In this document: positions 1 through 64,000 of the stretch, piece after piece
How positions within the stretch are numbered: the stretch's first letter is position 1
Layout of the letters: every line of letters starts with the position of its first letter
The notes under the pieces: generated by a model
Databases searched by the model: none
Seen by the model: the letters and a program-made list of their open reading frames with translations, nothing else
Told to the model about the DNA's origin: nothing
From: Mustelus asterias
Taxonomy: Eukaryota
Direction of reading: 5' to 3'
Assembly: GCF_964213995.1 (NCBI RefSeq)
Contig: NW_027590128.1
Coordinates: 1,488,001-1,552,000 of the forward strand
DNA length: 64,000 bases
Position numbers and translations under genes: made by a program

Positions 1-62
1 TGAATCAGCATTGCAGCATTCCAAACCATGCCCCAACTCGGGAACACAATACTTGTCATTGA

Positions 63-113
63 TTTATTATTAGGGTGAATGCACTTTCCAACATTTAACC
101 CCTCCGCTGTGAC
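63..113 (-). other. Candidate short terminal exon after C-mu2 (GHSGGVKCWKVHSP*) with poly(A) signal
   Basis: tttcacag|GT acceptor in phase with the C-mu2 donor; 14 codons, then TAA TAA TAA overlapping AATAAA (68-63), followed by a GT-rich stretch. Confidence 0.4.
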
Positions 114-234
114 CTGTGAAACAGTCCAACACCAACTGTTTCTCCAAATCTTACCAGCCGTCTCAGGAAAAAAGCTGACATCAAGGCCGCCTCGCTCACT
201 ATGTTACTTCAAAATAGAAAGAAACACTCTTTCA

Positions 235-550
235 AGGGGAGGCAGTGGTATTGTCAATGGACTTGTAATCCAAGAGACCGAGGACAAGACTCTAATTGAA
301 GAGACACGGATTCGAATCTTACCACTGCAAATGGTGAAATTGGAATTCAATAAAAATCTATAATTAAAAGTCAAATGATCATCATGAAGCCGTTGTTGTG
401 AAAGCCCACCTGGTTCACGAATGCCCTTAAAAAAGTAAATCTGCTGTCTTTATCTGGCCTGGCATGCATGTGACTCCAGATCCACAGCAATGTGGTTGAC
501 ACTTAAGTGACCTCAGGGATGGGAAATAAATGCACATCTCATGAAGGAAG
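235..550 (+). mobile_element. tRNA-derived SINE, old family
   Basis: A/B-box-like head (GGCAGTGGTATTG...GGATTCGAATCTT), body CTGGTTCAC..ATGCCCTT..GACTCCAGA..AATGTGGTTGAC, tail GGGATGGG.AATAAATGC. Decayed minus-strand relatives near 33310-33600 and 49590-49750. Confidence 0.65.
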
Positions 551-713
551 AACAGAAATTGCTGTTGTGATGAAATTCTGAATGGGGCAATAATGCAGCA
601 AACCACATGACAGTAAATTAGAAGTTGTTCTGTGCTTTGTACTAACTTTAATAGATCCCTAATTCCGATTAACATCGGAATGGTATATTTTATCCTCGGT
701 TTGAGTCTCTTAC

Positions 714-1025
714 CCAGAGATCCGCTGATGTTCTGACTCTGAGTGAATTCTTCATGAGTGACCTGGCAGGTATAGACCGCTTTGCTGATCCATTCCTGAG
801 CGGAGACTGTCAGCCGACTGCTGGCCGAGAAGTTCCCATTCACTTGACAGGCGGGAGAGGTGACAATTCCTGAATCCATGGGTTGTCCATTCTTCAGCCA
901 CTTCACCGTCATTGACTTTGGCCGGAAATCGATGATTGAACAGACGATGGTTGCAAATTTTCTGCTGGTGATTTCTTCACTGGAACTCACGGTGAGGATA
1001 ACGGTTGGGGTGATAACGATTGGGC
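714..1025 (-). CDS. IgM heavy-chain constant exon C-mu2 (open, but downstream of the broken C-mu1)
   Basis: Acceptor gttgaag|GC, donor CTGG|gtaag, 312 bp. C1-set Ig domain: [23 protein letters not shown]...SSRLTV...EW...YTCQVTH. Confidence 0.9.
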
Positions 1026-1129
1026 CTTCAACAAACAAATGTTCAGACGTTACTTGAAGATTCAATTGACATCAATTAAAATTAGTTCTTTTATTTTAGC
1101 AAAATAGCTGCCGATTTGAGAATTATATC

Positions 1130-1860
1130 CATGGTTTGGTTGAATTGGCAGGGAAATGGCGAATGGAATTCAACCGTCAAAAGTGCCACACAATGCATTT
1201 GGGGAGGGAAAACAAAGCAAGGCAATAAACTGGAATGTTAAGAGGGATTGAGGAAATGCAAGACCTTAGAGTGCACGTCCACAGGTCCTTGTAGATGGTA
1301 GGGTAGCTGGAAAAGTTGATCAAGAAAGCATATCGGATTAGTTTCTCTGTTATGTGAGGTATTGAATACAAAAACAGTGATGCAATGATGGAGCTGTATA
1401 AAACGCTAGTTAGGCCACGTTTGGAGTTTGCTGTACAGTTCTGGTCACCACGTTGCAGGAATGACGTAATGACTCTGGAGAGAGATGAGGTTAACAAGGA
1501 TGTTGCCAGGGCCTGAAAATTGCAGCCTTGAGGCGAGATTGGACAGGCAGGGATTTTTCTCCTTGGAAAAAGAAGAGGCTGAGGCGTGACGTAATTGTGG
1601 TTCACAAAATTATAAGGGATGTAGGCAGAAATAATTCATTCCCTAAGTGGAGGGCTCAATTACCAGGGAGCATGCTCATTTAAAAGGTCATTACGTCTGC
1701 ATCTCAGGTGCTTTAACCTGCATGGCTACGGCGCAAGGGCTGGAAAATGGGCTCAAAATGTCAGGCTAGTTTATTCGTTCTCCCTTTTCGCCAGAACAGA
1801 CATGATGGGCTAAATGGCCTCATTCTGCACAGTAACAGTCCTGTTGTTCTTTGGTTCTGA
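1130..1860 (+). mobile_element. CR1 LINE 3' fragment in the C-mu1/C-mu2 intron
   Basis: Decayed ORF2 C-terminus (W.MEFN..KC..MHLG; LYKTLVRP.LE..VQFWSP) and 3' UTR. Confidence 0.85.
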
Positions 1861-1999
1861 ACAACTTTTCAGTCAGTAGACACTGACCTGGATTTTGCAT
1901 AATTCAATTTTTTTCAGTGTACTACAAATCAGTTATAACTAAAGCCTTATACAGTTCAATCACAGCGTTCCTGTCTTGCCCAAGTTCCACAACACTTAC

Positions 2000-2292
2000 A
2001 TTGCATTCCAATGCTCTTGACGGAGTCGCTGTGTCGAACCTCACAGTCGATTTTGCTGCACTCTCCCTTTGACTGGGTGATGGTTAACTGGCTGCTCAGG
2101 TTCCCTTCGTGTTTCTCACTGATGGATAAGTCTTAAATCCAGTGGTGATCAGTTGTCCATTTTTCTTCCAGGTGAGACTGGTGATTTCTGGAGAGTAGTC
2201 CATCGCCAAACAGCCATAGGTGACGGAGCCGCCGGTGTTGTGTTGCTGACAGGAGGAGATCAGGCTGTACAGAGTGGGAGGAGACGGTGTCA
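2000..2292 (-). pseudogene. IgM heavy-chain constant exon C-mu1, frameshifted
   Basis: Acceptor ttttttcccag|TG and donor CAAT|gtaagt. The exon reads [44 protein letters not shown] and continues in another frame as [23 protein letters not shown]. It is 293 bp; restoring 7 bp (KGT-YT-LSS) gives a 300-bp phase 1-1 exon. Confidence 0.9.
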
Positions 2293-4683
2293 CTGGGAAA
2301 AAATAGCCGAATGAAAATGTTAACCTCTTACTTGCGTTTATTAATTAATCAAACATGTTTATACAATTTATTTTTCTATCAGATTTAGCGCTTGGTGCTA
2401 AAGGGATCAAGGGATGGGTAGTAGGCGGGATCAGGATATTGACGAGCCATGATCAAAGTGAATGGCGGAGCAGGCTCAAAGTGCCGAATGGCCTACTCCT
2501 GCTTCGATTTTCTATGTTTTTACATCACGATTTGACTAGAATTATGAACTTATCCTCATATGTCCCTATTAAAACATTTGTGTCCAGAACATTGTGAACA
2601 TCCTTTTACTCTGGTTGTCTTTGATCCTCAAGTCACTTTCTGTTTGTTTTTAACCATGTTCTGTTTCATTAATAAACTTTCATCAGTAAAAATATTTGAT
2701 TGTTGTGGACTTTTCCTGATGAGATTGATGCACTTTAGGGAAAGTGGGTGAGAGGGGTTGGCAGGCTCTTTAACAGAAAGTGAGTCCCTCTAAGGTAATT
2801 GGCAAAGGAGCCAGAGGGGGAGATGAGATTTTATTTTTGACACAGCGATGTTAGAAAATGGGGATCAGGGAATCAATTAACCCTTTCTCCCCTTTTCCCA
2901 AACTCTGAAATGATTCACGGTGATAACCCTTATTGGTGACAGTGGTTAGATTTTATTCAGTATCAATAAGAGCTGACACAGTCTAATGTCTGAGCAGTCG
3001 TATCAAAGTGCAGCAGCATTACCATTACACTTTGGGTAGAAGCAGCATCTCCACGGAAATGCTCCCTGCTCTGCCCCAGATGCCATGGCACCAGTCAATG
3101 CAATATGTAAAACCTCGACTAATCTCTGTGCTCGGGGAATCCCTTCTTGTACTTCGTTACATCACAAAATCTATGGAGACTGATTTAACCCAATCATTGT
3201 CCAGCTAACATAACAAAACCTGTCACTGAACCATCTGTATCTGCCCAAGCCACATCAAACTCTAAAACCAATTGTCTTCCCATGCTCCGTCCCTGGTACA
3301 GGGAGTCAGCATTCCCATGCCAAGCAGTGAAAACATGGTGGCCTTCACACCCAGGTGTCATCTAGGACTCAAGGCCCTCTTGTTTTCTCTGTCCTCTGGG
3401 AGCTGTTTATCTCCCTGTTCCCACACAGCAAGTTGTCTGTTCTCAGCTCTGCTGGATTTCTGCTGAAGTTTGGCCCCTTTTACACCTTTCGGATCAGTAA
3501 ACATTTGGTCAATGACCCAAACCACAATTTCCCATCCTGTCACCTGTCAACCATCCTTACCCCGAGTGTAATCACAACAGGAATAAAAACAGGAGAAGTG
3601 TAACAATCAAATTCAAACTGAATGCACAGCCAGTCATAGAATTTAATTTAATGTTCACTAATTCGCAAGAAAACCCAAAGTTGGGGGTCCCCCAGGATTC
3701 TTACAGTCCATACCTTGAGGGGGGAGGAGAACTCTCTCTCTGATCCTCACTCAATTTCACTGTTATTTTCCAGTTCTCTTCTGGTCCCACCTGGGGTAAC
3801 ATCGACTCGATCTTGTCCTCTCCTGAAGGAGCACCGTGAGTTTTAGGTTACTCGTACATAAGGACAGATGCTTCAAGCAACAGATCAAGCATGGATGTAA
3901 AAGATTCTCTAGCTCTCTCTTTACCCGTATCCAAATTGTGGACAGTTCTTATTCAGTATTATTTCTCCCAAGCGGTTAATTGTCCCAATCTATAATATTA
4001 TTCATTTTACTTTAATTTCACTCACTTTCTGTCCATGTGTATTGTGTTTAATTGGACCCTGATTGTTTTGAACTCAGTTTCTCTCTGGAGTGTGTTTCAA
4101 TGCCTTGATGATGTCCCAATGTTGTCTCAATCCCCTGGCCACATGAACCATGTCATCTCCTGCTGTGTCTCAAGTAGCTGTGTGTGTTTGGGACCCGCTC
4201 TTCACTCCATCTCACCATGAATTTAGGCTTGCTATTTTTCACATGTAACAAATCACATCTGTACACTCACTCCGGTATCCCAAAATCATGTCACACATTC
4301 TTAACTCTCAGATGCGCGGATGAAAAGATCAAAGTGAGTGTCTGTCTTTCTTATCTCCCCCTGTTATGGTGCTGATGTTTCATGCAGTGACCAGGCTTTC
4401 AAATGTAGATTTCTTTAAAACAAAGTTCATGAACAAAGATGTAAATATCTCCCAGAGAAAGTGATCAATTTATTCATCCCAGCTACACATTCCAGCCTTT
4501 CACTAGACTGTAGGTGGATACCAGATTGATATATTTTATTCAACCACACCCAAGGTGAGTTATTCCAATTTCTTTATTGTCCAGGACAATATATTCACAA
4601 TATCTTTAAAACAGAAATTAAACATTCACATTTGATTTCAGGTATTAACATATTCTGTTAGTTTGTTCTTTATTGTCGATGTC

Positions 4684-4985
4684 AGGCTGGGGTTGTTCCC
4701 CTTGGAGCAAAGGAGGTTGAGGGGAGATTTGATAGAGGTGGACAAGATTCTGACAGGTTTAGATAAGGTGGACAAAGAAAAGCTATTCCCATTAGCTGAT
4801 TGGACAAGGATGAGGGGGTCACAGATTTAAGGTTTTGGGTCAGGGATGCGGGGCGGGGGGGGGGGGAATGTGAGGAAGAATATTTTGATGCAGTGAATGG
4901 TAATGACCTGGAACTCGCTGCCTCCGAGGGTGGAGGAAGTGGAGACAATAAACAATTACAAAGGAAATTGGATGGGCATTTGGGG
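4684..4985 (+). mobile_element. CR1 LINE 3' fragment
   Basis: Decayed LEQRRLRGDLIEV.KI segment. Confidence 0.7.
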
Positions 4986-5009
4986 GGTTTTGGACAAAAA
5001 TGCTGACTA

Positions 5010-5900
<891 letters not shown>

Positions 5901-6440
5901 TGGAGAGAGAAACAGTGTTAATGTTTCACACTACTGGATTGGGAATCAATCTTGTGAACCTCCTCTGAACTGCTTCCAATGCATTTATGTCCTTTGTTTA
6001 ATAGGAGACAAAATTGTACCCTGTGTTCAAGGTGCAATCTCAGCAACGCCCTGCACAACTGGAGCATAACATCTTTACTTCTATGTTCAATTTCTCTCAG
6101 AATAAAGGATAACATTCCATTTATAAGAACTTTGATTTGTTTGAACTAAGATTTATGGGGGTTCTCTCGTTTACAATAACTTCCCTCATCGTAAATCACA
6201 CCAGGTTTGTGACTTAACCATATGGCAAGAAAGGATATTTTAAACGGTGAATTCAGAAAGTTTATGAACCATTAAAAATGTAACAAGTCAGAAAGATAAA
6301 AAAGCAAAGTATGGATCTACAGCAAAAGGAGGAAAGCTGAACTTTAACTTCTCTCCATCCTTCTCAAACCAGGACATGAAGTGATGGCTCTGAAAACGTG
6401 GATAACTTGTAAAACTAACAGCTCCCAACGTCTCTCTGCA

Positions 6441-6725
6441 GGGCACATTGTGAGGCACTGCTGCCTCACAGCAGAGGGTTCGAGTCCCGGCTTGGGTCAC
6501 TGGCTGTGCAGAGTTCGCCCATTCTCCCCGTGTCTGTGCAGGTTTCCTCCGGGTGCTCCGGTTTCCTCCCACAGTCTGAAAGACGTGCTGGTTGGGTACA
6601 TTGGCCATGCTAAATTCTCCCTCAGTTTACCCAAACAGGCGCCAGAGTGTGGCGACTGGGGGATTTTCAGAGTAACTTCATTGCAATGTTAATGTAAGTC
6701 TATGTGTGACACTAATAAACAAACT
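6441..6725 (+). mobile_element. V-SINE (HE1-like), tail type A
   Basis: tRNA-like head GCACTGCTGCCTCACAG..GGTTCGAGTCCC, V core GGTTTCCTCCGGGTGCTCCGGTTTCCTCCCACAGTC, tail ..GTAACTTCATTGCA.TGTTAATGTAAG..AATAAA. Confidence 0.9.
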
Positions 6726-7381
6726 ATAAAAAAAGTTAACTTTAAAAAACTTTTACCAAATTGGTTTCTCGAATCCCTTTTTTATACTTTAAAAATGTAG
6801 AAAGCCCAGCTCAGCCAATTGTTAGGAATTAGCCATAACTTGTCAATAATGAAATTGATTTGGTTTTTAGCTAATTGCACACATTGTCTTAATTTTAAGA
6901 CATATCTTTCTCTCAAACGATATCTCTTAGCTTGGGGTAGCCTGATAATTGGGTCGACCGATAATTGGTTCACATCAGTCACTCAATGTTGAGACATCTT
7001 GAACAGGAGCCGATTCATTCCCTCCAGTCAAGGTTAACAAGTCCTTTCATCTTTTTTTATTCTGTCAGCATGGGAAGGGAACATCTGATAATTCCCACAG
7101 CATTTTAACCATTCTTAATGTGTTTATAATTCGAAAAGTTATAAACTTGTGTTCAAATTTACATTTCCAGCCTTTATAACATATGTATTAATGAATCATT
7201 TATTATTTAATTGTCTCACAATTAAGGCTGTCTATTTAACTAACCTGGCTGCTTTCCAATTGTGGGAACTTCACGCCACAAAAATGGTAGTTAGAGTCAT
7301 AGAGGTTTACAGCATGGAAACAGGCCCTTCGGCCCAACTTGTCCATGCCGCCCAGTTTTTACCACTAAACTAGTCCTAATT

Positions 7382-7545
7382 GCCCTGTAATATTACTCAT
7401 GATCTGTGCTTCCAAGCATTTTGAATGTGCATCTACAACAAGCAAACACATGTGATTCATGAAAGGCCCCCCAAAGTCCACATGTAGTCTGGACCACGGC
7501 CTATTAGGCCACTCCCGAGGATGAAGTGGTAATGTACCCAGTGTG
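7382..7545 (-). mobile_element. Ty3/Gypsy integrase fragment
   Basis: PLHPREWPNRPWSRLHVDFGGPFMNHMCLLVVDAHSK, the integrase core around the first catalytic Asp. Confidence 0.85.
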
Positions 7546-10500
7546 TTGGGGGGGAATGAACTCAGAAGAATCATTCAACACTTAAACCTGATTCAATCGA
7601 CAGACAGTTTATTGAGTTACGCCAGCGGGGAGAAGCCACAGGGGCTGACCATGTGTAACTCCACCCAATAAAGAAAATCATCAATTCTTATCCAGTTACT
7701 CAGCCCATCCCAGCTGGACACAATCCAATCAGAATGGTTATAGATTACACACATTACAGAAAGGTCCAATGAAATTAGTATCTGGGCATCATGGGGCTTT
7801 GTGATCATCTCATGGACAGATAGGTGCCCCCATCATGATGTTTTCCAGACACCCTTATCTACCATCCTTGGGGTTTTCTTTGTACATAGACTGAGTTTGA
7901 AAAGGGGTGGATTAAAAGTTCTCAAATGGATGTCAGCACCCTTCCTTTGTTCCAACCTAACGACCACACGGTCTGGGAATCATTTCTATTTAATAATCTC
8001 TCCTTTTAAACTCTTTTCTTCAGTATCCAATTCCAGAATTTTCCTTTTCATTGTGTTACTTGTGTCAGGAATAAATCTTTGGACCTGACAGGAAGTTTAA
8101 CCCAAGATCAATCCAACACAGGATTGGTCAGAATCATTTCATATGTACCAAATTTTAAATAACCATTACAAATTAAAACTCTCATTCTCACATGTGAGTT
8201 TTATCCGGATTAAAATTCCTGCATGTTTAGTAAAATATCCTGGAATCCTGTCTCTGTCCAGTAAATATGGCTCCAGGTTCATAACTTTTGAAAAAAAAAG
8301 TTTTATTAATTACACTTCCTTTTTAAAAATCTGTTTGATTTAAATCACAGACAAAAAACCTCAAAGCTTAAAGCTTTCAACCCACAAATATCGTCCATAC
8401 ACAAACAGAGTAACTTAGCATGTGCTTTACAATAACAATAACCAAAATTAATTACTTAAGCATTCTTCTGATGCTGTTTTTAAACTCCCAAAAATGCCTT
8501 TAATTAAAGACTCAAGGTAAGGTTAATTCTCCAGAAAGATAAACCTTAACAAATGTAGCCCAAAACAATGATAAAACACATCGGCAAACATCCACATAAA
8601 ACAAACAAAACACACAGGTTCTCACAACTTGTAAATTTCAATCAATGAATCATCAGCATTCTCTCTCGCAGCTGTAGCTTCTTAAAGCGACAGAGCACTG
8701 CAAGCTCACAACTCCTTGATTAAAATAAGATGCAAGATCCTTCATTGTAACTGAACCTTTTTTAAGCCAACTTCCAAGGCCTGATTTTATCGGCAACATC
8801 TAATCTTTGTTGATTTAAAATCCCAGTTGCAAACTCTTTGTTCTTTACCTGGGGTTGAGGTGACAACAATATAAAATTCTCAGTTATTTCAAATTCCTCC
8901 AGGCTATGCTTAAAATTTCCACATTTAACTGGCTCCAATAAATCCACAATTATAAACTAAAATAGACACGAGTTTCTGGGCGATTTAAAAACAAGTTAAA
9001 AACAAGATGCCATAGGAAAGATAGAACAGGAGGAAAGAAAGGGGGGTGGAGTTGCACTTTTGATTCAGGAAAACATCACGGCAGTACTGAGAGGGGATAT
9101 ATCCGAGGGTTCGCCTACTGAGTCAAAAGGGGTGAACTGAGAAATAAGAAGGGGGAAATCACTTTGATAGGGTTGTACTATAGGCACCCAAATAGTCGGT
9201 GGAAAATTGAGGAGCAAATATGTAAGGAGATTACAGATAGTTCCAAGAAAAATAGGGTGGTAATAGTCGGGGATTTTAACTTTCCCAACATTGACTGGGA
9301 CAGACATAGTATTCGAGGCTTGGATGGGGAGAAATTTGTTGAGTGTATTCAGGAGGAATTTCTTATTCAGTATGTGGATGGCCCGACTAGAGAGGGGCAA
9401 AACCTGACCTCCTCTTGGGAAATAAGGAAGGGCAGGTGACAAAAGTGTGAGTGAGGGATCACTTTGGGACCAGTGACCATAATTCCATTAGTTTTAAGAT
9501 ACCTATGGAAAATGATTGGTCAGGTCCAAAAGTTAAAATTCTAAATTAGGGCAAGGCCAATGTTGATGGTATCAGGCAGGAACTTTCAACAGTTAACTGG
9601 GGGAGTCTGTGGGAAGGCAAAGGGACGTCTGGTAAGTGGGAGGCTTTCAAAAGTGTTTTAACCAGGGTTCAGGGTAAGCACATTGCTCTTAGAGTGAGGG
9701 GCAAGGCTGGTAGAAGTCGGGAACCCTGGATGACTCAAGATATTGAGGCCCTGGTCAAGAAGAAGAAGGAGGCACATGACATGCATAGGCAGCTGGGATC
9801 AAGTGGATTCCTTGAAGAGTATAGAGGGTGTCGGAGTAGAGTTAAGAGAGAAATCAGGAGGGCAAAAAGGGGACACGAGATTGTTTTGGCAGATGAGGCA
9901 AAGGAGAATCCAAAGAGGTTCTACAAATACATAAAGGGCAAAAGAGCAACTAGGGAGAGAGTAGGACCTCTTAAGGATCAACAAGGTCATCTATGTGTGG
10001 GTCCACAAGAGATGGGTGAGATCCTAAATGAATATTTCTCATCAGTATTCACTGTTCAGAAAGGCATGGATGTTAAGGAACTTGGGGAAATAGTGATGTC
10101 TTGAGGAATGTACTTACAACAGAGAAGGAGGTGCTGGAAGTCTTAAAGTGCATCAAGGTAGATAAATCCCCGGGACCTGATGAAGTGTATCCCAGGATAC
10201 TGTGGGAGGCTCGGGAGGAAATTGCAAGTCCCCGAGCAGAGATATTTGAATCATCGATAGTCACAGGTGAGGTGCCTGAAGATTGGCAAGTGGCAAATGT
10301 TGTGCCTTTGTTTAAGGAAGGCTGTCAGGGGTAAGTTTTTCACTCAGAGGGTGGTGGGTGAGTGGGATCGGCTGCCGTCAGTGGTGGTGGAGGCAAACTC
10401 GATAGGGTCTTTTAAGAGACTTCTGGATGAGCACATGAGATTTAATAGGATTGAGGGTTATAGGTAAGCCTACATATAAGCCTAGGTAGGTAGGGACATG

Positions 10501-10900
10501 ACCGGCGTAACTTGTGGGCCGAAGGGCCTGTTTGTGCTGTATTTTTTCTATGTTCTATGAAAAGCCTGGGAACTACAGGCTGGTGAGCCTCACATCTATA
10601 GTGGGTAAGTTGTTAGAAGGTATTTTGAGACACAGGATCTACAGGCATTTAGAGACACAAGGATTGATTAGGGACAGTCAGCATGGCTTTGTGAGTGGAA
10701 AATCATGTCTCACAAATTTGGTTGAGTTTTTTGAAGGGGTAACCAAGAAGGTCGATAAGGGAAGTGCAGGTGATGCTGTCTACATGGACTTTAGCAAGAC
10801 CTTTGACAAGGTACCATATGGTAGGTTGTTGCATAAGGTTAAATCTCATGGGATCCAGGGTGAGGTAGCCAAATGGATACAAAATTGGCTTGATGACAGA

Positions 10901-11414
10901 ATGTGGAGATGCCGGCGTTGGACTGGGGTAAGCACAGTAAGAAGTCTCACAACACCAGGTTAAAGTCCAACAGGTTTATTTGGTAGCAAATACCATAAGC
11001 TTTCGGAGCACAGCTCCTTCGTCAGATGGAGTGGATATCTGTTCTCCAACAGTGCACAGAGACACAGAAATCAAGTTACAGAATAGTAATTAGAATGTAA
11101 ATCTCTACAGCCAGCCAGGTCTTCAAGGTACAGATAATGTGGGTGGAGGGAACATTAAACACAGGTTAAAGAGATGTGTATTGTCTCCAGACAGAACAGC
11201 TCGTAAGATTCTGCAAGATCAGGGGGAAAGCTGTGGGGGTTACTGATAATGTGACATAAATCCAACATCCCGGTTTAGGCCGTCCTCATGTGTGCGGAAC
11301 TTGGCTATCAGTTTCTGCTCAGCGACTCTGCGCTGTCATGTGTCGTGAAGGCCGCCTTGGAGAACGCTTACCTGAAGATCCAAGGCTGAATGCCCGTGAC
11401 TGCTGAAGTGCTCA
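10901..11414 (-). mobile_element. Penelope-like element 3' end plus pseudo-LTR
   Basis: Minus strand encodes EHFSSHGHS..LQVSVLQGG..RRVAEQKLIAKFRTHEDGLNRDVGFMSHY (C-terminus after the GIY-YIG domain), followed by the pLTR. Confidence 0.85.
10993..11029 (-). ncRNA. Minimal type I hammerhead ribozyme motif in Penelope pLTR
   Basis: CCAU-CUGACGA-A-GGAGC-ugu-GCUCC-GAAA-GC-UU-AUGG. Confidence 0.75.
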
Positions 11415-12892
11415 TGTAGGTTGTAGAAAGTTTTTTTCAAACTGGAGGCCTGTGACCAGTGGTATGTCTCAGGGAACACTGCTGGGTCCACTGTTATTTA
11501 TATATTATATGATTTAGATATATATATATTGTTGGATATTGGATATATGTTATATGACATGAATATATTAATGATTTGGATTGGATTGTAGGAGGCATGG
11601 TTAGTAAGTTTTCAGATGACACCAAGATTGGTGGCATAGTGGACAGTAAAGAAGGTTATCTCCAATTGCAACAGGATCTTGATCAGTTGGGCCAGTGGCC
11701 TGACGAATGGCAGATGGAGTTTAATTTAGCTAAATGCGAGGTGATGCATTTTGGTTGATCGAACTAGGGCAGGACTTAGTCAGTTAATGGTTGGGCGTTG
11801 GGGAGAGTTAAAGAACAAAGAGATCTAGGGGTACAGGTCCATAGCTCCTTGAAAGTGGAGTCACAGGTGGACAGAGTGGTGAAGAAGGCATTCGGCATGC
11901 TTGGTTTCATTGGTCAGAACATTGAATACAGGAGTTGGGACGCCTTGTTGAAGTTGTACAAGACATTGGTAAGGCCACATGTGGAATACTGTGTACAGTT
12001 CTGGTCACTCTATTATAGAAAGGATATTATTAAACTAGAAGGAGTGCAGAAAAGATTTACTAGGATGCTACAGGGACTTGATGGTTTGAGTTATAAGGCT
12101 GGATAGACTGGGACATTTTTCCCTGGAGCGTAAGAGGCTTAGGGATGACCTTCGAGAGGTCGATAAAATAATGAGGGGCACAGGTCAGCTAGATAGTCAA
12201 TATCTTTTCCCAAAGGTAGGGGGGCTTTAAAGTGAGAGGGGAGAGATACAAAAGGGTCCAGAGAGACATTTCTTTCAAACAGAGGGTGGTGAGTGTCTGG
12301 AAGAAGCTGCCAGAGGTAATAGTAGAGGCGGGTACAATTTTAAAAAGTATTTGGACAGTTACATGGGTAAGATGGGTGTAGAGGGATATGGGAAATTGGG
12401 ACTAGCTTAGGGGTTGAAATTGGGACTAGCTTAGGGGTTAAAAAAGGGGCGGCATGGACAAGTTGGGCCAAAGGGCCTGTTTCCATGCTGTAAACCTCTA
12501 TGACTAAATCAACTGTCTGCTGAAAGGGTTAACTTTTCTACAGAACCTAAAGGGGTGGGGAGTGAGCAGAAAACACTTGGCACACAGTTACGTCACTTTA
12601 CGTAATTTTAAAAAACTTCTCGAACAACAAAACAAAGTTGATTTTAAACTTCATCTATTAATTCTTTTGTTCTCTTCCTCAACCTAATTATTTTTATTTG
12701 ATCAGTTTTTGTTAGGGATTGGTAACTTCTGTTCTTTATAAACTGGTTCACTCATTTTGTTAATTCTACATGGGCTCGGAGAATCAGAACCCAGACTTTA
12801 TCATCCTTATCCTTTTTCTCCCTTTGCCACCACTCCCTCTGTTTTGCGGGAGGGTCGTGGGGATTCCAATCAGAACTAATCATTTTATCATA

Positions 12893-13068
12893 AAAGTGAA
12901 ATACTGCGGATGCTGGAATCTGAAACAAAAACAGAAAATGCTGGAAAATCTCAGCAGGTCTGACAGTATCTGTGGAGAGAGAATAGAGCCAATGTTTCGA
13001 GTCCAGATGTCCCTTCATAACAGCTCTTATGAAGTGTCATCCAGACTCGAAACGTTGGCTCTATTCTC
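12893..13068. mobile_element. Second Penelope pLTR family, inverted pair, decayed hammerhead cores
   Basis: AGAGAATAGAGCCAATGTTTCGAGTC...GACTCGAAACGTTGGCTCTATTCTCT palindrome. Relatives at 5850-5925, 18425-18500, 27487-27586, 31050-31096, 49225-49295, 49365-49460. Confidence 0.65.
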
Positions 13069-13609
13069 TAATCATTTTATCGATACGTTTCTTGTTCTTA
13101 GTTTGAGGTTTAAAGTGAGAGGGGAGAGATACAAAAGAGTCCAGAGGGGCAATTTTTCACTCAGGTGGTGGTGAGTGTCTGGAATGAGTTGCCAGAGGCA
13201 GTGGTAGAGGCGGGTACAATACTGTCTTTTAAAAAGCATTTAGACAGTTACATGGTAAGACGGGTATCGAGGGATTTGGGCCAAATATGGGCAATTGGGA
13301 CTAGCTTAGTGGTAAAAACTGAGCGGCATGGACAAGTTGGGCCGAAGGGCCTGTTTCCATGTTGTAAACCTCTATACCTCTATAACTTCCTAACATCCTG
13401 TCACTCTGTGATCCGTGTGAAATCTGAAACCAGGTATTCAACAAGACTCAAAGAGCATCAGCCCACTGGAGGCAAAGTTGTGAGACCGGCCAGTCCAGCA
13501 GAAAGAAACCCTCTGACCCTCCCCATTGACCAACTGTGAGAATGAACAAAATGCAGTCCTGGATGTAATTGAGAGCAGAAACAATAACAGCAGAATCCCA
13601 CCCCTGGAA

Positions 13610-14788
13610 TCACTCGTGAACTTGTTGGTGCCTCAGCAGGTGGGATGAAACTCTGAATCCCTTCCCACACTGAGAGCAGGTGAACGGCCTCTCCCCACTG
13701 TGAACTCGCTGGTGTGCCTTTAGGTTGGATAACCGACTGAATCTCTTCTCACACTGAGAGCAGGTGAATGGCCTCTCCCCAGTGTGAACTCGCTGGTGTG
13801 TCTGCTGGTGGGATAACTGAGTGAATCCCTTCCCACACACAGAGCAGATGAATGGCCTCTCCCCAGTGTGAGCTCGCTGGTGTGTCCGCAGGGCAGATGA
13901 CTGACTAAACCTCTTCCCACACTGAGTGCAGGTGAATGGTTTCTCCCCAGTGTGAACTCGCTGGTGTGTTCGCAAGCTGGATAAGTCAGTGAATCCCTTC
14001 TCACACACAGAGCAGATGAATGGCCTCTCTCCAGAGTGAACTCGCTGGTGCGTCTGCAGGCTGGACGAATGACTGAATCCCTTCCCACACTGAGAGCAGG
14101 TGAACGGTTTCTCCCCAGTGTGAACTCGCTGGTGTGTCCGCAGGCTGGACGAATGACTGAATCCCTCCCCACACTGAGAGCAGGTGAATGGCCTCTCCCC
14201 AGTGTGAACTCGCTGGTGTGTCTGCAGGTTGGATGAATTACTGAATCCGTTCCCACACTGAGAGCAGGTGAATGGCCTCTCCCCAGTGTGAACTCGTTGG
14301 TGTATCTGCAGTGCAGACAACTGACTGAATAGCTTCCCACACTGAGGGCAAGTGAATGGCCTCTCTCCAGTGTGAACTCGCTGGTGTGTCTGCAGGCTGG
14401 ATAACTGAGTGAACCCCTTCCCACACTGAGAGCAGGTGAACGGCCTCTCACCAGTGTGAATGCACTGGTGTATCCGCAGGTGGGATGACTGAGTGAATCC
14501 CTTCCCACACTGAGGGCAGATGAAGGGTCTCTCTCCAGTGTGAACTCGCTCATGTGCCCGCAGGCCGGATAACTGACTGAATCCCTCCCCACACTGAGGA
14601 CACATCAATGGTCTCTCCCCAGTGTGAACTCGCTGGTGTGTCTGCAGGTGGGATGACAGAGTGAATCCATTTCCACACTGAGAGCAGATGAACGGCCTCT
14701 CCCCAGTGTGGCTACGCCGATGAGCTTCCAGCAGAGAGGGGGCTCTGTATCCCTTCCCACAGTCCGCACATTTCCATGGTTTCTCCAT
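13610..14788 (-). CDS. C2H2 zinc-finger protein, 14 fingers, intact (class A, MEKPWKC start)
   Basis: Uninterrupted CxxC-x12-HxxxH array with TGERPF linkers; first ATG at 14788; acceptor near 15124. Confidence 0.9.
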
Positions 14789-15189
14789 GGTGCAGGTGTC
14801 CTTACCTCTCTCTTGGGTGGACAATCAGTTGAAGCCTCGTCGACACACAGAACACGGGTACAGTCTCTCCCTGCTGTGAATGGTGTGATATTTATTCAGG
14901 CTGTATTACTGGTTAAAGCTCAGTGCACTCACTCGCGTGTGGCAGTGTGTTGGTGCTTTTCCAGTCACACTGATGTTTGAACTCTATTCAAATTGACAGA
15001 CCGGACAATAATTTCTCCTTCTGGATTCAAAGTCTGATGATATTGAGGTCCCATGGAATATGACTCTGCCAGATCTGGACGTGACGTTTGAGATTTCAGC
15101 CTGTGATTCCTCTTTTGATAACCTGTAAAACGAGTTTACAAAATTCACCACTGTCAGTACAGGATAGAAATTCAGAACAATTCTAGTTT

Positions 15190-15800
15190 AGAACCATAGA
15201 ACCATAGAAAATTACAGCTCAGAAACAGGCCTTTTGGCCCTTCTTGTCTGTGCCGAACCATTTTTTGCCTAGTCCCACTGACCTGCACTTGGACCATATC
15301 CCTCCACACCCCTCTCATCCATGAACCCATCCAAGTTTTTCTTAAATGTTAAAAGTGACCCCGCATTTACCACTTTAGCCAGCAGCGCATTCCACACTCC
15401 CACCACTCTCTGCGTGAAGAAGCCCCCCCTAATATTCCCTTTAAACTTTTCTCCTTTCACCCTCAACCCATGCCCTCTGGTTTTTTTCTCCCCTCGCCTC
15501 AGCGGAAAAAGCCTGCTTGCATTCACTCTATCTATACCCATCAAAATCTTATACACCTTTATCAAATCTCCCCTCAATCTTCTATGCTCCAGGGAATAAA
15601 GTCCCAACCTATTCAATCTCTCATGTAACTCAGCTTCTCAAGTCCCGGCAACATCCTTGTGAACCTCCTCTGCACTCTTTCAACCTTATTTACATCCTTC
15701 CTGTAACTCGGTGACCAAGACTGTACACAATACTCTGAATTCGGCCTCACCAATGCCTTATATAACCTTACCATAATACTCCAACTTTTATACTCAACTT
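15190..15800 (-). mobile_element. CR1 LINE 3' fragment in ZNF intron
   Basis: RLGLYSLEHRRLRGDLIKVYKI...FFTQRVV..WN; (TATGGTTC)n tail. Confidence 0.9.
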
Positions 15801-15939
15801 TTCTACTTTCTCTGGAACATTCTTTCCCCTCTCATTCCTCAAAAGCTGTGAATCTCCATCCCACACACTCTCCCTCCATTCTCATTCAGAAACAGGGACC
15901 AGTTTCCAATCCTGGAAATTTGAGTCTGTCTGAAGCTCA

Positions 15940-16260
15940 ATCGTCATTCACACAAGGCCCGCGTTGTGATTGGCTGGAGGACCAGAGTCCTTCCGGTCCT
16001 CCAACTCTTCCCATTGGTCAACACCTTAGTATAATGGCCCGGGGGGGGTGGGAGTTCCACCGCACATGAGCAGCTTCCCTCACCCTTGGACATGCGCAGT
16101 CCCGGGCCGCCCTGGGAAGGGGAACATTCTGAGGTGTTGACCAATGGGAACTCTGGAGGACAGGAAGTACTCTGGTCCTCCAGCCAATCAGAGCTCCCTA
16201 TTGTCTGAATGCGGAAGTTGGACAATGAGCTTGTTCAGCTGCTCATTCCTGCCCGGCAAA
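15940..16260. promoter_or_regulatory. Putative bidirectional CCAAT promoter between divergent ZNF genes
   Basis: ATTGG near 15969 and 16012, CCAAT at 16141 and 16183, central CATGCGCA (NRF1-like), CGGAAGT (ETS); symmetric inverted arms. Confidence 0.65.
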
Positions 16261-16524
16261 GCTGCTGCTCTCTCTCTGAATGAAGAATGAGCTTCTGACA
16301 GACTCAACCTTCCCCGTCTCCAACATCTGTGAGTAAAACACTTTCTTTTCTTCCCCTTTCCATTCCTTTTCTCATTCTGGGGTGAATTGGGGACTTGCAG
16401 CAACTGAAGGGAAAGGAAGTGAATCCAGTCGGTATGTTCCACAGATTTTTAGTCCACTCAAATAGATATATATCTGTCTGGCTACCTGCATAGAGATTTT
16501 CAGCTCTCTGTGTCCAAGACAGGA

Positions 16525-16729
16525 CAGTAAGAACTCTCACAACACCAGGTTAAAGTCCAACAGGTTTATTTGGCTGCACTAGCTTTTGGAGCCCCAAGCC
16601 CCTTCTTCAGGTCTCACCTGCTTGGGGCTCCAAAAGCTCGTGCTGCCAAATAAACCTGTTGGACTTTAACCCGGTGTTGTGAGACTTCGTACTGTGCTTA
16701 CCCCAGTCCAATGCCGGCATCTCCACATC
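16525..16729. mobile_element. Fold-back Penelope pLTR pair (MITE-like hairpin) in ZNF 5' region
   Basis: Inverted arms of about 70 bp; flanked by duplicated GACAGGA; hammerhead core on the minus strand has GAAA>AAAA. Confidence 0.8.
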
Positions 16730-17314
16730 CAGGACAGGAAGCAGTGAGCATGGATCTGTCAATCAGCACCGACAGGAGAATTGGGAGGGTGAATATTAGA
16801 CACAGCAGAGTGAGAATGGAGGGAGACTGTGTGGGATGGAGATTTACAGCTCTTGGGGAATGAGAGAGGAAAGAATGTTCCATAGAAACTAGAATTGTCT
16901 GTTCTGAATTTCTATCCTGTACTGACTGTGATAACCTTTGTAAACTCCTTTTACAGGATATCAGAAGGTGAGGATTTTACAGACAGAAATCTCAAACCAA
17001 ACATCACATCAACATCTGACAGAGTCACTCAATTCATCGGGACCTGAATGCGATCGGCCTTTGAATCCAGAAGGAGAAATGCTTCTCTGTTCTGTCAGCT
17101 TTAGCAGTCTTTAAACATCAGTGTGACTGGAACAGGACTGACACACACACACACAAAATCAACTGAGATTTTCCCGGGCATTGACTGTGGAAAGGGCCTC
17201 CCAGTTACACAGCCTGAAAAAATATTGCATCATCACAGCAGAGCACTATAATCTTGTTCTGTGTGAGACTTCAACTGATGGTCAAACCTGGAGCAACACA
17301 AGGATACCTGCACC

Positions 17315-18157
17315 ATGGAGAAACCGTGGAAATGTGGGGACTGTGGGAAGGGTTGCAAAACCCCCTCTGAGCTGCAAACTCATCGACGTATTCACACTGG
17401 AGAGAAGCCGTACACCTGTTCTGTGTGTGGGAAGAGATTCACTCGATTATATCATCTGCAGTGACATCGACTGGTTCACACTGGAGAAAGAGCGTTCATC
17501 TGCTTTGAGTGTGGGAACGGATTCGCTCATTTACCCGATCTGCAGAGACACCAGTGCGTTCACACTGGAGAGAGACCATTCACCTGCTTGGTGTGTGGGA
17601 AAGGATTTATGCAGTTATCCAATCTGTCAAAACACAAAGTCACTCACAGCAATGAGAGACCCTTTAAATGCTCTGATTGTGGAAGTGGTTTCAAAAGCTC
17701 TCGGGAACTGATGATCCACCAGCGGATTCACACTGGGGAGAGACCGTTCAGCTGCTCTCACTGCACAAAGACATTTAGAACATTATCTCACCTGCGGGAG
17801 CACCAGCGAATTCACACCAGGGAGAGACCGTTCACCTGCTCTGTGTGTGGGAAGGGATTCACTCATTCATCCAGCCTGCTGAGTCACAATCTCACTCATA
17901 CCCAGGAGAGACCCTTTAAATGCTCTGACTGTGGAAATGGTTTCAAAAGTTCTCGGGATCTGATGTCCCACCAGCGCATTCACACTGAGGAGAGACCGTT
18001 CAGCTGTTCTCTCTGCACAAAGAAATTTAGAACGTCATCCAACCTGCAGGAGCACCAGCGAGTTCACACTGGGGAGAGATCATTCACCTGCTGTGTGTGT
18101 GGGAAGGGATTCACTCAGTCATCCAGCCTGCGGAGACACCAGCGAGTTCACAAGTGA
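17315..18157 (+). pseudogene. C2H2 ZNF, 10 fingers, in-frame TGA in finger 2 (class A)
   Basis: ATG GAG AAA CCG TGG at 17315; TGA at 17462-17464; the frame continues to HK* at 18157. Confidence 0.85.
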
Positions 18158-18567
18158 TGACAGGGGTTGGATTCTGTTCTTATTGCTGCTGTTAATCACA
18201 TCCAGGACTGAACCATGTTCATTCTGACAGTTGATGAAGTGGAAGGGTAGGAGAGATTCTTTCTGCTGGACTGGCCGGTCGCACAACTTTGCATCCAGTG
18301 GGCTGATGCTCTTTGAGCCTGGGAGAGCACATTTCCACTGAAATGATCCACAAAAGCTGATGAAGGACATTTATTTTATCCTCGATAGTAAATAGTGTTT
18401 TTCCTACCACTACAGGTAGATCAAAAATAAATACAGAAAGGACTGGAAAAACGCAGCAGGTCTGGCAGCATCTGTGGAGAGAGAAACAGAGTTACCATTT
18501 CACACTCTGGATTGGGAATCAATCCAGTAAACCTCCTCTGAACTGTTTCCATGGTATTTATAAAATG

Positions 18568-18880
18568 GGACAGCACGGCAGCACAGTGGTAAGCACTGCT
18601 GCCTCACAACGCCAGGGACCCGGGTTCAATTCCACCCTGGGTCACTGTCTGTGTGGAGTTTGCACATTCTCCCCATGTCTGTGTCGGTTTCCTCCGGGTG
18701 CTCCGGTTTCCTCCCACAGTCCAAAGATGTGCGGGTGAGGTTGATTGGCTGTGCTAAATTGACCCTTAGTGTCAGGCGGAGTAGCTAGAGTGGTTATGGG
18801 AACAGGGCCTGGATGGGATGGTGTTTGGTACAGACTCGATGGGCAGAACGGCCTCTGTCTGTACTGTAGGAATTCTACGA
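18568..18880 (+). mobile_element. V-SINE (HE1-like), CR1-type tail B
   Basis: Head and V core, tail GATGGGC.GAA.GGCCT..CTGTAGGAATTCTA. Absent from the paralogous site near 5988. Confidence 0.9.
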
Positions 18881-19199
18881 TCCTTTGTTTAATTGGAGAC
18901 AAAAACTGCACCCAGTGTTCAAGATGCAGTTTCAGCAACACCCTGTATAACTGAAGCAGAACATCTTTACTTCTCTGTTCAATTTCTCTGTCTCTCTCTC
19001 CCTGCCTTTCTCTCTCTCGCTGTGCTCTCTCTCTCTTTGTGTGTCTCNNNNNNNNNNNNNNNNNNNNNNNNNNNNNNNNNNNNNNNNNNNNNNNNNNNNN
19101 NNNNNNNNNNNNNNNNNNNNNNNNNNNNNNNNNNNNNNNNNNNNNNNNNNNNNNNNNNNNNNNNNNNNNNNNNNNNNNNNNNNNNNNNNNNNNNNNNNN

Positions 19200-19724
19200 T
19201 CGCTCCCAGTCTCTCTCGCTCCCAGTCTCTCTCGCTCCCAGTCTCTCTCGCTCCCAGTCTCTCTCGCTCCCAGTCTCTCTCGCTCCCAGTCTCTCTCGCT
19301 CCCAGTCTCTCTCGCTCCCAGTCTCTCTCGCTCCCAGTCTCTCTCGCTCCCAGTCTCTCTCGCTCCCAGTCTCTCTCGCTCCCAGTCTCTCTCGCTCCCA
19401 GTCTCTCTCGCTCCCAGTCTCTCTCGCTCCCTGTCTCTCTCGCTCCCTGTCTCTCTCGCTCCCTGTCTCTCTCGCTCCCTGTCTCTCTCGCTCCCTGTCT
19501 CTCTCGCTCTGTCTCTCTCACTCTCTGCCTCTCACTGTGTCTCTCTCTCTCTTGCTGTGTGTCTCTCCCTCTCTGTCTCTCTTTCTCTCTCTCGCTCCCC
19601 TTCTTTCCCTCTCTGTGTCTCTCTCGCTCCCTGTCTCTCTCGCTCCCTGTCTCTCTCGCTCCCTGTCTCTCTCGCTCCCAGTCTCTCTCGCTCCCAGTCT
19701 CTCTCGCTCTGTCTCTCTCGCTCT
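19200..19724. repeat. 14-bp pyrimidine-rich minisatellite (CTCGCTCCCAGTCT / CTCGCTCCCTGTCT)
   Basis: Direct tandem units between N gaps at 19048-19199 and 19725-20162. Confidence 0.95.
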
Positions 19725-20162
19725 NNNNNNNNNNNNNNNNNNNNNNNNNNNNNNNNNNNNNNNNNNNNNNNNNNNNNNNNNNNNNNNNNNNNNNNNNNNN
19801 NNNNNNNNNNNNNNNNNNNNNNNNNNNNNNNNNNNNNNNNNNNNNNNNNNNNNNNNNNNNNNNNNNNNNNNNNNNNNNNNNNNNNNNNNNNNNNNNNNNN
19901 NNNNNNNNNNNNNNNNNNNNNNNNNNNNNNNNNNNNNNNNNNNNNNNNNNNNNNNNNNNNNNNNNNNNNNNNNNNNNNNNNNNNNNNNNNNNNNNNNNNN
20001 NNNNNNNNNNNNNNNNNNNNNNNNNNNNNNNNNNNNNNNNNNNNNNNNNNNNNNNNNNNNNNNNNNNNNNNNNNNNNNNNNNNNNNNNNNNNNNNNNNNN
20101 NNNNNNNNNNNNNNNNNNNNNNNNNNNNNNNNNNNNNNNNNNNNNNNNNNNNNNNNNNNNNN

Positions 20163-21100
20163 CTCCCCCACCCCCCGAGCTGTTCCCCCCCCCCGAGCTG
20201 TTCCCCCCCCCCGAGCTGTTCCCCCCCCCCCGAGCTGTTCCCCCCTCCCGAGCTGTTCCCCCCCGGAGCTTCCCCCCCCGAGCTTCCCCCCCCGAGCTTC
20301 CCCCCCCGAGCTTCCCCCCCCGAGCTTCCCCCCCCGAGCTTCCCCCCCCGAGCTTCCCCCCCCGAGCTTCCCCCCCCGAGCTTCCCCCCCCGAGCTTCCC
20401 CCCCCGAGCTTCCCCCCCGAGCTTCCCCCCCCGAGCTTCCCCCCCCGAGCTTCCCCCCCCGAGCTTCCCCCCCCGAGCTTCCCCCCCGAGCTTCCCCCCC
20501 CGAGCTTCCCCCCCCGAGCTTCCCCCCCCGAGCTTCCCCCCCCGAGCTTCCCCCCCGAGCTTCCCCCCCCGAGCTTCCCCCCCCGAGCTTCCCCCCCCGA
20601 GCTTCCCCCCCCGAGCTTCGCCCCCCGAGCTTCGCCCCCCGAGCTTCGCCCCCCGAGTTTCGCCCCCCGAGCTTCCCCCCCCGAGCTTCCCCCCCCGAGC
20701 TTCCCCCCCGAGCTTCCCCCCCCGAGCTTCCCCCCCCGAGCTTCCCCCCCCGAGCTTCCCCCCCCGAGCTTCCCCCCCGAGCTTCCCCCCCCGAGCTTCC
20801 CCCCCCGAGCTTCGCCCCCCGAGCTTCGCCCCCCGAGTTTCGCCCCCCGAGCTTCCCCCCCCGAACTTCGCCCCCCGAGCTTCGCCCCCCGAGTTTCGCC
20901 CCCCGAGCTTCGCCCCCCGAGCTTCGCCCCCCGAGCTTCGCCCCCCGAGCTGTTCCCCCCGAGCTGTTCCCCCCCGAGCTGTTCCCCCCCCCGAGCTGTT
21001 CCCCCCCCCCGAGCTGTTCCCCCCCCCGAGCTGTTCCCCCCCCCGAGCTGTTCCACCCCCCCGAGCTGTTCCCCCCCCCGAGCTGTTCCCCCCCCCGCTC
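20163..21100. repeat. 13-16-bp C-rich minisatellite (C7-9 GAGCTT / GAGCTGTT)
   Basis: Direct tandem units; long G-runs on the minus strand. Confidence 0.95.
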
Positions 21101-21659
21101 TGTTTCCCTCTCTCAGACCCACCCTGACCAATTCCTCTGAGACCCACCAGGATTCCCCCCCCACCCCAAATCCCAGCCCGATCCATAGGGGCCCCTCCCC
21201 AGCTCCTGAACCCCTGTCCCCACCCCCCCCGACAGACCCAAACCCCATGCTGAATCCCCCTCCCCCCTCCCCTTACTGCCAATGCCCTGTAGATTCCCCT
21301 CTGAGCCTAATCCCCCCCGAAATTAAATAAAACTCAATCTGAATGAGATCAGGAGAAACTCCAGGGTTATGAAAAGTTCAAAGACCAAACAGGAGCAGCA
21401 AACCATCAGACCCCGACAATTCGCACTCGCTTTCAGCCATTCCTCACAAAAGCTGCTGGGATTGTAACCTTCTGCCCAAAATATTATTTTTCTTTAGTTT
21501 CCAACATTCAGCAAGAATTCTGTGACCATCTATTAATCCTGACAGTCTTACGGTGAAGGAAGAAACTGGAGCCAATCTTTACTTGGAATAGATTTATTCA
21601 GAGTGAAACATTACAAGTATATACCTCCTAAGTAACTCATTGTTAGTCTCCCTTTCTAT

Positions 21660-22200
21660 GTCATAGAGGTTTACAGCATGGAAACAGGCCCTTCGGCCCA
21701 ACTTGTCTATGCCGGCCCTTTTTTTAAAACCCCGAAGCGAGTCCCAATTGCCCGCCTTTGGCCCATATCCCTCTATACCCATCTTACCCACGTAACTGTC
21801 TCATCGCTTTTTAAAAGACAAAATTGTACCCGCCTCAACTACTACCTGTGGCAGCTTGTTCCAGACACTCACCACCCTCTGTGTGAAAAAATTGCCCCTC
21901 TGGACCCTTTTGTATCTCTCCCCTCTCACCTTAAACCTATGCCCTCTAGTTTTAGACTCCCCTACCTTTGGGAAAATATGTTGACTATCTAGCTGACCTA
22001 TGCCCCTCATTATTTTATAGACCTCTATAAGATCACCCCTCAGCCTCCTACACTCCAGAGAAAATAATTCCCAGTCTATTCAGACTCTCCTTATAACTCA
22101 AACCATCAAGGCCCGGTAGCATCCGAGTAAATCTTTCCTGCACTCTTTCTAGCTTAAGAATGTCCTTTCTACGATAGGGTGGCCAGAACTGTACACAGTT
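21660..22200 (-). mobile_element. CR1 LINE 3' fragment
   Basis: MRGIGQLDSQHIFPKVGESKTRGHRFKVRG..FFTQRVVSVWNKLP; same subfamily as 9012-12505 and 48350-48945. Confidence 0.9.
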
Positions 22201-22279
22201 CTCCTTCCTAAAATGTGGTCACTCAATTGATGCGATTAACAGCCACAGAGCATCGAATCACTGCAACTGCCTTGGTGTC

Positions 22280-23332
22280 TCAGCAGTTTGGATGAACAAG
22301 TGAATCCCTGCCCACACACACAGCAGGTGAATGAATCTCTGCGTTATGAAATCGTTGGTGTCTCAGTAAGTTGGATAAATCATTGAACCCTTTCTCACAC
22401 ACGGAGCAGGTGAACGGTCTCTCTCCATTGTGAACTCGCTGGTGTGTCTGTAGGTGGGATGACTGAGTGAATCCTTTCCCACACTTAGAGCAGGTGAATG
22501 GCTTCTCCCCAGTGTGAACTCGTTGGTGTCTCTGCAGGTTGGATGAATCACTGAACCCCTTCCCACAGTCAGAACAGGTGAATGGCTTCTCCCTGGTGTG
22601 AACTCTCTGATGTCTCAGCAGATCGTATGACATTCTAAAGCACTTTGTGCAGTGAGAGCAACTGAACGGTCTCTCCTCAGTGTCCAGCAGCACAGATTGT
22701 ATGAAGCAACTCCCACAGTCAGAGCATTTAAAATGTGTCTCATTGGTGTGGGTGCCTCGTTGTCCCAGCAGACTGTCAGTCTGACTGAATCCCTTCCCAC
22801 ACACGGAGCAGGTGAATGGCGTCTCCCTGGTGTGAATGCGTCGATGTCTCACCAGACTTGATGACTGAGTGAATCCCCTTCCACAGTCAGAGCAGCTGAA
22901 CGGCCTCTCCCCGGTGTGAATGCGCTGGTGTGTCAGCAGGAGGGATGAGTGAGCGAATCCCTTCCCACAGTCAGAACAGGTGAACAGTCCCTCACTGGTG
23001 TGAAAGCTCTCGTGATTCCTCAAAGCAGATGCCCGTGTGAATCCTTTCCCACACTGAGAGCAGGTGAATGGTCTCTCCCCAGTGTGAACTCGCTGGTGTA
23101 TCAGCAGGTTGGATGAATCACTGAAGCCTTTCCCACATTCAGAGCAGGTGAACGGCCTCTTCCCAGTGTGAACTCTCTGGTGTCTATGCAGGGTGGATGA
23201 ATCAATGAATCCTTTCCCACACATCGAGCAGGTGAATGGCCTTTCTCCGCTGTGACTGCGTTGATGAGTTTCCAGCTCACAGGGAGCACGGAATCCTTTC
23301 CCACAAACCTCACATTTCCACGGTTTCTCCAT
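22280..23332 (-). CDS. C2H2 ZNF (class A), about 10 intact plus 2 degenerate fingers, last finger frameshifted
   Basis: Open frame from MEKPWKCEVC; central fingers lose His; the C-terminus shifts frame (HNAEIHSPAVCV). Confidence 0.75.
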   Translation of the reverse strand: MEKPWKCEVCGKGFRAPCELETHQRSHSGERPFTCSMCGKGFIDSSTLHRHQRVHTGKRPFTCSECGKGFSDSSNLLIHQRVHTGERPFTCSQCGKGFTRASALRNHESFHTSEGLFTCSDCGKGFAHSSLLLTHQRIHTGERPFSCSDCGRGFTQSSSLVRHRRIHTRETPFTCSVCGKGFSQTDSLLGQRGTHTNETHFKCSDCGSCFIQSVLLDTEERPFSCSHCTKCFRMSYDLLRHQRVHTREKPFTCSDCGKGFSDSSNLQRHQRVHTGEKPFTCSKCGKGFTQSSHLQTHQRVHNGERPFTCSVCEKGFNDLSNLLRHQRFHNAEIHSPAVCVGRDSLVHPNC

Positions 23333-23819
23333 GGTGCTGGTGTCCTTGTTGTTTCTCCTGGTTTGATGATCAGTTGAAGCCTCGTCCACACACAGAACAC
23401 GTGTACAGCTTCTCTCCACTGTGAACGGTATGATGTTTTTTCATGCTATGCAACTCAGTGCTTTTCCAGTCACACTGACGATTGACATATTTTCCACAGA
23501 CAAACATTTATACTTCCACATTCAAAGGTTGAAGAATAATCGAGTGACTCAAGCCAAGATGTTTGTTTTGAGTTTTGAATCTGCAAATCTTTCCCTTGTA
23601 ATACCTGTAAAGAGAGTTTACAAAATTAATCAGTCAGTCCGGGATAGAAATTCTGAACAGACAATTCTAGTTTCTAAGGAATATTCTTTCCACCCTCAAT
23701 CCTCAAAATCTGCTAATCTCCACACCACACAGTCTCCCTCTATCCCCACTCTGCTGTACGTAATTCTACACCTTGGAAATTCTGCTGATGGACAGATCTC
23801 TGTTAACTGCTTCCTGTCT

Positions 23820-24160
23820 CAACCGGGATATTGGGTTCATGTCACACTATTTGTAACTCCCACAGTTGCGTGGACCTGCAGAGTTTCACTGGCTGTCTTG
23901 TCTGGAGACAATACACATAGTTTTAGCCTGTCTTGATGCTCTCTCCACTCACATTGTTTTGTTTCTTAAAGACTTGATTAGTTGTAAGTATTCGCATTCC
24001 AACCATTATTCATGTAAATTGAGTCTGTGTCTTTATAAGCTCTGTTTGTGAACAGAATTCCCACTCACCTGAAGAAGGGGCTTAGAGCTCCGAAAGCTTG
24101 TGTGGCTTTTGCTACCAAATAAACCTGTTGGACTTTAACCTGGTGTTGTTAAACTTCTTA
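23820..24160 (+). mobile_element. Penelope pLTR with ORF tail, in ZNF 5' region
   Basis: Begins NRDIGFMSHYL*; ends AATAAACCTGTTGGACTTTAACCTGGTGTTGTTAAACTTCTTA; TSD TCCTGTCT; near-identical to 47835-48158. Confidence 0.85.
24066..24102 (+). ncRNA. Minimal type I hammerhead ribozyme motif
   Basis: CAC-CUGAAGA-A-GGGGC-uuaga-GCUCC-GAAA-GC-UU-GUG. Confidence 0.7.
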
Positions 24161-24254
24161 TCCTGTCTTGGACTCAGAGATCGTAAGAAATAGGAACAGA
24201 AGCAGGCCATTCACCCCATCAAGCCTGCTCTGTCACTCAGTATGATTAAGGTGA

Positions 24255-24860
24255 AAGGTGCCCCCCTTGTCTTTCCTTTTCATGACACCTGTGCCCGCAT
24301 TCAAAGGATTATCATGTCATTTTTGCAAACTCTAATATGCTGCCACCATGAAACACATCCGCTCACCACCCCAGTCAGCATTCTGCAGGGACCGCCCTCG
24401 CCATGATACCCTGGTCCACTCCTCCATCACCCTCAACCCCTCATCCCACATTACCTGTCCACGCATGTGCAGTAGGTGCAATACCTTCCCCATTACATCC
24501 TCCCTGTCCAACGCTCCTAACACTCCTTTCAGGTGAAGCAGCGTTTCACTTGGACCTCCTTCAATTTAGCGTACTGCATTCCAATGCCGTCCCCTCTATG
24601 TTGGGGAGACTAAACGCAGACTGGGTGACTGCTTTGCAGAACACCTTTGCTCAGTCCACAAGCATGACCTTCACTATCCAGTCACTTGCCATTTCAACTC
24701 AGCATCTTGCTCTCATGCCCACACCGCTGTCCTTGGCCTGTTGCAATGCCCCAGTGTTGCCCAACGCAATCTGGAGGAACAACATCCCATCTTCAGATTG
24801 GGCACATTACAGCCTTCTGAACTCAACATTAAGTTCAGCAACTTTAGACTGTGAATATTC
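24255..24860 (+). mobile_element. Decayed Penelope ORF (GIY-YIG region), second family
   Basis: FQVKQRFT..LYVGETKRRLGDCFAEHL with frameshifts. Confidence 0.75.
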
Positions 24861-24939
24861 CCCTACATGAATAAACGCAACTCAGGCCCACGCCCTGTGA
24901 AATAATAAATAAAGAACAAATTCCTGCAATGGGAGATAA

Positions 24940-25573
24940 ACATGTCCCTGGGCGGGGGCGGGGTTGACCTGGAATTCCAGGCTCACACACTGCGCATGCG
25001 TCATTCTTCTCGTTGCCCATAATAAATATGGCCGCCGCGCATGCGTCCTGTTGTATCTAACTCGTTTCAAGATGGCGACCGTTACCCTTGAACCGCGAAC
25101 GCGGCCCGCTTTCTGCAAACGCGGGGCCGGGAGCTTCTTATTCTTTGTTTAGAACCTCTATCAGATGTTTATGAAGCCTTCCAACCCACACACTGGCTCT
25201 ATCGCTCCGCGCTTACCGGCGATTTCCAAATTTATTTCGCTCTAAATCGCAACCCAGCAACCACTTCCAGTATCCGGACTGCGCATGCTCCACATCGTAA
25301 CGCTCGGACTGTGATTGACGGCAGCTCCGGACCAATAGGAAGAGGGGGCGGGGCTGGAGGACCACGCGGGAGTGGCTGGTCCTCCAACCAATCGGAGTGA
25401 ATGAGGGGCGCGCCTGGAGGACCGAGCATGAGCGGTTGGTCCTCCAACCAATCAGAGTGAATGAGAGGCGGGGCTGAGCCCGGATCTCCCTCATTGGCTG
25501 AAACTCTGCAACATTGTGAAAGCTGCTTTGTGTCAAAGTCCAGGAGAAAACTGGACCTTTCTGTTTGTGGCTT
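24940..25573 (-). promoter_or_regulatory. CpG-rich promoter module P (copy 1) upstream of ZNF 22280-23332
   Basis: GC boxes; GCGCATGCG x2 and TGCGCATGCTC (NRF1-like); AAGATGGCG (YY1-like); CCAAT at 25332, 25388 and 25448. Confidence 0.7.
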
Positions 25574-27458
25574 CAAACAGATGGAGCCCTGTGGGTGCGG
25601 AGCAAACAGATGGAGCCCTGTGGGTGCGGAGCAAACAGATGGAGCCCTGTGGGTGTGGAGCAAACAGATGGAGCCCTGTGGGTGCGGAGCAAACAGATGG
25701 AGCCCTGTGGGTGCGGAGCAAACAGATGGAGCCCTGTGGGTGCGGAGCAAACAGATGGAGCCCTGTGGGTGCGGAGCAAACAGATGGAGCCCTGTGGGTG
25801 CGGAGCAAACAGATGGAGCCCTGTGGGTGCGGAGCAAACAGATGGAGCCCTGTGGGTGCGGAGCAAACAGATGGAGCCCTGTGGGTGCGGAGCAAACAGA
25901 TGGAGCCCTGTGGGTGCGGAGCAAACAGATGGAGCCCTGTGGGTGCGGAGCAAACAGATGGAGCCCTGTGGGTGCGGAGCAAACAGATGGAGCCCTGTGG
26001 GTGTGGAGCAAACAGATGGAGCCCTGTGGGTGCGGAGCAAACAGATGGAGCCCTGTGGGTGTGGAGCAAACAGATGGAGCCCTGTGGGTGCGGAGCAAAC
26101 AGATGGAGCCCTGTGGGTGCGGAGCAAACAGATGGAGCCCTGTGGGTGCGGAGCAAACAGATGGAGCCCTGTGGGTGCGGAGCAAACAGATGGAGCCCTG
26201 TGGGTGCGGAGCAAACAGATGGAGCCCTGTGGGTGCGGAGCAAACAGATGGAGCCCTGTGGGTGCGGAGCAAACAGATGGAGCCCTGTGGGTGCGGAGCA
26301 AACAGATGGAGCCCTGTGGGTGCGGAGCAAACAGATGGAGCCCTGTGGGTGTGGAGCAAACAGATGGAGCCCTGTGGGTGCGGAGCAAACAGATGGAGCC
26401 CTGTGTGTGTGGAGCAAACAGATGGAGCCCTGTGGGTGTGGAGCAAACAGATGGAGCCCTGTGGGTGTGGAGCAAACAGATGGAGCCCTGTGGGTGCGGA
26501 GCAAACAGATGGAGCCCTGTGGGTGTGGAGCAAACAGATGGAGCCCTGTGGGTGCGGAGCAAACAGATGGAGCCCTGTGGGTGCGGAGCAAACAGATGGA
26601 GCCCTGTGGGTGCGGAGCAAACAGATGGAGCCCTGTGGGTGCGGAGCAAACAGATGGAGCCCTGTGGGTGCGGAGCAAACAGATGGAGCCCTGTGGGTGC
26701 GGAGCAAACAGATGGAGCCCTGTGGGTGCGGAGCAAACAGATGGAGCCCTGTGGGTGCGGAGCAAACAGATGGAGCCCTGTGGGTGCGGAGCAAACAGAT
26801 GGAGCCCTGTGGGTGTGGAGCAAACAGATGGAGCCCTGTGGGTGCGGAGCAAACAGATGGAGCCCTGTGTGTGTGGAGCAAACAGATGGAGCCCTGTGGG
26901 TGTGGAGCAAACAGATGGAGCCCTGTGGGTGTGGAGCAAACAGATGGAGCCCTGTGGGTGCGGAGCAAACAGATGGAGCCCTGTGGGTGCGGAGCAAACA
27001 GATGGAGCCCTGTGGGTGCGGAGCAAACAGATGGAGCCCTGTGGGTGTGGAGCAAACAGATGGAGCCCTGTGGGTGCGGAGCAAACAGATGGAGCCCTGT
27101 GGGTGCAGAGCAAACAGATGGAGCCCTGTGGGTGCGGAGCAAACAGATGGAGCCCTGTGGGTGCGGAGCAAACAGATGGAGCCCTGTGGGTGCGGAGCAA
27201 ACAGATGGAGCCCTGTGGGTGCGGAGCAAACAGATGGAGCCCTGTGGGTGCGGAGCAAACAGATGGAGCCCTGTGGGTGCGGAGCAAACAGATGGAGCCC
27301 TGTGGGTGCGGAGCAAACAGATGGAGCCCTGTGGGTGCAGAGCAAACAGATGGAGCCCTGTGGGTGCGGAGCAAACAGATGGAGCCCTGTGGGTGCGGAG
27401 CAAACAGATGGAGCCCTGTGGGTGTGGAGCAAACAGATGGAGCCCTGTGGGTGCGGAG
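25574..27458. repeat. 29-bp minisatellite, 65 copies (CAAACAGATGGAGCCCTGTGGGTGCGGAG)
   Basis: 1885 bp = 65 x 29; near-perfect units. Confidence 0.98.
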
Positions 27459-27761
27459 CAAACACATCAACATTTGTCACTGAGATAAAAACAGTAAATG
27501 CTGGAAAATCTCAGCAGGGCTGACAGCATCTGTGGAGAGAGAATAGAGCCAACGTTTCGAGTCTGGGTGACCCTTTGTCAGAGCTAAGAACAAAAAATGT
27601 TAAAGAAGTAAAAAGAGTTTTGTTACTAAAATGTGGGAAGATGAGGGAAAAATTCACAAACAATTCAAGGATTTAAAATAACAACAGCAGACAGGGAATC
27701 TCATCATTAGAACAAGGACTGATTTCAATAATTTAACTGCAAGAGGGTTAAGAAGAGTTAA

Positions 27762-28040
27762 AGTTTATTTATTAGTCACAAGTAAGGCTTACATTAACAC
27801 TACAATGAAGTTACTGTGAAATTCCCCTCATTGCCACACTTCAGCACCTGTTCGGGTCAATGCACCGAACCAGCACGTCTTTCAGACTGTGGGAGGAAAT
27901 TGGAGCACCCGGAGGAAACCCATGCAGACACGAGGAGAAAGTGCAAACTCCACACAAACTGTGATCCAAGCCAGGAATCGAACCCGGGTCCCTGGTGCTG
28001 TGAGGCAGCAGTGATAACAACTGTGCCACCGTGCCGCCCA
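27762..28040 (-). mobile_element. V-SINE, tail type A
   Basis: Reverse complement of the 6441-6725 family. Confidence 0.9.
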
Positions 28041-29164
28041 TAAAGACAGGTTCGAGAGAAGGTTTAGAACAACAGACTATAAAGGAACAAATTATCTTAA
28101 AGCCAATCTTTTTCAGTCTGTGTGGAGGGGGTGTGCTGAATCAGTTTCAATGGGCTTTTATATTTGTTTGTACAATGTGGACATTGCTGGCTCGACCAGC
28201 ATCGATTATCCATCCCAAATTACTCTTGAGAAGGTGATTGGGGCTGCCTTCTTGAACTGCAGATTTGAAGTTACTGTCAGATCAGCCATGATCTAATTAA
28301 ATGGGTCAAGGGGCTGAATTATCTACTCCTACTTCTATGTTTATAAGTTTGCCGCAGTCCATGTAGTGTAGGTACATCCAAAGTGCTGTTAGGAAGGGAT
28401 TTCCAGGATTTTTGATCAGCGACAGTGAAAGGACAGCAACATGATTCCAAGTCAGGATTGTTTATGTCTTGGGTGCCATTGTTTTTCGGTGAAGGGTCTG
28501 TTCCTCTGCTGTACTGTTCTTTGTTCTTTAGATAACTTGCAGTTGTCCATGTTCCCAAATATCTGCTTCCCTTTTCTCTCGGTGGTAGAGTTTGCAGGGT
28601 TGGAAGGTAAAGGTCGCAGTGTTGGAAGGTGCTGTTGAAAGTTAAATTATATTAATTTCCTCATATTAAAAAGTGAAACTCAGGTGAGGATATAGTGGGG
28701 AGATCGAGATCAGAGGCAGTATTTCAGAATTTATCACTGTGATAGCAGCAATCCCATTACTATCTGTTGGTAAGACTGATGGAAATATTTAAAGTGGAGA
28801 CCATTGGAGGATGAGGTACAATGGAATTTGTGAACTATCTGAGGATAATGGTGAGGGGAAAGGAAGGGATCAGGAAAACAACAGACACTTCATGTTGTTC
28901 CAGGAGAAGTGGGGTCAGGTTGTGTAGATGTCAGGTTTTACGCAGCACACAGTCAGCCTGGATGGAGAATCTCTGAATCACTCAAATCACTCAGTTGGAA
29001 AATCAGAGACCTATCATTGTCTGCTTGGAGGAAGGTTTGTGTTGCAACTGATGAGAAGCAGCTTCACTCAGACACCCACACACAGAGATCCATACTCTCA
29101 CACACACACGCACATCCTCACGCACAGAAACTAACACACGCAGCTTTCCTCCCAACCACAAACA

Positions 29165-29395
29165 CATTGTACCAACTGACTCAAGAACAGCTTCTTTTCT
29201 GCTATCGGACTTTTGAATGGACTAACATATATTAAATTGATCTTATGCTACACCCGAACTATGACATAACACTATATTCTGCACCCTCTTCTTTCCTTCT
29301 CCCCGATGTACTTTATGAATGATATGTTTTGTCTGTATAAGAAACAATACTTTTCACTGTATCCCAATACATGTGACAGTAATAAATCAAATAAA
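29165..29395 (+). mobile_element. Rex1/Babar-type LINE 3' end
   Basis: Matches the 3' UTR at 43815-44045. Confidence 0.75.
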
Positions 29396-29670
29396 AAGCT
29401 CTCACATGAAACAAGACCTGTCCCATTGGGTGGACAACACCAGCTAACCTGACTAAAACTGAGGATAATACTGAGATGTCTGTAAGGGCTAAAACAAGAC
29501 CCTTGACTCCCTTTTGATCTGTGGCACCAAGTTCAAGACTCCTTCATAAATCATCCTCTTGGCCTCTAGCCTGTCAACTCCCCCATGAGAATCTTATATG
29601 TTTCAGAAAGTTCACTGCTCATTCTTCTAAACCTAATGAATATAGGTGCAACCTTTCCCCAAAAGACAAC

Positions 29671-29799
29671 GGGTGGGATTCTCCATCCACGCTCATCCCA
29701 AAACCGGAAAATCCCGCCCGAGGTCAAAGGACCTTTGTGTAGTCCGTCCCCCTGGCCCGCTAGGATTCCTGTGGTGGGTGGGATGGGAGAATTCTCCCC
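29671..29799. mobile_element. Short TIR element (MITE-like) inside a decayed minus-strand CR1 (29560-30340)
   Basis: GGGTGGGATTCTCC...GGAGAATTCTCCC imperfect inverted ends; relative at about 49023-49223. Confidence 0.5.
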
Positions 29800-31107
29800 T
29801 ACACCTTCACAACCTTTCCTCAAAAGTCAACACCTTTATCTTAGGAATGGACCTGGTGAACTTTCTCTGAACTCATTCCAATGAAAGCATGTCATTCCAT
29901 AAGTAGGGAGACCAGAACCGTACACAGTATTCCAGCTGCTATCTCAGCAATGTCCTGTGTAGGTGCAGCAAGTTCCCTTTCTCAAACTCCACCCCCTTGC
30001 AGTAAAGTCCAACACTCCATTTGCCTTCTTCTTTACTTGCTGTACCTTCATCCTATTTTTTCACCATTCATGTACAAGAACACCCAGATTCCTCTCTACG
30101 GCAGTATTCTTCAGTTTCTGTATATTTAAATAATTTTCTTTCCTATTCTTCCTGCCAAAATGGAAAAACTCCCACTTTCCTACACTATACTCCATCTGCC
30201 ATTTCCCTGTCCATTCAGGGAACCTATCTATATCCCTTCCAGATTTTTTGTACCTCACAACTTGCTTTCCAACCTATCTTTGTATCGTTAATTTTGGCTA
30301 CAGTCCAGTCAATCCCTTCATCCAAGTCATTGATCAAGGTGGCTGTTTTCCTCTCTCTCAGTTGTGGGTGATATTTCTCTCTATTCTCCTGGAAACTGAA
30401 TCCATCTTGTTCCAAAGTAGGTTCAAAGTCAGATATTTCAGTGAGTCTGGAATCATTCACCCCTGAACCTACACCGACAGGTAAAACCACAGACGGTTCC
30501 TCAGTAAGAGTTTTTCTGGTTCCTCACCATATATTACTAAGGATACCGAAACACAGCTTTCTGACAGTCCACTCCTGGAGGCCCCACTCCCTGAGCCGAC
30601 AACATTCAGCAGTGTCAGTGCTGAAGTTTCACAGTGGGAGTGATTCCCAGAGTAACTGTCAATCATATCACCATTGATGTCCAGGTTTGTGTATTTTTAG
30701 TTATCCTGATGTCTAACACACACACATCAATAAAACAGGGAATTCCTGCAAACAAACTGCAGCTTCTTCTCTATCTGGAGATCCAATGTTTGTTGAATAA
30801 TTGTCCCAGTGGTTAACAGGCTCCTGTGAACTCATCCAACTCGTATTTTAATACTGACTTTAACAAACATATTTTAAACAGGTTTATTTTAAATGAGTTA
30901 AAATCAGCCTTAAAATGGTAGATATAGTATAATAACCATAGTACTTTTCAGACTGGAAACTTTAACCTGCTGTTTCACTTTCATTTAGGAGCAGATCCCA
31001 GTTTTACACCAATCTCTGATTCATGTATCCAGCATTCACCGTCATTCTAAAAGCAGAAATTGCTGCAAAATCTCAGCAGCTCTGACAGTATCTGTAAATG
31101 GTAGTCA

Positions 31108-31585
31108 CGATGTGGAGGTTCCGGCGTTGGACTGGGGTGAACACAGTAAGAGTTTTAACAACGCCAGGTTAAAGTCCAACAGGTTTATTTGGTAGCAAAT
31201 ACCATTAGCTTTCGGAGCGTGCTGCTCCTTCGTCAGATGGAGTGGAAATGTGCTCTCAAACAGGGCACAGAGACACAAAATCAAGTTACAGAATACTGAT
31301 TAGAATGCGAATCCCTACAGCCAACCAGATCTTAAAGATACAGACAATGTGGGTGGAGGGAGCATTAAGCACAGGTTAAAGAGATGTGTATTGTCTCCAG
31401 ACAGGACAGCCTGCAAGTCCAGGGGGCAAGCTGTGGGGGTTACTGATAATGTGACATAAATCCAACATCCCGGTTTAGGCCGTCCTCATGTGTGCGGAAC
31501 TTGGCTATCAGTTTCTGCTCAGCGGCTCTGCGCTGTCGTCTGTCGTGAAGGCCGCCTTGGAGAATGCTTACCTGAAGATCAGAAG
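31108..31585 (-). mobile_element. Penelope 3' end plus pLTR with hammerhead motif at 31202-31240
   Basis: Homologous to 10901-11414; CCAU-CUGACGA-A-GGAGC-agcac-GCUCC-GAAA-GC-UA-AUGG. Confidence 0.85.
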
Positions 31586-31907
31586 CCGAATGGAAGAGAG
31601 GGAAGCAGCAGAGACAGCTGATCAGATTGTCTCAATCTTGGTGACAGAGAAGCTCCATGAGCTCCTCACACTTGTTGTTGGAGGTGAGGATGGAGGAGAC
31701 GGGAGAGGGGGAAGCCCTTCAAATGAAACTAACATGTTTGAGGCATTAAAAGCATTCATCACACTTTGTTGAACATAAAGCTTGTGTATTTGAGTTCCAC
31801 CCAAAATATAAACCTTCCAACTGGGCTAAGATTTGTCAGCAGCAACAGACACCAATGAAAATAGTTAGGACCTTGATGTGATTAAGAGCAAAATTCAGTC
31901 CTTGCAG

Positions 31908-32945
31908 TCACTCGTGAACACGCTGGTGTTTCAGCAGGTGAGGTGACTGAGTGAATCCCTTCCCACACACGGAGCAGGTGAATGGCCTGTCCCCAGTGTG
32001 AATTCGCTGGTGCTTTCCCAGGTTGGATGATTGACTGAATCTCTTACCACAATCAGAGCAGGTGAATGGTCTCTCCCCGGTGTGAATTCGCTGGTGTCTC
32101 TGCAGGGTGGATGAATCAATAAATCCCTTCTCACAACTGGAGCAAGTGAATGGCCTCTCCCCAGTGTGAACTCGCTGGTGTTTCAACAAGATGAATGACT
32201 GACTGAAGCCCTTCCCACACTCAGAGCAGGTGAACGGCCTCTCTCCGGTGTGACCTCGCTGGTGTTTTAGGAGGTTGAATGATTGAGTGAATCTCTTCCC
32301 ACACTCGGAGCAGATAAATGGCCTCTCCCCGTTATGAATTCTCTGGTGTTTCAGCAGGTCGGATGAATCAGTGAATCCCTTCCCACAATCAGAGCAGGTG
32401 AACGGCCTCTCTCCAGTGTGAACTCGCTGGTGTTTCAGCAGGATAGAAGAGGTAGGGAATCCCTTCCCACAGTCAGAGCATCTGAATGGTCTCTCTCTAG
32501 TGTGAACTCTCTGGTGTGTCAGCAGGATTGATGAGGTAGCGAATCCCTTCCCACACTCATGACAGTTGAATGGCCTCTCCCCAGTGTGAACCCACCGGTG
32601 TTTCAGCAGATGGCATGAACAAATGAATCCCATCCCACACTTGGAGCAGGTGAATGGTCTCTCCCCAGTGTGAACTCGCCGGTGTGTCAGCAAGATGGAT
32701 GAGGTAGTGAATCCCTTCCCACACTCAGAGCAGGTGAATGGTCTCTCTCCAGTGTGATTGTGTCGATGAGTTTTCAGTTCAGATGGAAATCTGAATCTCT
32801 TCCCACAGTCTCCACAGTTCCATTGTTTCTCCCTGTTGTGACAGCATTTATGTTTCAACAGGCCAGATGACCGGCTGAATGTTCGTCCACACACAAAACA
32901 CGTGTACGGTTTCTCTCCACTGTTAACCGTGCTTTCCCCTTCCAT
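31908..32945 (-). CDS. C2H2 ZNF, 12 fingers, intact (class [13 protein letters not shown] start)
   Basis: Uninterrupted array ending HQRVHE*; ATG at 32945. Confidence 0.9.
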
Positions 32946-33589
32946 GTTCAAAACCCAATGATATTCAGATTACACTAATTTAGGCGATAGCGTCGGATCC
33001 TGATGCGATGTTTCGTTTGAGTTTTCTCCCTTCCACTCCTGCGCTTCTAATATCCTGTAAGAAAAAGTCCAAAGTTAAAAATTGAAGCAAACTTGGTTTG
33101 AGTTTACTGTGTGTAAATCCTCCCCTTCTCACCCTCTGGAAAAGGAGACTCCAAAATCTATCACTGTCAGTCCAGGATAGAAATTCACAACATTTTCTCA
33201 CAGGGACAGTGATAACCGTGCCTGTGTCCTGCTCCCGAGAAAGATGACAGCCATTAACCCAAGTCTATCAGTGTTTCTCCTTCACTATTTCATGTGATGT
33301 GGTTTTATTGCCAAGACCAGCATTTATTTCCTGCCCCTGAGGAGGGCAGTTAGAGACTGAATCGCATGTTGACAAGTCTATGGAGAGACAGCAGATTCCC
33401 ATGAATAAACAGGGTGGGTTTTTAAATTGTTCACAGCTGTAATGGTTACTCAAGTGAAATTATATTCCAGATTTTCCAGCATTTTATGAATTCTAATTAA
33501 ATCCCCCCCCAGCTCCATGATGGGATTTGAATCCGTCCCCAGAACATTAGGCTGTGTCACTGATATTACCACCACCTCCCCAATTGTAG

Positions 33590-33880
33590 AGCTGCTGCAA
33601 TTACCCCCCGGGTCGGTGCAAACTCGGGCCCGGGGGTTCCTTATTCTGGGTTTTGAGGCCTCCTCCACTGGCTGTTTCTGAAGCCTCTGCACTCACTTCC
33701 CCGCCTCCCTGCAGCTCCAGCACCCACATTGCGCATGGGCCAGTCCGAATCCGCACAGCGCGTGCTCCACTCAGAATCAGGTACTGCGCCTGCGCAAGCG
33801 GCTGCTATTGTGACAATGCGGCACATTCTCTCTCGCTGCGAATGCTGGGTAAGAGCACCGCCATAGGAAGGAGATAATGT
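33590..33880 (-). promoter_or_regulatory. Promoter module Q (copy 1)
   Basis: On the minus strand: ATGGCGG, TTACCCAGCAT, TGCGCAGGCGCAGTAC, CATGCGCA, GGAAGT; same order as 47470-47800. Confidence 0.65.
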
Positions 33881-34289
33881 TCAATACAAAATTGTATTTT
33901 GTCATCCAATTACGATCAGAACTATCGGGTTAATATATAAAATTATTAAACAAATTGATACATCTACCAATGTGCATGGTGGGATTGTTACTGGACGAGT
34001 ATTCCAGAGACCCAGGGTCCTTTTAGAGTCTACCCCACTCTGTCGTAGGTTGCAGCAAGATATAGTTGGGTTGGTCAGATGGGCAGAACAGTGATAGACT
34101 TCGAAATATATCACCATTCCTTCACAGTCACTGGGTCAAAATCCTGGAATTCCCTCCCTAACCACATTGTAGGTAAACCCACAGCACACGAGCTGCAGCG
34201 ATTCAAGAAGGTAGCTCACCACCACCTTCTCAAGTGCAACCAGGGATGGCCAGCGAGCGACGCCCATGTCCCACAAATTAATTTTAAAA

Positions 34290-35080
34290 ATATGCTATTT
34301 AATCTTGATAAGTGCGAAGTGATGCACTTTGGAATAAGTAACAAGGCAAAGAAATAATTAATGAAAGGAAGGACACGAGGTAAAATCAGAGGAGCAGATG
34401 GATTTTGGGGTACTTATTCACTTAAGGTAACAGAGCTGCTGAATAGAATAGATAAGAAGGCATATGAGACACTTGCTTTTATCAGTCGTGGCATACAGTA
34501 TAAGAACAAAGAGATGATGTTGGAGCTGTACAGAATGTTGATTAGGCCACAGCTGGAGTACTGTGTGCAGTTCTGGTCACCTCACTATAGGAAGGGCGTG
34601 ATTGCACTGGAGGAGGTACAGAGAACATTCACCAGGATGTTGCCTGGGATGGAACATTTGAGCTTTAAGGAGACTGGATAGGTTTGGAGTGTTTAGAGCA
34701 GAGAAGGCTGAGGGGGACATGACTGTGGTGAATAAGATTATGAAGGATATGGACCGGGTGAGTAGAACCCTTGGTTGAGAGGTCAATCATGAGGGGACAT
34801 AGTTTTAGGGTGCCAGGCAAGAGATTCAGAGGGGAGTTGAGAAAAAAAAATCACAGAAGGTGGTGGGAATCTGGAATAAACTGCCTGGGAAGGTAGTGGA
34901 GGCTGGAAACTTAACAACCTTTAAAAAGTATTTGGATGAGCACTTGAAATATTATAGCATTCAGATAAGGATATGGGACAAGTGCTGGAAAATGGGATTA
35001 GCATGGGGTTTAGTGGTAGCTATTGTTGGTGCAGACTCTATGGGTCGAAGGGTGTTTTCTGCACTGTATGACTATGACTG
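34290..35080 (+). mobile_element. CR1 LINE 3' fragment
   Basis: KCEVMHFG..LIRPQLEYCVQFWSPHYRK..WNKLP. Confidence 0.9.
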
Positions 35081-36849
35081 TAACTCTCGCTCAGTCTCTT
35101 TCACTCTAACAGTCTCTGTCTGTGTCTCTATCTATTTCCCTCTTTTGGTCTTTGTTCTATTCGCTCACTGTTTATGTGCAACTAAATTTCACTGGATTGA
35201 TTCCTGAGTTGAGGCGGTTGTCCTTGGAGGACATTCAGTGGGATGAGTCTGTCCTCTCTGAAATTCAGAATAATGAGAAGTGATATAATTGAAAAGGGAG
35301 GGAAAAGGAAGGATCAGGAAAGCAGCAAACACTTGATGTTGTTCCAGGAAAAGTGGGGTCTGGTGGTGTGGATGTCAGGTTTTACACAGCAGATGGTCAG
35401 CCTGTGGATTCACCCAGGATGAAGAATCTCTGAATGATTCTATTCCAATCACCCGGAGAGGAACCTTTGAGAGGAACCACCTAAGAAGAAGCAGCACATA
35501 AAGATATCCAAACACAGAGATCCAAACACACTCTCTCTCCCTGTCTCTTACACAGACATGGGCAAACATAGACACACCCACACCCAGACAGACATCTTCA
35601 TTCATAGACACACACCCACACCCAGACAGACATCTTCATTCATAGACACACATCCCCAAGGATAATTCCAGCCCTATCATGTGGAGAATACAGCCCATTC
35701 TGACTAATACTGGAGATGAAATAACAGTGTCTTTACAAACCACAATGTTTGAGAAATTCAAGTAACCATTACCCTCCAGGGATTGTGAGCAGTTCTGATT
35801 ACCCATTTCCACTCCTTTCTCTAAACTTGAGTCTACATTGAACAACATCTGGAACAGCAGCAGTGACAAATCACGAACACTGAGCTGCCTCTTGTCAGCC
35901 TGGGTGAAGAGCCCTGCTGGGGGATAGTGTAAATTACAGAACAACATCCCTGCGTAATCAGTGTCTCTTGGCTCTGGAATTACAGAAGATGCTAATTCCC
36001 CTCACATTGATGGTCCAGTTAATGAAGAGAATTCTAAGACAGGTTTCAAGCATAAAGAATATAATGTTGTTTTGACTCTGTCATCCTGGCCTCATTCATT
36101 ACTGCTCCAATGTCCTGGGAAATGTGCTGCACCACATCCAGCAGGTACCACAGACACTGTTCATCTTTTTCAAAATGTGGATTCGAATCCGGGTCCCCAG
36201 AACATTAGCTGGGATTCTGGATTAATAGTCTATCGATAATACCATTAGGCATCGCCTCCCCCAAATTTGTTCCCTTTGGAACAAAGAAGCTGAAATGGAG
36301 ATTTCATGGATCTGTTCAAGATTATGGGGGTGGGGACGGGTGGTTTGATAGAGCAGATCGGGAGAAACTGTTCCACTGATGCGGGTCAGTAACCAGAGGA
36401 CTGGGATTGAAGATAATTAAAGAAAGACAGACTGGCATTAATATCGCACATTTCCCGACCAGCAGGAATCACAATGGGATCATTGTTATAATGAAGGCTG
36501 AATGGCCGAATGCTGCTCCTACGGCTTATGGTCTATTCCTTAGTTCCCTCGAAACGGGGATAATCCCAGCCTCCCAAATGAAGATACAGTCATTCAAAAA
36601 TTAAAGCAAAGTTGATTTTTTTTTTAAAACCCAGAATACTAATATCTAAATCTGCACTGGATATTGTTAACATCAGACCCCAATAAATATAGTTCAGTTC
36701 TGGATGTGATTAACAGCAAACTCCAATCTGGCTGGTGTGTCAGCACGTTGGATGACTGATTGAATCCTTTCCCACACTTGAAGCAGATGAATGGTTTCTC
36801 CCCAGTGTGAACTCGCTGGTTTACAGTGAGAGGAGGTGATTGTCTGAAC

Positions 36850-37659
36850 TCAGTCCCACAGTGAAAGCATCTGAACTCGAGTGTGAACCCGTTGATGGGT
36901 CAAGTTCCCAAAACTTTTAAAGCACTTTCCACAGTCTGGGCATTTAAAAGGTCTCTCGTCAGTGTGAATCCGTTGATGGCAGATCAGGTTAGAAGAGTTA
37001 GCGAATTCCTTCCCACATTTGGAGCAGGTGAACGAGTTATCCTCAGTGTGAATCCGCTGGTGTGTCAACAGTTCTGTTGATGTAATGAATGCCTTCTCAC
37101 ACTCAGAGCAGGTGAATGGTCTCTCTCCAGAGTGAATTCGCTGGTGAATCAGAAGGTGAAACGACCGACTGAATTTCTTCCCACACTCTGAGCAGGTGAA
37201 TGGTCTCTCCCCAGTGTGAACTCGCTGGTGTGTCACCAGGTGGGTTGACTGAGTGAATCCCATTTTGCACACAAAACAGGTGAATGGTCTCTCTCCCGTG
37301 TGGACTCGCTGGTGTGACACCAGATGGGTTGACTGAGTGAATCCCACCTTGCACACAGAGCAGGTGAATGGTCTCTCCCCAGTGTGAATTCGCTGGTGTC
37401 TCACCAGGTGGGACAACTGAGTGAATCCTTTCCCACACTCGGAGCAGGTGAACGGTCTCTCCCCAGTGTGACACCGTCGATGAATTTCCAGCTCTGATGG
37501 GGAACTGAATCCCTTGCCACAATACTCACATTTCCACAATTTCTCCCCACCGTGACTGCATTTATGTTTTGACAGGCCAGATAAACGGCTGAATCCTCGT
37601 CCACACACGGAACACGTGTACAGTTTCTCCCCACTGTGAGCGGTGCTTTTTCTTTCCAT
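36850..37659 (-). CDS. C2H2 ZNF (class B), 8-9 fingers, decayed 3' fingers
   Basis: Open frame from [16 protein letters not shown]; frameshifted finger remnants continue to about 36730. Confidence 0.75.
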
Positions 37660-38011
37660 GTTCAAAATCCAATGATACCCATATTACGATAAACTGGGCG
37701 ACTCTGTCTGATCCTGATGTGATGTTTGGTTTCAGTTTTCCAACTGCAAATCCTCACATTTGAATATGCTGTGAAATTGAAGCAAAAGTTCATAATTTTA
37801 TTCCAAACAGGTTCCTGTTGAGAGTTCTTCAATTGAGGGGGAAGATCACTGGTGGTGCTTTTAAAAAGTGACATTGCAGCCCTGAAAATCAGTGACATCT
37901 CCAGAATATTAAATTCCAGCTAGTTATGGGATTTGTTATCAGCAGAAATAAAATATTGTCAGACTATCAATACTGAACAGCAGCAATACCAGCAGAGTCC
38001 AACCCCTGCAG

Positions 38012-38935
38012 TCACTTATGAACTTGCTGAAGTCTCAGAAGTCATTGTGACTGAGTGAATCCCTTCCCACACACAGAGCAGTTGAATGGCCTCTTAGTGT
38101 GAGTGCGTTGGTGAGCCAGCAGGTTGAAAAACTTTGCGAATCCTTTCCCACACACGGAGCAAGTGAATGGCCTCTCCCCTGTGTGAACTCGCTGGTGAGC
38201 AGAGAGGTTGGATGACCGATTGAATCCCTTCCCACACACGGAGCATGTGAATGCTCTTTCTGCAGTGTGAGTGCGTCGGTGAGCAGTGAGGTTGGATGAC
38301 TGCCTGAAATTCTTTCCACAGTCAGTGCAGCGGAATGGCTTCTCTTCAGTGTGAATTTTCTGGTGTCTCAGCAGACTGGGTAAAACTGTGAATCCCTTGC
38401 CACACACAAAGCAAGTAAACGGTCTCTCCCCAGTGTGAATTCGCTGGTGTGCAATGAGGGAGGATGCCTGTCTGAAACTCCGTCCACAGTCAGTGCAGCT
38501 GAATGGCTTCTCCTCAATGTGAACTCGCTGGTGTAACAGTAAGTGGGATGACCCAGTGAATCCCTTCCCACAGTCGGAGCAGGTGAACGGCCTCTCCCCA
38601 GTATGAACTCACTGGTGTGATAGCAGGTGGAATGACTGAGTGAATCCCTTCCCACACACGGAGCAGATGAATGGTCTCTCCCCGGTGTGAGTGTGTTGGT
38701 GCACAGTGAGTGCTGAAGAATGCCTGAACCTCTTCCCACAGGAGGTGCAGGTGAATGGCTTTTCCTCAGTGTGAATTCTCTGGTGAGACCAAAGGCCAGA
38801 TGACTGAATGAATCCCTCCCCACAGACAGAACAGGTGAACGGTCTCTCCCCAGTGTGACTGCGCCGATGGTTTTCCAGCAGGGAAGGGTAACTGAATCCT
38901 TTCCCACAGTCCCCACATTTCCATGGTTTCTCCAT
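38012..38935 (-). pseudogene. C2H2 ZNF (class A), about 11 fingers, two in-frame TGA stops
   Basis: ATG at 38935; TGA at 38611-38609 (HQ*VH) and 38044-38042; frame otherwise continuous. Confidence 0.85.
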
Positions 38936-39496
38936 GGTGCTGGTATCCTTGTGTCTCTCCAGGTTGCACAATCAGTTGAAGACTCGCCCACACTCAGAAC
39001 ACGTGGACAGTTTTTCCTTGCTGTGAATGGTGTGATGTTTTTTCAGGCTGCGTAACTGGATAAAGCTCTTTCCACAGTCAATTCACTGGAACACTCTCAC
39101 TTGGGTTGTGTGTGTATCTTGGTGCGTTTCCAGTCACACTGATGTTTGAAATCTTCTCCAGGCAGAACAAACAACCTCATTTCTCCTTCCACATTCAAAG
39201 TCTGAGGATATTCAGACCCTGATAAATTGAGACTCTGTCTGATTTTGATGTGATGTTTCCACGCCTCACCTGTAAAAGGAATTTACAAAATTAATCACTG
39301 CCAGTCCAGGATAGAAATTTTGAACAGACAATTCTAATTCTCTGGAATATTTCTTCCTCTCTCATTCCCCCAAATCTGTAAATCCCCATCCCACACACTC
39401 TCCATCCTCCCAAGGCTGAAATCCAAACCATCTCCGCCATTTCTTTCCTGCACTCCCAGTTTTCTCCCTCCCTCTCCTGTGTCTGGGTTCAGTTCA

Positions 39497-40111
39497 TGAT
39501 GTGGAGATGCCGGCGTTGGACTGGGGTAAGCATAGTAAGAAGTCTCACAACACCAGGTTAAAGTCCAACAGGTTTATTTGGTAGCACAAGCCACTAACTT
39601 TCAGAGCGCTGCCCCTTCATCAGATGAGTGGGAGTTCTGTTCACAAGCAGGGCATAAAAATGCACATCACCAACTATCCCCGGGACAAGTCGGATACACT
39701 TGTCACGTACAATAGTTTCTTTGAATTAACGGGTTTGAAGGCCCAGAAGTGTGTTTGGCAGTTATCGGCCAGTCGTCTTCCAGCATGTACCAAATCTGCC
39801 AGTGTTGTGGCTGCCTGATACCCTGCGGGGCCACCGGTCAGGCACGACTCACTATGGTTTAGAATGCCAAGATAACCACAGCTAAGGAAGTTCTGCCACG
39901 TCACGAAGCCGGTTAGACGGATTGGCCAGGATAAATTGCCACTTGGTATCAAGGTAAATATGTGGATAGGGCCTGGATGGGATTGTTGTCTTCATGTGCC
40001 CTGTGAACAGAATTCCCACTCACCTGATGAAGGAGCAGCGCTCCGAAAGCTAGTGGCTTGTGCTACCAAATAAACCTGTTGGACTTTAACCTGCTGTTGT
40101 GAGACTTCTCA
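39497..40111. mobile_element. Inverted Penelope pLTR pair enclosing a ~340-bp spacer
   Basis: Inverted arms of about 110 bp; TSD CTGGGTTCAGTTC; hammerhead motifs at 39592-39626 (-) and 40021-40055 (+). Confidence 0.85.
40021..40055 (+). ncRNA. Minimal type I hammerhead ribozyme motif
   Basis: CAC-CUGAUGA-A-GGAGC-agc-GCUCC-GAAA-GC-UA-GUG. Confidence 0.75.
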
Positions 40112-40529
40112 CTGGGTTCAGTTCTCCAGCTGCTGTCTGCAGACTGACAATAAAACCATTGGGTCTTATTGGGGGTGTTGGGGCCTCCAGCGGGTGTTTG
40201 TGAATCCTCCCCGCCCACCTCCCAGGGTTTCCTTCCTTCCCAGAGATCAGAGTCCTCATTGATTTGAGGCCAAAGTGTAACCTCTTATTTATTGTCCCCC
40301 TCCCCCATCCTCTGATGTGAACCATCCTCCAGTGGCTGAGCCAGGATGGGGCCGTTAACCTGGGCCTGTTCCCGGGAGGGAGGGAGGGAGGGAGAAGCCC
40401 CGCAGCTGCAAACCAGGGAGCTGACAATGATTCTGAAGGGTTTGCGGATCCACAAAGTGTTTCCAAATCCTCCCAGCCACCGCCTAACGCTGACTCCGCT
40501 TCTCCGGGACAAACAAGCGCCAAGGACAG

Positions 40530-40848
40530 CAATGACACTGCGCATGCTCCACATCACAATGCCCGGGGACTGATTGACGGCAGTTCCGGGCCAATAGGAA
40601 AAGGGGGCGGTGCTGGAGGACCGAGCGGGAGTGGCTGATCCTCCAACCAATCGGAGTGAATGAGGGGCGGGGCGGGGCTGGAGGACAGAGCGGGAGCGGC
40701 TGGTCCTCCAACCAATCAGAGTGAATGAGAGGCGGGGCTGAGCCCGGATCTCCCTCATTGGCTGAAACTCTGCATCATTGTGCAAGCTGCTTTGTGTCAA
40801 ACTCCAGGAGAAAACTGGACCTTTCTGTTTGTGGCTTCAAACAGATGA
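40530..40848 (-). promoter_or_regulatory. Promoter module P (copy 2), without minisatellite
   Basis: Closely similar to 25278-25583; three CCAAT and GC boxes; ends CAAACAGATG then diverges. Confidence 0.7.
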
Positions 40849-40924
40849 GCGGAAAGGAAGGGATCTGAAAAGCAGCAGATACCAGGTTATTCTGGGAGAA
40901 ATAGGACCTCTGCAATGTCAAGTG

Positions 40925-41006
40925 TTAGAGCTCCGAAAGCTTGTGTGGCTTTTGCTACCAAATAAACCTGTTGGACTTTAACCTGGTGTTGTTAAACTTC
41001 TTACTA
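40925..41006 (+). mobile_element. 5'-truncated Penelope pLTR
   Basis: Starts in the hammerhead stem II loop; TSD ATGTCAAGT. Confidence 0.75.
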
Positions 41007-42214
41007 TGTCAAGTTTTACACAGCACACGGGCAGCCTGTGGTTTCACCCTGGATGGAGAATCTCCGAATTGCATCATTCAAATCACTCCATGGAATTCTC
41101 AGGAACCACATTGTTTGTTTGGAGAGGAAGGCTTGTCGTACAGTTAATGAAAAGCAGCACACAGCTAAACACAGAGGCCCACACACTCTCTCCCGCAGTC
41201 ACACACAAACGGACATCTTCTCAATGCACAGAAACCCACGTATATCAACAGGTACATGCACACAGGATATATGCAGATATACTCCATGATACACACATAC
41301 ACACATGGATACACTTACTCACACACAAATATACACACGGGACACTTACTGTCCTTTGAGGCGGACAATGCTCACCCATCTGTCTAATATTCGGGATAAA
41401 GCCACAAAGTTCAAGAAATTTCGGGAAAAATGACCCTCCAAGGACAACGAGCAGTCTTGACCATCCAATATTCTACCTTCTTCGCTGAAACAGAATCTTA
41501 CATTCCGCACAGAAACAACAACAAACACTAACATTGAACATTCCATTCCCACCCTATGTTATCAGGCCCAGTTGGAGATAGTAGACAATGCAGAATATCT
41601 CAGGATAATTGCAGCCACTAATTTTCCTTTTGTAATTGCAGAAATGCTCATCCTCTCATATTGATCATCTAGTTGTTGAAGGAAATATTGATCGTCTCGT
41701 TATTGAAGGAAATTCTAAGACAGGTTACAAGGAGAAACAAAATCTAATGTTATTGTAACTCTGCAGTCCAATATTCCCTTGGCCCTAATCCTTGCTGCTC
41801 TAATCTGATGGGATTAGATGTATTGCACAATACCTAGCAGGTGCCATTGACATTGTACATCTTCGCTATCAATAATACTCCTAACTTAGTATCATCCACA
41901 AACTTACTAACCATGCATTGTACATTCACATCCAAATTTGTTTTGATTTGATTGGATTTATTGTCAAATATATACACTGAAAAGTATTGTTTCTTGCGCG
42001 CTATACAGACAAAGCATAACATTCATGCAGAAGGAAAGGAGATAGTGCAGAATGTAGTGTTACAGTCATAGCTAGGGTGTAGAGAAAGATCAATTTAGTG
42101 CGAGGTAAGTCCATTCAAAAATCTGATGGCAGCAGAGAAGAAGCTGTTCTTGAGTCGGTTGGTACGTGACTTCAAGATTTTATATCTTTTTCCCGACAGA
42201 AGAAGGTGGAAGGT

Positions 42215-44055
42215 GGACACTGACCTACACAAGAAAGCCAGATACGATCGAAGGAGATCCATCAAAGATGCCAAAAGACAATACCAGACCAAGTTAGAGT
42301 CCCAGGCTAGCCACACCGACCCCAATTATGGCAAGGTCTGCAAGACATAACAGTCTACAAGATGAAGGCATGTAAAATTGCCGGCTCCAACGCACCCCTC
42401 CCTGATGAGATCAATGCATTCTACATCCGTTTTGAGAAAGTGGTCAGCGAGAGCATGCCCTCCACCCTGGAAGCCCTGGATGAACCTGTATCTGGGGGTC
42501 ACCACTTCAGATGTCAGAGCAGCTTTCTTGAAGGTCAACCCACGGAAAGCAACTGACCCAGGTGGGGTACTCGGAAATGCACTCAGATCCTGCATGGATT
42601 AGCTGGCAGAGGTATTCACAGACATCTTCAACTTCTCTTTACAAGAATCTGAGGTCCCTATCTGCTTCAAGAAGATGACCATAATCCCGGTACTTAAGAA
42701 AAATCAAGCAGCGTGCTTTAATAACTATCGGCCGGTGGCTCTGACATTCATCATTATGAAGTGCTTCGAAAGGTTAGTCATGGCACAAATCAATTCCAGC
42801 CTCCCAGACTACCTGGATCCACTACAGTTTGCCTACTGCCACAACAGGTCCACAGCAGATGCCATTTCCCTGGCCCTGCACTCAATCCCGGGACACCTAG
42901 ATAACAAGGACACCTATGTCAGACTCCTATTTATTGACTACAGCTCAGCCTTCAACACTATTATTCCCAAGAAACTCCTCTCCAAACTCCGTGGCCTGGG
43001 CCTCGGCACCTCCTTCTCCGACTGGATCCTGAACTTCCTAACTCATAGACCACAATCAGTAAGGATAGGCAACAACACCTCCTCCACGATCATCCTCAAC
43101 AAAGGCCCCACGAGGCTGTGTTCTCAGCCCCCTACTATACTCCTGATACACCTATGACTGTGCGGAAAAATTCCCCTCCAATTCAATTTTCAAGTTTGAT
43201 GATGACACCACCGTAGTGGGTCGGATCTCAAACAATGACAAGACAGAGTACAGGAATGAGATAGAGAATCTGGTGAACTGCTGCGGCAACAAAAATCTCT
43301 CCCTCAATTTCAACAAAACAAAGGAGATTGTCATCAACTTCAGGAAGTGTAAATGAAAACATGCTCCTTTCTACATCAATGGGGATGAAGTAAAAAGGGT
43401 CGAGAACTTCAAGTTTTTAGGAGTCCAGATCACCAACAATCTGTCCTGGTCCCCCCATGCCGACACTATAGTTAAGAAAGCCCACCAGCGCCTCTACTTT
43501 CTCAGAAGACTAAGGAAATTTGGCATGTCAGCTACGACTCTCACCAACTTTAACAGATGCACCATAGAAAGCATTCTTTCTGCTGTATCACAGCTTGGCA
43601 TGGCTCCTGCTCTGCCCAACACCGCAAGGAACTACAAAAGTTCGTGAATGTAGCCCAATCCATCACGCAAACCAGCCTCCCATCCATTGACTCTGTCTGC
43701 ACTTCCCGCTGCCTCGGCAAAGCAGCCAGCATAATTAAGGACCCCACACATCCTGGACCTTCTCTCTTCCACCTTCTTCCTTTGGGAAAAAGATACAAAA
43801 GTCTGAGGTCACGTACCAACCGACTCAAGAACAGCTTCTTCCCTGCTGCTGTCAGGCTTTTGAATGGACTTACCTTGCATTAAGTTGATCTTTCTCTACA
43901 CCCTAGCTATGACTGTAACACTACATTCTGCACTCTCTCCTTTCCTTCTCTATGAACGGTATGCTTTGTCTGTATAGCGCGCAAGAAACAACACTTTTCA
44001 CTGTATGTTAATACATGTGACAATAATAAATCAAATCAAATCAAAATCAAATCAA
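42215..44055 (+). mobile_element. Rex1/Babar-type LINE inserted in an opposite-strand copy of the same family (41942-42213 and 44056-44200)
   Basis: [44 protein letters not shown]; (AAATC)n tail. Confidence 0.9.
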
Positions 44056-45554
44056 AGAGGGTATGCCCGTGGTGTGTGGGGTCCTTAATTATGCCGGCTG
44101 CTTTGCTGAGGTAGCGGGAAGTGTAGGCAGAGTTAATGGGCGGGAGGCTGGTTTGCGTGATGGATTGGGCTTAATTCACGACCTTTTGTAGCTTCTTGCT
44201 GTATTGGGTGAATAACAAGGCTCCCAACACCGACCCCTGAGGCACGCCACTAGTCATAGGCCTCCAAAGATATGAAATACATTCAGGGCCAGAAAGGAGA
44301 AGTTTGTTTTTCAGAGTGGAGGGAAGTTTTCAGCAGTGTGACCCCCAGGGCTCAGTGTTGGCACCATTGCTCTCATTGATACATATTCATACCTGGGACT
44401 TGGAACACAGGACAGAACTTCAATTTTTTCACAGGATTCAAAACTCAGATATACGGGAAATAGTGAGGAGGATAATAAAACTTCAGGAGAACATAGAGAG
44501 ATTGGAAGAAATGGAAAAATAGATGGAAAGGTTAATAACAAACTTCAGGAGGACAGAGACTGGGGAAAATGGAGATATAGGAAACAGTGAGGAGAACAGT
44601 AACAAACTTCAGGAGGTCAGAGAGACTGGCAAACCTGGCAGACACATAGCAGATAAACCGTATATATCATACTGCTTGGAACATCTTACATCCTTAACAA
44701 CTCTGGGAACAGTGTCTGCATGATCAGGATGGTGCTACATAAAGCCAATGGGAAATTGATTTAGAAATAGTCTAGGGAAGAAAGCAATACGGGAAACAGC
44801 AGTGAGAGAAACAGCAGTGAGAAAGGACACATGAACACAAGACTGAGGTTGGATGACTGCTGGAGTGATAAAAAAAACTGGGTGACATGAAATATCGATC
44901 ATTAATAGTACTGGAATAAATGTGTCTTGGAGACAATTAGCTAAAAAAAAATGATTAAAATACATGTGTGATGTAATAAACATGGAATATACAAACAAAG
45001 TGCATTTATTGTGTTTTCCTAGCTGAGGGTGCCAAAGGGTCTGCAGTTTCACAATCAACACTGTTACGGAATGTTTTACACCATTTTTCAGTGCCATTGA
45101 TTTATGTCGGTAAAATCTGGGCATTTCTGTGTTGATTATATGGGAATAACAGCAATGTTTTGGGATTAAATTGGAGACACAACTATCAAAATGTCAGCAA
45201 TCAGCTATTTTAAGATAGGGACAGTTAACACTCCTTTGAAACGTTTTGATTATTGTTCAGGTGCTGTAAAAATGCAAGTAATTTCCTGTGGAAAAAGACT
45301 GAATTCCCTGTCTGAGCTCAGAACAGATGATACAGTCACACAGCAGATTGACCACTCAGCAGCTGAATGTGGGAAGAGATGCACTCGATCATCCCATTTA
45401 CTGACAGAACAGCTGTTGGAGAGAGACCACTCACATATTTCACGTGAGTGAGCTCGTTTTGTTATTTTCCCAACTGTTCACACATTAAGGATTCAAAGGC
45501 TTTCATGCATGGTCAGCATATTCTTACGGGAGAGACGCTGTTTAAATGTTTCAA

Positions 45555-45855
45555 GTTTAAAGTTTGTTTATTAGTGTCACAAGTAGGCTAACATCAACAC
45601 TGCAATGAAGTTACTGTGAAAATCCTCTAGTCGCCACACTCCAGCGCCTGTTCAGGTGCACTGAGGGAGAATTTAGAATGGCCAATGCACCTAATCAGCA
45701 CGTCTTATGGACTGTGGGAAGAAACCAGAGCACCCGGAGGAAACCCACGCAGACACAGGGAGAACATGCAAACTCCACACAGACAGCGACCCAAGTTGGC
45801 AATTGAACCTGGGCCCCTGGTGCTGTCAGGCAGCAGTGCTAACCACTGTGCCATG
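45555..45855 (-). mobile_element. V-SINE, tail type A, inserted in a heavily decayed ZNF remnant (about 45280-45910)
   Basis: V core on the minus strand; flanks show GAATGTGGGAAGAGA..CTCGATCATCCCAT and GAGATTCACT..GAGTTCA. Confidence 0.8.
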
Positions 45856-46144
45856 TATAGGTAGAGATTCACTTGTTAATCACACCTGCCGAAATATTAG
45901 TGAGTTCATTTGTGACTATCATGGATGTTTACAATTATTTCCACCGTTTTGGTGATTCTCAATTTCTGACAGTTCCAAGCCCCCTTCTTTGAACTTGGAT
46001 AATAGACCTTGCATTTTAATTTCTATGTTCCCTAATTTTATTAATGGTCCATCAGCGCCGTTTTTCACCCAATAATCACAGAGAAATCACTCCAACTCGA
46101 TTTTCAAGTTTGCTAATGAACCTCAGTAAAGCCAAAGAAAAGCC

Positions 46145-47460
46145 AGGCAGCGTGCCTTAATGACTATCATCCAGTGGTTCTGATATCCATCATTATGAAA
46201 TGCTTTGAAAGGTTAGTCATGGCACGAATCAATTCCAGCCTCCCGGACTACCTGGATCCACTACAGTTTGCCTCGCACCGCAACAGGTCCACAGCAGACG
46301 CCATCTCCCTGGCCCTGCACTCAACCCTGGAACATCGAGATGACAAACACACCGATGTCAGACTCCTATTTATTGACAGCTCAGCCTTCAACACCATTAT
46401 TCCTACAAAACTCATCTCCAAACTCCGTGGCCTGGGCCTCGGCTCCTCCCTCTGCGATTGGATCCTGAATTTCCAAACCCATAGACAACAATTAGTAACG
46501 ATAGGCAACAACACCTCCTCCAAGATCATCCACAACACTGGTGCCCCACAAGGCTGTGTTCTCAGCCCCCTATTACACTTCTGATACATCTGTGACTGTG
46601 TGGCCAAATTTCCCTCCAACTCGATTTTCAAGTTTGCTGACGACACCACCGGATGGTGGGTTGGATCTCAAACAATGATGAGACAGAATACCGGAAAGAG
46701 ATAGAGAATCTGGTGAACTGGTGCGGCAACAATAATCTCTCCCTCAATGTCAACAAAATGAAGAAGATTGTCATTGACTTCAGAAAGTGTAGAGGAGAAC
46801 ATGCCCCTGTCTACAGCAACAGGGACGAAGTAGCAAGGGTTGAGATCTTCAAGTTTTTAGGTGTCCGGATCACCAACCTGTCCTGGTCCAACACTATAGT
46901 GAAGAAAGCCCACCAACTCCTCTACTTTCTCAGAAGACTAAGGAAATTTGGCATGTCAGCTACGACTCTCATCAACTTTTACAGATGCACCATGGAAGTC
47001 ATTCTTTCTGGTTGCATTACAACTTGGCATGGCTCCTGCTCTGCCCAAGAGAACAAGAAACTACCAAAAATCGTGAATTAAGCTCAATCCATCACGCAAA
47101 CCAGTCTCCCATCCATTGACTCTGTCTACACTTCTGGCAAAGCAGCCAGCATAATTAATAGCCCCACGCACCCCGGACATTCTCTTCTCTTCCACCTTCT
47201 TCTGTCAGGAAAAAGATACAAAAGTCTGCAGTCACATACCAACCGACTCAAGAACAGCTTCTTCCCTGCTGCCATCAGACTTTTGAATAGACCTACCTTG
47301 TCTTAAGTTGATCCTTCTCTGCATCCTAGCTATGACTGTAACACTACATTCTGCATCCTCTCCTTTCTTTCTCTATGTATGGTATGCTTTGTCTATATAG
47401 CGCAAGAAATAATACTTTTCACTGGATACTGATACATGTGGGAATAATCAATCAAATCAA
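46145..47460 (+). mobile_element. Rex1/Babar-type LINE, 5'-truncated
   Basis: [40 protein letters not shown]. Confidence 0.9.
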
Positions 47461-47469
47461 AAAACTATT

Positions 47470-47800
47470 TGTTCTGTTCAATGGCGGGGTGTTTACCCAG
47501 CATCGCTAGCGGCGGTGAATGTCTCCTATCCACACGAGAGCACTGCGCAGGCGCAGTACTGCCCCTTGTCTGGAGCATGCGCATTGGGAGTGCTCGGGAA
47601 AGGAAGTTGCTTCTTTCTTGTCTCTGCAACGGGTAAGGTAGCGGCGTGTCCGAGCGATCGTAGGGCGCAGGGGGGTGATCGGAAAAGCTTTATAAATACC
47701 AAGTGAAACCATTAAACCCCGAATAAGAAGCTCGAGGCCAGCCCCGCGGTTGTCCGGAATCACACTGCTTCCAGCCGTTACAGACCCTGGTTAAACAGCT
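47470..47800 (+). promoter_or_regulatory. Promoter module Q (copy 2) and probable first exon of ZNF 49922
   Basis: ATGGCGG, TTACCCAGCAT, TGCGCAGGCGCAGTAC, GCATGCGCA, GGAAGT; donor-like GG|gtaagg near 47633. Confidence 0.65.
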
Positions 47801-47834
47801 GCCATCTTGAGAGGGCATCCTAGAATCAGAATTT

Positions 47835-48158
47835 ATGTCACACTATTTGTAACTCCCACAGTTGCGTGGACCTGCAGAGTTTCACTGGCTGTCTTGTCTG
47901 GAGACAATACACATCTTTTTAGCCTGTCTTGATGCTCTCTCCACTCCCATTGTTTTGTTTCTTAAAGACTGGATTAGTTGTAAGTATTCGCATTCCAACC
48001 ATTATTCATGTAAATTGAGTCTGTGTCTTTATAAGTTCTGTTTGTGAACAGAATTCCCACTCACCTGAAGAAGGGGCTTAGAGCCTCGAAAGCTTGTGTG
48101 GCTTTTGCTACCAAATAAACCTGTTGGACTTTAACCTGGTGTTGTTAAACTTCTTACT
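47835..48158 (+). mobile_element. Penelope pLTR with hammerhead motif at 48062-48098
   Basis: Near-identical to 23839-24160; TSD ATCTTGAGAGGG; CAC-CUGAAGA-A-GGGGC-uuaga-GCCUC-GAAA-GC-UU-GUG. Confidence 0.85.
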
Positions 48159-48349
48159 ATCTTGAGAGGGGGCAGTGTGCAGCGGTGCGCATGCGTGGAC
48201 AGCCCTGTCAGCAGGAGGAGAGAATGTTGCTCAGCGTCTGACAGCTCAGAAAGAATGATCCTGTCTGTGCCAGCCAGCAAACAGCTAGCTCGCATTTTCC
48301 AGCACTTGATCCATGGCCTCGTGTGCTGTGGTGTTTCAAAAGCCATCTA

Positions 48350-48945
48350 CATTGAATACAGGAGTTGGGACGTCTCGTTGAAGTTGTACAAGACATTGGT
48401 AAGGCCACACTTGGAATACTGTGTCCAGTTCTGCTCACCCTATTATAGAAAGGATATCATTAAACTAGAAAGAGTGCAGAAAAGATTTACTAGGATTCCA
48501 ACGGGACTTGATGGTTTGAGTTATCAGGAGAGCTGGATAGACTGGGATTTTTTTCTCTGGAGTGTCGGAGGCTGAGAGGTGACCTTATAGAGGTCTATAA
48601 AATAATGAGGGGCATAGATCAGCGAGATAGTCAATATCTTTTCCCAAAGGTAAAACTAGAGGGCATAGGTTTAAGGTGAGAGGGGAGAGATAGAAAAGTG
48701 TCCAGAGGGACAATTTGTTTCACTCAGAGGGTGGTGAGTGTCTGGAACAAGCTGCCAGAGGTAGTAGTAGAGACAGGTACAATTTTGTCTATTAAAAAGC
48801 ATTTAGACAGTTTCATGGATAAGATGGCTGTAGAGGGATATGGACCAAACGTGGGCAATTGGGACTAGCTTAGTGGTTTAAAAAAGGGGTGGCATGGATG
48901 AGTTAGATTGAAGGGCCTGTTTCCATGCTGTAAACCTCTATGACT
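48350..48945 (+). mobile_element. CR1 LINE 3' fragment
   Basis: IEYRSWDVSLKLYKTLVRPHLEYCVQF. Confidence 0.9.
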
Positions 48946-49921
48946 CAATGACATACTTTTTACTTGTGAGATTTCCTGCCTCTACCACCTTTCCTCTGTT
49001 TCTCTCTCCACAGATTCTGACCAGAATTCTCTGGCCATTCATGCCGTGGGATTCTGCATTCCTGCTGGCAGCACACCCCCGCCCATGGGTATCCCGCTGG
49101 CATGGGGTGATGTTCATGGGAATTCCCATCGACAGCAGTGGCACCAGAGAATCCTGCTGCCAGCAAACATCGCGCCTTTTCCCGTCCGTGGGAAACACAC
49201 TGCTGGGAGGCCGGAGAATCTTACCCACTGTCTGACCTGCTCAGTATTTCCAGCATTTTTTGTGTTTATTTCAGATATCCAGCAGCTGCAATATTTTGAT
49301 AGTATTTTATTGTAGGCATTGCTCACAGAACCAACTTTAGAAACAAGATTGACCAATTATGAAACAAAAACAAAAAGCTGGAAAATCTCAACAGGTCAGA
49401 CAGCATCTGTGGAGCTGGAGCCAAAGTTTGAAATGTTGGCTCTGTTCTCTCTCCACAGATCAGCTCCTCTGATCCTTCCAGGGGGTGGAGTTTGAGGGAT
49501 TGGAAGATTCTGTCAAGGTTCTGGTTAGTGATGGGTAAGTAAAATCCCTATACTTCACCTCCTGCCTCTCCAACATCTTTCTCTCTCCTCCCAGAGATCC
49601 AATCGTCATGTGTAGACCCACACTGGTTGGCACCTCCCTTCCCTGAAGGGCATTGGTGAACCAGTTGGGTTTTTGTGAAAATTGAGCAGTTTTCATGATC
49701 ACTGTTTCCTCCTGCTGGCCCCTCAAATTACCACATTCATTCAGCTCAATTTCTCAACCTGCCTTTGTGTTTTTGTGAACTCTCTCTCTCCCTTTTTTCT
49801 GTTTTAAATCACAGGATTGTAGAAGAGGAGGATTTACAATCGGGAAACTCAAATCAACCATCACACCAGAATCTGTGAATCATCCAATTTGTCATAACCT
49901 GAATATCATAGGGCTTTCAAC

Positions 49922-52900
49922 ATGGAAGGAAAAAGCACCATTCACAGTGGAGAGAAACTGTACACGTGTTCTGTGTGTGGACAAAGATTCAGCCAATCAT
50001 CTGCCCTTTTGAAACACCAGCGAGCTCACACTGGAGGGAGACTGTTCATTTGCAGTGTTTGTGGGAAAGGATTTACTCGATCATTTACCCTTCTCAGACA
50101 CCAGCGAGTTCACACTGGGGAGAGGCCATTTACCTGCTGTGTGTGGAAAGGAATTCACTCAGTTATCCTGCCTGCTAACACACTCACACTGGGGAGAGGC
50201 TGTTCACCTGCTCGGAATGTGGGAAGGGATTCATTAATTCAACTAATTTGCTGACACACCAGCGAGTTCACACTGGAGAGAGGCCTTTCACCTGCCCTGC
50301 ATGTGGCAAAGGATTCATGAATTCATCCAACCTGCAGAGACACCAACGAGTTCACACTGGGGAGAGACCGTTCACCTGCTCTGTGTGTGGGAAGGGATTC
50401 ACTCAGTCATCCCATCTGCAGACACACCAGCGAGTTCACACTGGGGAGAGGCCATTTACCTGTTCTGATTGTGGGAAGGAATTCACTCAGTTATCTCACC
50501 GGCTAAGACACCAGCGAGTTCACACTGGGGAAAGGCCATTCACCTGCTCCGAGTGTGGAAAGGGATTCACTCAAGCAAATGACCTACTGAGACACAAACG
50601 AGTTCACACTGGGGAGAAGCCATTCATCTGTTCTGTGTGTGGAAAGGGGTTCACTCAATCAAATGACCTGCTCAGACACGATCGAGTGCACACTGGGGAG
50701 AGACCATTTATCTGCTCTGAGTGTGGGAAGGGATTCACTCGGTCATCCAACCTATTGGATCACCAGAGAATTCACACTGGGGAGAGACTATTTATCTGCT
50801 CTGAGTGTGGGAAGGGATTCACTACCTCATCCAGCTGGCAGGGGCACAAGCGAGTTCACACTGAAGCAAGAACTTTGACCTGCACCGAGCCTGGGAAGGG
50901 AGTCACAATCTCATCCAGCCAGCAAGGACACCGGAGAGTTCAGACTGAGGGAAGTCCAGTTACCTGTACTGAGTCTGGAAAGAGAGTCATTCAGTCATCC
51001 AAGCAGCAGGGACACCGGAGAGTTCAGATTGAGGAAAGTTCAGTTACCTGCACTGAGGGAAGTTCAGTTACCTGCACTGAGGAAAGTCCAGTTACCTGCA
51101 CTGAGGGAAGTTCAGTTATCTGCACTGAGGGAAGTCCAGTTACCTGCACTGAGGGAAGTTCAGTTACCTGCACTGAGGGAAGTTCAGTTACCTGTACTGA
51201 GGGAAGTTCAGTTACCTGCACTGAGGGACGTTCAGTTACCTGCATTGAGGGACGTTCAGTTACCTGCACTGAGGGAAGTTCAGTTACCTGCACTGAGGGA
51301 AGTTCAGTTACCTGCACTGAGGGAAGTTCAGTTACCTGCACTGAGGGAAGTTCAGTTACCTGCACTGAGGGAAGTTCAGTTACCTGTACTGAGGAAAGTC
51401 CAGTTATCTGCACTGAGGGAAGTCCAGTTACCTGCACTGAGGGAAGTCCAGTTACCTGGACTGAGGAAAGTTCAGTTACCTGCACTGAGGGAAGACCAGT
51501 TATCTGCACTGAGGGAAGTTCAGTTATCTGCACTGAGGGAAGTCCAGTTACTTGCACTGAGGGAAGTTCAGTTGCCTGCTCTGCGTCTGGGAAGGGAGTC
51601 ATTCAGTCATCCAGCCAGCAGGGATGCCACAGAGTTCGCACTGAGGAAAGTCCAGTTACCTGCACAGAGTCTGGGAAGGGATTCATTCCATTATCTAATC
51701 TGCTGACAGACGAGCGAGACGACACCGATGAAAGACCTTTGAAATGTCCGTACAGTGGGACTTGTTTTCAAAGTTCTGTGGAATTGGTGTCCCATCAATG
51801 TGTTCACACTGACGAGAGACTATTCAGGTGCTCTCACTGTGGGGCTGCGTTCATGCGATCGTCTGACCTCACTGAACACCAATGCACTCACTCTGGGGAA
51901 AGGCTCCTCACTTTCCCCAAGTGTGGAAAGGGATTCACTCAGTCATCCAACCTGCTGACACGCCAGCAAGGTCGCAATGTGAAGAGGCAGTTCACTTGTC
52001 CCGAGTGTGGGAAGGGATTTACCCAGTCAACCAACCTGCTGAGACACCAGCGAGTCCACACTAGGGAGAGGCCATTCCTCTGCTCCGAGTGTGGGAAGGG
52101 ATTCACTGAGTTATGCAACCTGATGACACACCAACGGGTTCACACTGGGGAGAGGCCCTTCCTCTGCTCAGAGTGTGGGAAGGGTTTTATTAATTCCACC
52201 AACATGCTGCGACACCAGCGAGTTCACACTGGAGAGAGGCCGTTCACCTGCCTCAATTGTGGGAAGAAATTCACTCAGTTACCACATCTACAGAGACACC
52301 AGCGAGTTCACTCAGGGGAGAGGCCATTCCCCTGCACTGTGTGTGAGAAGGGATTCGCTCAGTTATCACACCTGGTAAGACACCAACGAGTTCACACTGG
52401 GGAGAAACCATTCACCTGCTCCCAGTGTGGGAAGGAATTCGCCCAGTCAAATGACTTGCTGAGACACCAGCGACTTCACACTGAGGAGAGACCATCCATG
52501 TGGCTCTGAGTGTGGGAAGAGATTCACTCAGTTATCCAGTCTGCTGAAACACCAGAGAGTTCACACTAGGGAGGTGCTGTCCATCTGCTCTACATGAGAA
52601 AACGGATTCTCTCAGTCATCCTGCCTGCTTTGATTCACCAGTAATTTCACATTGGACAAAACCCTTTAAATGCCGGGACTGTGGGAAGTACAATAAATGT
52701 TCCTGGGAACTGCAACATCTACATGTTCATACTGATCAGATACCATTCAGGTGCTTTCACTGCAGATGCGTCCAAGAAATCATTTCAACTTACTGTACAC
52801 CGGAAATTTCACAGTGCGGAGAGCCTCCACCTGCCTTGAATGTGGGAAGGAATTTGCTTATTTATCCCATGTGCTGAGATACCAGCGAGTTCACAATTAA
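49922..52900 (+). pseudogene. Large C2H2 ZNF (class B) with frameshift in finger 3, long open frame 50248-52509 and internal 8-aa repeat
   Basis: [12 protein letters not shown] start; small deletions near 50140 and 50186; first in-frame ATG of the long frame at 50317; decayed fingers after 52500. Confidence 0.75.
51028..51579 (+). repeat. In-frame 24-bp coding minisatellite, 23 x TEGSSVTC
   Basis: 552 bp = 23 x 24 (ACTGAGGGAAGTTCAGTTACCTGC); no indels or in-frame stops. Confidence 0.97.
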
Positions 52901-53074
52901 CTACAGTGATCAGACTTTGCTGTTGATCATGTTCAGGATTGAATCATGTTAATTGGGGTCTGTTTCTGCTGACGTTAGTAAACCCCACCCTAGTTATAGG
53001 GGCTGATCCTCTTGCTAAAAGTCAAATAAGTCAACTTTGCATCAAATAAACTTGTATTCTTTTTACTATCTCCG

Positions 53075-53290
53075 ACATCAAGTCAGAAGGTCTCTCCCCT
53101 CCCCTGTCTCCTCCATCCTCACCTCCAACAAAAAGTGTGAGGAGCTCATGGAGCTTCTCTGTCACTAAGATTGAGACAATCTGATCAGCTGCCTCTGCTG
53201 CGTCCCTCCCTTCCACTGGCCCATTGGGCTGAACGGCTTCTACAGTTTCCCCTTGTCTGAGCCCTGAACCCACATCTTCCCCTAGTTTCT
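53075..53290 (+). mobile_element. L2-like LINE fragment carried downstream of several ZNF paralogs
   Basis: Homologous on the opposite strand to 31588-31715 and 60700-60800; relic resembling CEELM..VTKIETI. Confidence 0.5.
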
Positions 53291-53767
53291 CTCTCATATC
53301 CCTTCATGCCCATCTTGTCCATCAGACCCACCGTGTGCTCAAAGGGCTGAATGGCCACCCTCTGTGCTGTAACAATTGGCCATCAACCCCAAATTGCTGA
53401 TCGCCAAACTTACCCACGTAAACTGGGATTGTTCTCACTTTCCAGGTGTTACCCTGACTCTATTAAATATTTGAAATGGGAAACTAGCAAACAATGGTGT
53501 GTGGGTTTGTTACTGACATATTGACAGAGGTTGATTGTCAGGATGGACATGAACAATCATCACACGGTGTGAATGGTCGGAGCTGGAACTTGGGCTTTGT
53601 ACCCTATGGTGAAATTTTTCAGAGTGAGGTAGGGGGAGGGGGTGGGGAGGAAGGAAAGTGGGGTTGGGGTTATAATCAGATCAGCCATGATCATATTGAA
53701 TGATGTAATAGCCTCGAAAAGCTGGGTGGCCTGCTCCTAATTCGTATGTGCATATGTACTTTTTCAG

Positions 53768-54062
53768 AGAATCCCTACAATGCAGAAGGAGGCCATTCTG
53801 CCCATTGAGTCTGCACCGACCACAATCCCAACTAGGCCCTATCCCCACTTACCCATGCTAATCCCCCTGACACCAGGCTCAATTTAGAATGGCCAATTAA
53901 CCTAACCTGCACATCTATGGACTGTGGGAGGAAACCGGAGCATCCAGAGGAAACGCACACAGACACGGTGAGAATATGTAAACTCCATACGGACAATGAC
54001 CCAAGGCCGGAATTGAACACGGGTCCCTGGTGCTGTGAGACAGCAGTCCTAACCACTGTGAT
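53768..54062 (-). mobile_element. V-SINE, tail B
   Basis: V core and CR1-type tail on the minus strand. Confidence 0.9.
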
Positions 54063-54199
54063 GACCTATGGTAGGATCTCATCCTCACTTTCCCACATTC
54101 AAACAAAGACTAACTGAGAGTCCATCTGTAATGGCAGCCAGATTGTCCACAATCCCCCGCGCTGTAGAAACTGTTCTATCTGCCGCAGGCTGGCCGGGT

Positions 54200-54414
54200 G
54201 GATGGCGCATGCTCAGTCATTGACAGATCACAATACCCGAGTGATTGATGGCAGCTCCGGACCAATAGCAAGAGGGGGCGGGGCTGGAGTACCGAGCGGG
54301 AGCGGCTGGTCCTCCAACCAGAGTAAATGAGGGGCGGGGCTGAGCTCTGCATCATTGTGAAAGCTGCTTTGTGTCAAACTCCAGGAGAAAACTGGACCTT
54401 TCTGTTTGTGGCTT
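54200..54414 (-). promoter_or_regulatory. Promoter module P (copy 3), internally deleted
   Basis: GCGCATGCTC, CCAATAG, two GC boxes; only one intact CCAAT. Confidence 0.6.
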
Positions 54415-54997
54415 CAAACAGATGGAGCCCTGTGGGTGCGGAGCAAACAGATGGAGCCCTGTGGGTGCGGAGCAAACAGATGGAGCCCTGTGGGTGCGGA
54501 GCAAACAGATGGAGCCCTGTGGGTGCGGAGCAAACAGATGGAGCCCTGTGGGTGCGGAGCAAACAGATGGAGCCCTGTGGGTGCGGAGCAAACAGATGGA
54601 GCCCTGTGGGTGCGGAGCAAACAGATGGAGCCCTGTGGGTGCGGAGCAAACAGATGGAGCCCTGTGGGTGCGGAGCAAACAGATGGAGCCCTGTGGGTGT
54701 GGAGCAAACAGATGGAGCCCTGTGGGTGCGGAGCAAACAGATGGAGCCCTGTGGGTGCGGAGCAAACAGATGGAGCCCTGTGGGTGCGGAGCAAACAGAT
54801 GGGAGCCCTGTGGGTGCGGAGCAAACAGATGGAGCCCTGTGGGTGCGGAGCAAACAGATGGAGCCCTGTGGGTGCGGAGCAAACACATGGAGCCCTGTGG
54901 GTGCGGAGCAAACAGATGGAGCCCTGTGGGTGTGGGGGCAAACAGATGGAGCCCTGTGGGTGTGGGGGCAAACAGATGGAGCCCTGTGGGTGCAGAG
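54415..54997. repeat. 29-bp minisatellite, 20 copies
   Basis: 583 bp = 20 x 29 plus three single-base insertions; same unit and flanks as 25574-27458. Confidence 0.97.
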
Positions 54998-55795
54998 CAA
55001 ACACATCAACATGTCACTGAGATGGGTTCATTCAGCACACACAGCAGGGATTAATTCAGGAAATTACACAGTGCAGTGAGAAAGGAAATTCAGTGCCAGG
55101 TTTGAGGAGCTGGGAATTGCAACTGAAGGTTTGAGAAAAGAAAAAAACTGGAGTAAGGAAGGAGAAAATGACAATAAACTGAAGATGAATTTACATTCCT
55201 GGGTGTCCTTTATCCCGAATTTTAATCACTCCACCATTGGTAGCCGTGTCTTCAGCTGCCTGGACCCCAAACTCTGGAATTTCCTCCCTGAACCTCTCCA
55301 TCTTTCCACTTCACTTTCCTCCTTAAAGACTCTCCTTATAACTGATCTCTTTGACCAAGACTTTGGATCATCCGACCCAATATGTCCTTATGGTTCTGTG
55401 AAACTGCTTAGGACATTTTATTAAGTGAAAAGCTCACTACAACTAAAAGTGAGATCTGATCACTTGCTGAGTGAGTCTGTGTAAATATAGCTCAGACAGA
55501 CACAGCTTGTGTCAGAGTTTAGTGAGATCTGATCACTTACTGAGTGAGTGAGTCTGTGTTAATGTAACTCAGACACAACTTCTGTCATAATTCAGTGATA
55601 TTTAATCACTTACTGTGTGATATACATATATATCAATTGCATGGCTATGTCAAAACATATATCCGGATATATGAATTAGGAGCAGGAGTCGGCCACTCAG
55701 CCTGGTCTGTCATTCAATAAGATCATGTCTGGTCTGATTGTAACCTCAACTCCATAAACCCACCAACCCCAATATCCTTTCACCCCCTTATTTAT

Positions 55796-58700
55796 TGTTA
55801 CGATCCTTGACCAGACCCCAGGATACAAGGAGAAATCCAGTTAAAATAGATAATATTTGAGACAAGACATTTAAGTATTATAGAATCCCTACAGTGCAGA
55901 AGGGGGCCATTTGGCCCATCGAGTCTACACCAATCACAATCCCACCCAGGCCCTATCCCCGTAACCCCACTAGCTCTGCTAGACCCCTGACACTAAGAGG
56001 CAATTTAGTATGGACAATCCACCTAACCTGCACATTTTTGGATTATGGGAGGAAACCAGAACACCCGGAGGAAACCCACGCAGACATGGGGAGAACGTGC
56101 AAACTGCACACAGACAGTGACCCAAGGCTGGAATCGAACCTGGATCCCTGGCACTGTGAGGCAGCAGTGCTAACCACTGTGCCACCGTGCCGCCCATGTT
56201 TAGCAAATGAAGAAAGGCACAAGATTCCACAGATTCAGAACAAACAAAATAAACTTTACTATGCAAGGTAGGAGAGGTAAAAAATTTACAATATAAGAAC
56301 ATAAGAACATAAGAAATAGGAGCAGGAGTAGGCCATCTAGCCCCTGGAGCCTGCCCCGCCATTCAATAAGATCATGGCTGATCTGACGTGGATCAGTACC
56401 ACTTACCTGCCTGATCCCCATAACCCTTAATTCCCTTACCGATCAGGAATCCATCCATCCGCGCTTTAAACATATTCAGCGAGGTAGCCTCCACCACCTC
56501 AGTGGGCAGAGAATTCCAGAGATTCACCACCCTCTGGGAGAAGAAGTTCCTCCTCAACTCTGTCTTAAACCGACCCCCCTTTATTTTGAGGCTGTGTCCT
56601 CTAGTTTTAACTTCCTTACTAAGTGGAAAGAATCTCTCCGCCTCCACCCTATCCAGCCCCCGCATTATCTTATAAGTCTCCATAAGATCCCCCCTCATCC
56701 TTCTAAACTCCAACGAGGACAAACCCAATCTCCTCAGCCTCTCCTCATAATCCAAACCCCTCATCTCCGGTATCAACCTGGTGAACCTTCTCTGCACTCC
56801 CTCCAATGCCAATATATCCTTCCTCATATAAGGGGACCAATACTGCACACAGTATTCCAGCTGCGGCCTCACCAATGCCCTGTACAGGTGCATCAAGACA
56901 TCCCTGCTTTTATATTCTATCCCCCTCGCGATATAGGCCAACATCCCATTTGCCTTCTTGATCACCTGTTGTACCTGCAGACTGGGCTTTTGCGTCTCAT
57001 GCACAAGGACTCCCAGGTCCCTTTGCACGGTAGCATGTTTTAATTTGTTTCCATTGAGATAGTAATCCCATTTGTTATTATTTCCTCCAAAGTGTATAAC
57101 CTCGCATTTCTCAACGTTATACTCCATTTGCCATATCCTCGCCCACTCACTCAGCCTGTCCAAATCTCTCTGCAGATCTTCTCCGTCCTCCACACAATTC
57201 ACTTTTCCACTTATCTTTGTGTCGTCTGCAAACTTCGTTACCCTACACTCCGTCCCCTCCTCCAGATCATCTATACAAATGGTAAATAGTTGCGGCCCGA
57301 GTACCGATCCCTGTGGCACGCCACTAGTTACCTTCCTCCAACCGGAAAAACATCCATTTATTCCGACTCTTTGCTTCCTGTCGGATAGCCAGTCCCCAAT
57401 CCACTTTAACACACTACCCCCAACTCCGTGTGCCCTAATCTTCTTCAGCAGCCTTTTATGGGGCACCTTATCAAATGCCTTTTGGAAATCCAAAAACACC
57501 GCATCCACCGGTTCTCCTCCATCAACCGCCCTCGTCACATCTTCATAAAAATCCAACATGTTCGTCAAGCACGACTTTCCCCTCATGAATCCATGCTGCG
57601 TCTGATTGATCGAACCATTTCTATCCAGATGCCCTGCTATCTCCTCTTTAATAATGGATTCCAGCATTTTCCCTACTACAGACGTTAAGCTGACCGGCCT
57701 ATAGTTACCCGCCTTTTGTCTCCTTCCTTTTTTAAACAGCGGCGTAACATTAGCCGTTTTCCAATCAACCGGCACTACCCCAGAATGCAACGAGTTTTGA
57801 TAAATAATCACTAACGCATCCACTATTACCTCTGACATTTCTTTCAATACCCTGGGATGCATTCCATCCGGACCCGGGGACTTGTCCACCTTCAGTCCCA
57901 TTAGTCTACCCAGCACTGCCTCTCTGGTAACATTAATCGTATTAAGTATTTCTCCTGCTGCCAACCCTCTATCGTTAATATTTGGCATACTATTTGTGTC
58001 CTCCACCGTGAAGACCGACACAAAAAACTTATTTAAAGACTCAGCCATATCCTCATTTCCCACTATTAACTCCTCCCTCTCGTCCTCCAAGGGTCCAACA
58101 TTCACTCTAGCCACTCTATTCCTTTTTATATATTTATAAAAACTTTTACTATCATTTTTTATATTAATTGCTAGCCTAGCTTCATAGTCTATCCTTCCTT
58201 TCTTTATCGCTTTCTTAGTCTCTCTTTGTTGTTTCTTAAATTTTTCCCAATCACTTGTTTCTCCACTATTTTTGGCCACTCTGTACGCAGCTGTTTTTAT
58301 TTTAATACTCTCCTTTATTTCCTTCGTTATCCACGGCTGGTTATCCCTTTTCTTACAATCCTTGTTTTTTGCTGGAATATATTTTTGCTGAGAACTGAAA
58401 AGGATCTCCTTAAAAATCCTCCACTGTTCCTCAGCTATCCTACCTGCCAGCCTGCTCTCCCAGTCTACCTTAGCCAATTCATCCCTCATCCTATCATATT
58501 TCCCTCTGTTCAAACAGAGGACATTGGTTTGAGACCAAACTTTCTCCTCTTCCATCTGAATCAGAAATTCGACCATATTGTGGTCACTAGAGCCAAGAGG
58601 GTCCTTCACAATAAGATCCTTAATTCTACCTACCTCGTTACACAATACCAGATCCAAAATAGCTCGTTCCCTCGTCGGTTCCGTAACATGCTGTTCAAGG

Positions 58701-59889
58701 AAACTATCCCGACAGCATTCTAAGAACTCTTCCTCCATTCCACCCTTACCGACTTGAGTCTGCCAGTCAATGTGCATGTTGAAGTCCCCCATGATTATTG
58801 CCGTTCCGTTTTTACACGCATCCCTTATCTGCTTGTTTACAGCCCTCCCTACCTCAACATTATTATTTGGGGGCCTATATACCACACCTACTAGTGTCTT
58901 TCTCCCTCTACTATTCCTCATCTCTACCCATAACGATTCCACGTTTTGTTCCTCAGAGCCTATGTCATCCCTCAGTACTACCCTGATATTATCTCTTATT
59001 AATAGCGCGACCCCACCACCTTTTCCTTCCTGTCTATTCTTCCTAAACGCCTGATACCCCTGGATATTCATCTCCCAGTCCTGGTCACCTTTCAGCCACG
59101 TTTCTGTAATGGCCACTAGATCGTACCCACTTGTGCTGATTTGCACCATCAACTCATTCACCTTGTTCCGAATGCTTCTGTAGGTGTATTTTATTCTCTG
59201 ACATTCATGGTAAATGAGGTACATGTGAATTAACAAACTGTGGTCGGACACATCACACTGTAAAATAAAATGACAGATGCAATCAAAATCAATTCCATGG
59301 ATTTCTCCACGACCTTTCCAGACATCAGACCCGCTGTGAGTCAACCAATCTCACGAAAGCTTTACCTTTCTCATGAGGGTTTTCCAACAGCATCTTTGAA
59401 TATCTCTCCATGGAATTGTCTCTAAACATTAGCCCCAGTCAGATGCTTTTAATAATTGCCCACCTCAGAGAGTTTCAATCTCAGCTCCTGAAATTCTTTC
59501 TCCCTGGATTCCGGAGTACACTCAAACACCAGCTTTCAAACATATTTTGAGATCTCTTGTCGTGCCAAGCAGAATATCGCTACTCCAAAGGGACACCTTT
59601 GCCCCAATGGCCCTCTTTACTTAAAGTCTGCTCCCCACAGTCTTTCTCCAACTTTTTAGACTCAACTTTACTGGGACCTCAGCCTATCTCTGTGGTATTT
59701 CTTGGCTATCAAACTCCCTGAAGCTGCATCAAGAAGTACTGATCACTGACCCTTGAAATGATCTGGTGACCCCCCAACACTCCCAGAAGGTTCCACTCTT
59801 GTTACCAGGCAGCAACCATCTCCAGATGTTTAACAATCTCCAGATGTTTAATTTAGAAGCCAGGAACACAATTAATTAAATTCCGGACA
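55796..59889. mobile_element. Solo LTR (about 0.9 kb net) in an old CR1, itself interrupted by a V-SINE (55880-56198) and a young CR1
   Basis: TG...CA termini with 4-bp TSD TTAT (55792-55795 and 59890-59893); the flanking CR1 3' UTR resumes across it. Confidence 0.65.
56295..59179 (-). mobile_element. Young CR1 LINE with uninterrupted ORF2 (APE + RT), 5'-truncated
   Basis: About 928 open codons with ITETW, GDFN, SDH, QHGF, DFQKAFD, GVPQGSVLGP, FADD; (TTCTTATG)n tail. Confidence 0.97.
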
Positions 59890-60892
59890 TTATCGAGAAT
59901 CTATCTACCTCTGTTTTGAAAATATGCAAAGACTCTGCGTCTACTGCCTTTTGAGGAATAGAGTTCCAAAAGACTCACGATCCATTGAGAGAGAAAAAAG
60001 TCTCCTAATCTCTGTCTTAAATAAAAGACTCTACATTTTTATATGGTGACTCCTAGTTCTAGATTGTCCAACAATAGGCAACATTCTCTCCACATCCGCT
60101 CTGTCAAGTTGTCTTTTACACTTCTAAGCTCCAGCTCAGAGAAGCTGAGTCTGTCCAACCTTTCCTTTTGCAGGATATTAGAGAGTGAGGATTTGCAGAC
60201 AGAAAACTCAAACAAAAATCTTAACAAGATCTTACAGCAGGGGCTCCCGAACCATGAACTGTGTTCCCTGGTGAGGTCACGGGCTGAGGTATTGGTGTCG
60301 TGACCTTTGGGGCAGCAATGGTAGTTGTGGGGCAGAGATTCAGCTTGGACAGTCCTGCTTTGAGGCTCCATGACCTGCATGCAAGTGTTCTTGCTGCTGG
60401 TTCACGTGTCCAGAGAATGAAGTCTCAGGCCTGAGGCCCCATCACTGCCTCTGTCATAAAGACCAGTGAACAACTGACTGCTGCTCCACCCCTCACTGCT
60501 CTCTCAACTCGTTCCTCCCAGCATTTCCACAATTCTTACCAACTCTGCCCTGCCCCCACAACTCTTACACCACCCCCACCCCAGTCTCACTCTGATGTCT
60601 GTGTTCTGTGGACGAGGTTTCAACTAATCACCCGATCTGGAGAGAAAAAGGAAACCCTGCAAAGAATCTGGAGAAGGCTGAGAGATCAGATCTAGGACAG
60701 GAGAATGTCAGAGACAGATTGGCTAGGTGGAAGGGAGAGAAGCAGCAGAGGCATTGACTCAATCTCAGTGACAAAGAAGCTCCATGAGCTCCTCACAGAG
60801 GAAGAGCCGTTCAAAATGAGATATTCAAAAGATTCAATACGCTGTGCATTTAGCACAAAGCTGATTTACTTGACTTTTATCCATAATAAAAG

Positions 60893-61205
60893 GGACGGCT
60901 CAGTGGTTAGCACTGCTGCCTCACAGCACCAGAGACCCGAGTTCAATTCTGGCCTTGGGTGACTGTGTGGAGTCTACACGTTCTCCCTGTGTCTGCGTGG
61001 CTTTCCTCTGGATGCTCCGGTTTCCTCCCACAGTCCAAAGGTGTGTGGATTACGTGGATTGGCCATGCTAAATTGCCCCTTAGTGTCAGGGGGATTAGCA
61101 GGGTAAATATATGAATTTACGGGGATAGGACCTGGGTGGGATTGTTGTCAGTGCAGGCTCGATGGGCCGAATGGCCTCCTTCTGCACAGTAGGAATTCTA
61201 TGACT
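60893..61205 (+). mobile_element. V-SINE, tail B
   Basis: Head, V core and CR1-type tail. Confidence 0.9.
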
Positions 61206-61302
61206 CTCTGATTCTTTAAACATTAAGCACTCCAACTGGAGCTGGGATTTACTAATATCAACTGAAACAGATCTCAGTGAACTCTGTTCAGTCACTACTG
61301 TA

Positions 61303-62010
<708 letters not shown>

Positions 62011-62089
62011 CACCCACTGTCAGAATGAACATGGTTCAGTCCTGGATGTGATTAACAGCAGCAATAACAGCAGAATCCAACCCCTGTCA

Positions 62090-62678
62090 TCACTTGTGAA
62101 TTCGCTGGTGTCTCAGCAGGTGGGATGACCAAGTGAATCCCTTCCCGCACACGGAGCAGGTGAATGGTTTCTCCCCAGAGTGAATTCGCTGGTGTGTCTG
62201 CAGGCTGGAGAACTGAGTGAATCCCTTCCCACACACGGTGCAGGTGAACAGCTTCTCCCCGGTGTGAACTCGCTGGTGTGTCAGCAGGGTGGATGAGTGA
62301 GTAAATCTCTTCTCACACTCTGAGCAGGTGAACGGCCGCTCCCCAGTGTGAACTCGCCAGTGTGCCAGCAGGGTGGAGGAGTCTTTAAATCCCTTCCCAC
62401 AGTCAGAGCAAATGAACGGCCTCTCCCCAGTGTGAACTCGCTGGTGTCTCAGCAGAAGGGATGGATTAGTGAATCCCTTCCCACATTGAGAGCAGGTGAA
62501 TGGCCTCTCGACTGTGAACCTGTTGGTGTGTCAGCAGTGTGGACGACTGAGCAAATCCCTTCCCACACTTGGAGCAGATGAATGGTCTCTCCCCAGTGTG
62601 ACTGCGTCGATGAGTTTCCAGCTCAGACGGGGACCTGAATCCCTTCTCACAGTCCCCACATTTCCACGGTTTCTCCAT
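62090..62678 (-). pseudogene. C2H2 ZNF (class A), 7 fingers, frameshift after finger 2
   Basis: [10 protein letters not shown] at 62678; deletion at CACAGTCGAGAGG near 62510; ends HK* at 62090. Confidence 0.85.
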
Positions 62679-63510
62679 GGTGCGGGTGTCCTTGTGACTC
62701 TCCAGGTTAAACAATAAGTTAAATCTCACATGGAACACGTGTACAGTTTCTTCCCGTTGTGAATGGCGATGTTTTTTCAGGCTGTGTAACAGGTTAAAGC
62801 TCTTTCCACACTCAGTTCACTGGAACACTCTCAATCAGGTGTGTGTGTGTCTCGGTGCTTTTCCAGTCACACTGATGTTAGAATGGCCGAAGGTTTCACA
62901 TCCCAGTGAATTGAGTGGCTCAGATCTTGATGTTTGTTTTGAGATTTCTGTCTCAAAATTCTCCCCTTCTAATATCCTGTAAAAGGAGTTCACAAAAGTC
63001 ACCACTATTAGTGTAGGATAAAAATTCAGAACAGACAGTTTTAGTTTCTCTGGAACAATCTACCTCTCATTCCCCCAAAACTGTAAATCTGTCTATTTTT
63101 CCTCCATTCTCAGTCTGCTGTCCCTCCAACACTCCTGAAGATGCTAATTCATGTTGATTGACAGATCAATACATAATGCTTCCTGTCCTCAACACAGAGA
63201 CCATAACATCATGGAAAGTAGGAGGAATAGACCATTCAGCCCATTGAGCCTGCCGTTCCATTCAATAAGATGATGGTTGATCCGATTGTGCCCTTAACTC
63301 CACGTTCCCGCCTGTCGGCCATAACTCTTGTAGATAACAATCTGCCTAACTCAGCCTGATGCAGCCTCCACTGCTCCCTGGGGAAAATAATTCCAAAGAC
63401 CCCCTGAGGGAAGAAATTTCTCCTCCTCTCCATTAGAAATGAGAAACCCTTTATATTTGGCATTCTGCCCATGTGGGGAAATAACCTCTCTTCATCTGTC
63501 AAGCTACCTT

Positions 63511-63815
63511 GGGCAGCACGGTGGCACAGTGGTTAACACTGCTGCCTCACAGTGCCAAAGATCCATGTTCAATTCCCGGCTTGGGTCACTGTCTATGCGG
63601 ATTCTGCACATTCCCCCCGTGTCTGTGTGGGTTTCTTCCAGATGCTCCGGTTTCATCGCACAGTCCAAAAGACGTGCTGGTTAGGTGCACTGGCCAAACA
63701 AAATTCTCCCTCAGTGTACCCAAACAGGCACTGGAGTGTGGCGACTAGGGGATTTTCACAGTAACTTCTTTGCAGTGTTAGTGTAAGCCTACTTGTGGCA
63801 CTAATAAATAAAATT
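63511..63815 (+). mobile_element. V-SINE, tail A, within a decayed minus-strand CR1
   Basis: Full head GGGCAGCACGGTGGCACAGTGGTT, V core and tail A. Confidence 0.9.
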
Positions 63816-64000
63816 TAAACTTAAAAAGATTACCCCTCATTCTTCTAAACTCCAATGAGTACAGGCTCAACCGTTCCCAATAACACAACACCTTCCCAGG
63901 TATTAGACTGGTGATCCAGTATAACGTGGGAAAATGTGAACTTGTCCACTCAGACAGAAAGAACAGAAAAAGCAGCAGCTTATTTAAATGAATTGCAGAA

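Follow-up and report, generated by a model that had tools for sequence, protein, structure and literature searches.

The 64,000-nucleotide stretch of the Mustelus asterias genome analysed here (the window) carries small, dispersed sequences resembling hammerhead ribozymes, which raises the question of what they are, which element spreads them and whether their cutting has left a mark on the genome. The earlier note had claimed five intact cores, and a structure descriptor (stem I of at least 3 bp, CUGANGA, stem II of at least 4 bp, GAAA, a palindromic helix III and UH) recovered exactly these five minimal type I cores with the same outer limits (Table 1). The chance expectation, from 200 block-wise dinucleotide shuffles of the window, was 0.01 matches of any kind, with no match having a palindrome of at least 4 nt; a scan of the window with Rfam covariance models gave no hammerhead matches at E-values up to 5. 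The stem II pairings (GGAGC/GCUCC, GGGGC/GCUCC and GGGGC/GCCUC) and the paired variation in stem I (CCAU/AUGG versus CAC/GUG) are present as had been described, and the three proposed degraded cores (16577−, 39592−, 40925+) are real, each with a lesion that could be located. A monomer fold with its own helix III (AGC-UAGUG-GCU) is possible in the cores at 40024 and 39623, and was rejected as a family trait since it hangs on one variable base and occurs in only part of subfamily A.

Table 1. Hammerhead cores and element copies in the window (positions are those of the window; C3 is the core nucleotide of that name).
Feature	Position	Strand	Details
Intact minimal hammerhead, subfamily B	10993..11029	-	C3 11025; predicted cut 10997/10996; N17=U
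Intact minimal hammerhead, youngest subfamily C	24066..24102	+	C3 24069; predicted cut 24099/24100; N17=U
Intact minimal hammerhead, subfamily B	31202..31240	-	C3 31236; N17=A
Intact minimal hammerhead, subfamily A	40021..40056	+	C3 40024; N17=A
Intact minimal hammerhead, subfamily C	48062..48098	+	C3 48065; stem II GGGGC/GCCUC; N17=U
5'-truncated PLE copy	10901..11413	-	GIY-YIG frame end 11413-11246, pLTR, hammerhead, AATAAA (10980); long 3' end with tail
5'-truncated PLE copy	23818..24160	+	short 3' end; 8-bp target-site duplication; TATA-like box 24034-24039; putative start site 24063
5'-truncated PLE copy	31108..31592	-	GIY-YIG frame end 31592-31446
5'-truncated PLE copy	47832..48158	+	12-bp target-site duplication
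Fold-back stub, two pLTR arms	16505..16729		hammerhead 16577-16613(-) with G12 to A; second pLTR arm truncated within the hammerhead
Degraded hammerhead	39592..39626	-	C11.1 to U; palindrome broken (AGUU); inverted partner arm of 40021+
Single insertion, two head-to-head pLTR arms	39494..40118		about 335 nt of unrelated DNA between arms; 13-bp duplicated flank; tail on left arm only
Stub beginning inside loop II, without CUGANGA	40925..41006	+	9-bp target-site duplication
Family-2 hammerhead, ACGU palindrome	27547..27586	-	core reads CUGACAA, G8 to A
Family-2 fold-back stub	12899..13069		both cores broken, mirror arm included; 14-bp duplicated flank

What remains in the window are 5'-truncated copies of a Penelope-like element (PLE) of Neptune type, young and very abundant, and the motifs form their 3' ends (pLTRs). 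As had been claimed, the family-1 cores lie within pLTRs, and full elements elsewhere in the genome have the order hammerhead-pLTR, 892-amino-acid reverse transcriptase (RT)/GIY-YIG frame, hammerhead-pLTR, with the two hammerheads 3,021 nt apart. All 20 loci fetched around long frames carry subfamily C cores; 14 have a same-strand core on both sides of the frame (3,008-3,097 nt apart), and one is arrayed in tandem, repeating about every 2,991 nt. In profile searches the 892-amino-acid protein matched RVT_1 above the cut-off (E = 1e-9) and GIY-YIG fell below it (E about 1e-3) on two fragments, with no such match listed for the full protein, in whose sequence the GIY-YIG motif is visible. A C-x4-C-x2-C linker precedes the endonuclease, two cysteines lie between the GIY and YIG halves and two histidines follow; endonuclease-bearing (EN+) PLEs of Neptune type are defined by a CX2-5CxxC linker and a CCHH motif (PMC8557442). 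The element also has direct pLTRs, an inverted 5' arm, a one-sided tail and a target-site duplication, and an AATAAA follows the predicted cut by 19 nt. As described in the accessible parts of two accounts of Neptune-clade EN+ PLEs (PMC8557442, PMC3846280), the features common to both include a single ORF with RT and C-terminal GIY-YIG, the linker, pLTRs, an inverted 5'-truncated arm, a one-sided 30-40-bp tail, target-site duplications of 8-14 bp and a TATA box plus initiator in the pLTR. Placement in the Neptune clade itself is putative, being drawn from the linker motif only, and Nematis has the same linker. One tight motif has 79,389 matches in the genome (control 0), and the genome total is roughly 100,000-200,000 cores in this young family with intact frames.

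Base pairing in the motif persists as its letters change. In an alignment of 16 copies, picked for an intact core and counted as if independent of kinship, 7 of 11 pairs changed on both sides, far more than in slid controls, and 96.6% of alignment cells were paired versus 27-42% in those controls. The covariation spans stem I, stem II and the helix III palindrome (AGCU versus ACGU), and the copies span subfamilies with upstream DNA only 79% alike, plus an unrelated family. The catalytic core, the 9a adenine and helix III palindromy are invariant in 16/16, which is consistent with retention between subfamilies and gives no rate, since core integrity was the basis for choosing the rows. Among 201 family-1 and 54 family-2 cores, many from loci selected with the motif, 9a is A in 201 and 50, the G10.1-C11.1 pair is present in 187 and 49, and the palindromic 15.2-16.2 pair is GC in 194 of the former and CG in 47 of the latter.

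The unrelated family had been proposed as a second hammerhead version, at 27547-27586 (minus strand) and 13020-13060. Both copies are present, but both window cores are broken, the second reading CUUAUGA (G5 to U). Intact family-2 cores exist elsewhere in the genome (1,819 exact matches, control 0), and the family has two 3' ends about 35 nt apart as well as fold-backs, in a PLE-like manner. A tblastn search with the family-1 protein against 30 family-2 loci matched nested family-1 pieces only, a further sample of 30 loci gave short copies, and none of 27 unselected family-2 copies begins at the cut. A reading of the family-2 start as a splice acceptor was set aside because the stubs contain the AG.

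The positions at which family-1 copies begin bear on whether the ribozyme cuts in vivo. In subfamily C, 1,594 of 49,966 copies (3.2%, raw) begin exactly at the predicted cut, compared with 422 at -2, 161 at -4, 84 at -8 (the foot of stem II), 618 at -26, 244 at -40 and 672 at +7; eight start positions were counted in all, and the counts take in both arms per insertion and segmental duplicates. The core is absent upstream in 30/30 inspected subfamily C cut-site loci. Subfamily B, whose letters at the cut differ, has 685 starts there versus 226 at the control position, with the core absent upstream in 27/30 loci; the excess here is no more than threefold, and of the matches listed roughly one in five to one in four fold back on a 2-nt AT palindrome, an outcome that microhomology could favour by itself. 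Unbiased junction mapping over 600 kb, a small sample, put a single copy out of 60 at the cut, along with its partner arm at +1. The same mapping had suggested a hot spot at -26, which shrank when about half of the matches listed there were judged by eye to be 3-nt slippage deletions.

A second subfamily C peak (1,030 copies) lies at -37 from the cut, at an A 6 nt before C3 and 29 nt after a TATA-like box. These starts are preceded by G in about 72 of 100 of the matches listed (by eye), in 14/20 inspected loci and in 6/7 of those lacking an inverted arm, as would be expected for a capped start by analogy with L1 and SVA, where an extra 5' G has been attributed to the cap (PMC3287187). Cut-site starts are without a G excess like that at -37: G precedes 2/30 loci in subfamily B and 13/30 in subfamily C, where only A, C or G is allowed. 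Among the subfamily C loci with no clear inverted arm (4 to 6), 3 have G at -1, so a capped start at the cut retains some plausibility in this subfamily. The two peaks suggest an RNA that carries the ribozyme at its start and undergoes cutting in vivo; as read from genomic copies, those starting at the cut are likely a fossil record of ribozyme cutting in living cells. Contigs from three runs, putatively RNA of other organisms, span the pLTR-ORF junction, such contigs giving neither RNA ends nor strand.

Alternatively, the +1 peak may have arisen without self-cleavage, from a host nuclease, from reverse transcriptase stopping there or from transcription starting at a second site, the motifs still being PLE hammerheads. 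Transcription initiators place a purine start after a pyrimidine, and +1 is such a purine in subfamily C and part of B; the G at -1 in subfamily C, the modest excess in subfamily B and a hairpin predicted to start at or near +1 would also fit. However, a better start site exists at -37, with TATA spacing and a strong G excess, G is found in hardly any subfamily B cut-site loci, few copies start at the stem II foot, where a structural stall would be expected, and the peak stays with the UH site although the letters differ between the two subfamilies. We regard an origin other than self-cleavage as unlikely.

The probable account is that a young, very abundant PLE carries these motifs, as minimal type I hammerheads, in its end repeats. 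In the working element the ribozyme likely makes up the leading 40 nt of the RNA and likely cuts as a dimer, while the solitary window copies are probably inert. To connect the element's anatomy, copy number, covariation and two 5'-end peaks, we infer a cycle of transcription, pairing, cutting and reverse transcription. Transcription would start at the A of the -37 peak and yield a capped RNA. The AGCU palindromes of two hammerheads would then pair, giving one helix III between them, and cleavage would follow CU(U/A/C); the partners would be the 5' and 3' pLTRs of one element, tandem units, or two RNAs held on the element's protein. The cut would strip the capped 37-nt leader or release a unit-length RNA, and reverse transcription, beginning about 63 or 100 nt behind the cut, would run to the capped or the cut 5' end, often snapping back to give stubs and fold-backs. 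We lean cautiously towards the further reading that the genome records both RNA 5' ends (one capped, starting 6 nt ahead of the core, and one uncapped, at the cut) and that the ribozyme acts in the germline as a dimer-gated decapping and unit-length switch at the RNA front. Fold prediction counts against the main explanation, in that the active dimer fold (-18 to -23 kcal/mol) would be disfavoured relative to rival dimer folds (-36 to -41 kcal/mol), and a stem I of only 3-4 bp is predicted to compete with a downstream hairpin. In addition, U17 is regarded as the weakest NUH ending, and the youngest subfamily carries it. The lack of cut-site starts among the 27 family-2 copies and the Anolis results given below (PMC11167929) also weigh against it.

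The fold could instead be a protein-binding or packaging structure, or a passenger, with cleavage taking no part in spreading and cut RNAs ending as dead stubs. This would accord with the small fraction of copies that begin at the cut, a few per cent in subfamily C, with the spread of Naiad elements that lack hammerheads (PMC8557442) and with the normal in vitro insertion by Anolis core mutants (PMC11167929), whereas the 16/16 invariance of core, 9a adenine and helix III palindromy, in rows selected for it, speaks against it. On balance we find a role outside spreading doubtful. Such a role is compatible with cleavage taking place.

The window hammerheads and their host element are of an already known kind, the PLE minimal hammerhead (Cervera and De la Pena 2014, PMC4209133), and the resemblance to the published architecture holds for the conserved core, the covarying helices I and II, the palindrome in place of a helix III of its own, and the pLTR location. 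From the accessible text of that paper, both are type I with an extra nucleotide between 9 and 10.1, a G10.1-C11.1 pair, a palindromic 15.2-16.2 pair and a short helix I, and both occur mostly solitary or as opposite-strand pairs 100-700 bp apart, full elements having tandem pairs spaced by about 3 kb. Among the differences, helix II is 5-6 bp long, as against 7-8 bp in the Schistosoma families. The 79,389 matches here compare with about 4,000 in coelacanth and 9,000 in Xenopus, obtained with another descriptor and older assemblies; cartilaginous fish are not named, nor is a 5'-end footprint described, in the accessible text (PMC4209133). The in vitro activity of PLE hammerheads was low (PMC4209133), and their function has been called unclear (PMC8557442).

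The Anolis Poseidon element PAc (Frangieh et al. 2024, PMC11167929) shares with the shark element two tail-defining 3' ends and a hammerhead near the ORF start, and its protein-assisted cleavage would fit the weak predicted fold in the shark. The shark ATG, however, lies 100 nt behind the cut, whereas that of PAc is inside the ribozyme; in the accessible account, ribozyme mutants left in vitro insertion unchanged and 0 RNA-seq reads ended at the cut, where genomic copies of the shark element peak. Animal non-LTR retrozymes, reported in one chondrichthyan, likewise have type I hammerheads related to pLTRs, but are short tandem repeats, whereas the window holds scattered, truncated PLE ends flanked by target-site duplications (bioRxiv 10.64898/2026.07.22.740005). 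A retrozyme identity was rejected, as no tandem array lies over the cores and, of 35 random cores, 4 had another on the same strand within 4 kb.

Since motif and host element are of known kind, the find is by itself modest. In the openly available literature searched, we found no report of a cut-site footprint or of shark PLE hammerheads. The sharp excess at the scissile bond, apart from the G-marked start at -37, is evidence that cut RNA is copied into the germline. Both peaks name exact RNA ends, and a young family with intact frames makes the role of the ribozyme easy to test; if the genome does record both ends, thousands of insertions would constitute a readable in vivo activity assay for this ribozyme class.

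The solitary window copies, two of which retain the end of the GIY-YIG frame, are probably inert relics, because none has a near same-strand partner core for a dimer. Adoption by host zinc-finger genes as RNA-processing signals, for example of the 31236 copy as a poly(A) site with the cut just upstream, seems very improbable. This copy lies in sense orientation 316 nt past the stop of the zinc-finger frame 31908-32969, and its AATAAA (31189) is the first to follow that stop; zinc-finger promoters and introns contain several copies or have them close by. Yet, with five cores in its 64 kb, the window is not far from the density seen genome-wide (32 in 600 kb), the copies are typical subfamily members with target-site duplications, and the near partner is absent. 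Over 327 nt, the copy at 47832..48158 matches the 3' pLTR of an intact element without a difference (100% identity).

The value of the hammerhead family lies mainly in a footprint at the 5' ends of its copies, on which our literature searches found no paper, though shark motifs may be listed in the supplements of PMC4209133 and bioRxiv 10.64898/2026.07.22.740005. Copy starts were counted with genome-wide patterns requiring intact downstream sequence and two mismatches directly upstream. In subfamily C, the youngest of four (A–D) in family 1 (its downstream stretch occurs 49,966 times), counts at eight positions, which are not independent events, show two peaks, one at -37 and one at +1, the first nucleotide after the predicted cut (table). 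Judged by eye, three of the control counts are too high: partner arms of +1 fold-backs make up about two thirds of the +7 matches listed and some of those at -2, and slippage deletions account for about half at -26. All 30 inspected +1 loci lack a core, and most are tight fold-backs with 0–1 nt microhomology. The -37 peak falls on an A within CCACTCA, which resembles an initiator; the first T of a TATAAG box, absent from subfamily B, stands 29 nt upstream. Judging the TATA spacing by general rule, we take this A to be the probable transcription start. G precedes it in about 72 of 100 matches listed (by eye; one third expected), at 14 of 20 loci and at 6 of the 7 without an inverted arm, and such an extra 5' G is attributed to cap copying in the accessible part of PMC3287187. 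Before the cut-site start G is found at 13 of 30 loci, with one third expected and many templated by fold-back. That the +1 peak reflects another start or stop site instead of self-cleavage seems unlikely.

Subfamily B (36,773 copies) has 685 starts at 0/-1 versus 226 at -3/-4, a threefold excess owed in part to an AT palindrome. Among 30 of its cut-site loci, which include two duplicates plus two pairs that are arms of one insertion, 27 lack a core and 2 have a G before the start. In family 2, a second hammerhead-bearing family with an ACGU palindrome, none of 27 copies starts at its own cut; 6 of the 27 starts cluster at -34 to -36, the front of stem I. In four fetched stretches of this genome (L219:760-800, L222, L227, L242), TATAAA lies about 30 nt ahead of this cluster, and just ahead of stem I is a branch-point/polypyrimidine/AG stretch resembling Drosophila Penelope, whose intron end sits at helix I according to the accessible text of PMC4209133.

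Anatomy, abundance, covariation and the two 5'-end peaks are established; beyond them, we infer a mechanism in which a capped RNA would start 6 nt upstream of core position C3, so that the hammerhead would form its first 40 nt. Two hammerheads would join via AGCU, in cis over 3,021 nt or in trans aided by the element's protein, and would then cut after N17, the nucleotide 5' of the predicted cut. Reverse transcription would begin internally, at two tail sites, as the accessible part of PMC11167929 shows for Anolis PAc, and would reach the capped or cut 5' end, then often snap back. The cut may remove the cap or release unit-length RNA with joinable ends, joining having been proposed in PMC4209133. 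Alternatively, cleavage may be a by-product without a role in spreading, a reading compatible with the 5'-end footprint that we nonetheless regard as doubtful.

The carrier of family 1 is, on its predicted protein, a Neptune-type Penelope-like element (PLE) by the definitions in the accessible part of PMC8557442. An 892-aa protein contains a reverse transcriptase domain (Pfam RVT_1, E=1e-9) and, by sequence, a C-x4-C-x2-C linker and a GIY-YIG domain bearing CCHH residues, with a weak Pfam GIY-YIG match (E about 1e-3, on protein fragments). A protein search of the genome itself gave at least 150 matches, many of them within frames some 900 codons long. At 14 of the 20 loci fetched around these matches, same-strand hammerheads flank a long frame at a distance from each other of 3,008–3,097 nt (in most cases 3,021); one of the loci forms a tandem array. 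These loci, together with two window copies whose upstream part reaches the end of the GIY-YIG frame, uphold the earlier note's placement of the hammerheads in Penelope pLTRs. C3 lies 216 nt after the stop codon and 130 nt ahead of the next ATG; downstream of each core come a small hairpin and a 3' end placed at either of two distances from the predicted cut, about 63 or about 97–100 nt, with AATAAA 19 nt downstream of the cut in subfamily C. The window copies are separate insertions, with edge duplications of 8–14 bp in 5 of 9 tested units (a doubtful 7-bp match in one, none in three), and over 327 nt the copy at 48065 shares 100% identity with an intact element's pLTR.

A minimal type I hammerhead descriptor recovers all five intact cores of the earlier note, whose coordinates were outer limits, each with a palindromic AGCU; 200 shuffles give 0.01 matches by chance, and zero with the palindrome. 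Its three degraded copies are also genuine, with each defect located, and its family-2 motif stands (1,819 intact matches genome-wide); both window examples of that motif fail, their cores being mutated. Rfam models detected no family-1 or family-2 hammerhead of the window. The nearest same-strand intact neighbours in the window are 8, 16 and 20 kb apart, and in a random sample of 35 cores, a partner within 4 kb lies on the same strand for 4 and on the opposite strand for 16. The window copies are most likely inert, and their adoption by the host is very improbable.

Among 16 copies chosen to span the subfamilies and both families, 5 of them from the window, 96.6% of cells are paired, two-sided changes occur in 7 of 11 pairs, and AGCU gives way to ACGU as the palindrome of helix III; pairing in slid controls is far lower (27–42%). 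Because this set consists of related rows chosen for their intact core, shuffle counts on it are not probabilities. The alignment agrees with a tally, by sequence only, of 255 cores from the fetched loci. In folding predictions the active form is not favoured: the first stem I pair has a probability of 0.02–0.64 in the five intact monomers, and active dimers reach -18 to -23 kcal/mol versus -36 to -41 for rival dimers. This weak predicted fold fits the low activity and the protein dependence described in the accessible parts of PMC4209133 and PMC11167929, respectively. On every feature testable by sequence the family is a metazoan PLE minimal hammerhead, with putative dimer cleavage, and the window hammerheads are not of the tandem retrozyme kind.

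One tight family-1 pattern has 79,389 matches in the 3.68 Gb genome (control 0), versus minimal hammerhead counts by Cervera and De la Pena of about 4,000 in coelacanth and about 9,000 in Xenopus (PMC4209133, accessible part). In sixty 10-kb stretches spread evenly over large contigs there are 32 descriptor-intact cores, along with 61 pLTR anchors. Extrapolation gives about 200,000 cores, so the density in the window is close to average. Identity between nearest neighbours reaches 99.8% in C (n=6), 98% in B (n=11), 95% in A (n=8) and 94% in D/other (n=9). At N17, subfamily C has U and subfamily B has U or A, while most copies of A carry A and most of D carry C. Across 35 cores from sixty random 10-kb stretches it thus runs C to A to U from oldest to youngest subfamily, and the cut site may have weakened over time.

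Features of the window (hammerheads placed by C3 where intact) and 5' ends of subfamily C copies genome-wide (relative to the predicted cut)
Feature	Position	Strand	Count	Remark
Intact core	11025	-		
Intact core	24069	+		
Intact core	31236	-		
Intact core	40024	+		
Intact core	48065	+		
Degraded hammerhead	16577	-		G12 to A
Degraded hammerhead	39592	-		C11.1 to U, palindrome broken
Degraded hammerhead	40925	+		truncation in loop II
Decayed GIY-YIG piece, another Penelope-like family	24594-24806	+		30% identity to family-1 protein; no hammerhead downstream
29-bp minisatellite	25574-27464		65 copies	directly behind zinc-finger promoter
29-bp minisatellite	54415-55003		20 copies	directly behind zinc-finger promoter
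24-bp repeat	51030-51583		23 copies	in frame within 776-aa zinc-finger frame
Immunoglobulin-like constant-domain exon (presumed)	427-1071	-		
LINE-type endonuclease/RT (presumed)	56393-59350	-		uninterrupted 985-codon frame
C starts	-40		244	also admits part of subfamily A
C starts	-37		1,030	also admits part of subfamily A
C starts	-26		618	also admits part of subfamily A
C starts	-8		84	catches 6/16 vs usual 9/16 of random flanks
C starts	-4		161	
C starts	-2		422	
C starts	+1		1,594	predicted cut
C starts	+7		672	also admits part of subfamily A

C2H2 zinc-finger frames form a cluster in the window, which also carries LINE-type frames besides the immunoglobulin-like constant exon. The PLE copy at 31108-31592 (-) follows zinc-finger frame 31908-32969 (-) and supplies the first AATAAA after its stop, a possible adopted poly(A) site; the copy's intact hammerhead lies 17 nt ahead of this AATAAA. 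The hammerhead 5' part reads CAG/GTGAGT on the minus strand (24063-24071, 40018-40026, 48059-48067), a perfect splice-donor consensus in antisense; two of these copies, 24069 and 40024, are inserted in antisense orientation, each with a zinc-finger promoter on one side and coding exons on the other. Two pLTR arms in inverted orientation, both within a single duplicated flank, enclose unrelated DNA of about 335 nt at 39667-40001, a unit shared with duplicated zinc-finger loci (L002-L004). An inverted-pair insertion recurs with the same flanks in about 20 small contigs (L064-L085), apparently as part of a large repeated unit.

Follow-up and report, generated by a model that had tools for sequence, protein, structure and literature searches.

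Two paralogous C2H2 zinc-finger genes within the window (the whole 64,000-nucleotide stretch of Mustelus asterias DNA that was analysed) carry Penelope insertions at the same position. With a probability of roughly 0.8, these are independent and recent insertions of a Neptune/Nematis-type Penelope family into an intron site matching a palindromic target motif, where both strands would be nicked 12 bp apart and both 3' ends would serve as primers. An earlier note on this DNA had described Penelope insertions at one position in these genes, and at both sites the sequence is as described; the location it gave, the 5' region of the genes, is right as to the gene-5' side, with the correction that the site lies inside a 5'-UTR intron.

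In gene A (forward strand) this intron spans 16329..16956, delimited from splice signals alone (GTGAGT donor at 16329, TTTTACAG acceptor at 16956), and is followed by a C2H2 zinc-finger exon at 17316..18160 (end approximate), which starts MEKPWKC and has an in-frame stop following finger 2. The insertion site lies about 220 bp 5' of the acceptor. Insert A, an unstranded inverted pair of Penelope 3' ends of the CTCAC subfamily, is present in 5 copies in the assembly. It had been taken for a fold-back pLTR pair, and the inverted arms are indeed there (16521-16599 and 16620-16698, 92% complementary), with the limits of the insert revised to 16525..16727. The left arm is antisense and tail-less and starts CAGTAAG; the right arm is in sense orientation with a tail of ~35 nt. 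The insert is bounded by a 12-bp target-site duplication with one mismatch, TCCAAGACAGGA at 16513..16524 and TCCAGGACAGGA at 16728..16739 (both +). Outside the duplication, in the register of the motif, stand the left half-site CTG at 16508..16510 (+; positions -11 to -9 from the target centre) and the right half-site CAG at 16742..16744 (+; +9 to +11). The A at position 5 of the left duplicate is likely a change after insertion; since the right duplicate and the empty relatives read GTCCAGG, the GTCCAAG shared by A and B is partly coincidence.

Gene B lies on the reverse strand. Its insert, at 23820..24160 (341 bp; + in element sense), is a tail-less, single-copy member of the TTTAAC subfamily that starts TAAG in cDNA orientation, holds the 3' pLTR together with the final ~35 nt of the ORF, and is 99.1% identical to another, unrelated genomic copy. 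The previous description as a solo pLTR with an ORF tail was correct as to the ORF end and the pLTR; the insert is a direct 5'-truncated copy, and not a solo repeat made by recombination. Its duplication is 8 bp long (23812-23819 / 24161-24168), the downstream copy being AGACAGGA at 23812..23819 (-), and the upstream copy of the target, TCCAAGACAGGA, occupies 24161..24172 (-). The half-sites are CAG (right) at 23807..23809 and CTG (left) at 24175..24177, both on the minus strand. In A and B alike, the tail-less element end adjoins GACAGGA at the identical base. At 24069..24095 (+), insert B contains a minimal hammerhead-like core (CTGAAGA..helix..GAAA), spotted by eye against the hammerhead consensus; helix II folds, an Rfam search gave no hammerhead match, and cleavage activity is putative.

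Judged from its sequence, the element is a Penelope family of the Neptune/Nematis type. The genome contains copies with an open reading frame, one of which (L179) has a 915-residue open frame with an RVT_1 match (E 4e-10); the best ten structure matches of its protein are telomerase reverse transcriptases. The CX2-5CxxC linker between RT and EN, by which the available text of PMC8557442 defines Neptune/Nematis elements with a C-terminal endonuclease, is present as CHSNLCKTC at 776-784, with C776 and C781 invariant across 91 sequences. VVYLIRCKKGCPEAWYIGET and a later HFSGHGH were seen by eye as a candidate GIY-YIG domain with CCHH motif; the Pfam GIY-YIG profile gave no match on this protein, and PF01541 is listed on many homologs. 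The pLTR, optional 30-40 nt tail, inverted layout and target duplication are all present in the family, and 47 of 49 inverted inserts combine one tailed with one tail-less element end. Two weak Rfam matches to miRNA hairpins were discarded as fold-back artefacts.

Across the family, the preferred insertion site reads (C)TG-NN-[12-bp duplication]-NN-CA(G), 12 bp being the modal duplication. A target-site preference, one of two options raised in the earlier note, is thus upheld in a more specific form than was proposed there, a palindromic motif around the duplication. The motif set comprises 54 resolved sites out of 104 tail-less ends in 800 kb, and the 54 inverted inserts behind the matrix come mostly from 3 Mb of a single contig. 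TG-N16-CA is found at 31 of the 54 sites (shifted controls 0 and 0) and CTG-N16-CAG at 15 (other spacings 0-2); the motif is loose, 23 sites being without TG-N16-CA. The cross-validated score is 5.2 vs -2.5 in controls, with 46/54 sites above the 95th control percentile, and both halves persist without symmetrising and with 7 CR1-like sites taken out. When 20 held-out sites were picked by the left half alone, 17 were resolved and 12 had CA at +9/+10; of 4,608 matches across the genome, the first 100 include 35 with the 14-nt spacing that was predicted (p 2e-18). In the first validation set 6 of 11 sites scored above controls (mean 2.2), and when bootstraps were run with the register left free, at least 10% of 40 draws ended in a different one. 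The 200 kb taken from C71 contained no more than 8 element ends and contributed little. Microhomology is in excess, with 0.9 vs 0.5 nt at one end and 1.3 vs 0.4 nt at the other, which misplaced duplication boundaries could also produce. Element ends were also considered as a regular source of new half-sites, which was rejected because only 7/54 ends restore one. The zinc-finger site matches the family motif well.

Under the proposed mechanism, the two strands would be nicked 12 bp apart, two bases before CA(G) on each, and cDNA would be primed from both 3' ends. The layout of the junctions points to a cut with 12-nt 3' overhangs: on one strand the 3' end of the duplication is joined to the tail-less start of the cDNA, and on the other strand to the tailed end. 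The endonuclease would act symmetrically through two sites, probably as a dimer. If both ends extended and annealed, the fold-back form would result, as in insert A; if only one end extended while the other annealed to the cDNA, the product would be a truncated copy in direct orientation whose duplication is shorter, as in insert B. For the shark element, nick polarity and dimer are inferred. The earlier note had raised, as one of its options, a preference of the GIY-YIG endonuclease; the preference stands, and the GIY-YIG domain itself may read the motif. Chances are about even that a dimeric, palindrome-reading GIY-YIG nuclease makes a concerted cut with 12-nt 3' overhangs, its subunits priming at the tail and at the internal start. 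Such a nuclease would account for two old puzzles of Penelope insertions, their inverted layout and the tail on one side only; its cut would resemble that of a transposase or restriction enzyme; the zinc-finger site, with ~20 hits in both orientations, offers a ready natural substrate for proof. It is possible, though somewhat doubtful, that the symmetry instead reflects DNA bendability at TG/CA steps, or two successive monomer nicks, and not base reading by a dimer. The TG and CA steps are the strongest motif positions and the core is AT-leaning, and flexible pyrimidine-purine steps underlie the weak palindromes of retroviral integration in the available text of PMC4422553, but the likewise favoured C at -11, G at +11 and T/A at -12/+12 exceed the needs of one flexible step. 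This alternative alters only how the site is read; independence and the staggered cut are unaffected.

Site-specific retrotransposons of the R2 type are restricted in their insertion to one target sequence. The Penelope family is not site-specific in this sense, since its 160,619 exact ends are dispersed genome-wide, only about 75 of them at the zinc-finger site. Collection of the genomic zinc-finger sites and scoring of their occupancy, as had been suggested, yielded ~75 occupied copies of the intron site (from pattern counts that haplotypic duplicates on small contigs could inflate) with ~20 distinct insert structures (event classes assigned by eye), in both orientations and at one 12-bp target. 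In the 30 nt after the upstream anchor, 16/16 junctions fall at the nick or within about 4 nt of it, and a search of the 30 nt downstream of the site found 0; 9/19 matches have the opposite orientation at the symmetric nick, as predicted. GACAGGAAGCAGT has 1,753 genomic occurrences, its reversed control 44. Site copies number 677 (exact) or about 1,500 (looser), a range of 750-1,500 being used, and on the host side a single position in an intron of this expanding family of zinc-finger genes has gathered inserts in 5-10% of its copies (75 vs 677 or about 1,500). Without preference, 0.02-0.04 exact element ends would be expected at 750-1,500 sites; 33 were seen, the exact tail-less ends representing 12 events in 33 copies. 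The motif-based enrichment of the site is 405-fold (5-95%: 75-1,560), from which about 7-15 hits are expected, so that the motif alone predicts roughly the number of zinc-finger hits observed. Gene duplication explains the hotspot, having spread a high-scoring target to roughly 750-1,500 copies; those already occupied would then have duplicated further. Targeting specific to zinc-finger genes, through open chromatin near the promoter, a bound factor or selection on inserts, beside or instead of the motif, is improbable. It would fit the 5-10% occupancy, the excess of 33 copies over the central expectation of 7-15, and the position of the gene A site 200-400 bp from the likely promoter, but when events are counted, 12 fits the motif alone; adjacent positions of the same intron are without hits; 86% of the motif weight in 660 bp of intron falls on the site; and the same recurrence is seen at a motif-matching position in CR1 repeats, and in other repeats that lie at a distance from the zinc-finger genes. 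With an enrichment estimate that covers a 20-fold range, chromatin or gene context may contribute a further effect of a few-fold.

That A and B are independent insertions follows from their relatives. The host genes are 77% identical to each other, and the flanks of gene B (near 23.8 kb) are 97-98% identical to those of empty paralogs. The site is empty in all 11 close paralogs of B and in 25 of the 29 paralogs closest to gene A (near 16.5 kb), the other 4 carrying the same insert as A. A duplicated block elsewhere (C390) contains genes of both the A and the B type, both empty. The host-gene tree comparison proposed in the earlier note rejects all occupied genes as one clade (35 occupied among 90 rows; AU test, p 3.5e-10) and A+B as one clade (p-AU 1e-53), and each of 6 multi-copy insert classes forms its own host clade with support of 97-100. 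The 90 rows tested are duplicate-free, 32 of 122 (classes E4, E6, E9, E12, E13 and E14 and two empties) having been removed because differing downstream sequence gave long branches in the 122-row tree; 10/30 empty loci were omitted, their acceptor being out of range. The earlier note's other option, one ancestral insertion that was later remodelled, which would call for gene conversion and deletion and for precise loss in the empty paralogs, is rejected: A and B, 7 kb apart, do match in nick position and orientation, and element-end conversion was seen once (L105, with the 5' junction of its class and the end of the other subfamily), but the near-identity of B's flanks to empty paralogs and of its insert to an unrelated copy, the AU results, the differences between A and B in duplication length, start point, subfamily and layout, and the opposite orientation of further events all contradict it. 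The empty sister copies inspected for excision scars had none. Classes E7 and E10 were considered as one flipped insert and kept apart, being only 88% identical with differing truncation points and upstream flanks. Common presence of such a Penelope insert should not be taken as a homoplasy-free marker.

Penelope target choice, cutting and the frequent inverted, one-side-tailed insertions are largely open questions, and the sole in-vitro system gives an ATT preference only; a symmetric motif of fixed spacing provides exact predictions of nick position and a defined substrate. As far as the available text of the cited sources goes, Neptune/Nematis elements share with the shark element a single ORF, telomerase-like RT, linker and pLTRs, probably also a C-terminal GIY-YIG domain, together with inverted and tandem insertions, but have a microsatellite bias where the shark family has a non-repetitive bipartite palindrome and a 12-bp duplication (PMC8557442). 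In line with the proposed mechanism, the accessible account of PAc (Poseidon, Anolis carolinensis) has both strands cut and extended, reverse transcription starting at two sites, one on either side of the tail, and a predicted dimer; it differs in a preference for ATT in AT-rich DNA, with no spacing rule or fixed duplication reported, and in priming without homology in vitro (PMC11167929). The shark motif is thus not general to Penelope elements. The Poseidon clade is without the linker finger that is present in the shark protein. Adineta vaga Penelope elements resemble the shark family in head-to-head inverted pLTRs, an optional tail on one and 8-10 bp duplications, but in that work the layout is attributed to self-priming from an antisense template, and the text available gives no target motif (PMC3846280). 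DNA transposons and retroviral integrases also show weak palindromes centred on a fixed-length duplication with preferred outside bases, in the text available (PMC2577343, PMC4422553), but are DDE enzymes joining two DNA ends, whereas the shark element would be target-primed with a GIY-YIG nuclease. The RTE clade is similar as a non-LTR retroelement with bases favoured at a distance from the duplication; it differs in a T-stretch near -10 and an APE nuclease, and the accessible text mentions neither palindrome nor symmetry (PMC6007223). A search of the openly accessible literature found no palindromic target for Penelope elements, and the available text of PMC2377424, PMC12910113, PMC3681739, PMC9977147 and bioRxiv 10.64898/2026.07.22.740005 describes none.

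Two further loci in the window bear on the motif. The third zinc-finger paralog, reported previously as an empty site, is indeed unoccupied at 63175..63197 (-; CTG-TG-TTGAGGACAGGA-AG-CAT), but its target has diverged, reading GACAGGAAGCATT at 63175-63187 and scoring 5.3 vs 7.6 for the A-type site. A further inverted insertion of the same Penelope family, unstranded and at approximately 39500..40115, lies in an intron of a zinc-finger gene from another subfamily, at a different site and in the identical motif register.

C2H2 zinc-finger genes near 16.5 kb (gene A, plus strand), 23.8 kb (gene B, minus strand) and 63.2 kb (gene C) of the window share a site in a 5'-UTR intron, defined from splice signals, about 220 bp upstream of the zinc-finger exon acceptor. 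The earlier note described two Penelope inserts at the same spot in paralogous genes and a third paralog with an empty site, and the sequence bears out both descriptions. Insert A (16525-16727) consists of two element 3' ends in inverted orientation, their arms 92% complementary across 79 nt, bounded by 12-bp target copies (16513-16524 and 16728-16739) that differ by one mismatch. A direct copy truncated at its 5' end makes up insert B (23820-24160), which is flanked by an 8-bp duplication. In gene orientation, GACAGGA directly precedes the tail-less end (that without the ~35-nt tail) of both. Gene A contains an in-frame stop at 17466-17468, past its second finger, and gene C carries frameshifts; gene B is open across its fingers. 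The A-type upstream intron sequence is replaced in genes B and C by a CR1-like stretch, presumably a CR1-like 3' end, immediately upstream of the site (24173-24235, 63200-63290). Just upstream of gene A, parts of the intron-acceptor region recur in inverted orientation (15070-15190, 15800-15890).

By the definitions in the accessible text of PMC8557442, the element is a Neptune/Nematis-type Penelope-like element. Its closest named protein relatives come from sharks, and exact 19-nt ends of the family number 160,619 in the 3.68-Gb genome. The inverted layout and the element class were already known (accessible portions of PMC3846280 and PMC2377424). Seven insertions (loci L003, L007-L009, L016, L019 and L020) hit the element itself, within its 3' region at CTCCAGACAGGA; some resemble partial tandems and others resemble true nested insertions.

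The insertions at A and B are independent. One ancestral insertion, later remodelled, had been offered as an alternative; a single A+B clade is rejected in a 90-row host tree (p-AU 1e-53), as is a single clade of all 35 occupied rows (3.5e-10). Among 30 listed matches to the B downstream flank, the site is held by B and 11 paralogs (89-99% identity), all 11 empty, the remaining 18 loci matching further downstream only. The 30 listed for the A flank comprise A, four near-identical copies sharing its insert and 25 empty paralogs (93-96%). Host genes A and B are 77% identical; insert B matches an unrelated copy at 99.1% identity, and the sequence flanking it matches empty paralogs at 97-98%. Contig C390 of the same genome carries both genes as one block, each empty. 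Each of six multi-copy insert classes forms one host clade, and 11 changes are required on the full tree of 122 rows. The 7-kb spacing of A and B is taken as chance among about 20 events.

Target-site preference, the other reading proposed, is supported by a family-wide palindromic motif. The motif was derived from 800 kb sampled outside the zinc-finger cluster; starting from 104 tail-less ends there, the duplication could be resolved for 54 inverted inserts, 12 bp fitting 45 of them. Of these 54, 15 have CTG-N16-CAG centred on the duplication (0-2 at other spacings, 0-1 when shifted) and 31 have TG-N16-CA (0 and 0 when shifted). The palindromic matrix, (C)TCTG-(T/G)C-[12]-G(A/C)-CAGA(G), reaches a log-likelihood of 241 versus 38-48 in shifted controls and holds up in six-fold cross-validation. 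Unsymmetrised, and with seven CR1-like sites removed, T-10 is present in 33, G-9 in 36, and C+9 and A+10 each in 40 of 47 (positions from the target centre). Held-out incidental sites gave a weaker outcome (TG-N16-CA in 6 of 11). Genome-wide, 4,608 TCTG...CAGTAAG junctions were found, with the predicted 14 nt in 35 of the first 100; of 20 such sites fetched, 17 were resolved, with CA at the predicted place in 12 and CAG in 7. In all five tail-less ends of the window CTG lies 26-29 nt ahead of the element core, the distance expected from the register given where each end starts.

Junction searches gave zinc-finger-type matches in 4 of 23, 18 of 24 and 2 further of 16 cases; zinc-finger-type junctions in the opposite orientation numbered 9 of 19, and tail-bearing ends at the zinc-finger-type site 45 of 62. 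The pooled searches yield 75 distinct occupied places, which sort into about 20 structures when start point, length, orientation and far junction are compared; classes were assigned by eye, and for five, in which the downstream intron differs, from the upstream flank and ~20 nt downstream. Set against 677 exact empty sites, or 1,753 genomic matches to a looser 13-mer (44 in the control), these places put occupancy, which the earlier note had proposed scoring, at 5-10% of copies. Each of the 16 junctions that fall within 30 nt of an upstream anchor lies at the nick or within ~4 nt of it, and none was found in the 30 nt downstream of the site.

This zinc-finger hotspot is explained by the family-wide symmetric target preference. 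The A-type site ranks in the top 2e-4 of positions by motif score and holds 86% of the motif weight in its intron. Its bootstrapped enrichment is 405-fold (75-1,560), or 1,250-fold from the flanks alone; site B scores lower, at 77-fold. From such enrichment, about 7-15 exact tail-less ends would be expected at 750-1,500 sites, versus 0.02-0.04 without preference, and 12 events (33 copies) were seen. A motif-matching position in the reverse-transcriptase region of CR1 repeats, reading W-L-x-D-R-K-Q-R, is likewise recurrently occupied, in both orientations and by both element subfamilies (L001, L012, L014, L015, L186, L188, L189, L191, L195, L204-L207, L211-L213, L215, L216, L218 and L280). The target biases described for Penelope, in the source text available, are microsatellites, AT-rich DNA, telomeres and one rDNA case; a literature search of freely accessible main texts found no palindromic target for Penelope-like elements. 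What the window contributes is one natural site with about 20 separate hits and empty sister alleles, and motif and hotspot that agree quantitatively.

Of 49 inverted inserts, 47 pair a tailed end with a tail-less one; both ends show a microhomology excess of 1-2 nt, and insertions of the two orientations sit at opposite ends of a single 12-mer. Probably one strand is nicked at +6/+7 and the other at -6/-7, each two bases ahead of CA(G), which would leave 12-nt 3' overhangs, and both 3' ends would then serve as primers. According to the accessible text of PMC11167929, the PAc protein cleaves and extends both DNA strands, initiates at two positions flanking the tail and has a predicted dimeric form; these features agree with this scheme, though its reported preference is ATT. 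The protein of the shark element may itself act as a dimer. Alternatively, the symmetry may stem from flexible TG/CA steps being read indirectly, or from two successive nicks.

Several zinc-finger loci have other structures. L257 and L270 hold a tail-only insert of ~39 nt at the site. A compound insert at L287:3334-3640 (G000:C395), with the target present three times, reflects either two successive insertions at one site or three cDNA pieces joined in a single event. At L094-L105, a further copy of the zinc-finger intron site lies ~750-1,150 bp away from the occupied one and in the opposite orientation, suggesting divergent gene pairs with a common promoter region. L105 shares its far junction and host clade with L094-L103, yet has the 3' end of the other subfamily, probably through gene conversion between element copies.

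What the first reader, a model, noticed from the sequence alone, without database searches (positions are those of the whole stretch)
50860..51700. A zinc-finger linker turned into a new 8-residue Cys/Thr repeat (TEGSSVTC x 23)
Flanking fingers have lost their second Cys and His (TEGSPVTCTESGK). In that finger ACTGAG occurs twice 24 bp apart, which is the exact repeat unit, so slippage amplified the [15 protein letters not shown] linker. The result is 184 aa with 22 evenly spaced Cys, acidic and Thr/Ser-rich, separating two finger blocks, with no frameshift despite substitutions. It could be a spacer, metal-binding tract or beta-solenoid (TCT ladders occur in beetle antifreeze proteins; analogy only). 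The gene has an upstream frameshift, so translation needs the 50317 ATG or another allele.
Basis: partly seen in the sequence, partly recalled or inferred. Interest (0 to 1): 0.7.

Follow-up and report, generated by a model that had tools for sequence, protein, structure and literature searches.

The report
Variable minisatellite inside shark zinc-finger genes
A 24-base piece of a worn-out zinc finger is repeated 23 to 64 times in twelve near-identical copies of a shark-type zinc-finger gene; it likely arose by copying slips and would make a tolerated filler stretch in the five complete copies, while this copy is broken upstream of it and nothing found supports a new antifreeze-like or metal-binding domain.

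Summary
The repeat is real: 23 in-frame 24-bp units (51028-51579; 184 aa, 22 Cys) derived from a C2H2 linker, within a run of dead fingers, bounded by an ACTGAG microhomology. It is not unique. Twelve near-identical copies in this genome carry 23-64 units. Five have complete ORFs, one is cut by a contig end, and six are broken, three of them inside the array (one stop, one shared +1 insertion). The window copy has private 2-bp and 8-bp deletions that end its ORF at 110 aa, before the repeat. Distinct variants in the unit look neutral (omega about 1.0; Cys codon hit four ways; low power), while flanking fingers show weak constraint (omega 0.61, p=0.04). AlphaFold2 folds the repeat as a beta-repeat, but folds the antisense frame about as confidently, a published artefact. 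No repeat-bearing homologue was found; expression is untested. Best reading: a young coding minisatellite, likely tolerated as filler. The scan reached the same reading earlier on a 52-unit paralogue (e1-9949735).

The parts
49813..49814 (+). Predicted splice acceptor (AG after a pyrimidine tract) of the coding exon
   Evidence: Sequence; the same in all 11 copies that reach it; prediction only, no RNA
49922..50254 (+). ORF from the family start codon (strong context), cut to 110 aa with 2 fingers in this copy
50137..50184 (+). Finger 3, carrying a 2-bp and an 8-bp deletion private to this copy (net frameshift)
   Evidence: Alignment of 12 copies; no contig of runs X1-X4 bridged the junctions
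50188..50859 (+). Eight canonical C2H2 fingers (F4-F11), out of frame with ATG 49922 in this copy
50317..50319 (+). Internal in-frame ATG in weak context (730-aa ORF on paper)
50860..51027 (+). Two dead fingers (F12, F13; Cys2 and His2 lost). F13 keeps the single-unit state with ACTGAG at 50944 and 50968
51028..51579 (+). 24-bp minisatellite, 23 units (consensus TEGSSVTC), expanded in the linker of dead finger F14
51580..51807 (+). Body of dead finger F14, then dead fingers F15 (one more unit-like linker at 51640) and F16
51808..52479 (+). 3' finger block: F17 canonical, F18 dead, F19-F24 canonical
52480..52509 (+). Truncated last finger and stop, shared by the complete copies

Best explanation
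The repeat is a 24-bp minisatellite that likely arose by microhomology-mediated duplication of one linker in a run of already dead zinc fingers, and it varies from 23 to 64 units among twelve near-identical gene copies; in the five complete copies it would be translated as a likely neutral, tolerated filler between an 11-finger and a 7-finger block, while the window's copy is frameshifted before it and is likely dead. Steps: (1) shown: fingers F12-F16 lost Zn ligands and F13-F15 share derived linker changes; (2) shown: those changes left (A)CTGAG at both ends of a 24-bp segment; (3) inferred: slippage or unequal exchange made a doublet and then an array; (4) shown: the gene and at least 10 kb around it exist in 12 copies, with signs of recombination between them, and array length varies; (5) inferred: selection, if any, acts on the fingers and on keeping frame, not on the unit's amino acids; (6) untested: transcription and translation.
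For: The unit matches the gene's canonical linker at 17 of 24 bases (read from the lines printed). Single-unit linkers survive in F13 and F15, a two-unit stage in C183, and an F13-to-array fusion in C118a/C1764. Twelve copies have 97-100% identical 3' flanks and 23, 24, 24, 29, 29, 43, 51, 51, 52, 52, 52 and 64 units. Among 492 units there are 6 synonymous and 15 non-synonymous distinct single-base variants, omega 1.00 after transition correction; the Cys codon is changed four ways (Ser twice, Trp, stop). Complete copies C88 and C115 carry Cys-to-Ser units. The flanking coding sequence has omega 0.61 (39 N, 25 S; one-sided p=0.038), with 1 of 39 replacements at Zn ligands against 4.8 expected (p=0.04). 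Six of 12 copies are broken by four independent sets of lesions, two of them inside the array. [quoted passage not shown]
Against: The array test has low power: 21 of 72 possible changes were seen, events were not mapped on a tree, and recurrent changes count once. Weighted by frequency, the VTCTE half is nearly constant (Cys lost in 7 of 492 units, Glu2 never changed), while G/E, S/R and S/P variants are common. This could be constraint, although G/E, S/P and TGC/TGT already exist in the neighbouring single linkers. Five copies keep 873-1125-aa ORFs through arrays of up to 51 units. The 3' finger block alone shows no significant constraint (omega 0.73, p=0.30), and pN versus non-coding divergence gives p=0.06, so translation through the array is not shown. 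Gene conversion from other fingers could lower omega without selection. Charge-hydropathy values lie at the folded/unfolded boundary, five of six tested on the folded side by 0.004-0.038, so disorder is not established.
Confidence: 0.68

Rival explanations
1. The repeat is a selected module in the complete copies: an acidic, Ser/Thr-rich spacer or phosphorylation tract whose length tunes the reach or activity of two finger blocks.
For: Five complete ORFs and one more open frame cut by a contig end. Weak constraint on the fingers. The VTCTE half is nearly constant, with one S/T-x-x-E motif per unit. These genes have no KRAB or SCAN among the 25 best of 32 Pfam rows shown, so an effector could be useful.
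Against: Neutral variant spectrum, threefold length range and breaks inside the array in 3 of 12 copies. No aromatic or Leu residues in the five complete copies; acidic activation domains usually depend on these (recalled). No conservation outside this genome was found.
Confidence: 0.14
2. The whole family is decaying, the array was never translated to any effect, and the open frames are simply too young to have broken.
For: Six of 12 copies are broken; 6 of 24 fingers are dead in all copies examined; copies differ by only 0-2.4%; constraint 3' of the array is not significant.
Against: Omega 0.56 in the 5' block (p=0.048) and 0 replacements at its 44 ligand codons against 3.4 expected.
Confidence: 0.12
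3. The repeat folds into a beta-solenoid with a Thr ladder (antifreeze-like) or binds metal through its Cys ladder.
For: AlphaFold2 gives a strand every 8 residues with block pLDDT about 72-90 over most of the array. There are 17 TxT motifs in the window array. Weak hits to the T4 gp5 beta-helix, E=0.16.
Against: The antisense frame of the same DNA gets the same kind of model at mean pLDDT 74.6. AF2 gave beta-solenoids for 32 of 78 random repeat sequences (PMC11795689, section 3.2 part 1). No Foldseek match at E<=0.001. No CC, CxC or CxxC motifs. The repeat sits inside a C2H2 protein that starts with fingers and is likely nuclear, where disulfides are unlikely (recalled). The Cys codon is not spared by mutation.
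Confidence: 0.05
4. The array is an assembly artefact.
For: Two pairs of copies (C106/C333, C118a/C1764) have identical arrays and 0-1 differences per flank, so they may be haplotigs or duplicated contigs.
Against: Contigs of independent short-read runs join flank to array at the 5' end (X1, X3) and the 3' end (X4). Arrays differ in unit order between copies.
Confidence: 0.01

Closest known systems
Microhomology-mediated tandem duplication / Haber-Louis origin of minisatellites (PMC13167724; abstract and opening passage read)
   Same: A single-copy segment flanked by short direct repeats duplicates and then expands; mostly neutral
   Different: Here the seed is a C2H2 linker inside a coding exon, and one-unit, two-unit and many-unit states survive side by side in paralogues
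Protein-coding VNTRs such as those of mucins MUC5AC, MUC5B and MUC7 (search listing and abstract starts only)
   Same: In-frame, Ser/Thr-rich units of variable copy number in one large exon
   Different: Mucin repeats are secreted, glycosylated and functional (recalled); this one is in a likely nuclear ZNF, was found only in this genome and its runs, and shows no amino-acid constraint
Tandem C2H2 ZNF cluster genes of sharks (NCBI 'zinc finger protein 721-like/850-like', Heterodontus francisci; 52-59% identity over the 3' block)
   Same: 28-aa finger arrays with TGERP linkers
   Different: None of the listed hits was returned by the searches aimed at the repeat as carrying it
Insect beta-solenoid antifreeze proteins TmAFP and sbwAFP (10.1101/2025.03.18.644030, passages read)
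   Same: TxT motifs at regular spacing
   Different: Insect AFPs rely on extensive disulfide bonding (that paper) and are small secreted proteins (recalled); here there is one Cys per 8 residues inside a ZNF, with no significant sequence or fold match
Metallothioneins (recalled)
   Same: Many Cys, few aromatic residues
   Different: 12% Cys evenly spaced, with no CC, CxC or CxxC clusters

Membership tests
Coding minisatellite (VNTR) | Head-to-tail units of 10-60 bp | tested here: met
   23 x 24 bp, 92% matches
Coding minisatellite (VNTR) | Copy number varies | tested here: met
   23-64 units among 12 copies in one assembly; variation between individuals not tested
Coding minisatellite (VNTR) | Lies in frame in a coding exon | tested here: met
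   In frame from the family ATG to the stop in 5 of 12 copies; not reached in the window copy
Coding minisatellite (VNTR) | Transcribed and translated | not testable with these tools
   No expression data were obtained
Microhomology-mediated tandem duplication | Unit bounded by short direct repeats in the single-copy precursor | tested here: met
   ACTGAG at 50944 and 50968; CTGAG after the last unit in C110; doublet in C183
Insect beta-solenoid antifreeze protein | TxT motifs in register | tested here: met
   17 TxT in the window array
Insect beta-solenoid antifreeze protein | Beta-solenoid fold | tested here: inconclusive
   AF2 model matched by the antisense control; no Foldseek hit at E<=0.001
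Insect beta-solenoid antifreeze protein | Small secreted, disulfide-stabilised protein | tested here: not met
   Internal segment of an 873-1125-aa C2H2 protein whose first finger begins at residue 9; one Cys per unit; no signal-peptide predictor was run
Insect beta-solenoid antifreeze protein | Sequence similarity to known AFPs | tested here: not met
   No AFP among 17 PDB sequences at E<=10 or 7 Pfam families at E<=1
Metallothionein / Cys-cluster metal binder | CC, CxC or CxxC clusters | tested here: not met
   0 of each in the six arrays tested
Metallothionein / Cys-cluster metal binder | Tight metal binding | not testable with these tools
   Needs an assay
Tandem C2H2 ZNF gene | C-x2-C-x12-H-x3-H fingers with TGE(R/K)P linkers | tested here: met
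   18 of 24 units canonical in C110; Pfam zf-C2H2 E=1e-106
KRAB or SCAN ZNF | N-terminal effector domain | tested here: not met
   None among the 25 Pfam rows shown for P0002; in-frame stop upstream of the ATG; upstream exons not mapped

The most novel reading that the evidence does not exclude
A young shark ZNF subfamily has turned its own linker into a new Cys/Thr/Glu repeat domain of 190-510 residues. The domain is translated in at least five genes, folds or binds Zn through a regular Cys ladder, and is length-tuned between paralogues: a repeat domain caught in the act of being born.
Probability: 0.07. Interest if true: 0.65.

Novelty: new member of a known kind. Interest (0 to 1): 0.24.

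Why it matters
As it stands, this is a tidy natural record of how a coding minisatellite is born. The precursor linker, the microhomology, a two-unit stage and arrays of 23-64 units are all preserved in paralogues of one genome, with frame-breaking outcomes beside frame-keeping ones. It also shows why a confident AlphaFold2 solenoid or an above-threshold Pfam score on a near-perfect repeat needs a control from another frame. It would matter more if the five complete genes proved to be translated and the insert had a fold or a length-dependent effect, since that would show a new repeat domain arising from a linker.

Tried and rejected
Expression: no RNA holder listed; this is no evidence either way. 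The four runs listed (one study) look like genomic libraries, since a contig crosses the predicted intron-exon boundary unspliced. Window deletions in reads: no contig bridged them; contigs show presence, not absence, so the deletions rest on the assembly alone. Summed contig depth was not used as copy number.

Homologues: region search of P0002 gave 6 hits among 7990 candidates. The top one (P0004) was read and has no such repeat; the other five are named E4F1 or ZNF271-like at 25-35% identity and were not read. P0003 gave 0 hits among 7987 candidates of 157-503 aa. Proteins longer than 1528 aa were not covered by the word searches. Full-library phmmer listed 150 of 2242 hits. I inspected 34 of them, chosen by eye as those whose best stretch reached into the repeat: all are unrelated repeats or plain fingers, and none is a TEGSSVTC-type array in a ZNF. 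The ESM Atlas gave no answer.

Pfam Cupin_3 scores above its cut-off (37-41 bits) but was rejected: the two other frames tested get equally spurious above-threshold hits (PT 56, BCL9 41, LRR_EndoS 32 bits). Ten of the next-best genomic matches (76-78% identity) were fetched as possible repeat-free ancestors; they are different ZNF genes with canonical fingers. The VIA-align searches and complex prediction were not run, as the model failed its control and no binding is claimed.

Literature: six searches. 'TEGSSVTC' had 0 papers, and the shark C2H2 and degenerate-finger searches listed nothing on this repeat; subscription journals are mostly not covered. The whale shark paper (PMC8455134, 5 passages) had nothing relevant. 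No supplements were read.

Full report
Observation. The window holds several C2H2 zinc-finger genes and minisatellites. At 51028-51579 there are 23 head-to-tail 24-bp units, consensus TEGSSVTC, giving 184 aa with 22 Cys, 39 Thr, 36 Ser and 27 Glu in a stop-free frame from 50179 to 52509. The unit pattern matches 25 times in the window and never in 100 shuffles. The best identities of the 3' finger block include horn shark ZNFs at 52-59%, consistent with a shark. The genome is 3.68 Gb in 5313 contigs.

Origin. Cutting the complete paralogue C110 into 28-aa units gives 24 fingers, 18 of them canonical. F12-F16 and F18 lack Zn ligands, and F13-F15 share derived linker bases found in 0-4 of the 18 canonical fingers. 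The unit matches the canonical linker at 17 of 24 bases (read). In F13 the changes leave ACTGAG at 50944 and 50968, exactly one unit apart. The array itself sits in F14, which is 83% identical to F13. Single units remain in F13 and F15; C183 has an extra dead finger with a two-unit stage; in C118a and C1764 the array starts directly at F13. This is the geometry of microhomology-mediated tandem duplication, described as a major and mostly neutral source of tandem repeats (PMC13167724; abstract and opening passage). The mechanism is inferred from this geometry, not observed.

A family, not one locus. An exact two-unit pattern has 326 matches in the genome and 0 for the reversed control. A unique anchor and both flanks find the same 12 loci, with flanks 97-100% identical; these searches give lower bounds. 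Array lengths are 23 (window), 24, 24, 29, 29, 43, 51, 51, 52, 52, 52 and 64 units. From the family ATG, five copies are complete (C88, C110, C115, C170, C183; 873-1125 aa, 18 fingers), C118b is open but cut by its contig end, and six are broken. The breaks are: the window copy by private 2-bp and 8-bp deletions (110 aa), C106 and C333 by a shared 13-bp deletion upstream, C104 by a stop in unit 44 and a second stop further on, and C118a and C1764 by a shared +1 insertion inside the array. The two near-identical pairs may be haplotigs. Homology covers the 10-kb stretches fetched apart from insertions (output cut; seen for 5 of the 11 other copies). Of informative site pairs across the array, 1591 of 2646 are incompatible, against 517 of 1953 and 198 of 861 within sides, which points to recombination or conversion between copies. 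Contigs from short-read runs of one study join flank to array at both ends, so the array is not an assembly artefact. The window's own deletions were not bridged by any contig and rest on the assembly.

The window copy. ATG 49922 has a strong context and leads to a stop at 50254. ATG 50317 has a weak context and lies behind two further out-of-frame ATGs. A 730-aa product is possible on paper but unlikely, by general rules of scanning and reinitiation (recalled). This copy is also the most divergent on the 5' side (68-73 differences in 3050 columns), and 7 of the 37 unit types are found only in it.

Selection. I counted distinct alleles against the majority, with transition bias (kappa 3.3) taken from 3610 flanking non-coding columns. 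The coding flanks give 39 replacement and 25 silent changes, omega 0.61, one-sided p=0.038. One of 39 replacements hits a Zn ligand against 4.8 expected (p=0.04), and it is in the broken pair C118a/C1764. The 5' block gives omega 0.56 (p=0.048) and the 3' block 0.73 (p=0.30); pN against non-coding divergence gives p=0.06. Without the transition correction the combined ratio was 0.46 (p=0.003); I use the corrected value. In the array (492 of 494 units; the 2 units at the frameshift were dropped) there are 6 silent and 15 replacement variants, omega 1.00, and the Cys codon is changed four ways. These tests are weak: few events, no tree, and conversion from other fingers can mimic constraint. Against my reading, the VTCTE half is almost constant by frequency (Cys lost in 7 of 492 units). 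However, three of the common variants are already present in the neighbouring single linkers, so they need not reflect selection. The absence of frameshifts is not evidence of selection: a likely non-coding 29-bp array in the window has 64 of 64 exact spacings, and its shorter copy 15 of 18.

Structure and homologues. Single-sequence AlphaFold2 gives a strand every 8 residues with block pLDDT of about 72-90 over most of the array (mean 65 with flanks). The antisense frame of the same DNA gives the same kind of model at mean 74.6. AF2 is reported to fold 32 of 78 random repeat sequences into beta-solenoids, many of them confidently (PMC11795689; abstract and first third of section 3.2). Foldseek found 0 matches at E<=0.001 among 169 at E<=10. 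PDB sequence hits are all E>=0.16, led by T4 gp5. The Cupin_3 Pfam score is matched by equally spurious scores in two other frames. There are no CC, CxC or CxxC motifs, and charge-hydropathy values sit at the folded/unfolded boundary. Protein searches found no ZNF with this repeat (limits under Tried and rejected). Four unrelated finger proteins among the 34 inspected carry other 8-residue-period repeats, so short coding repeats recur in ZNF genes.

Verdict. This is a young coding minisatellite born from a dead finger's linker and carried into a recently amplified ZNF subfamily. It is likely a tolerated filler in the complete copies and silent in this one (0.68). A selected spacer or phosphorylation tract (0.14), a wholly decaying family (0.12) and a folded or metal-binding domain (0.05) remain as rivals. 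Expression is untested. The scan's earlier follow-up of a 52-unit paralogue reached the same reading (e1-9949735); that is an AI note, not independent support, and my reading was recorded before I saw it.

Noticed in passing
window 25574-27464 and 54415-55003: A 29-bp minisatellite (65 and 20 copies). The long array starts just after GC-box/CCAAT-like tandem repeats (25345-25470) and is open in several frames, giving Cys-periodic ORFs of up to 675 aa. The related promoter-like stretch at 40604-40738 is followed by a single short unit-like word near 40840, a possible precursor.
   Followed up: partly
window 47816-48158: An insertion of about 350 bp with a 12-14-bp target-site duplication, absent from the 10 other copies that reach this spot and 97.5% identical to 23836-24160; likely a young SINE or LINE tail.
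   Followed up: partly
window 56393-59224 (-): An uninterrupted 943-aa endonuclease plus reverse-transcriptase ORF (LINE ORF2 type). The insertion is absent at the matching place in C110 and C118a, while C115 follows the window at 99.95% to 56600.
   Followed up: partly
window 52480-52900: The last finger is cut short in the complete copies, and finger-like remnants continue in other frames past the stop.
   Followed up: no
L021-L032 (12 copies): Relationships differ on the two sides of the array (C183 groups with C104/C115 on the 5' side and with C88/C106/C333 on the 3' side), suggesting the array or its surroundings is a site of exchange between paralogues.
   Followed up: partly
P0083, P0084, P0118, P0141 (unnamed library proteins): Unrelated C2H2 proteins with their own 8-residue-period repeats.
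   Followed up: no
window 19200-19723 and 20187-21094: 16-bp and 14-bp C-rich tandem arrays next to N stretches.
   Followed up: no
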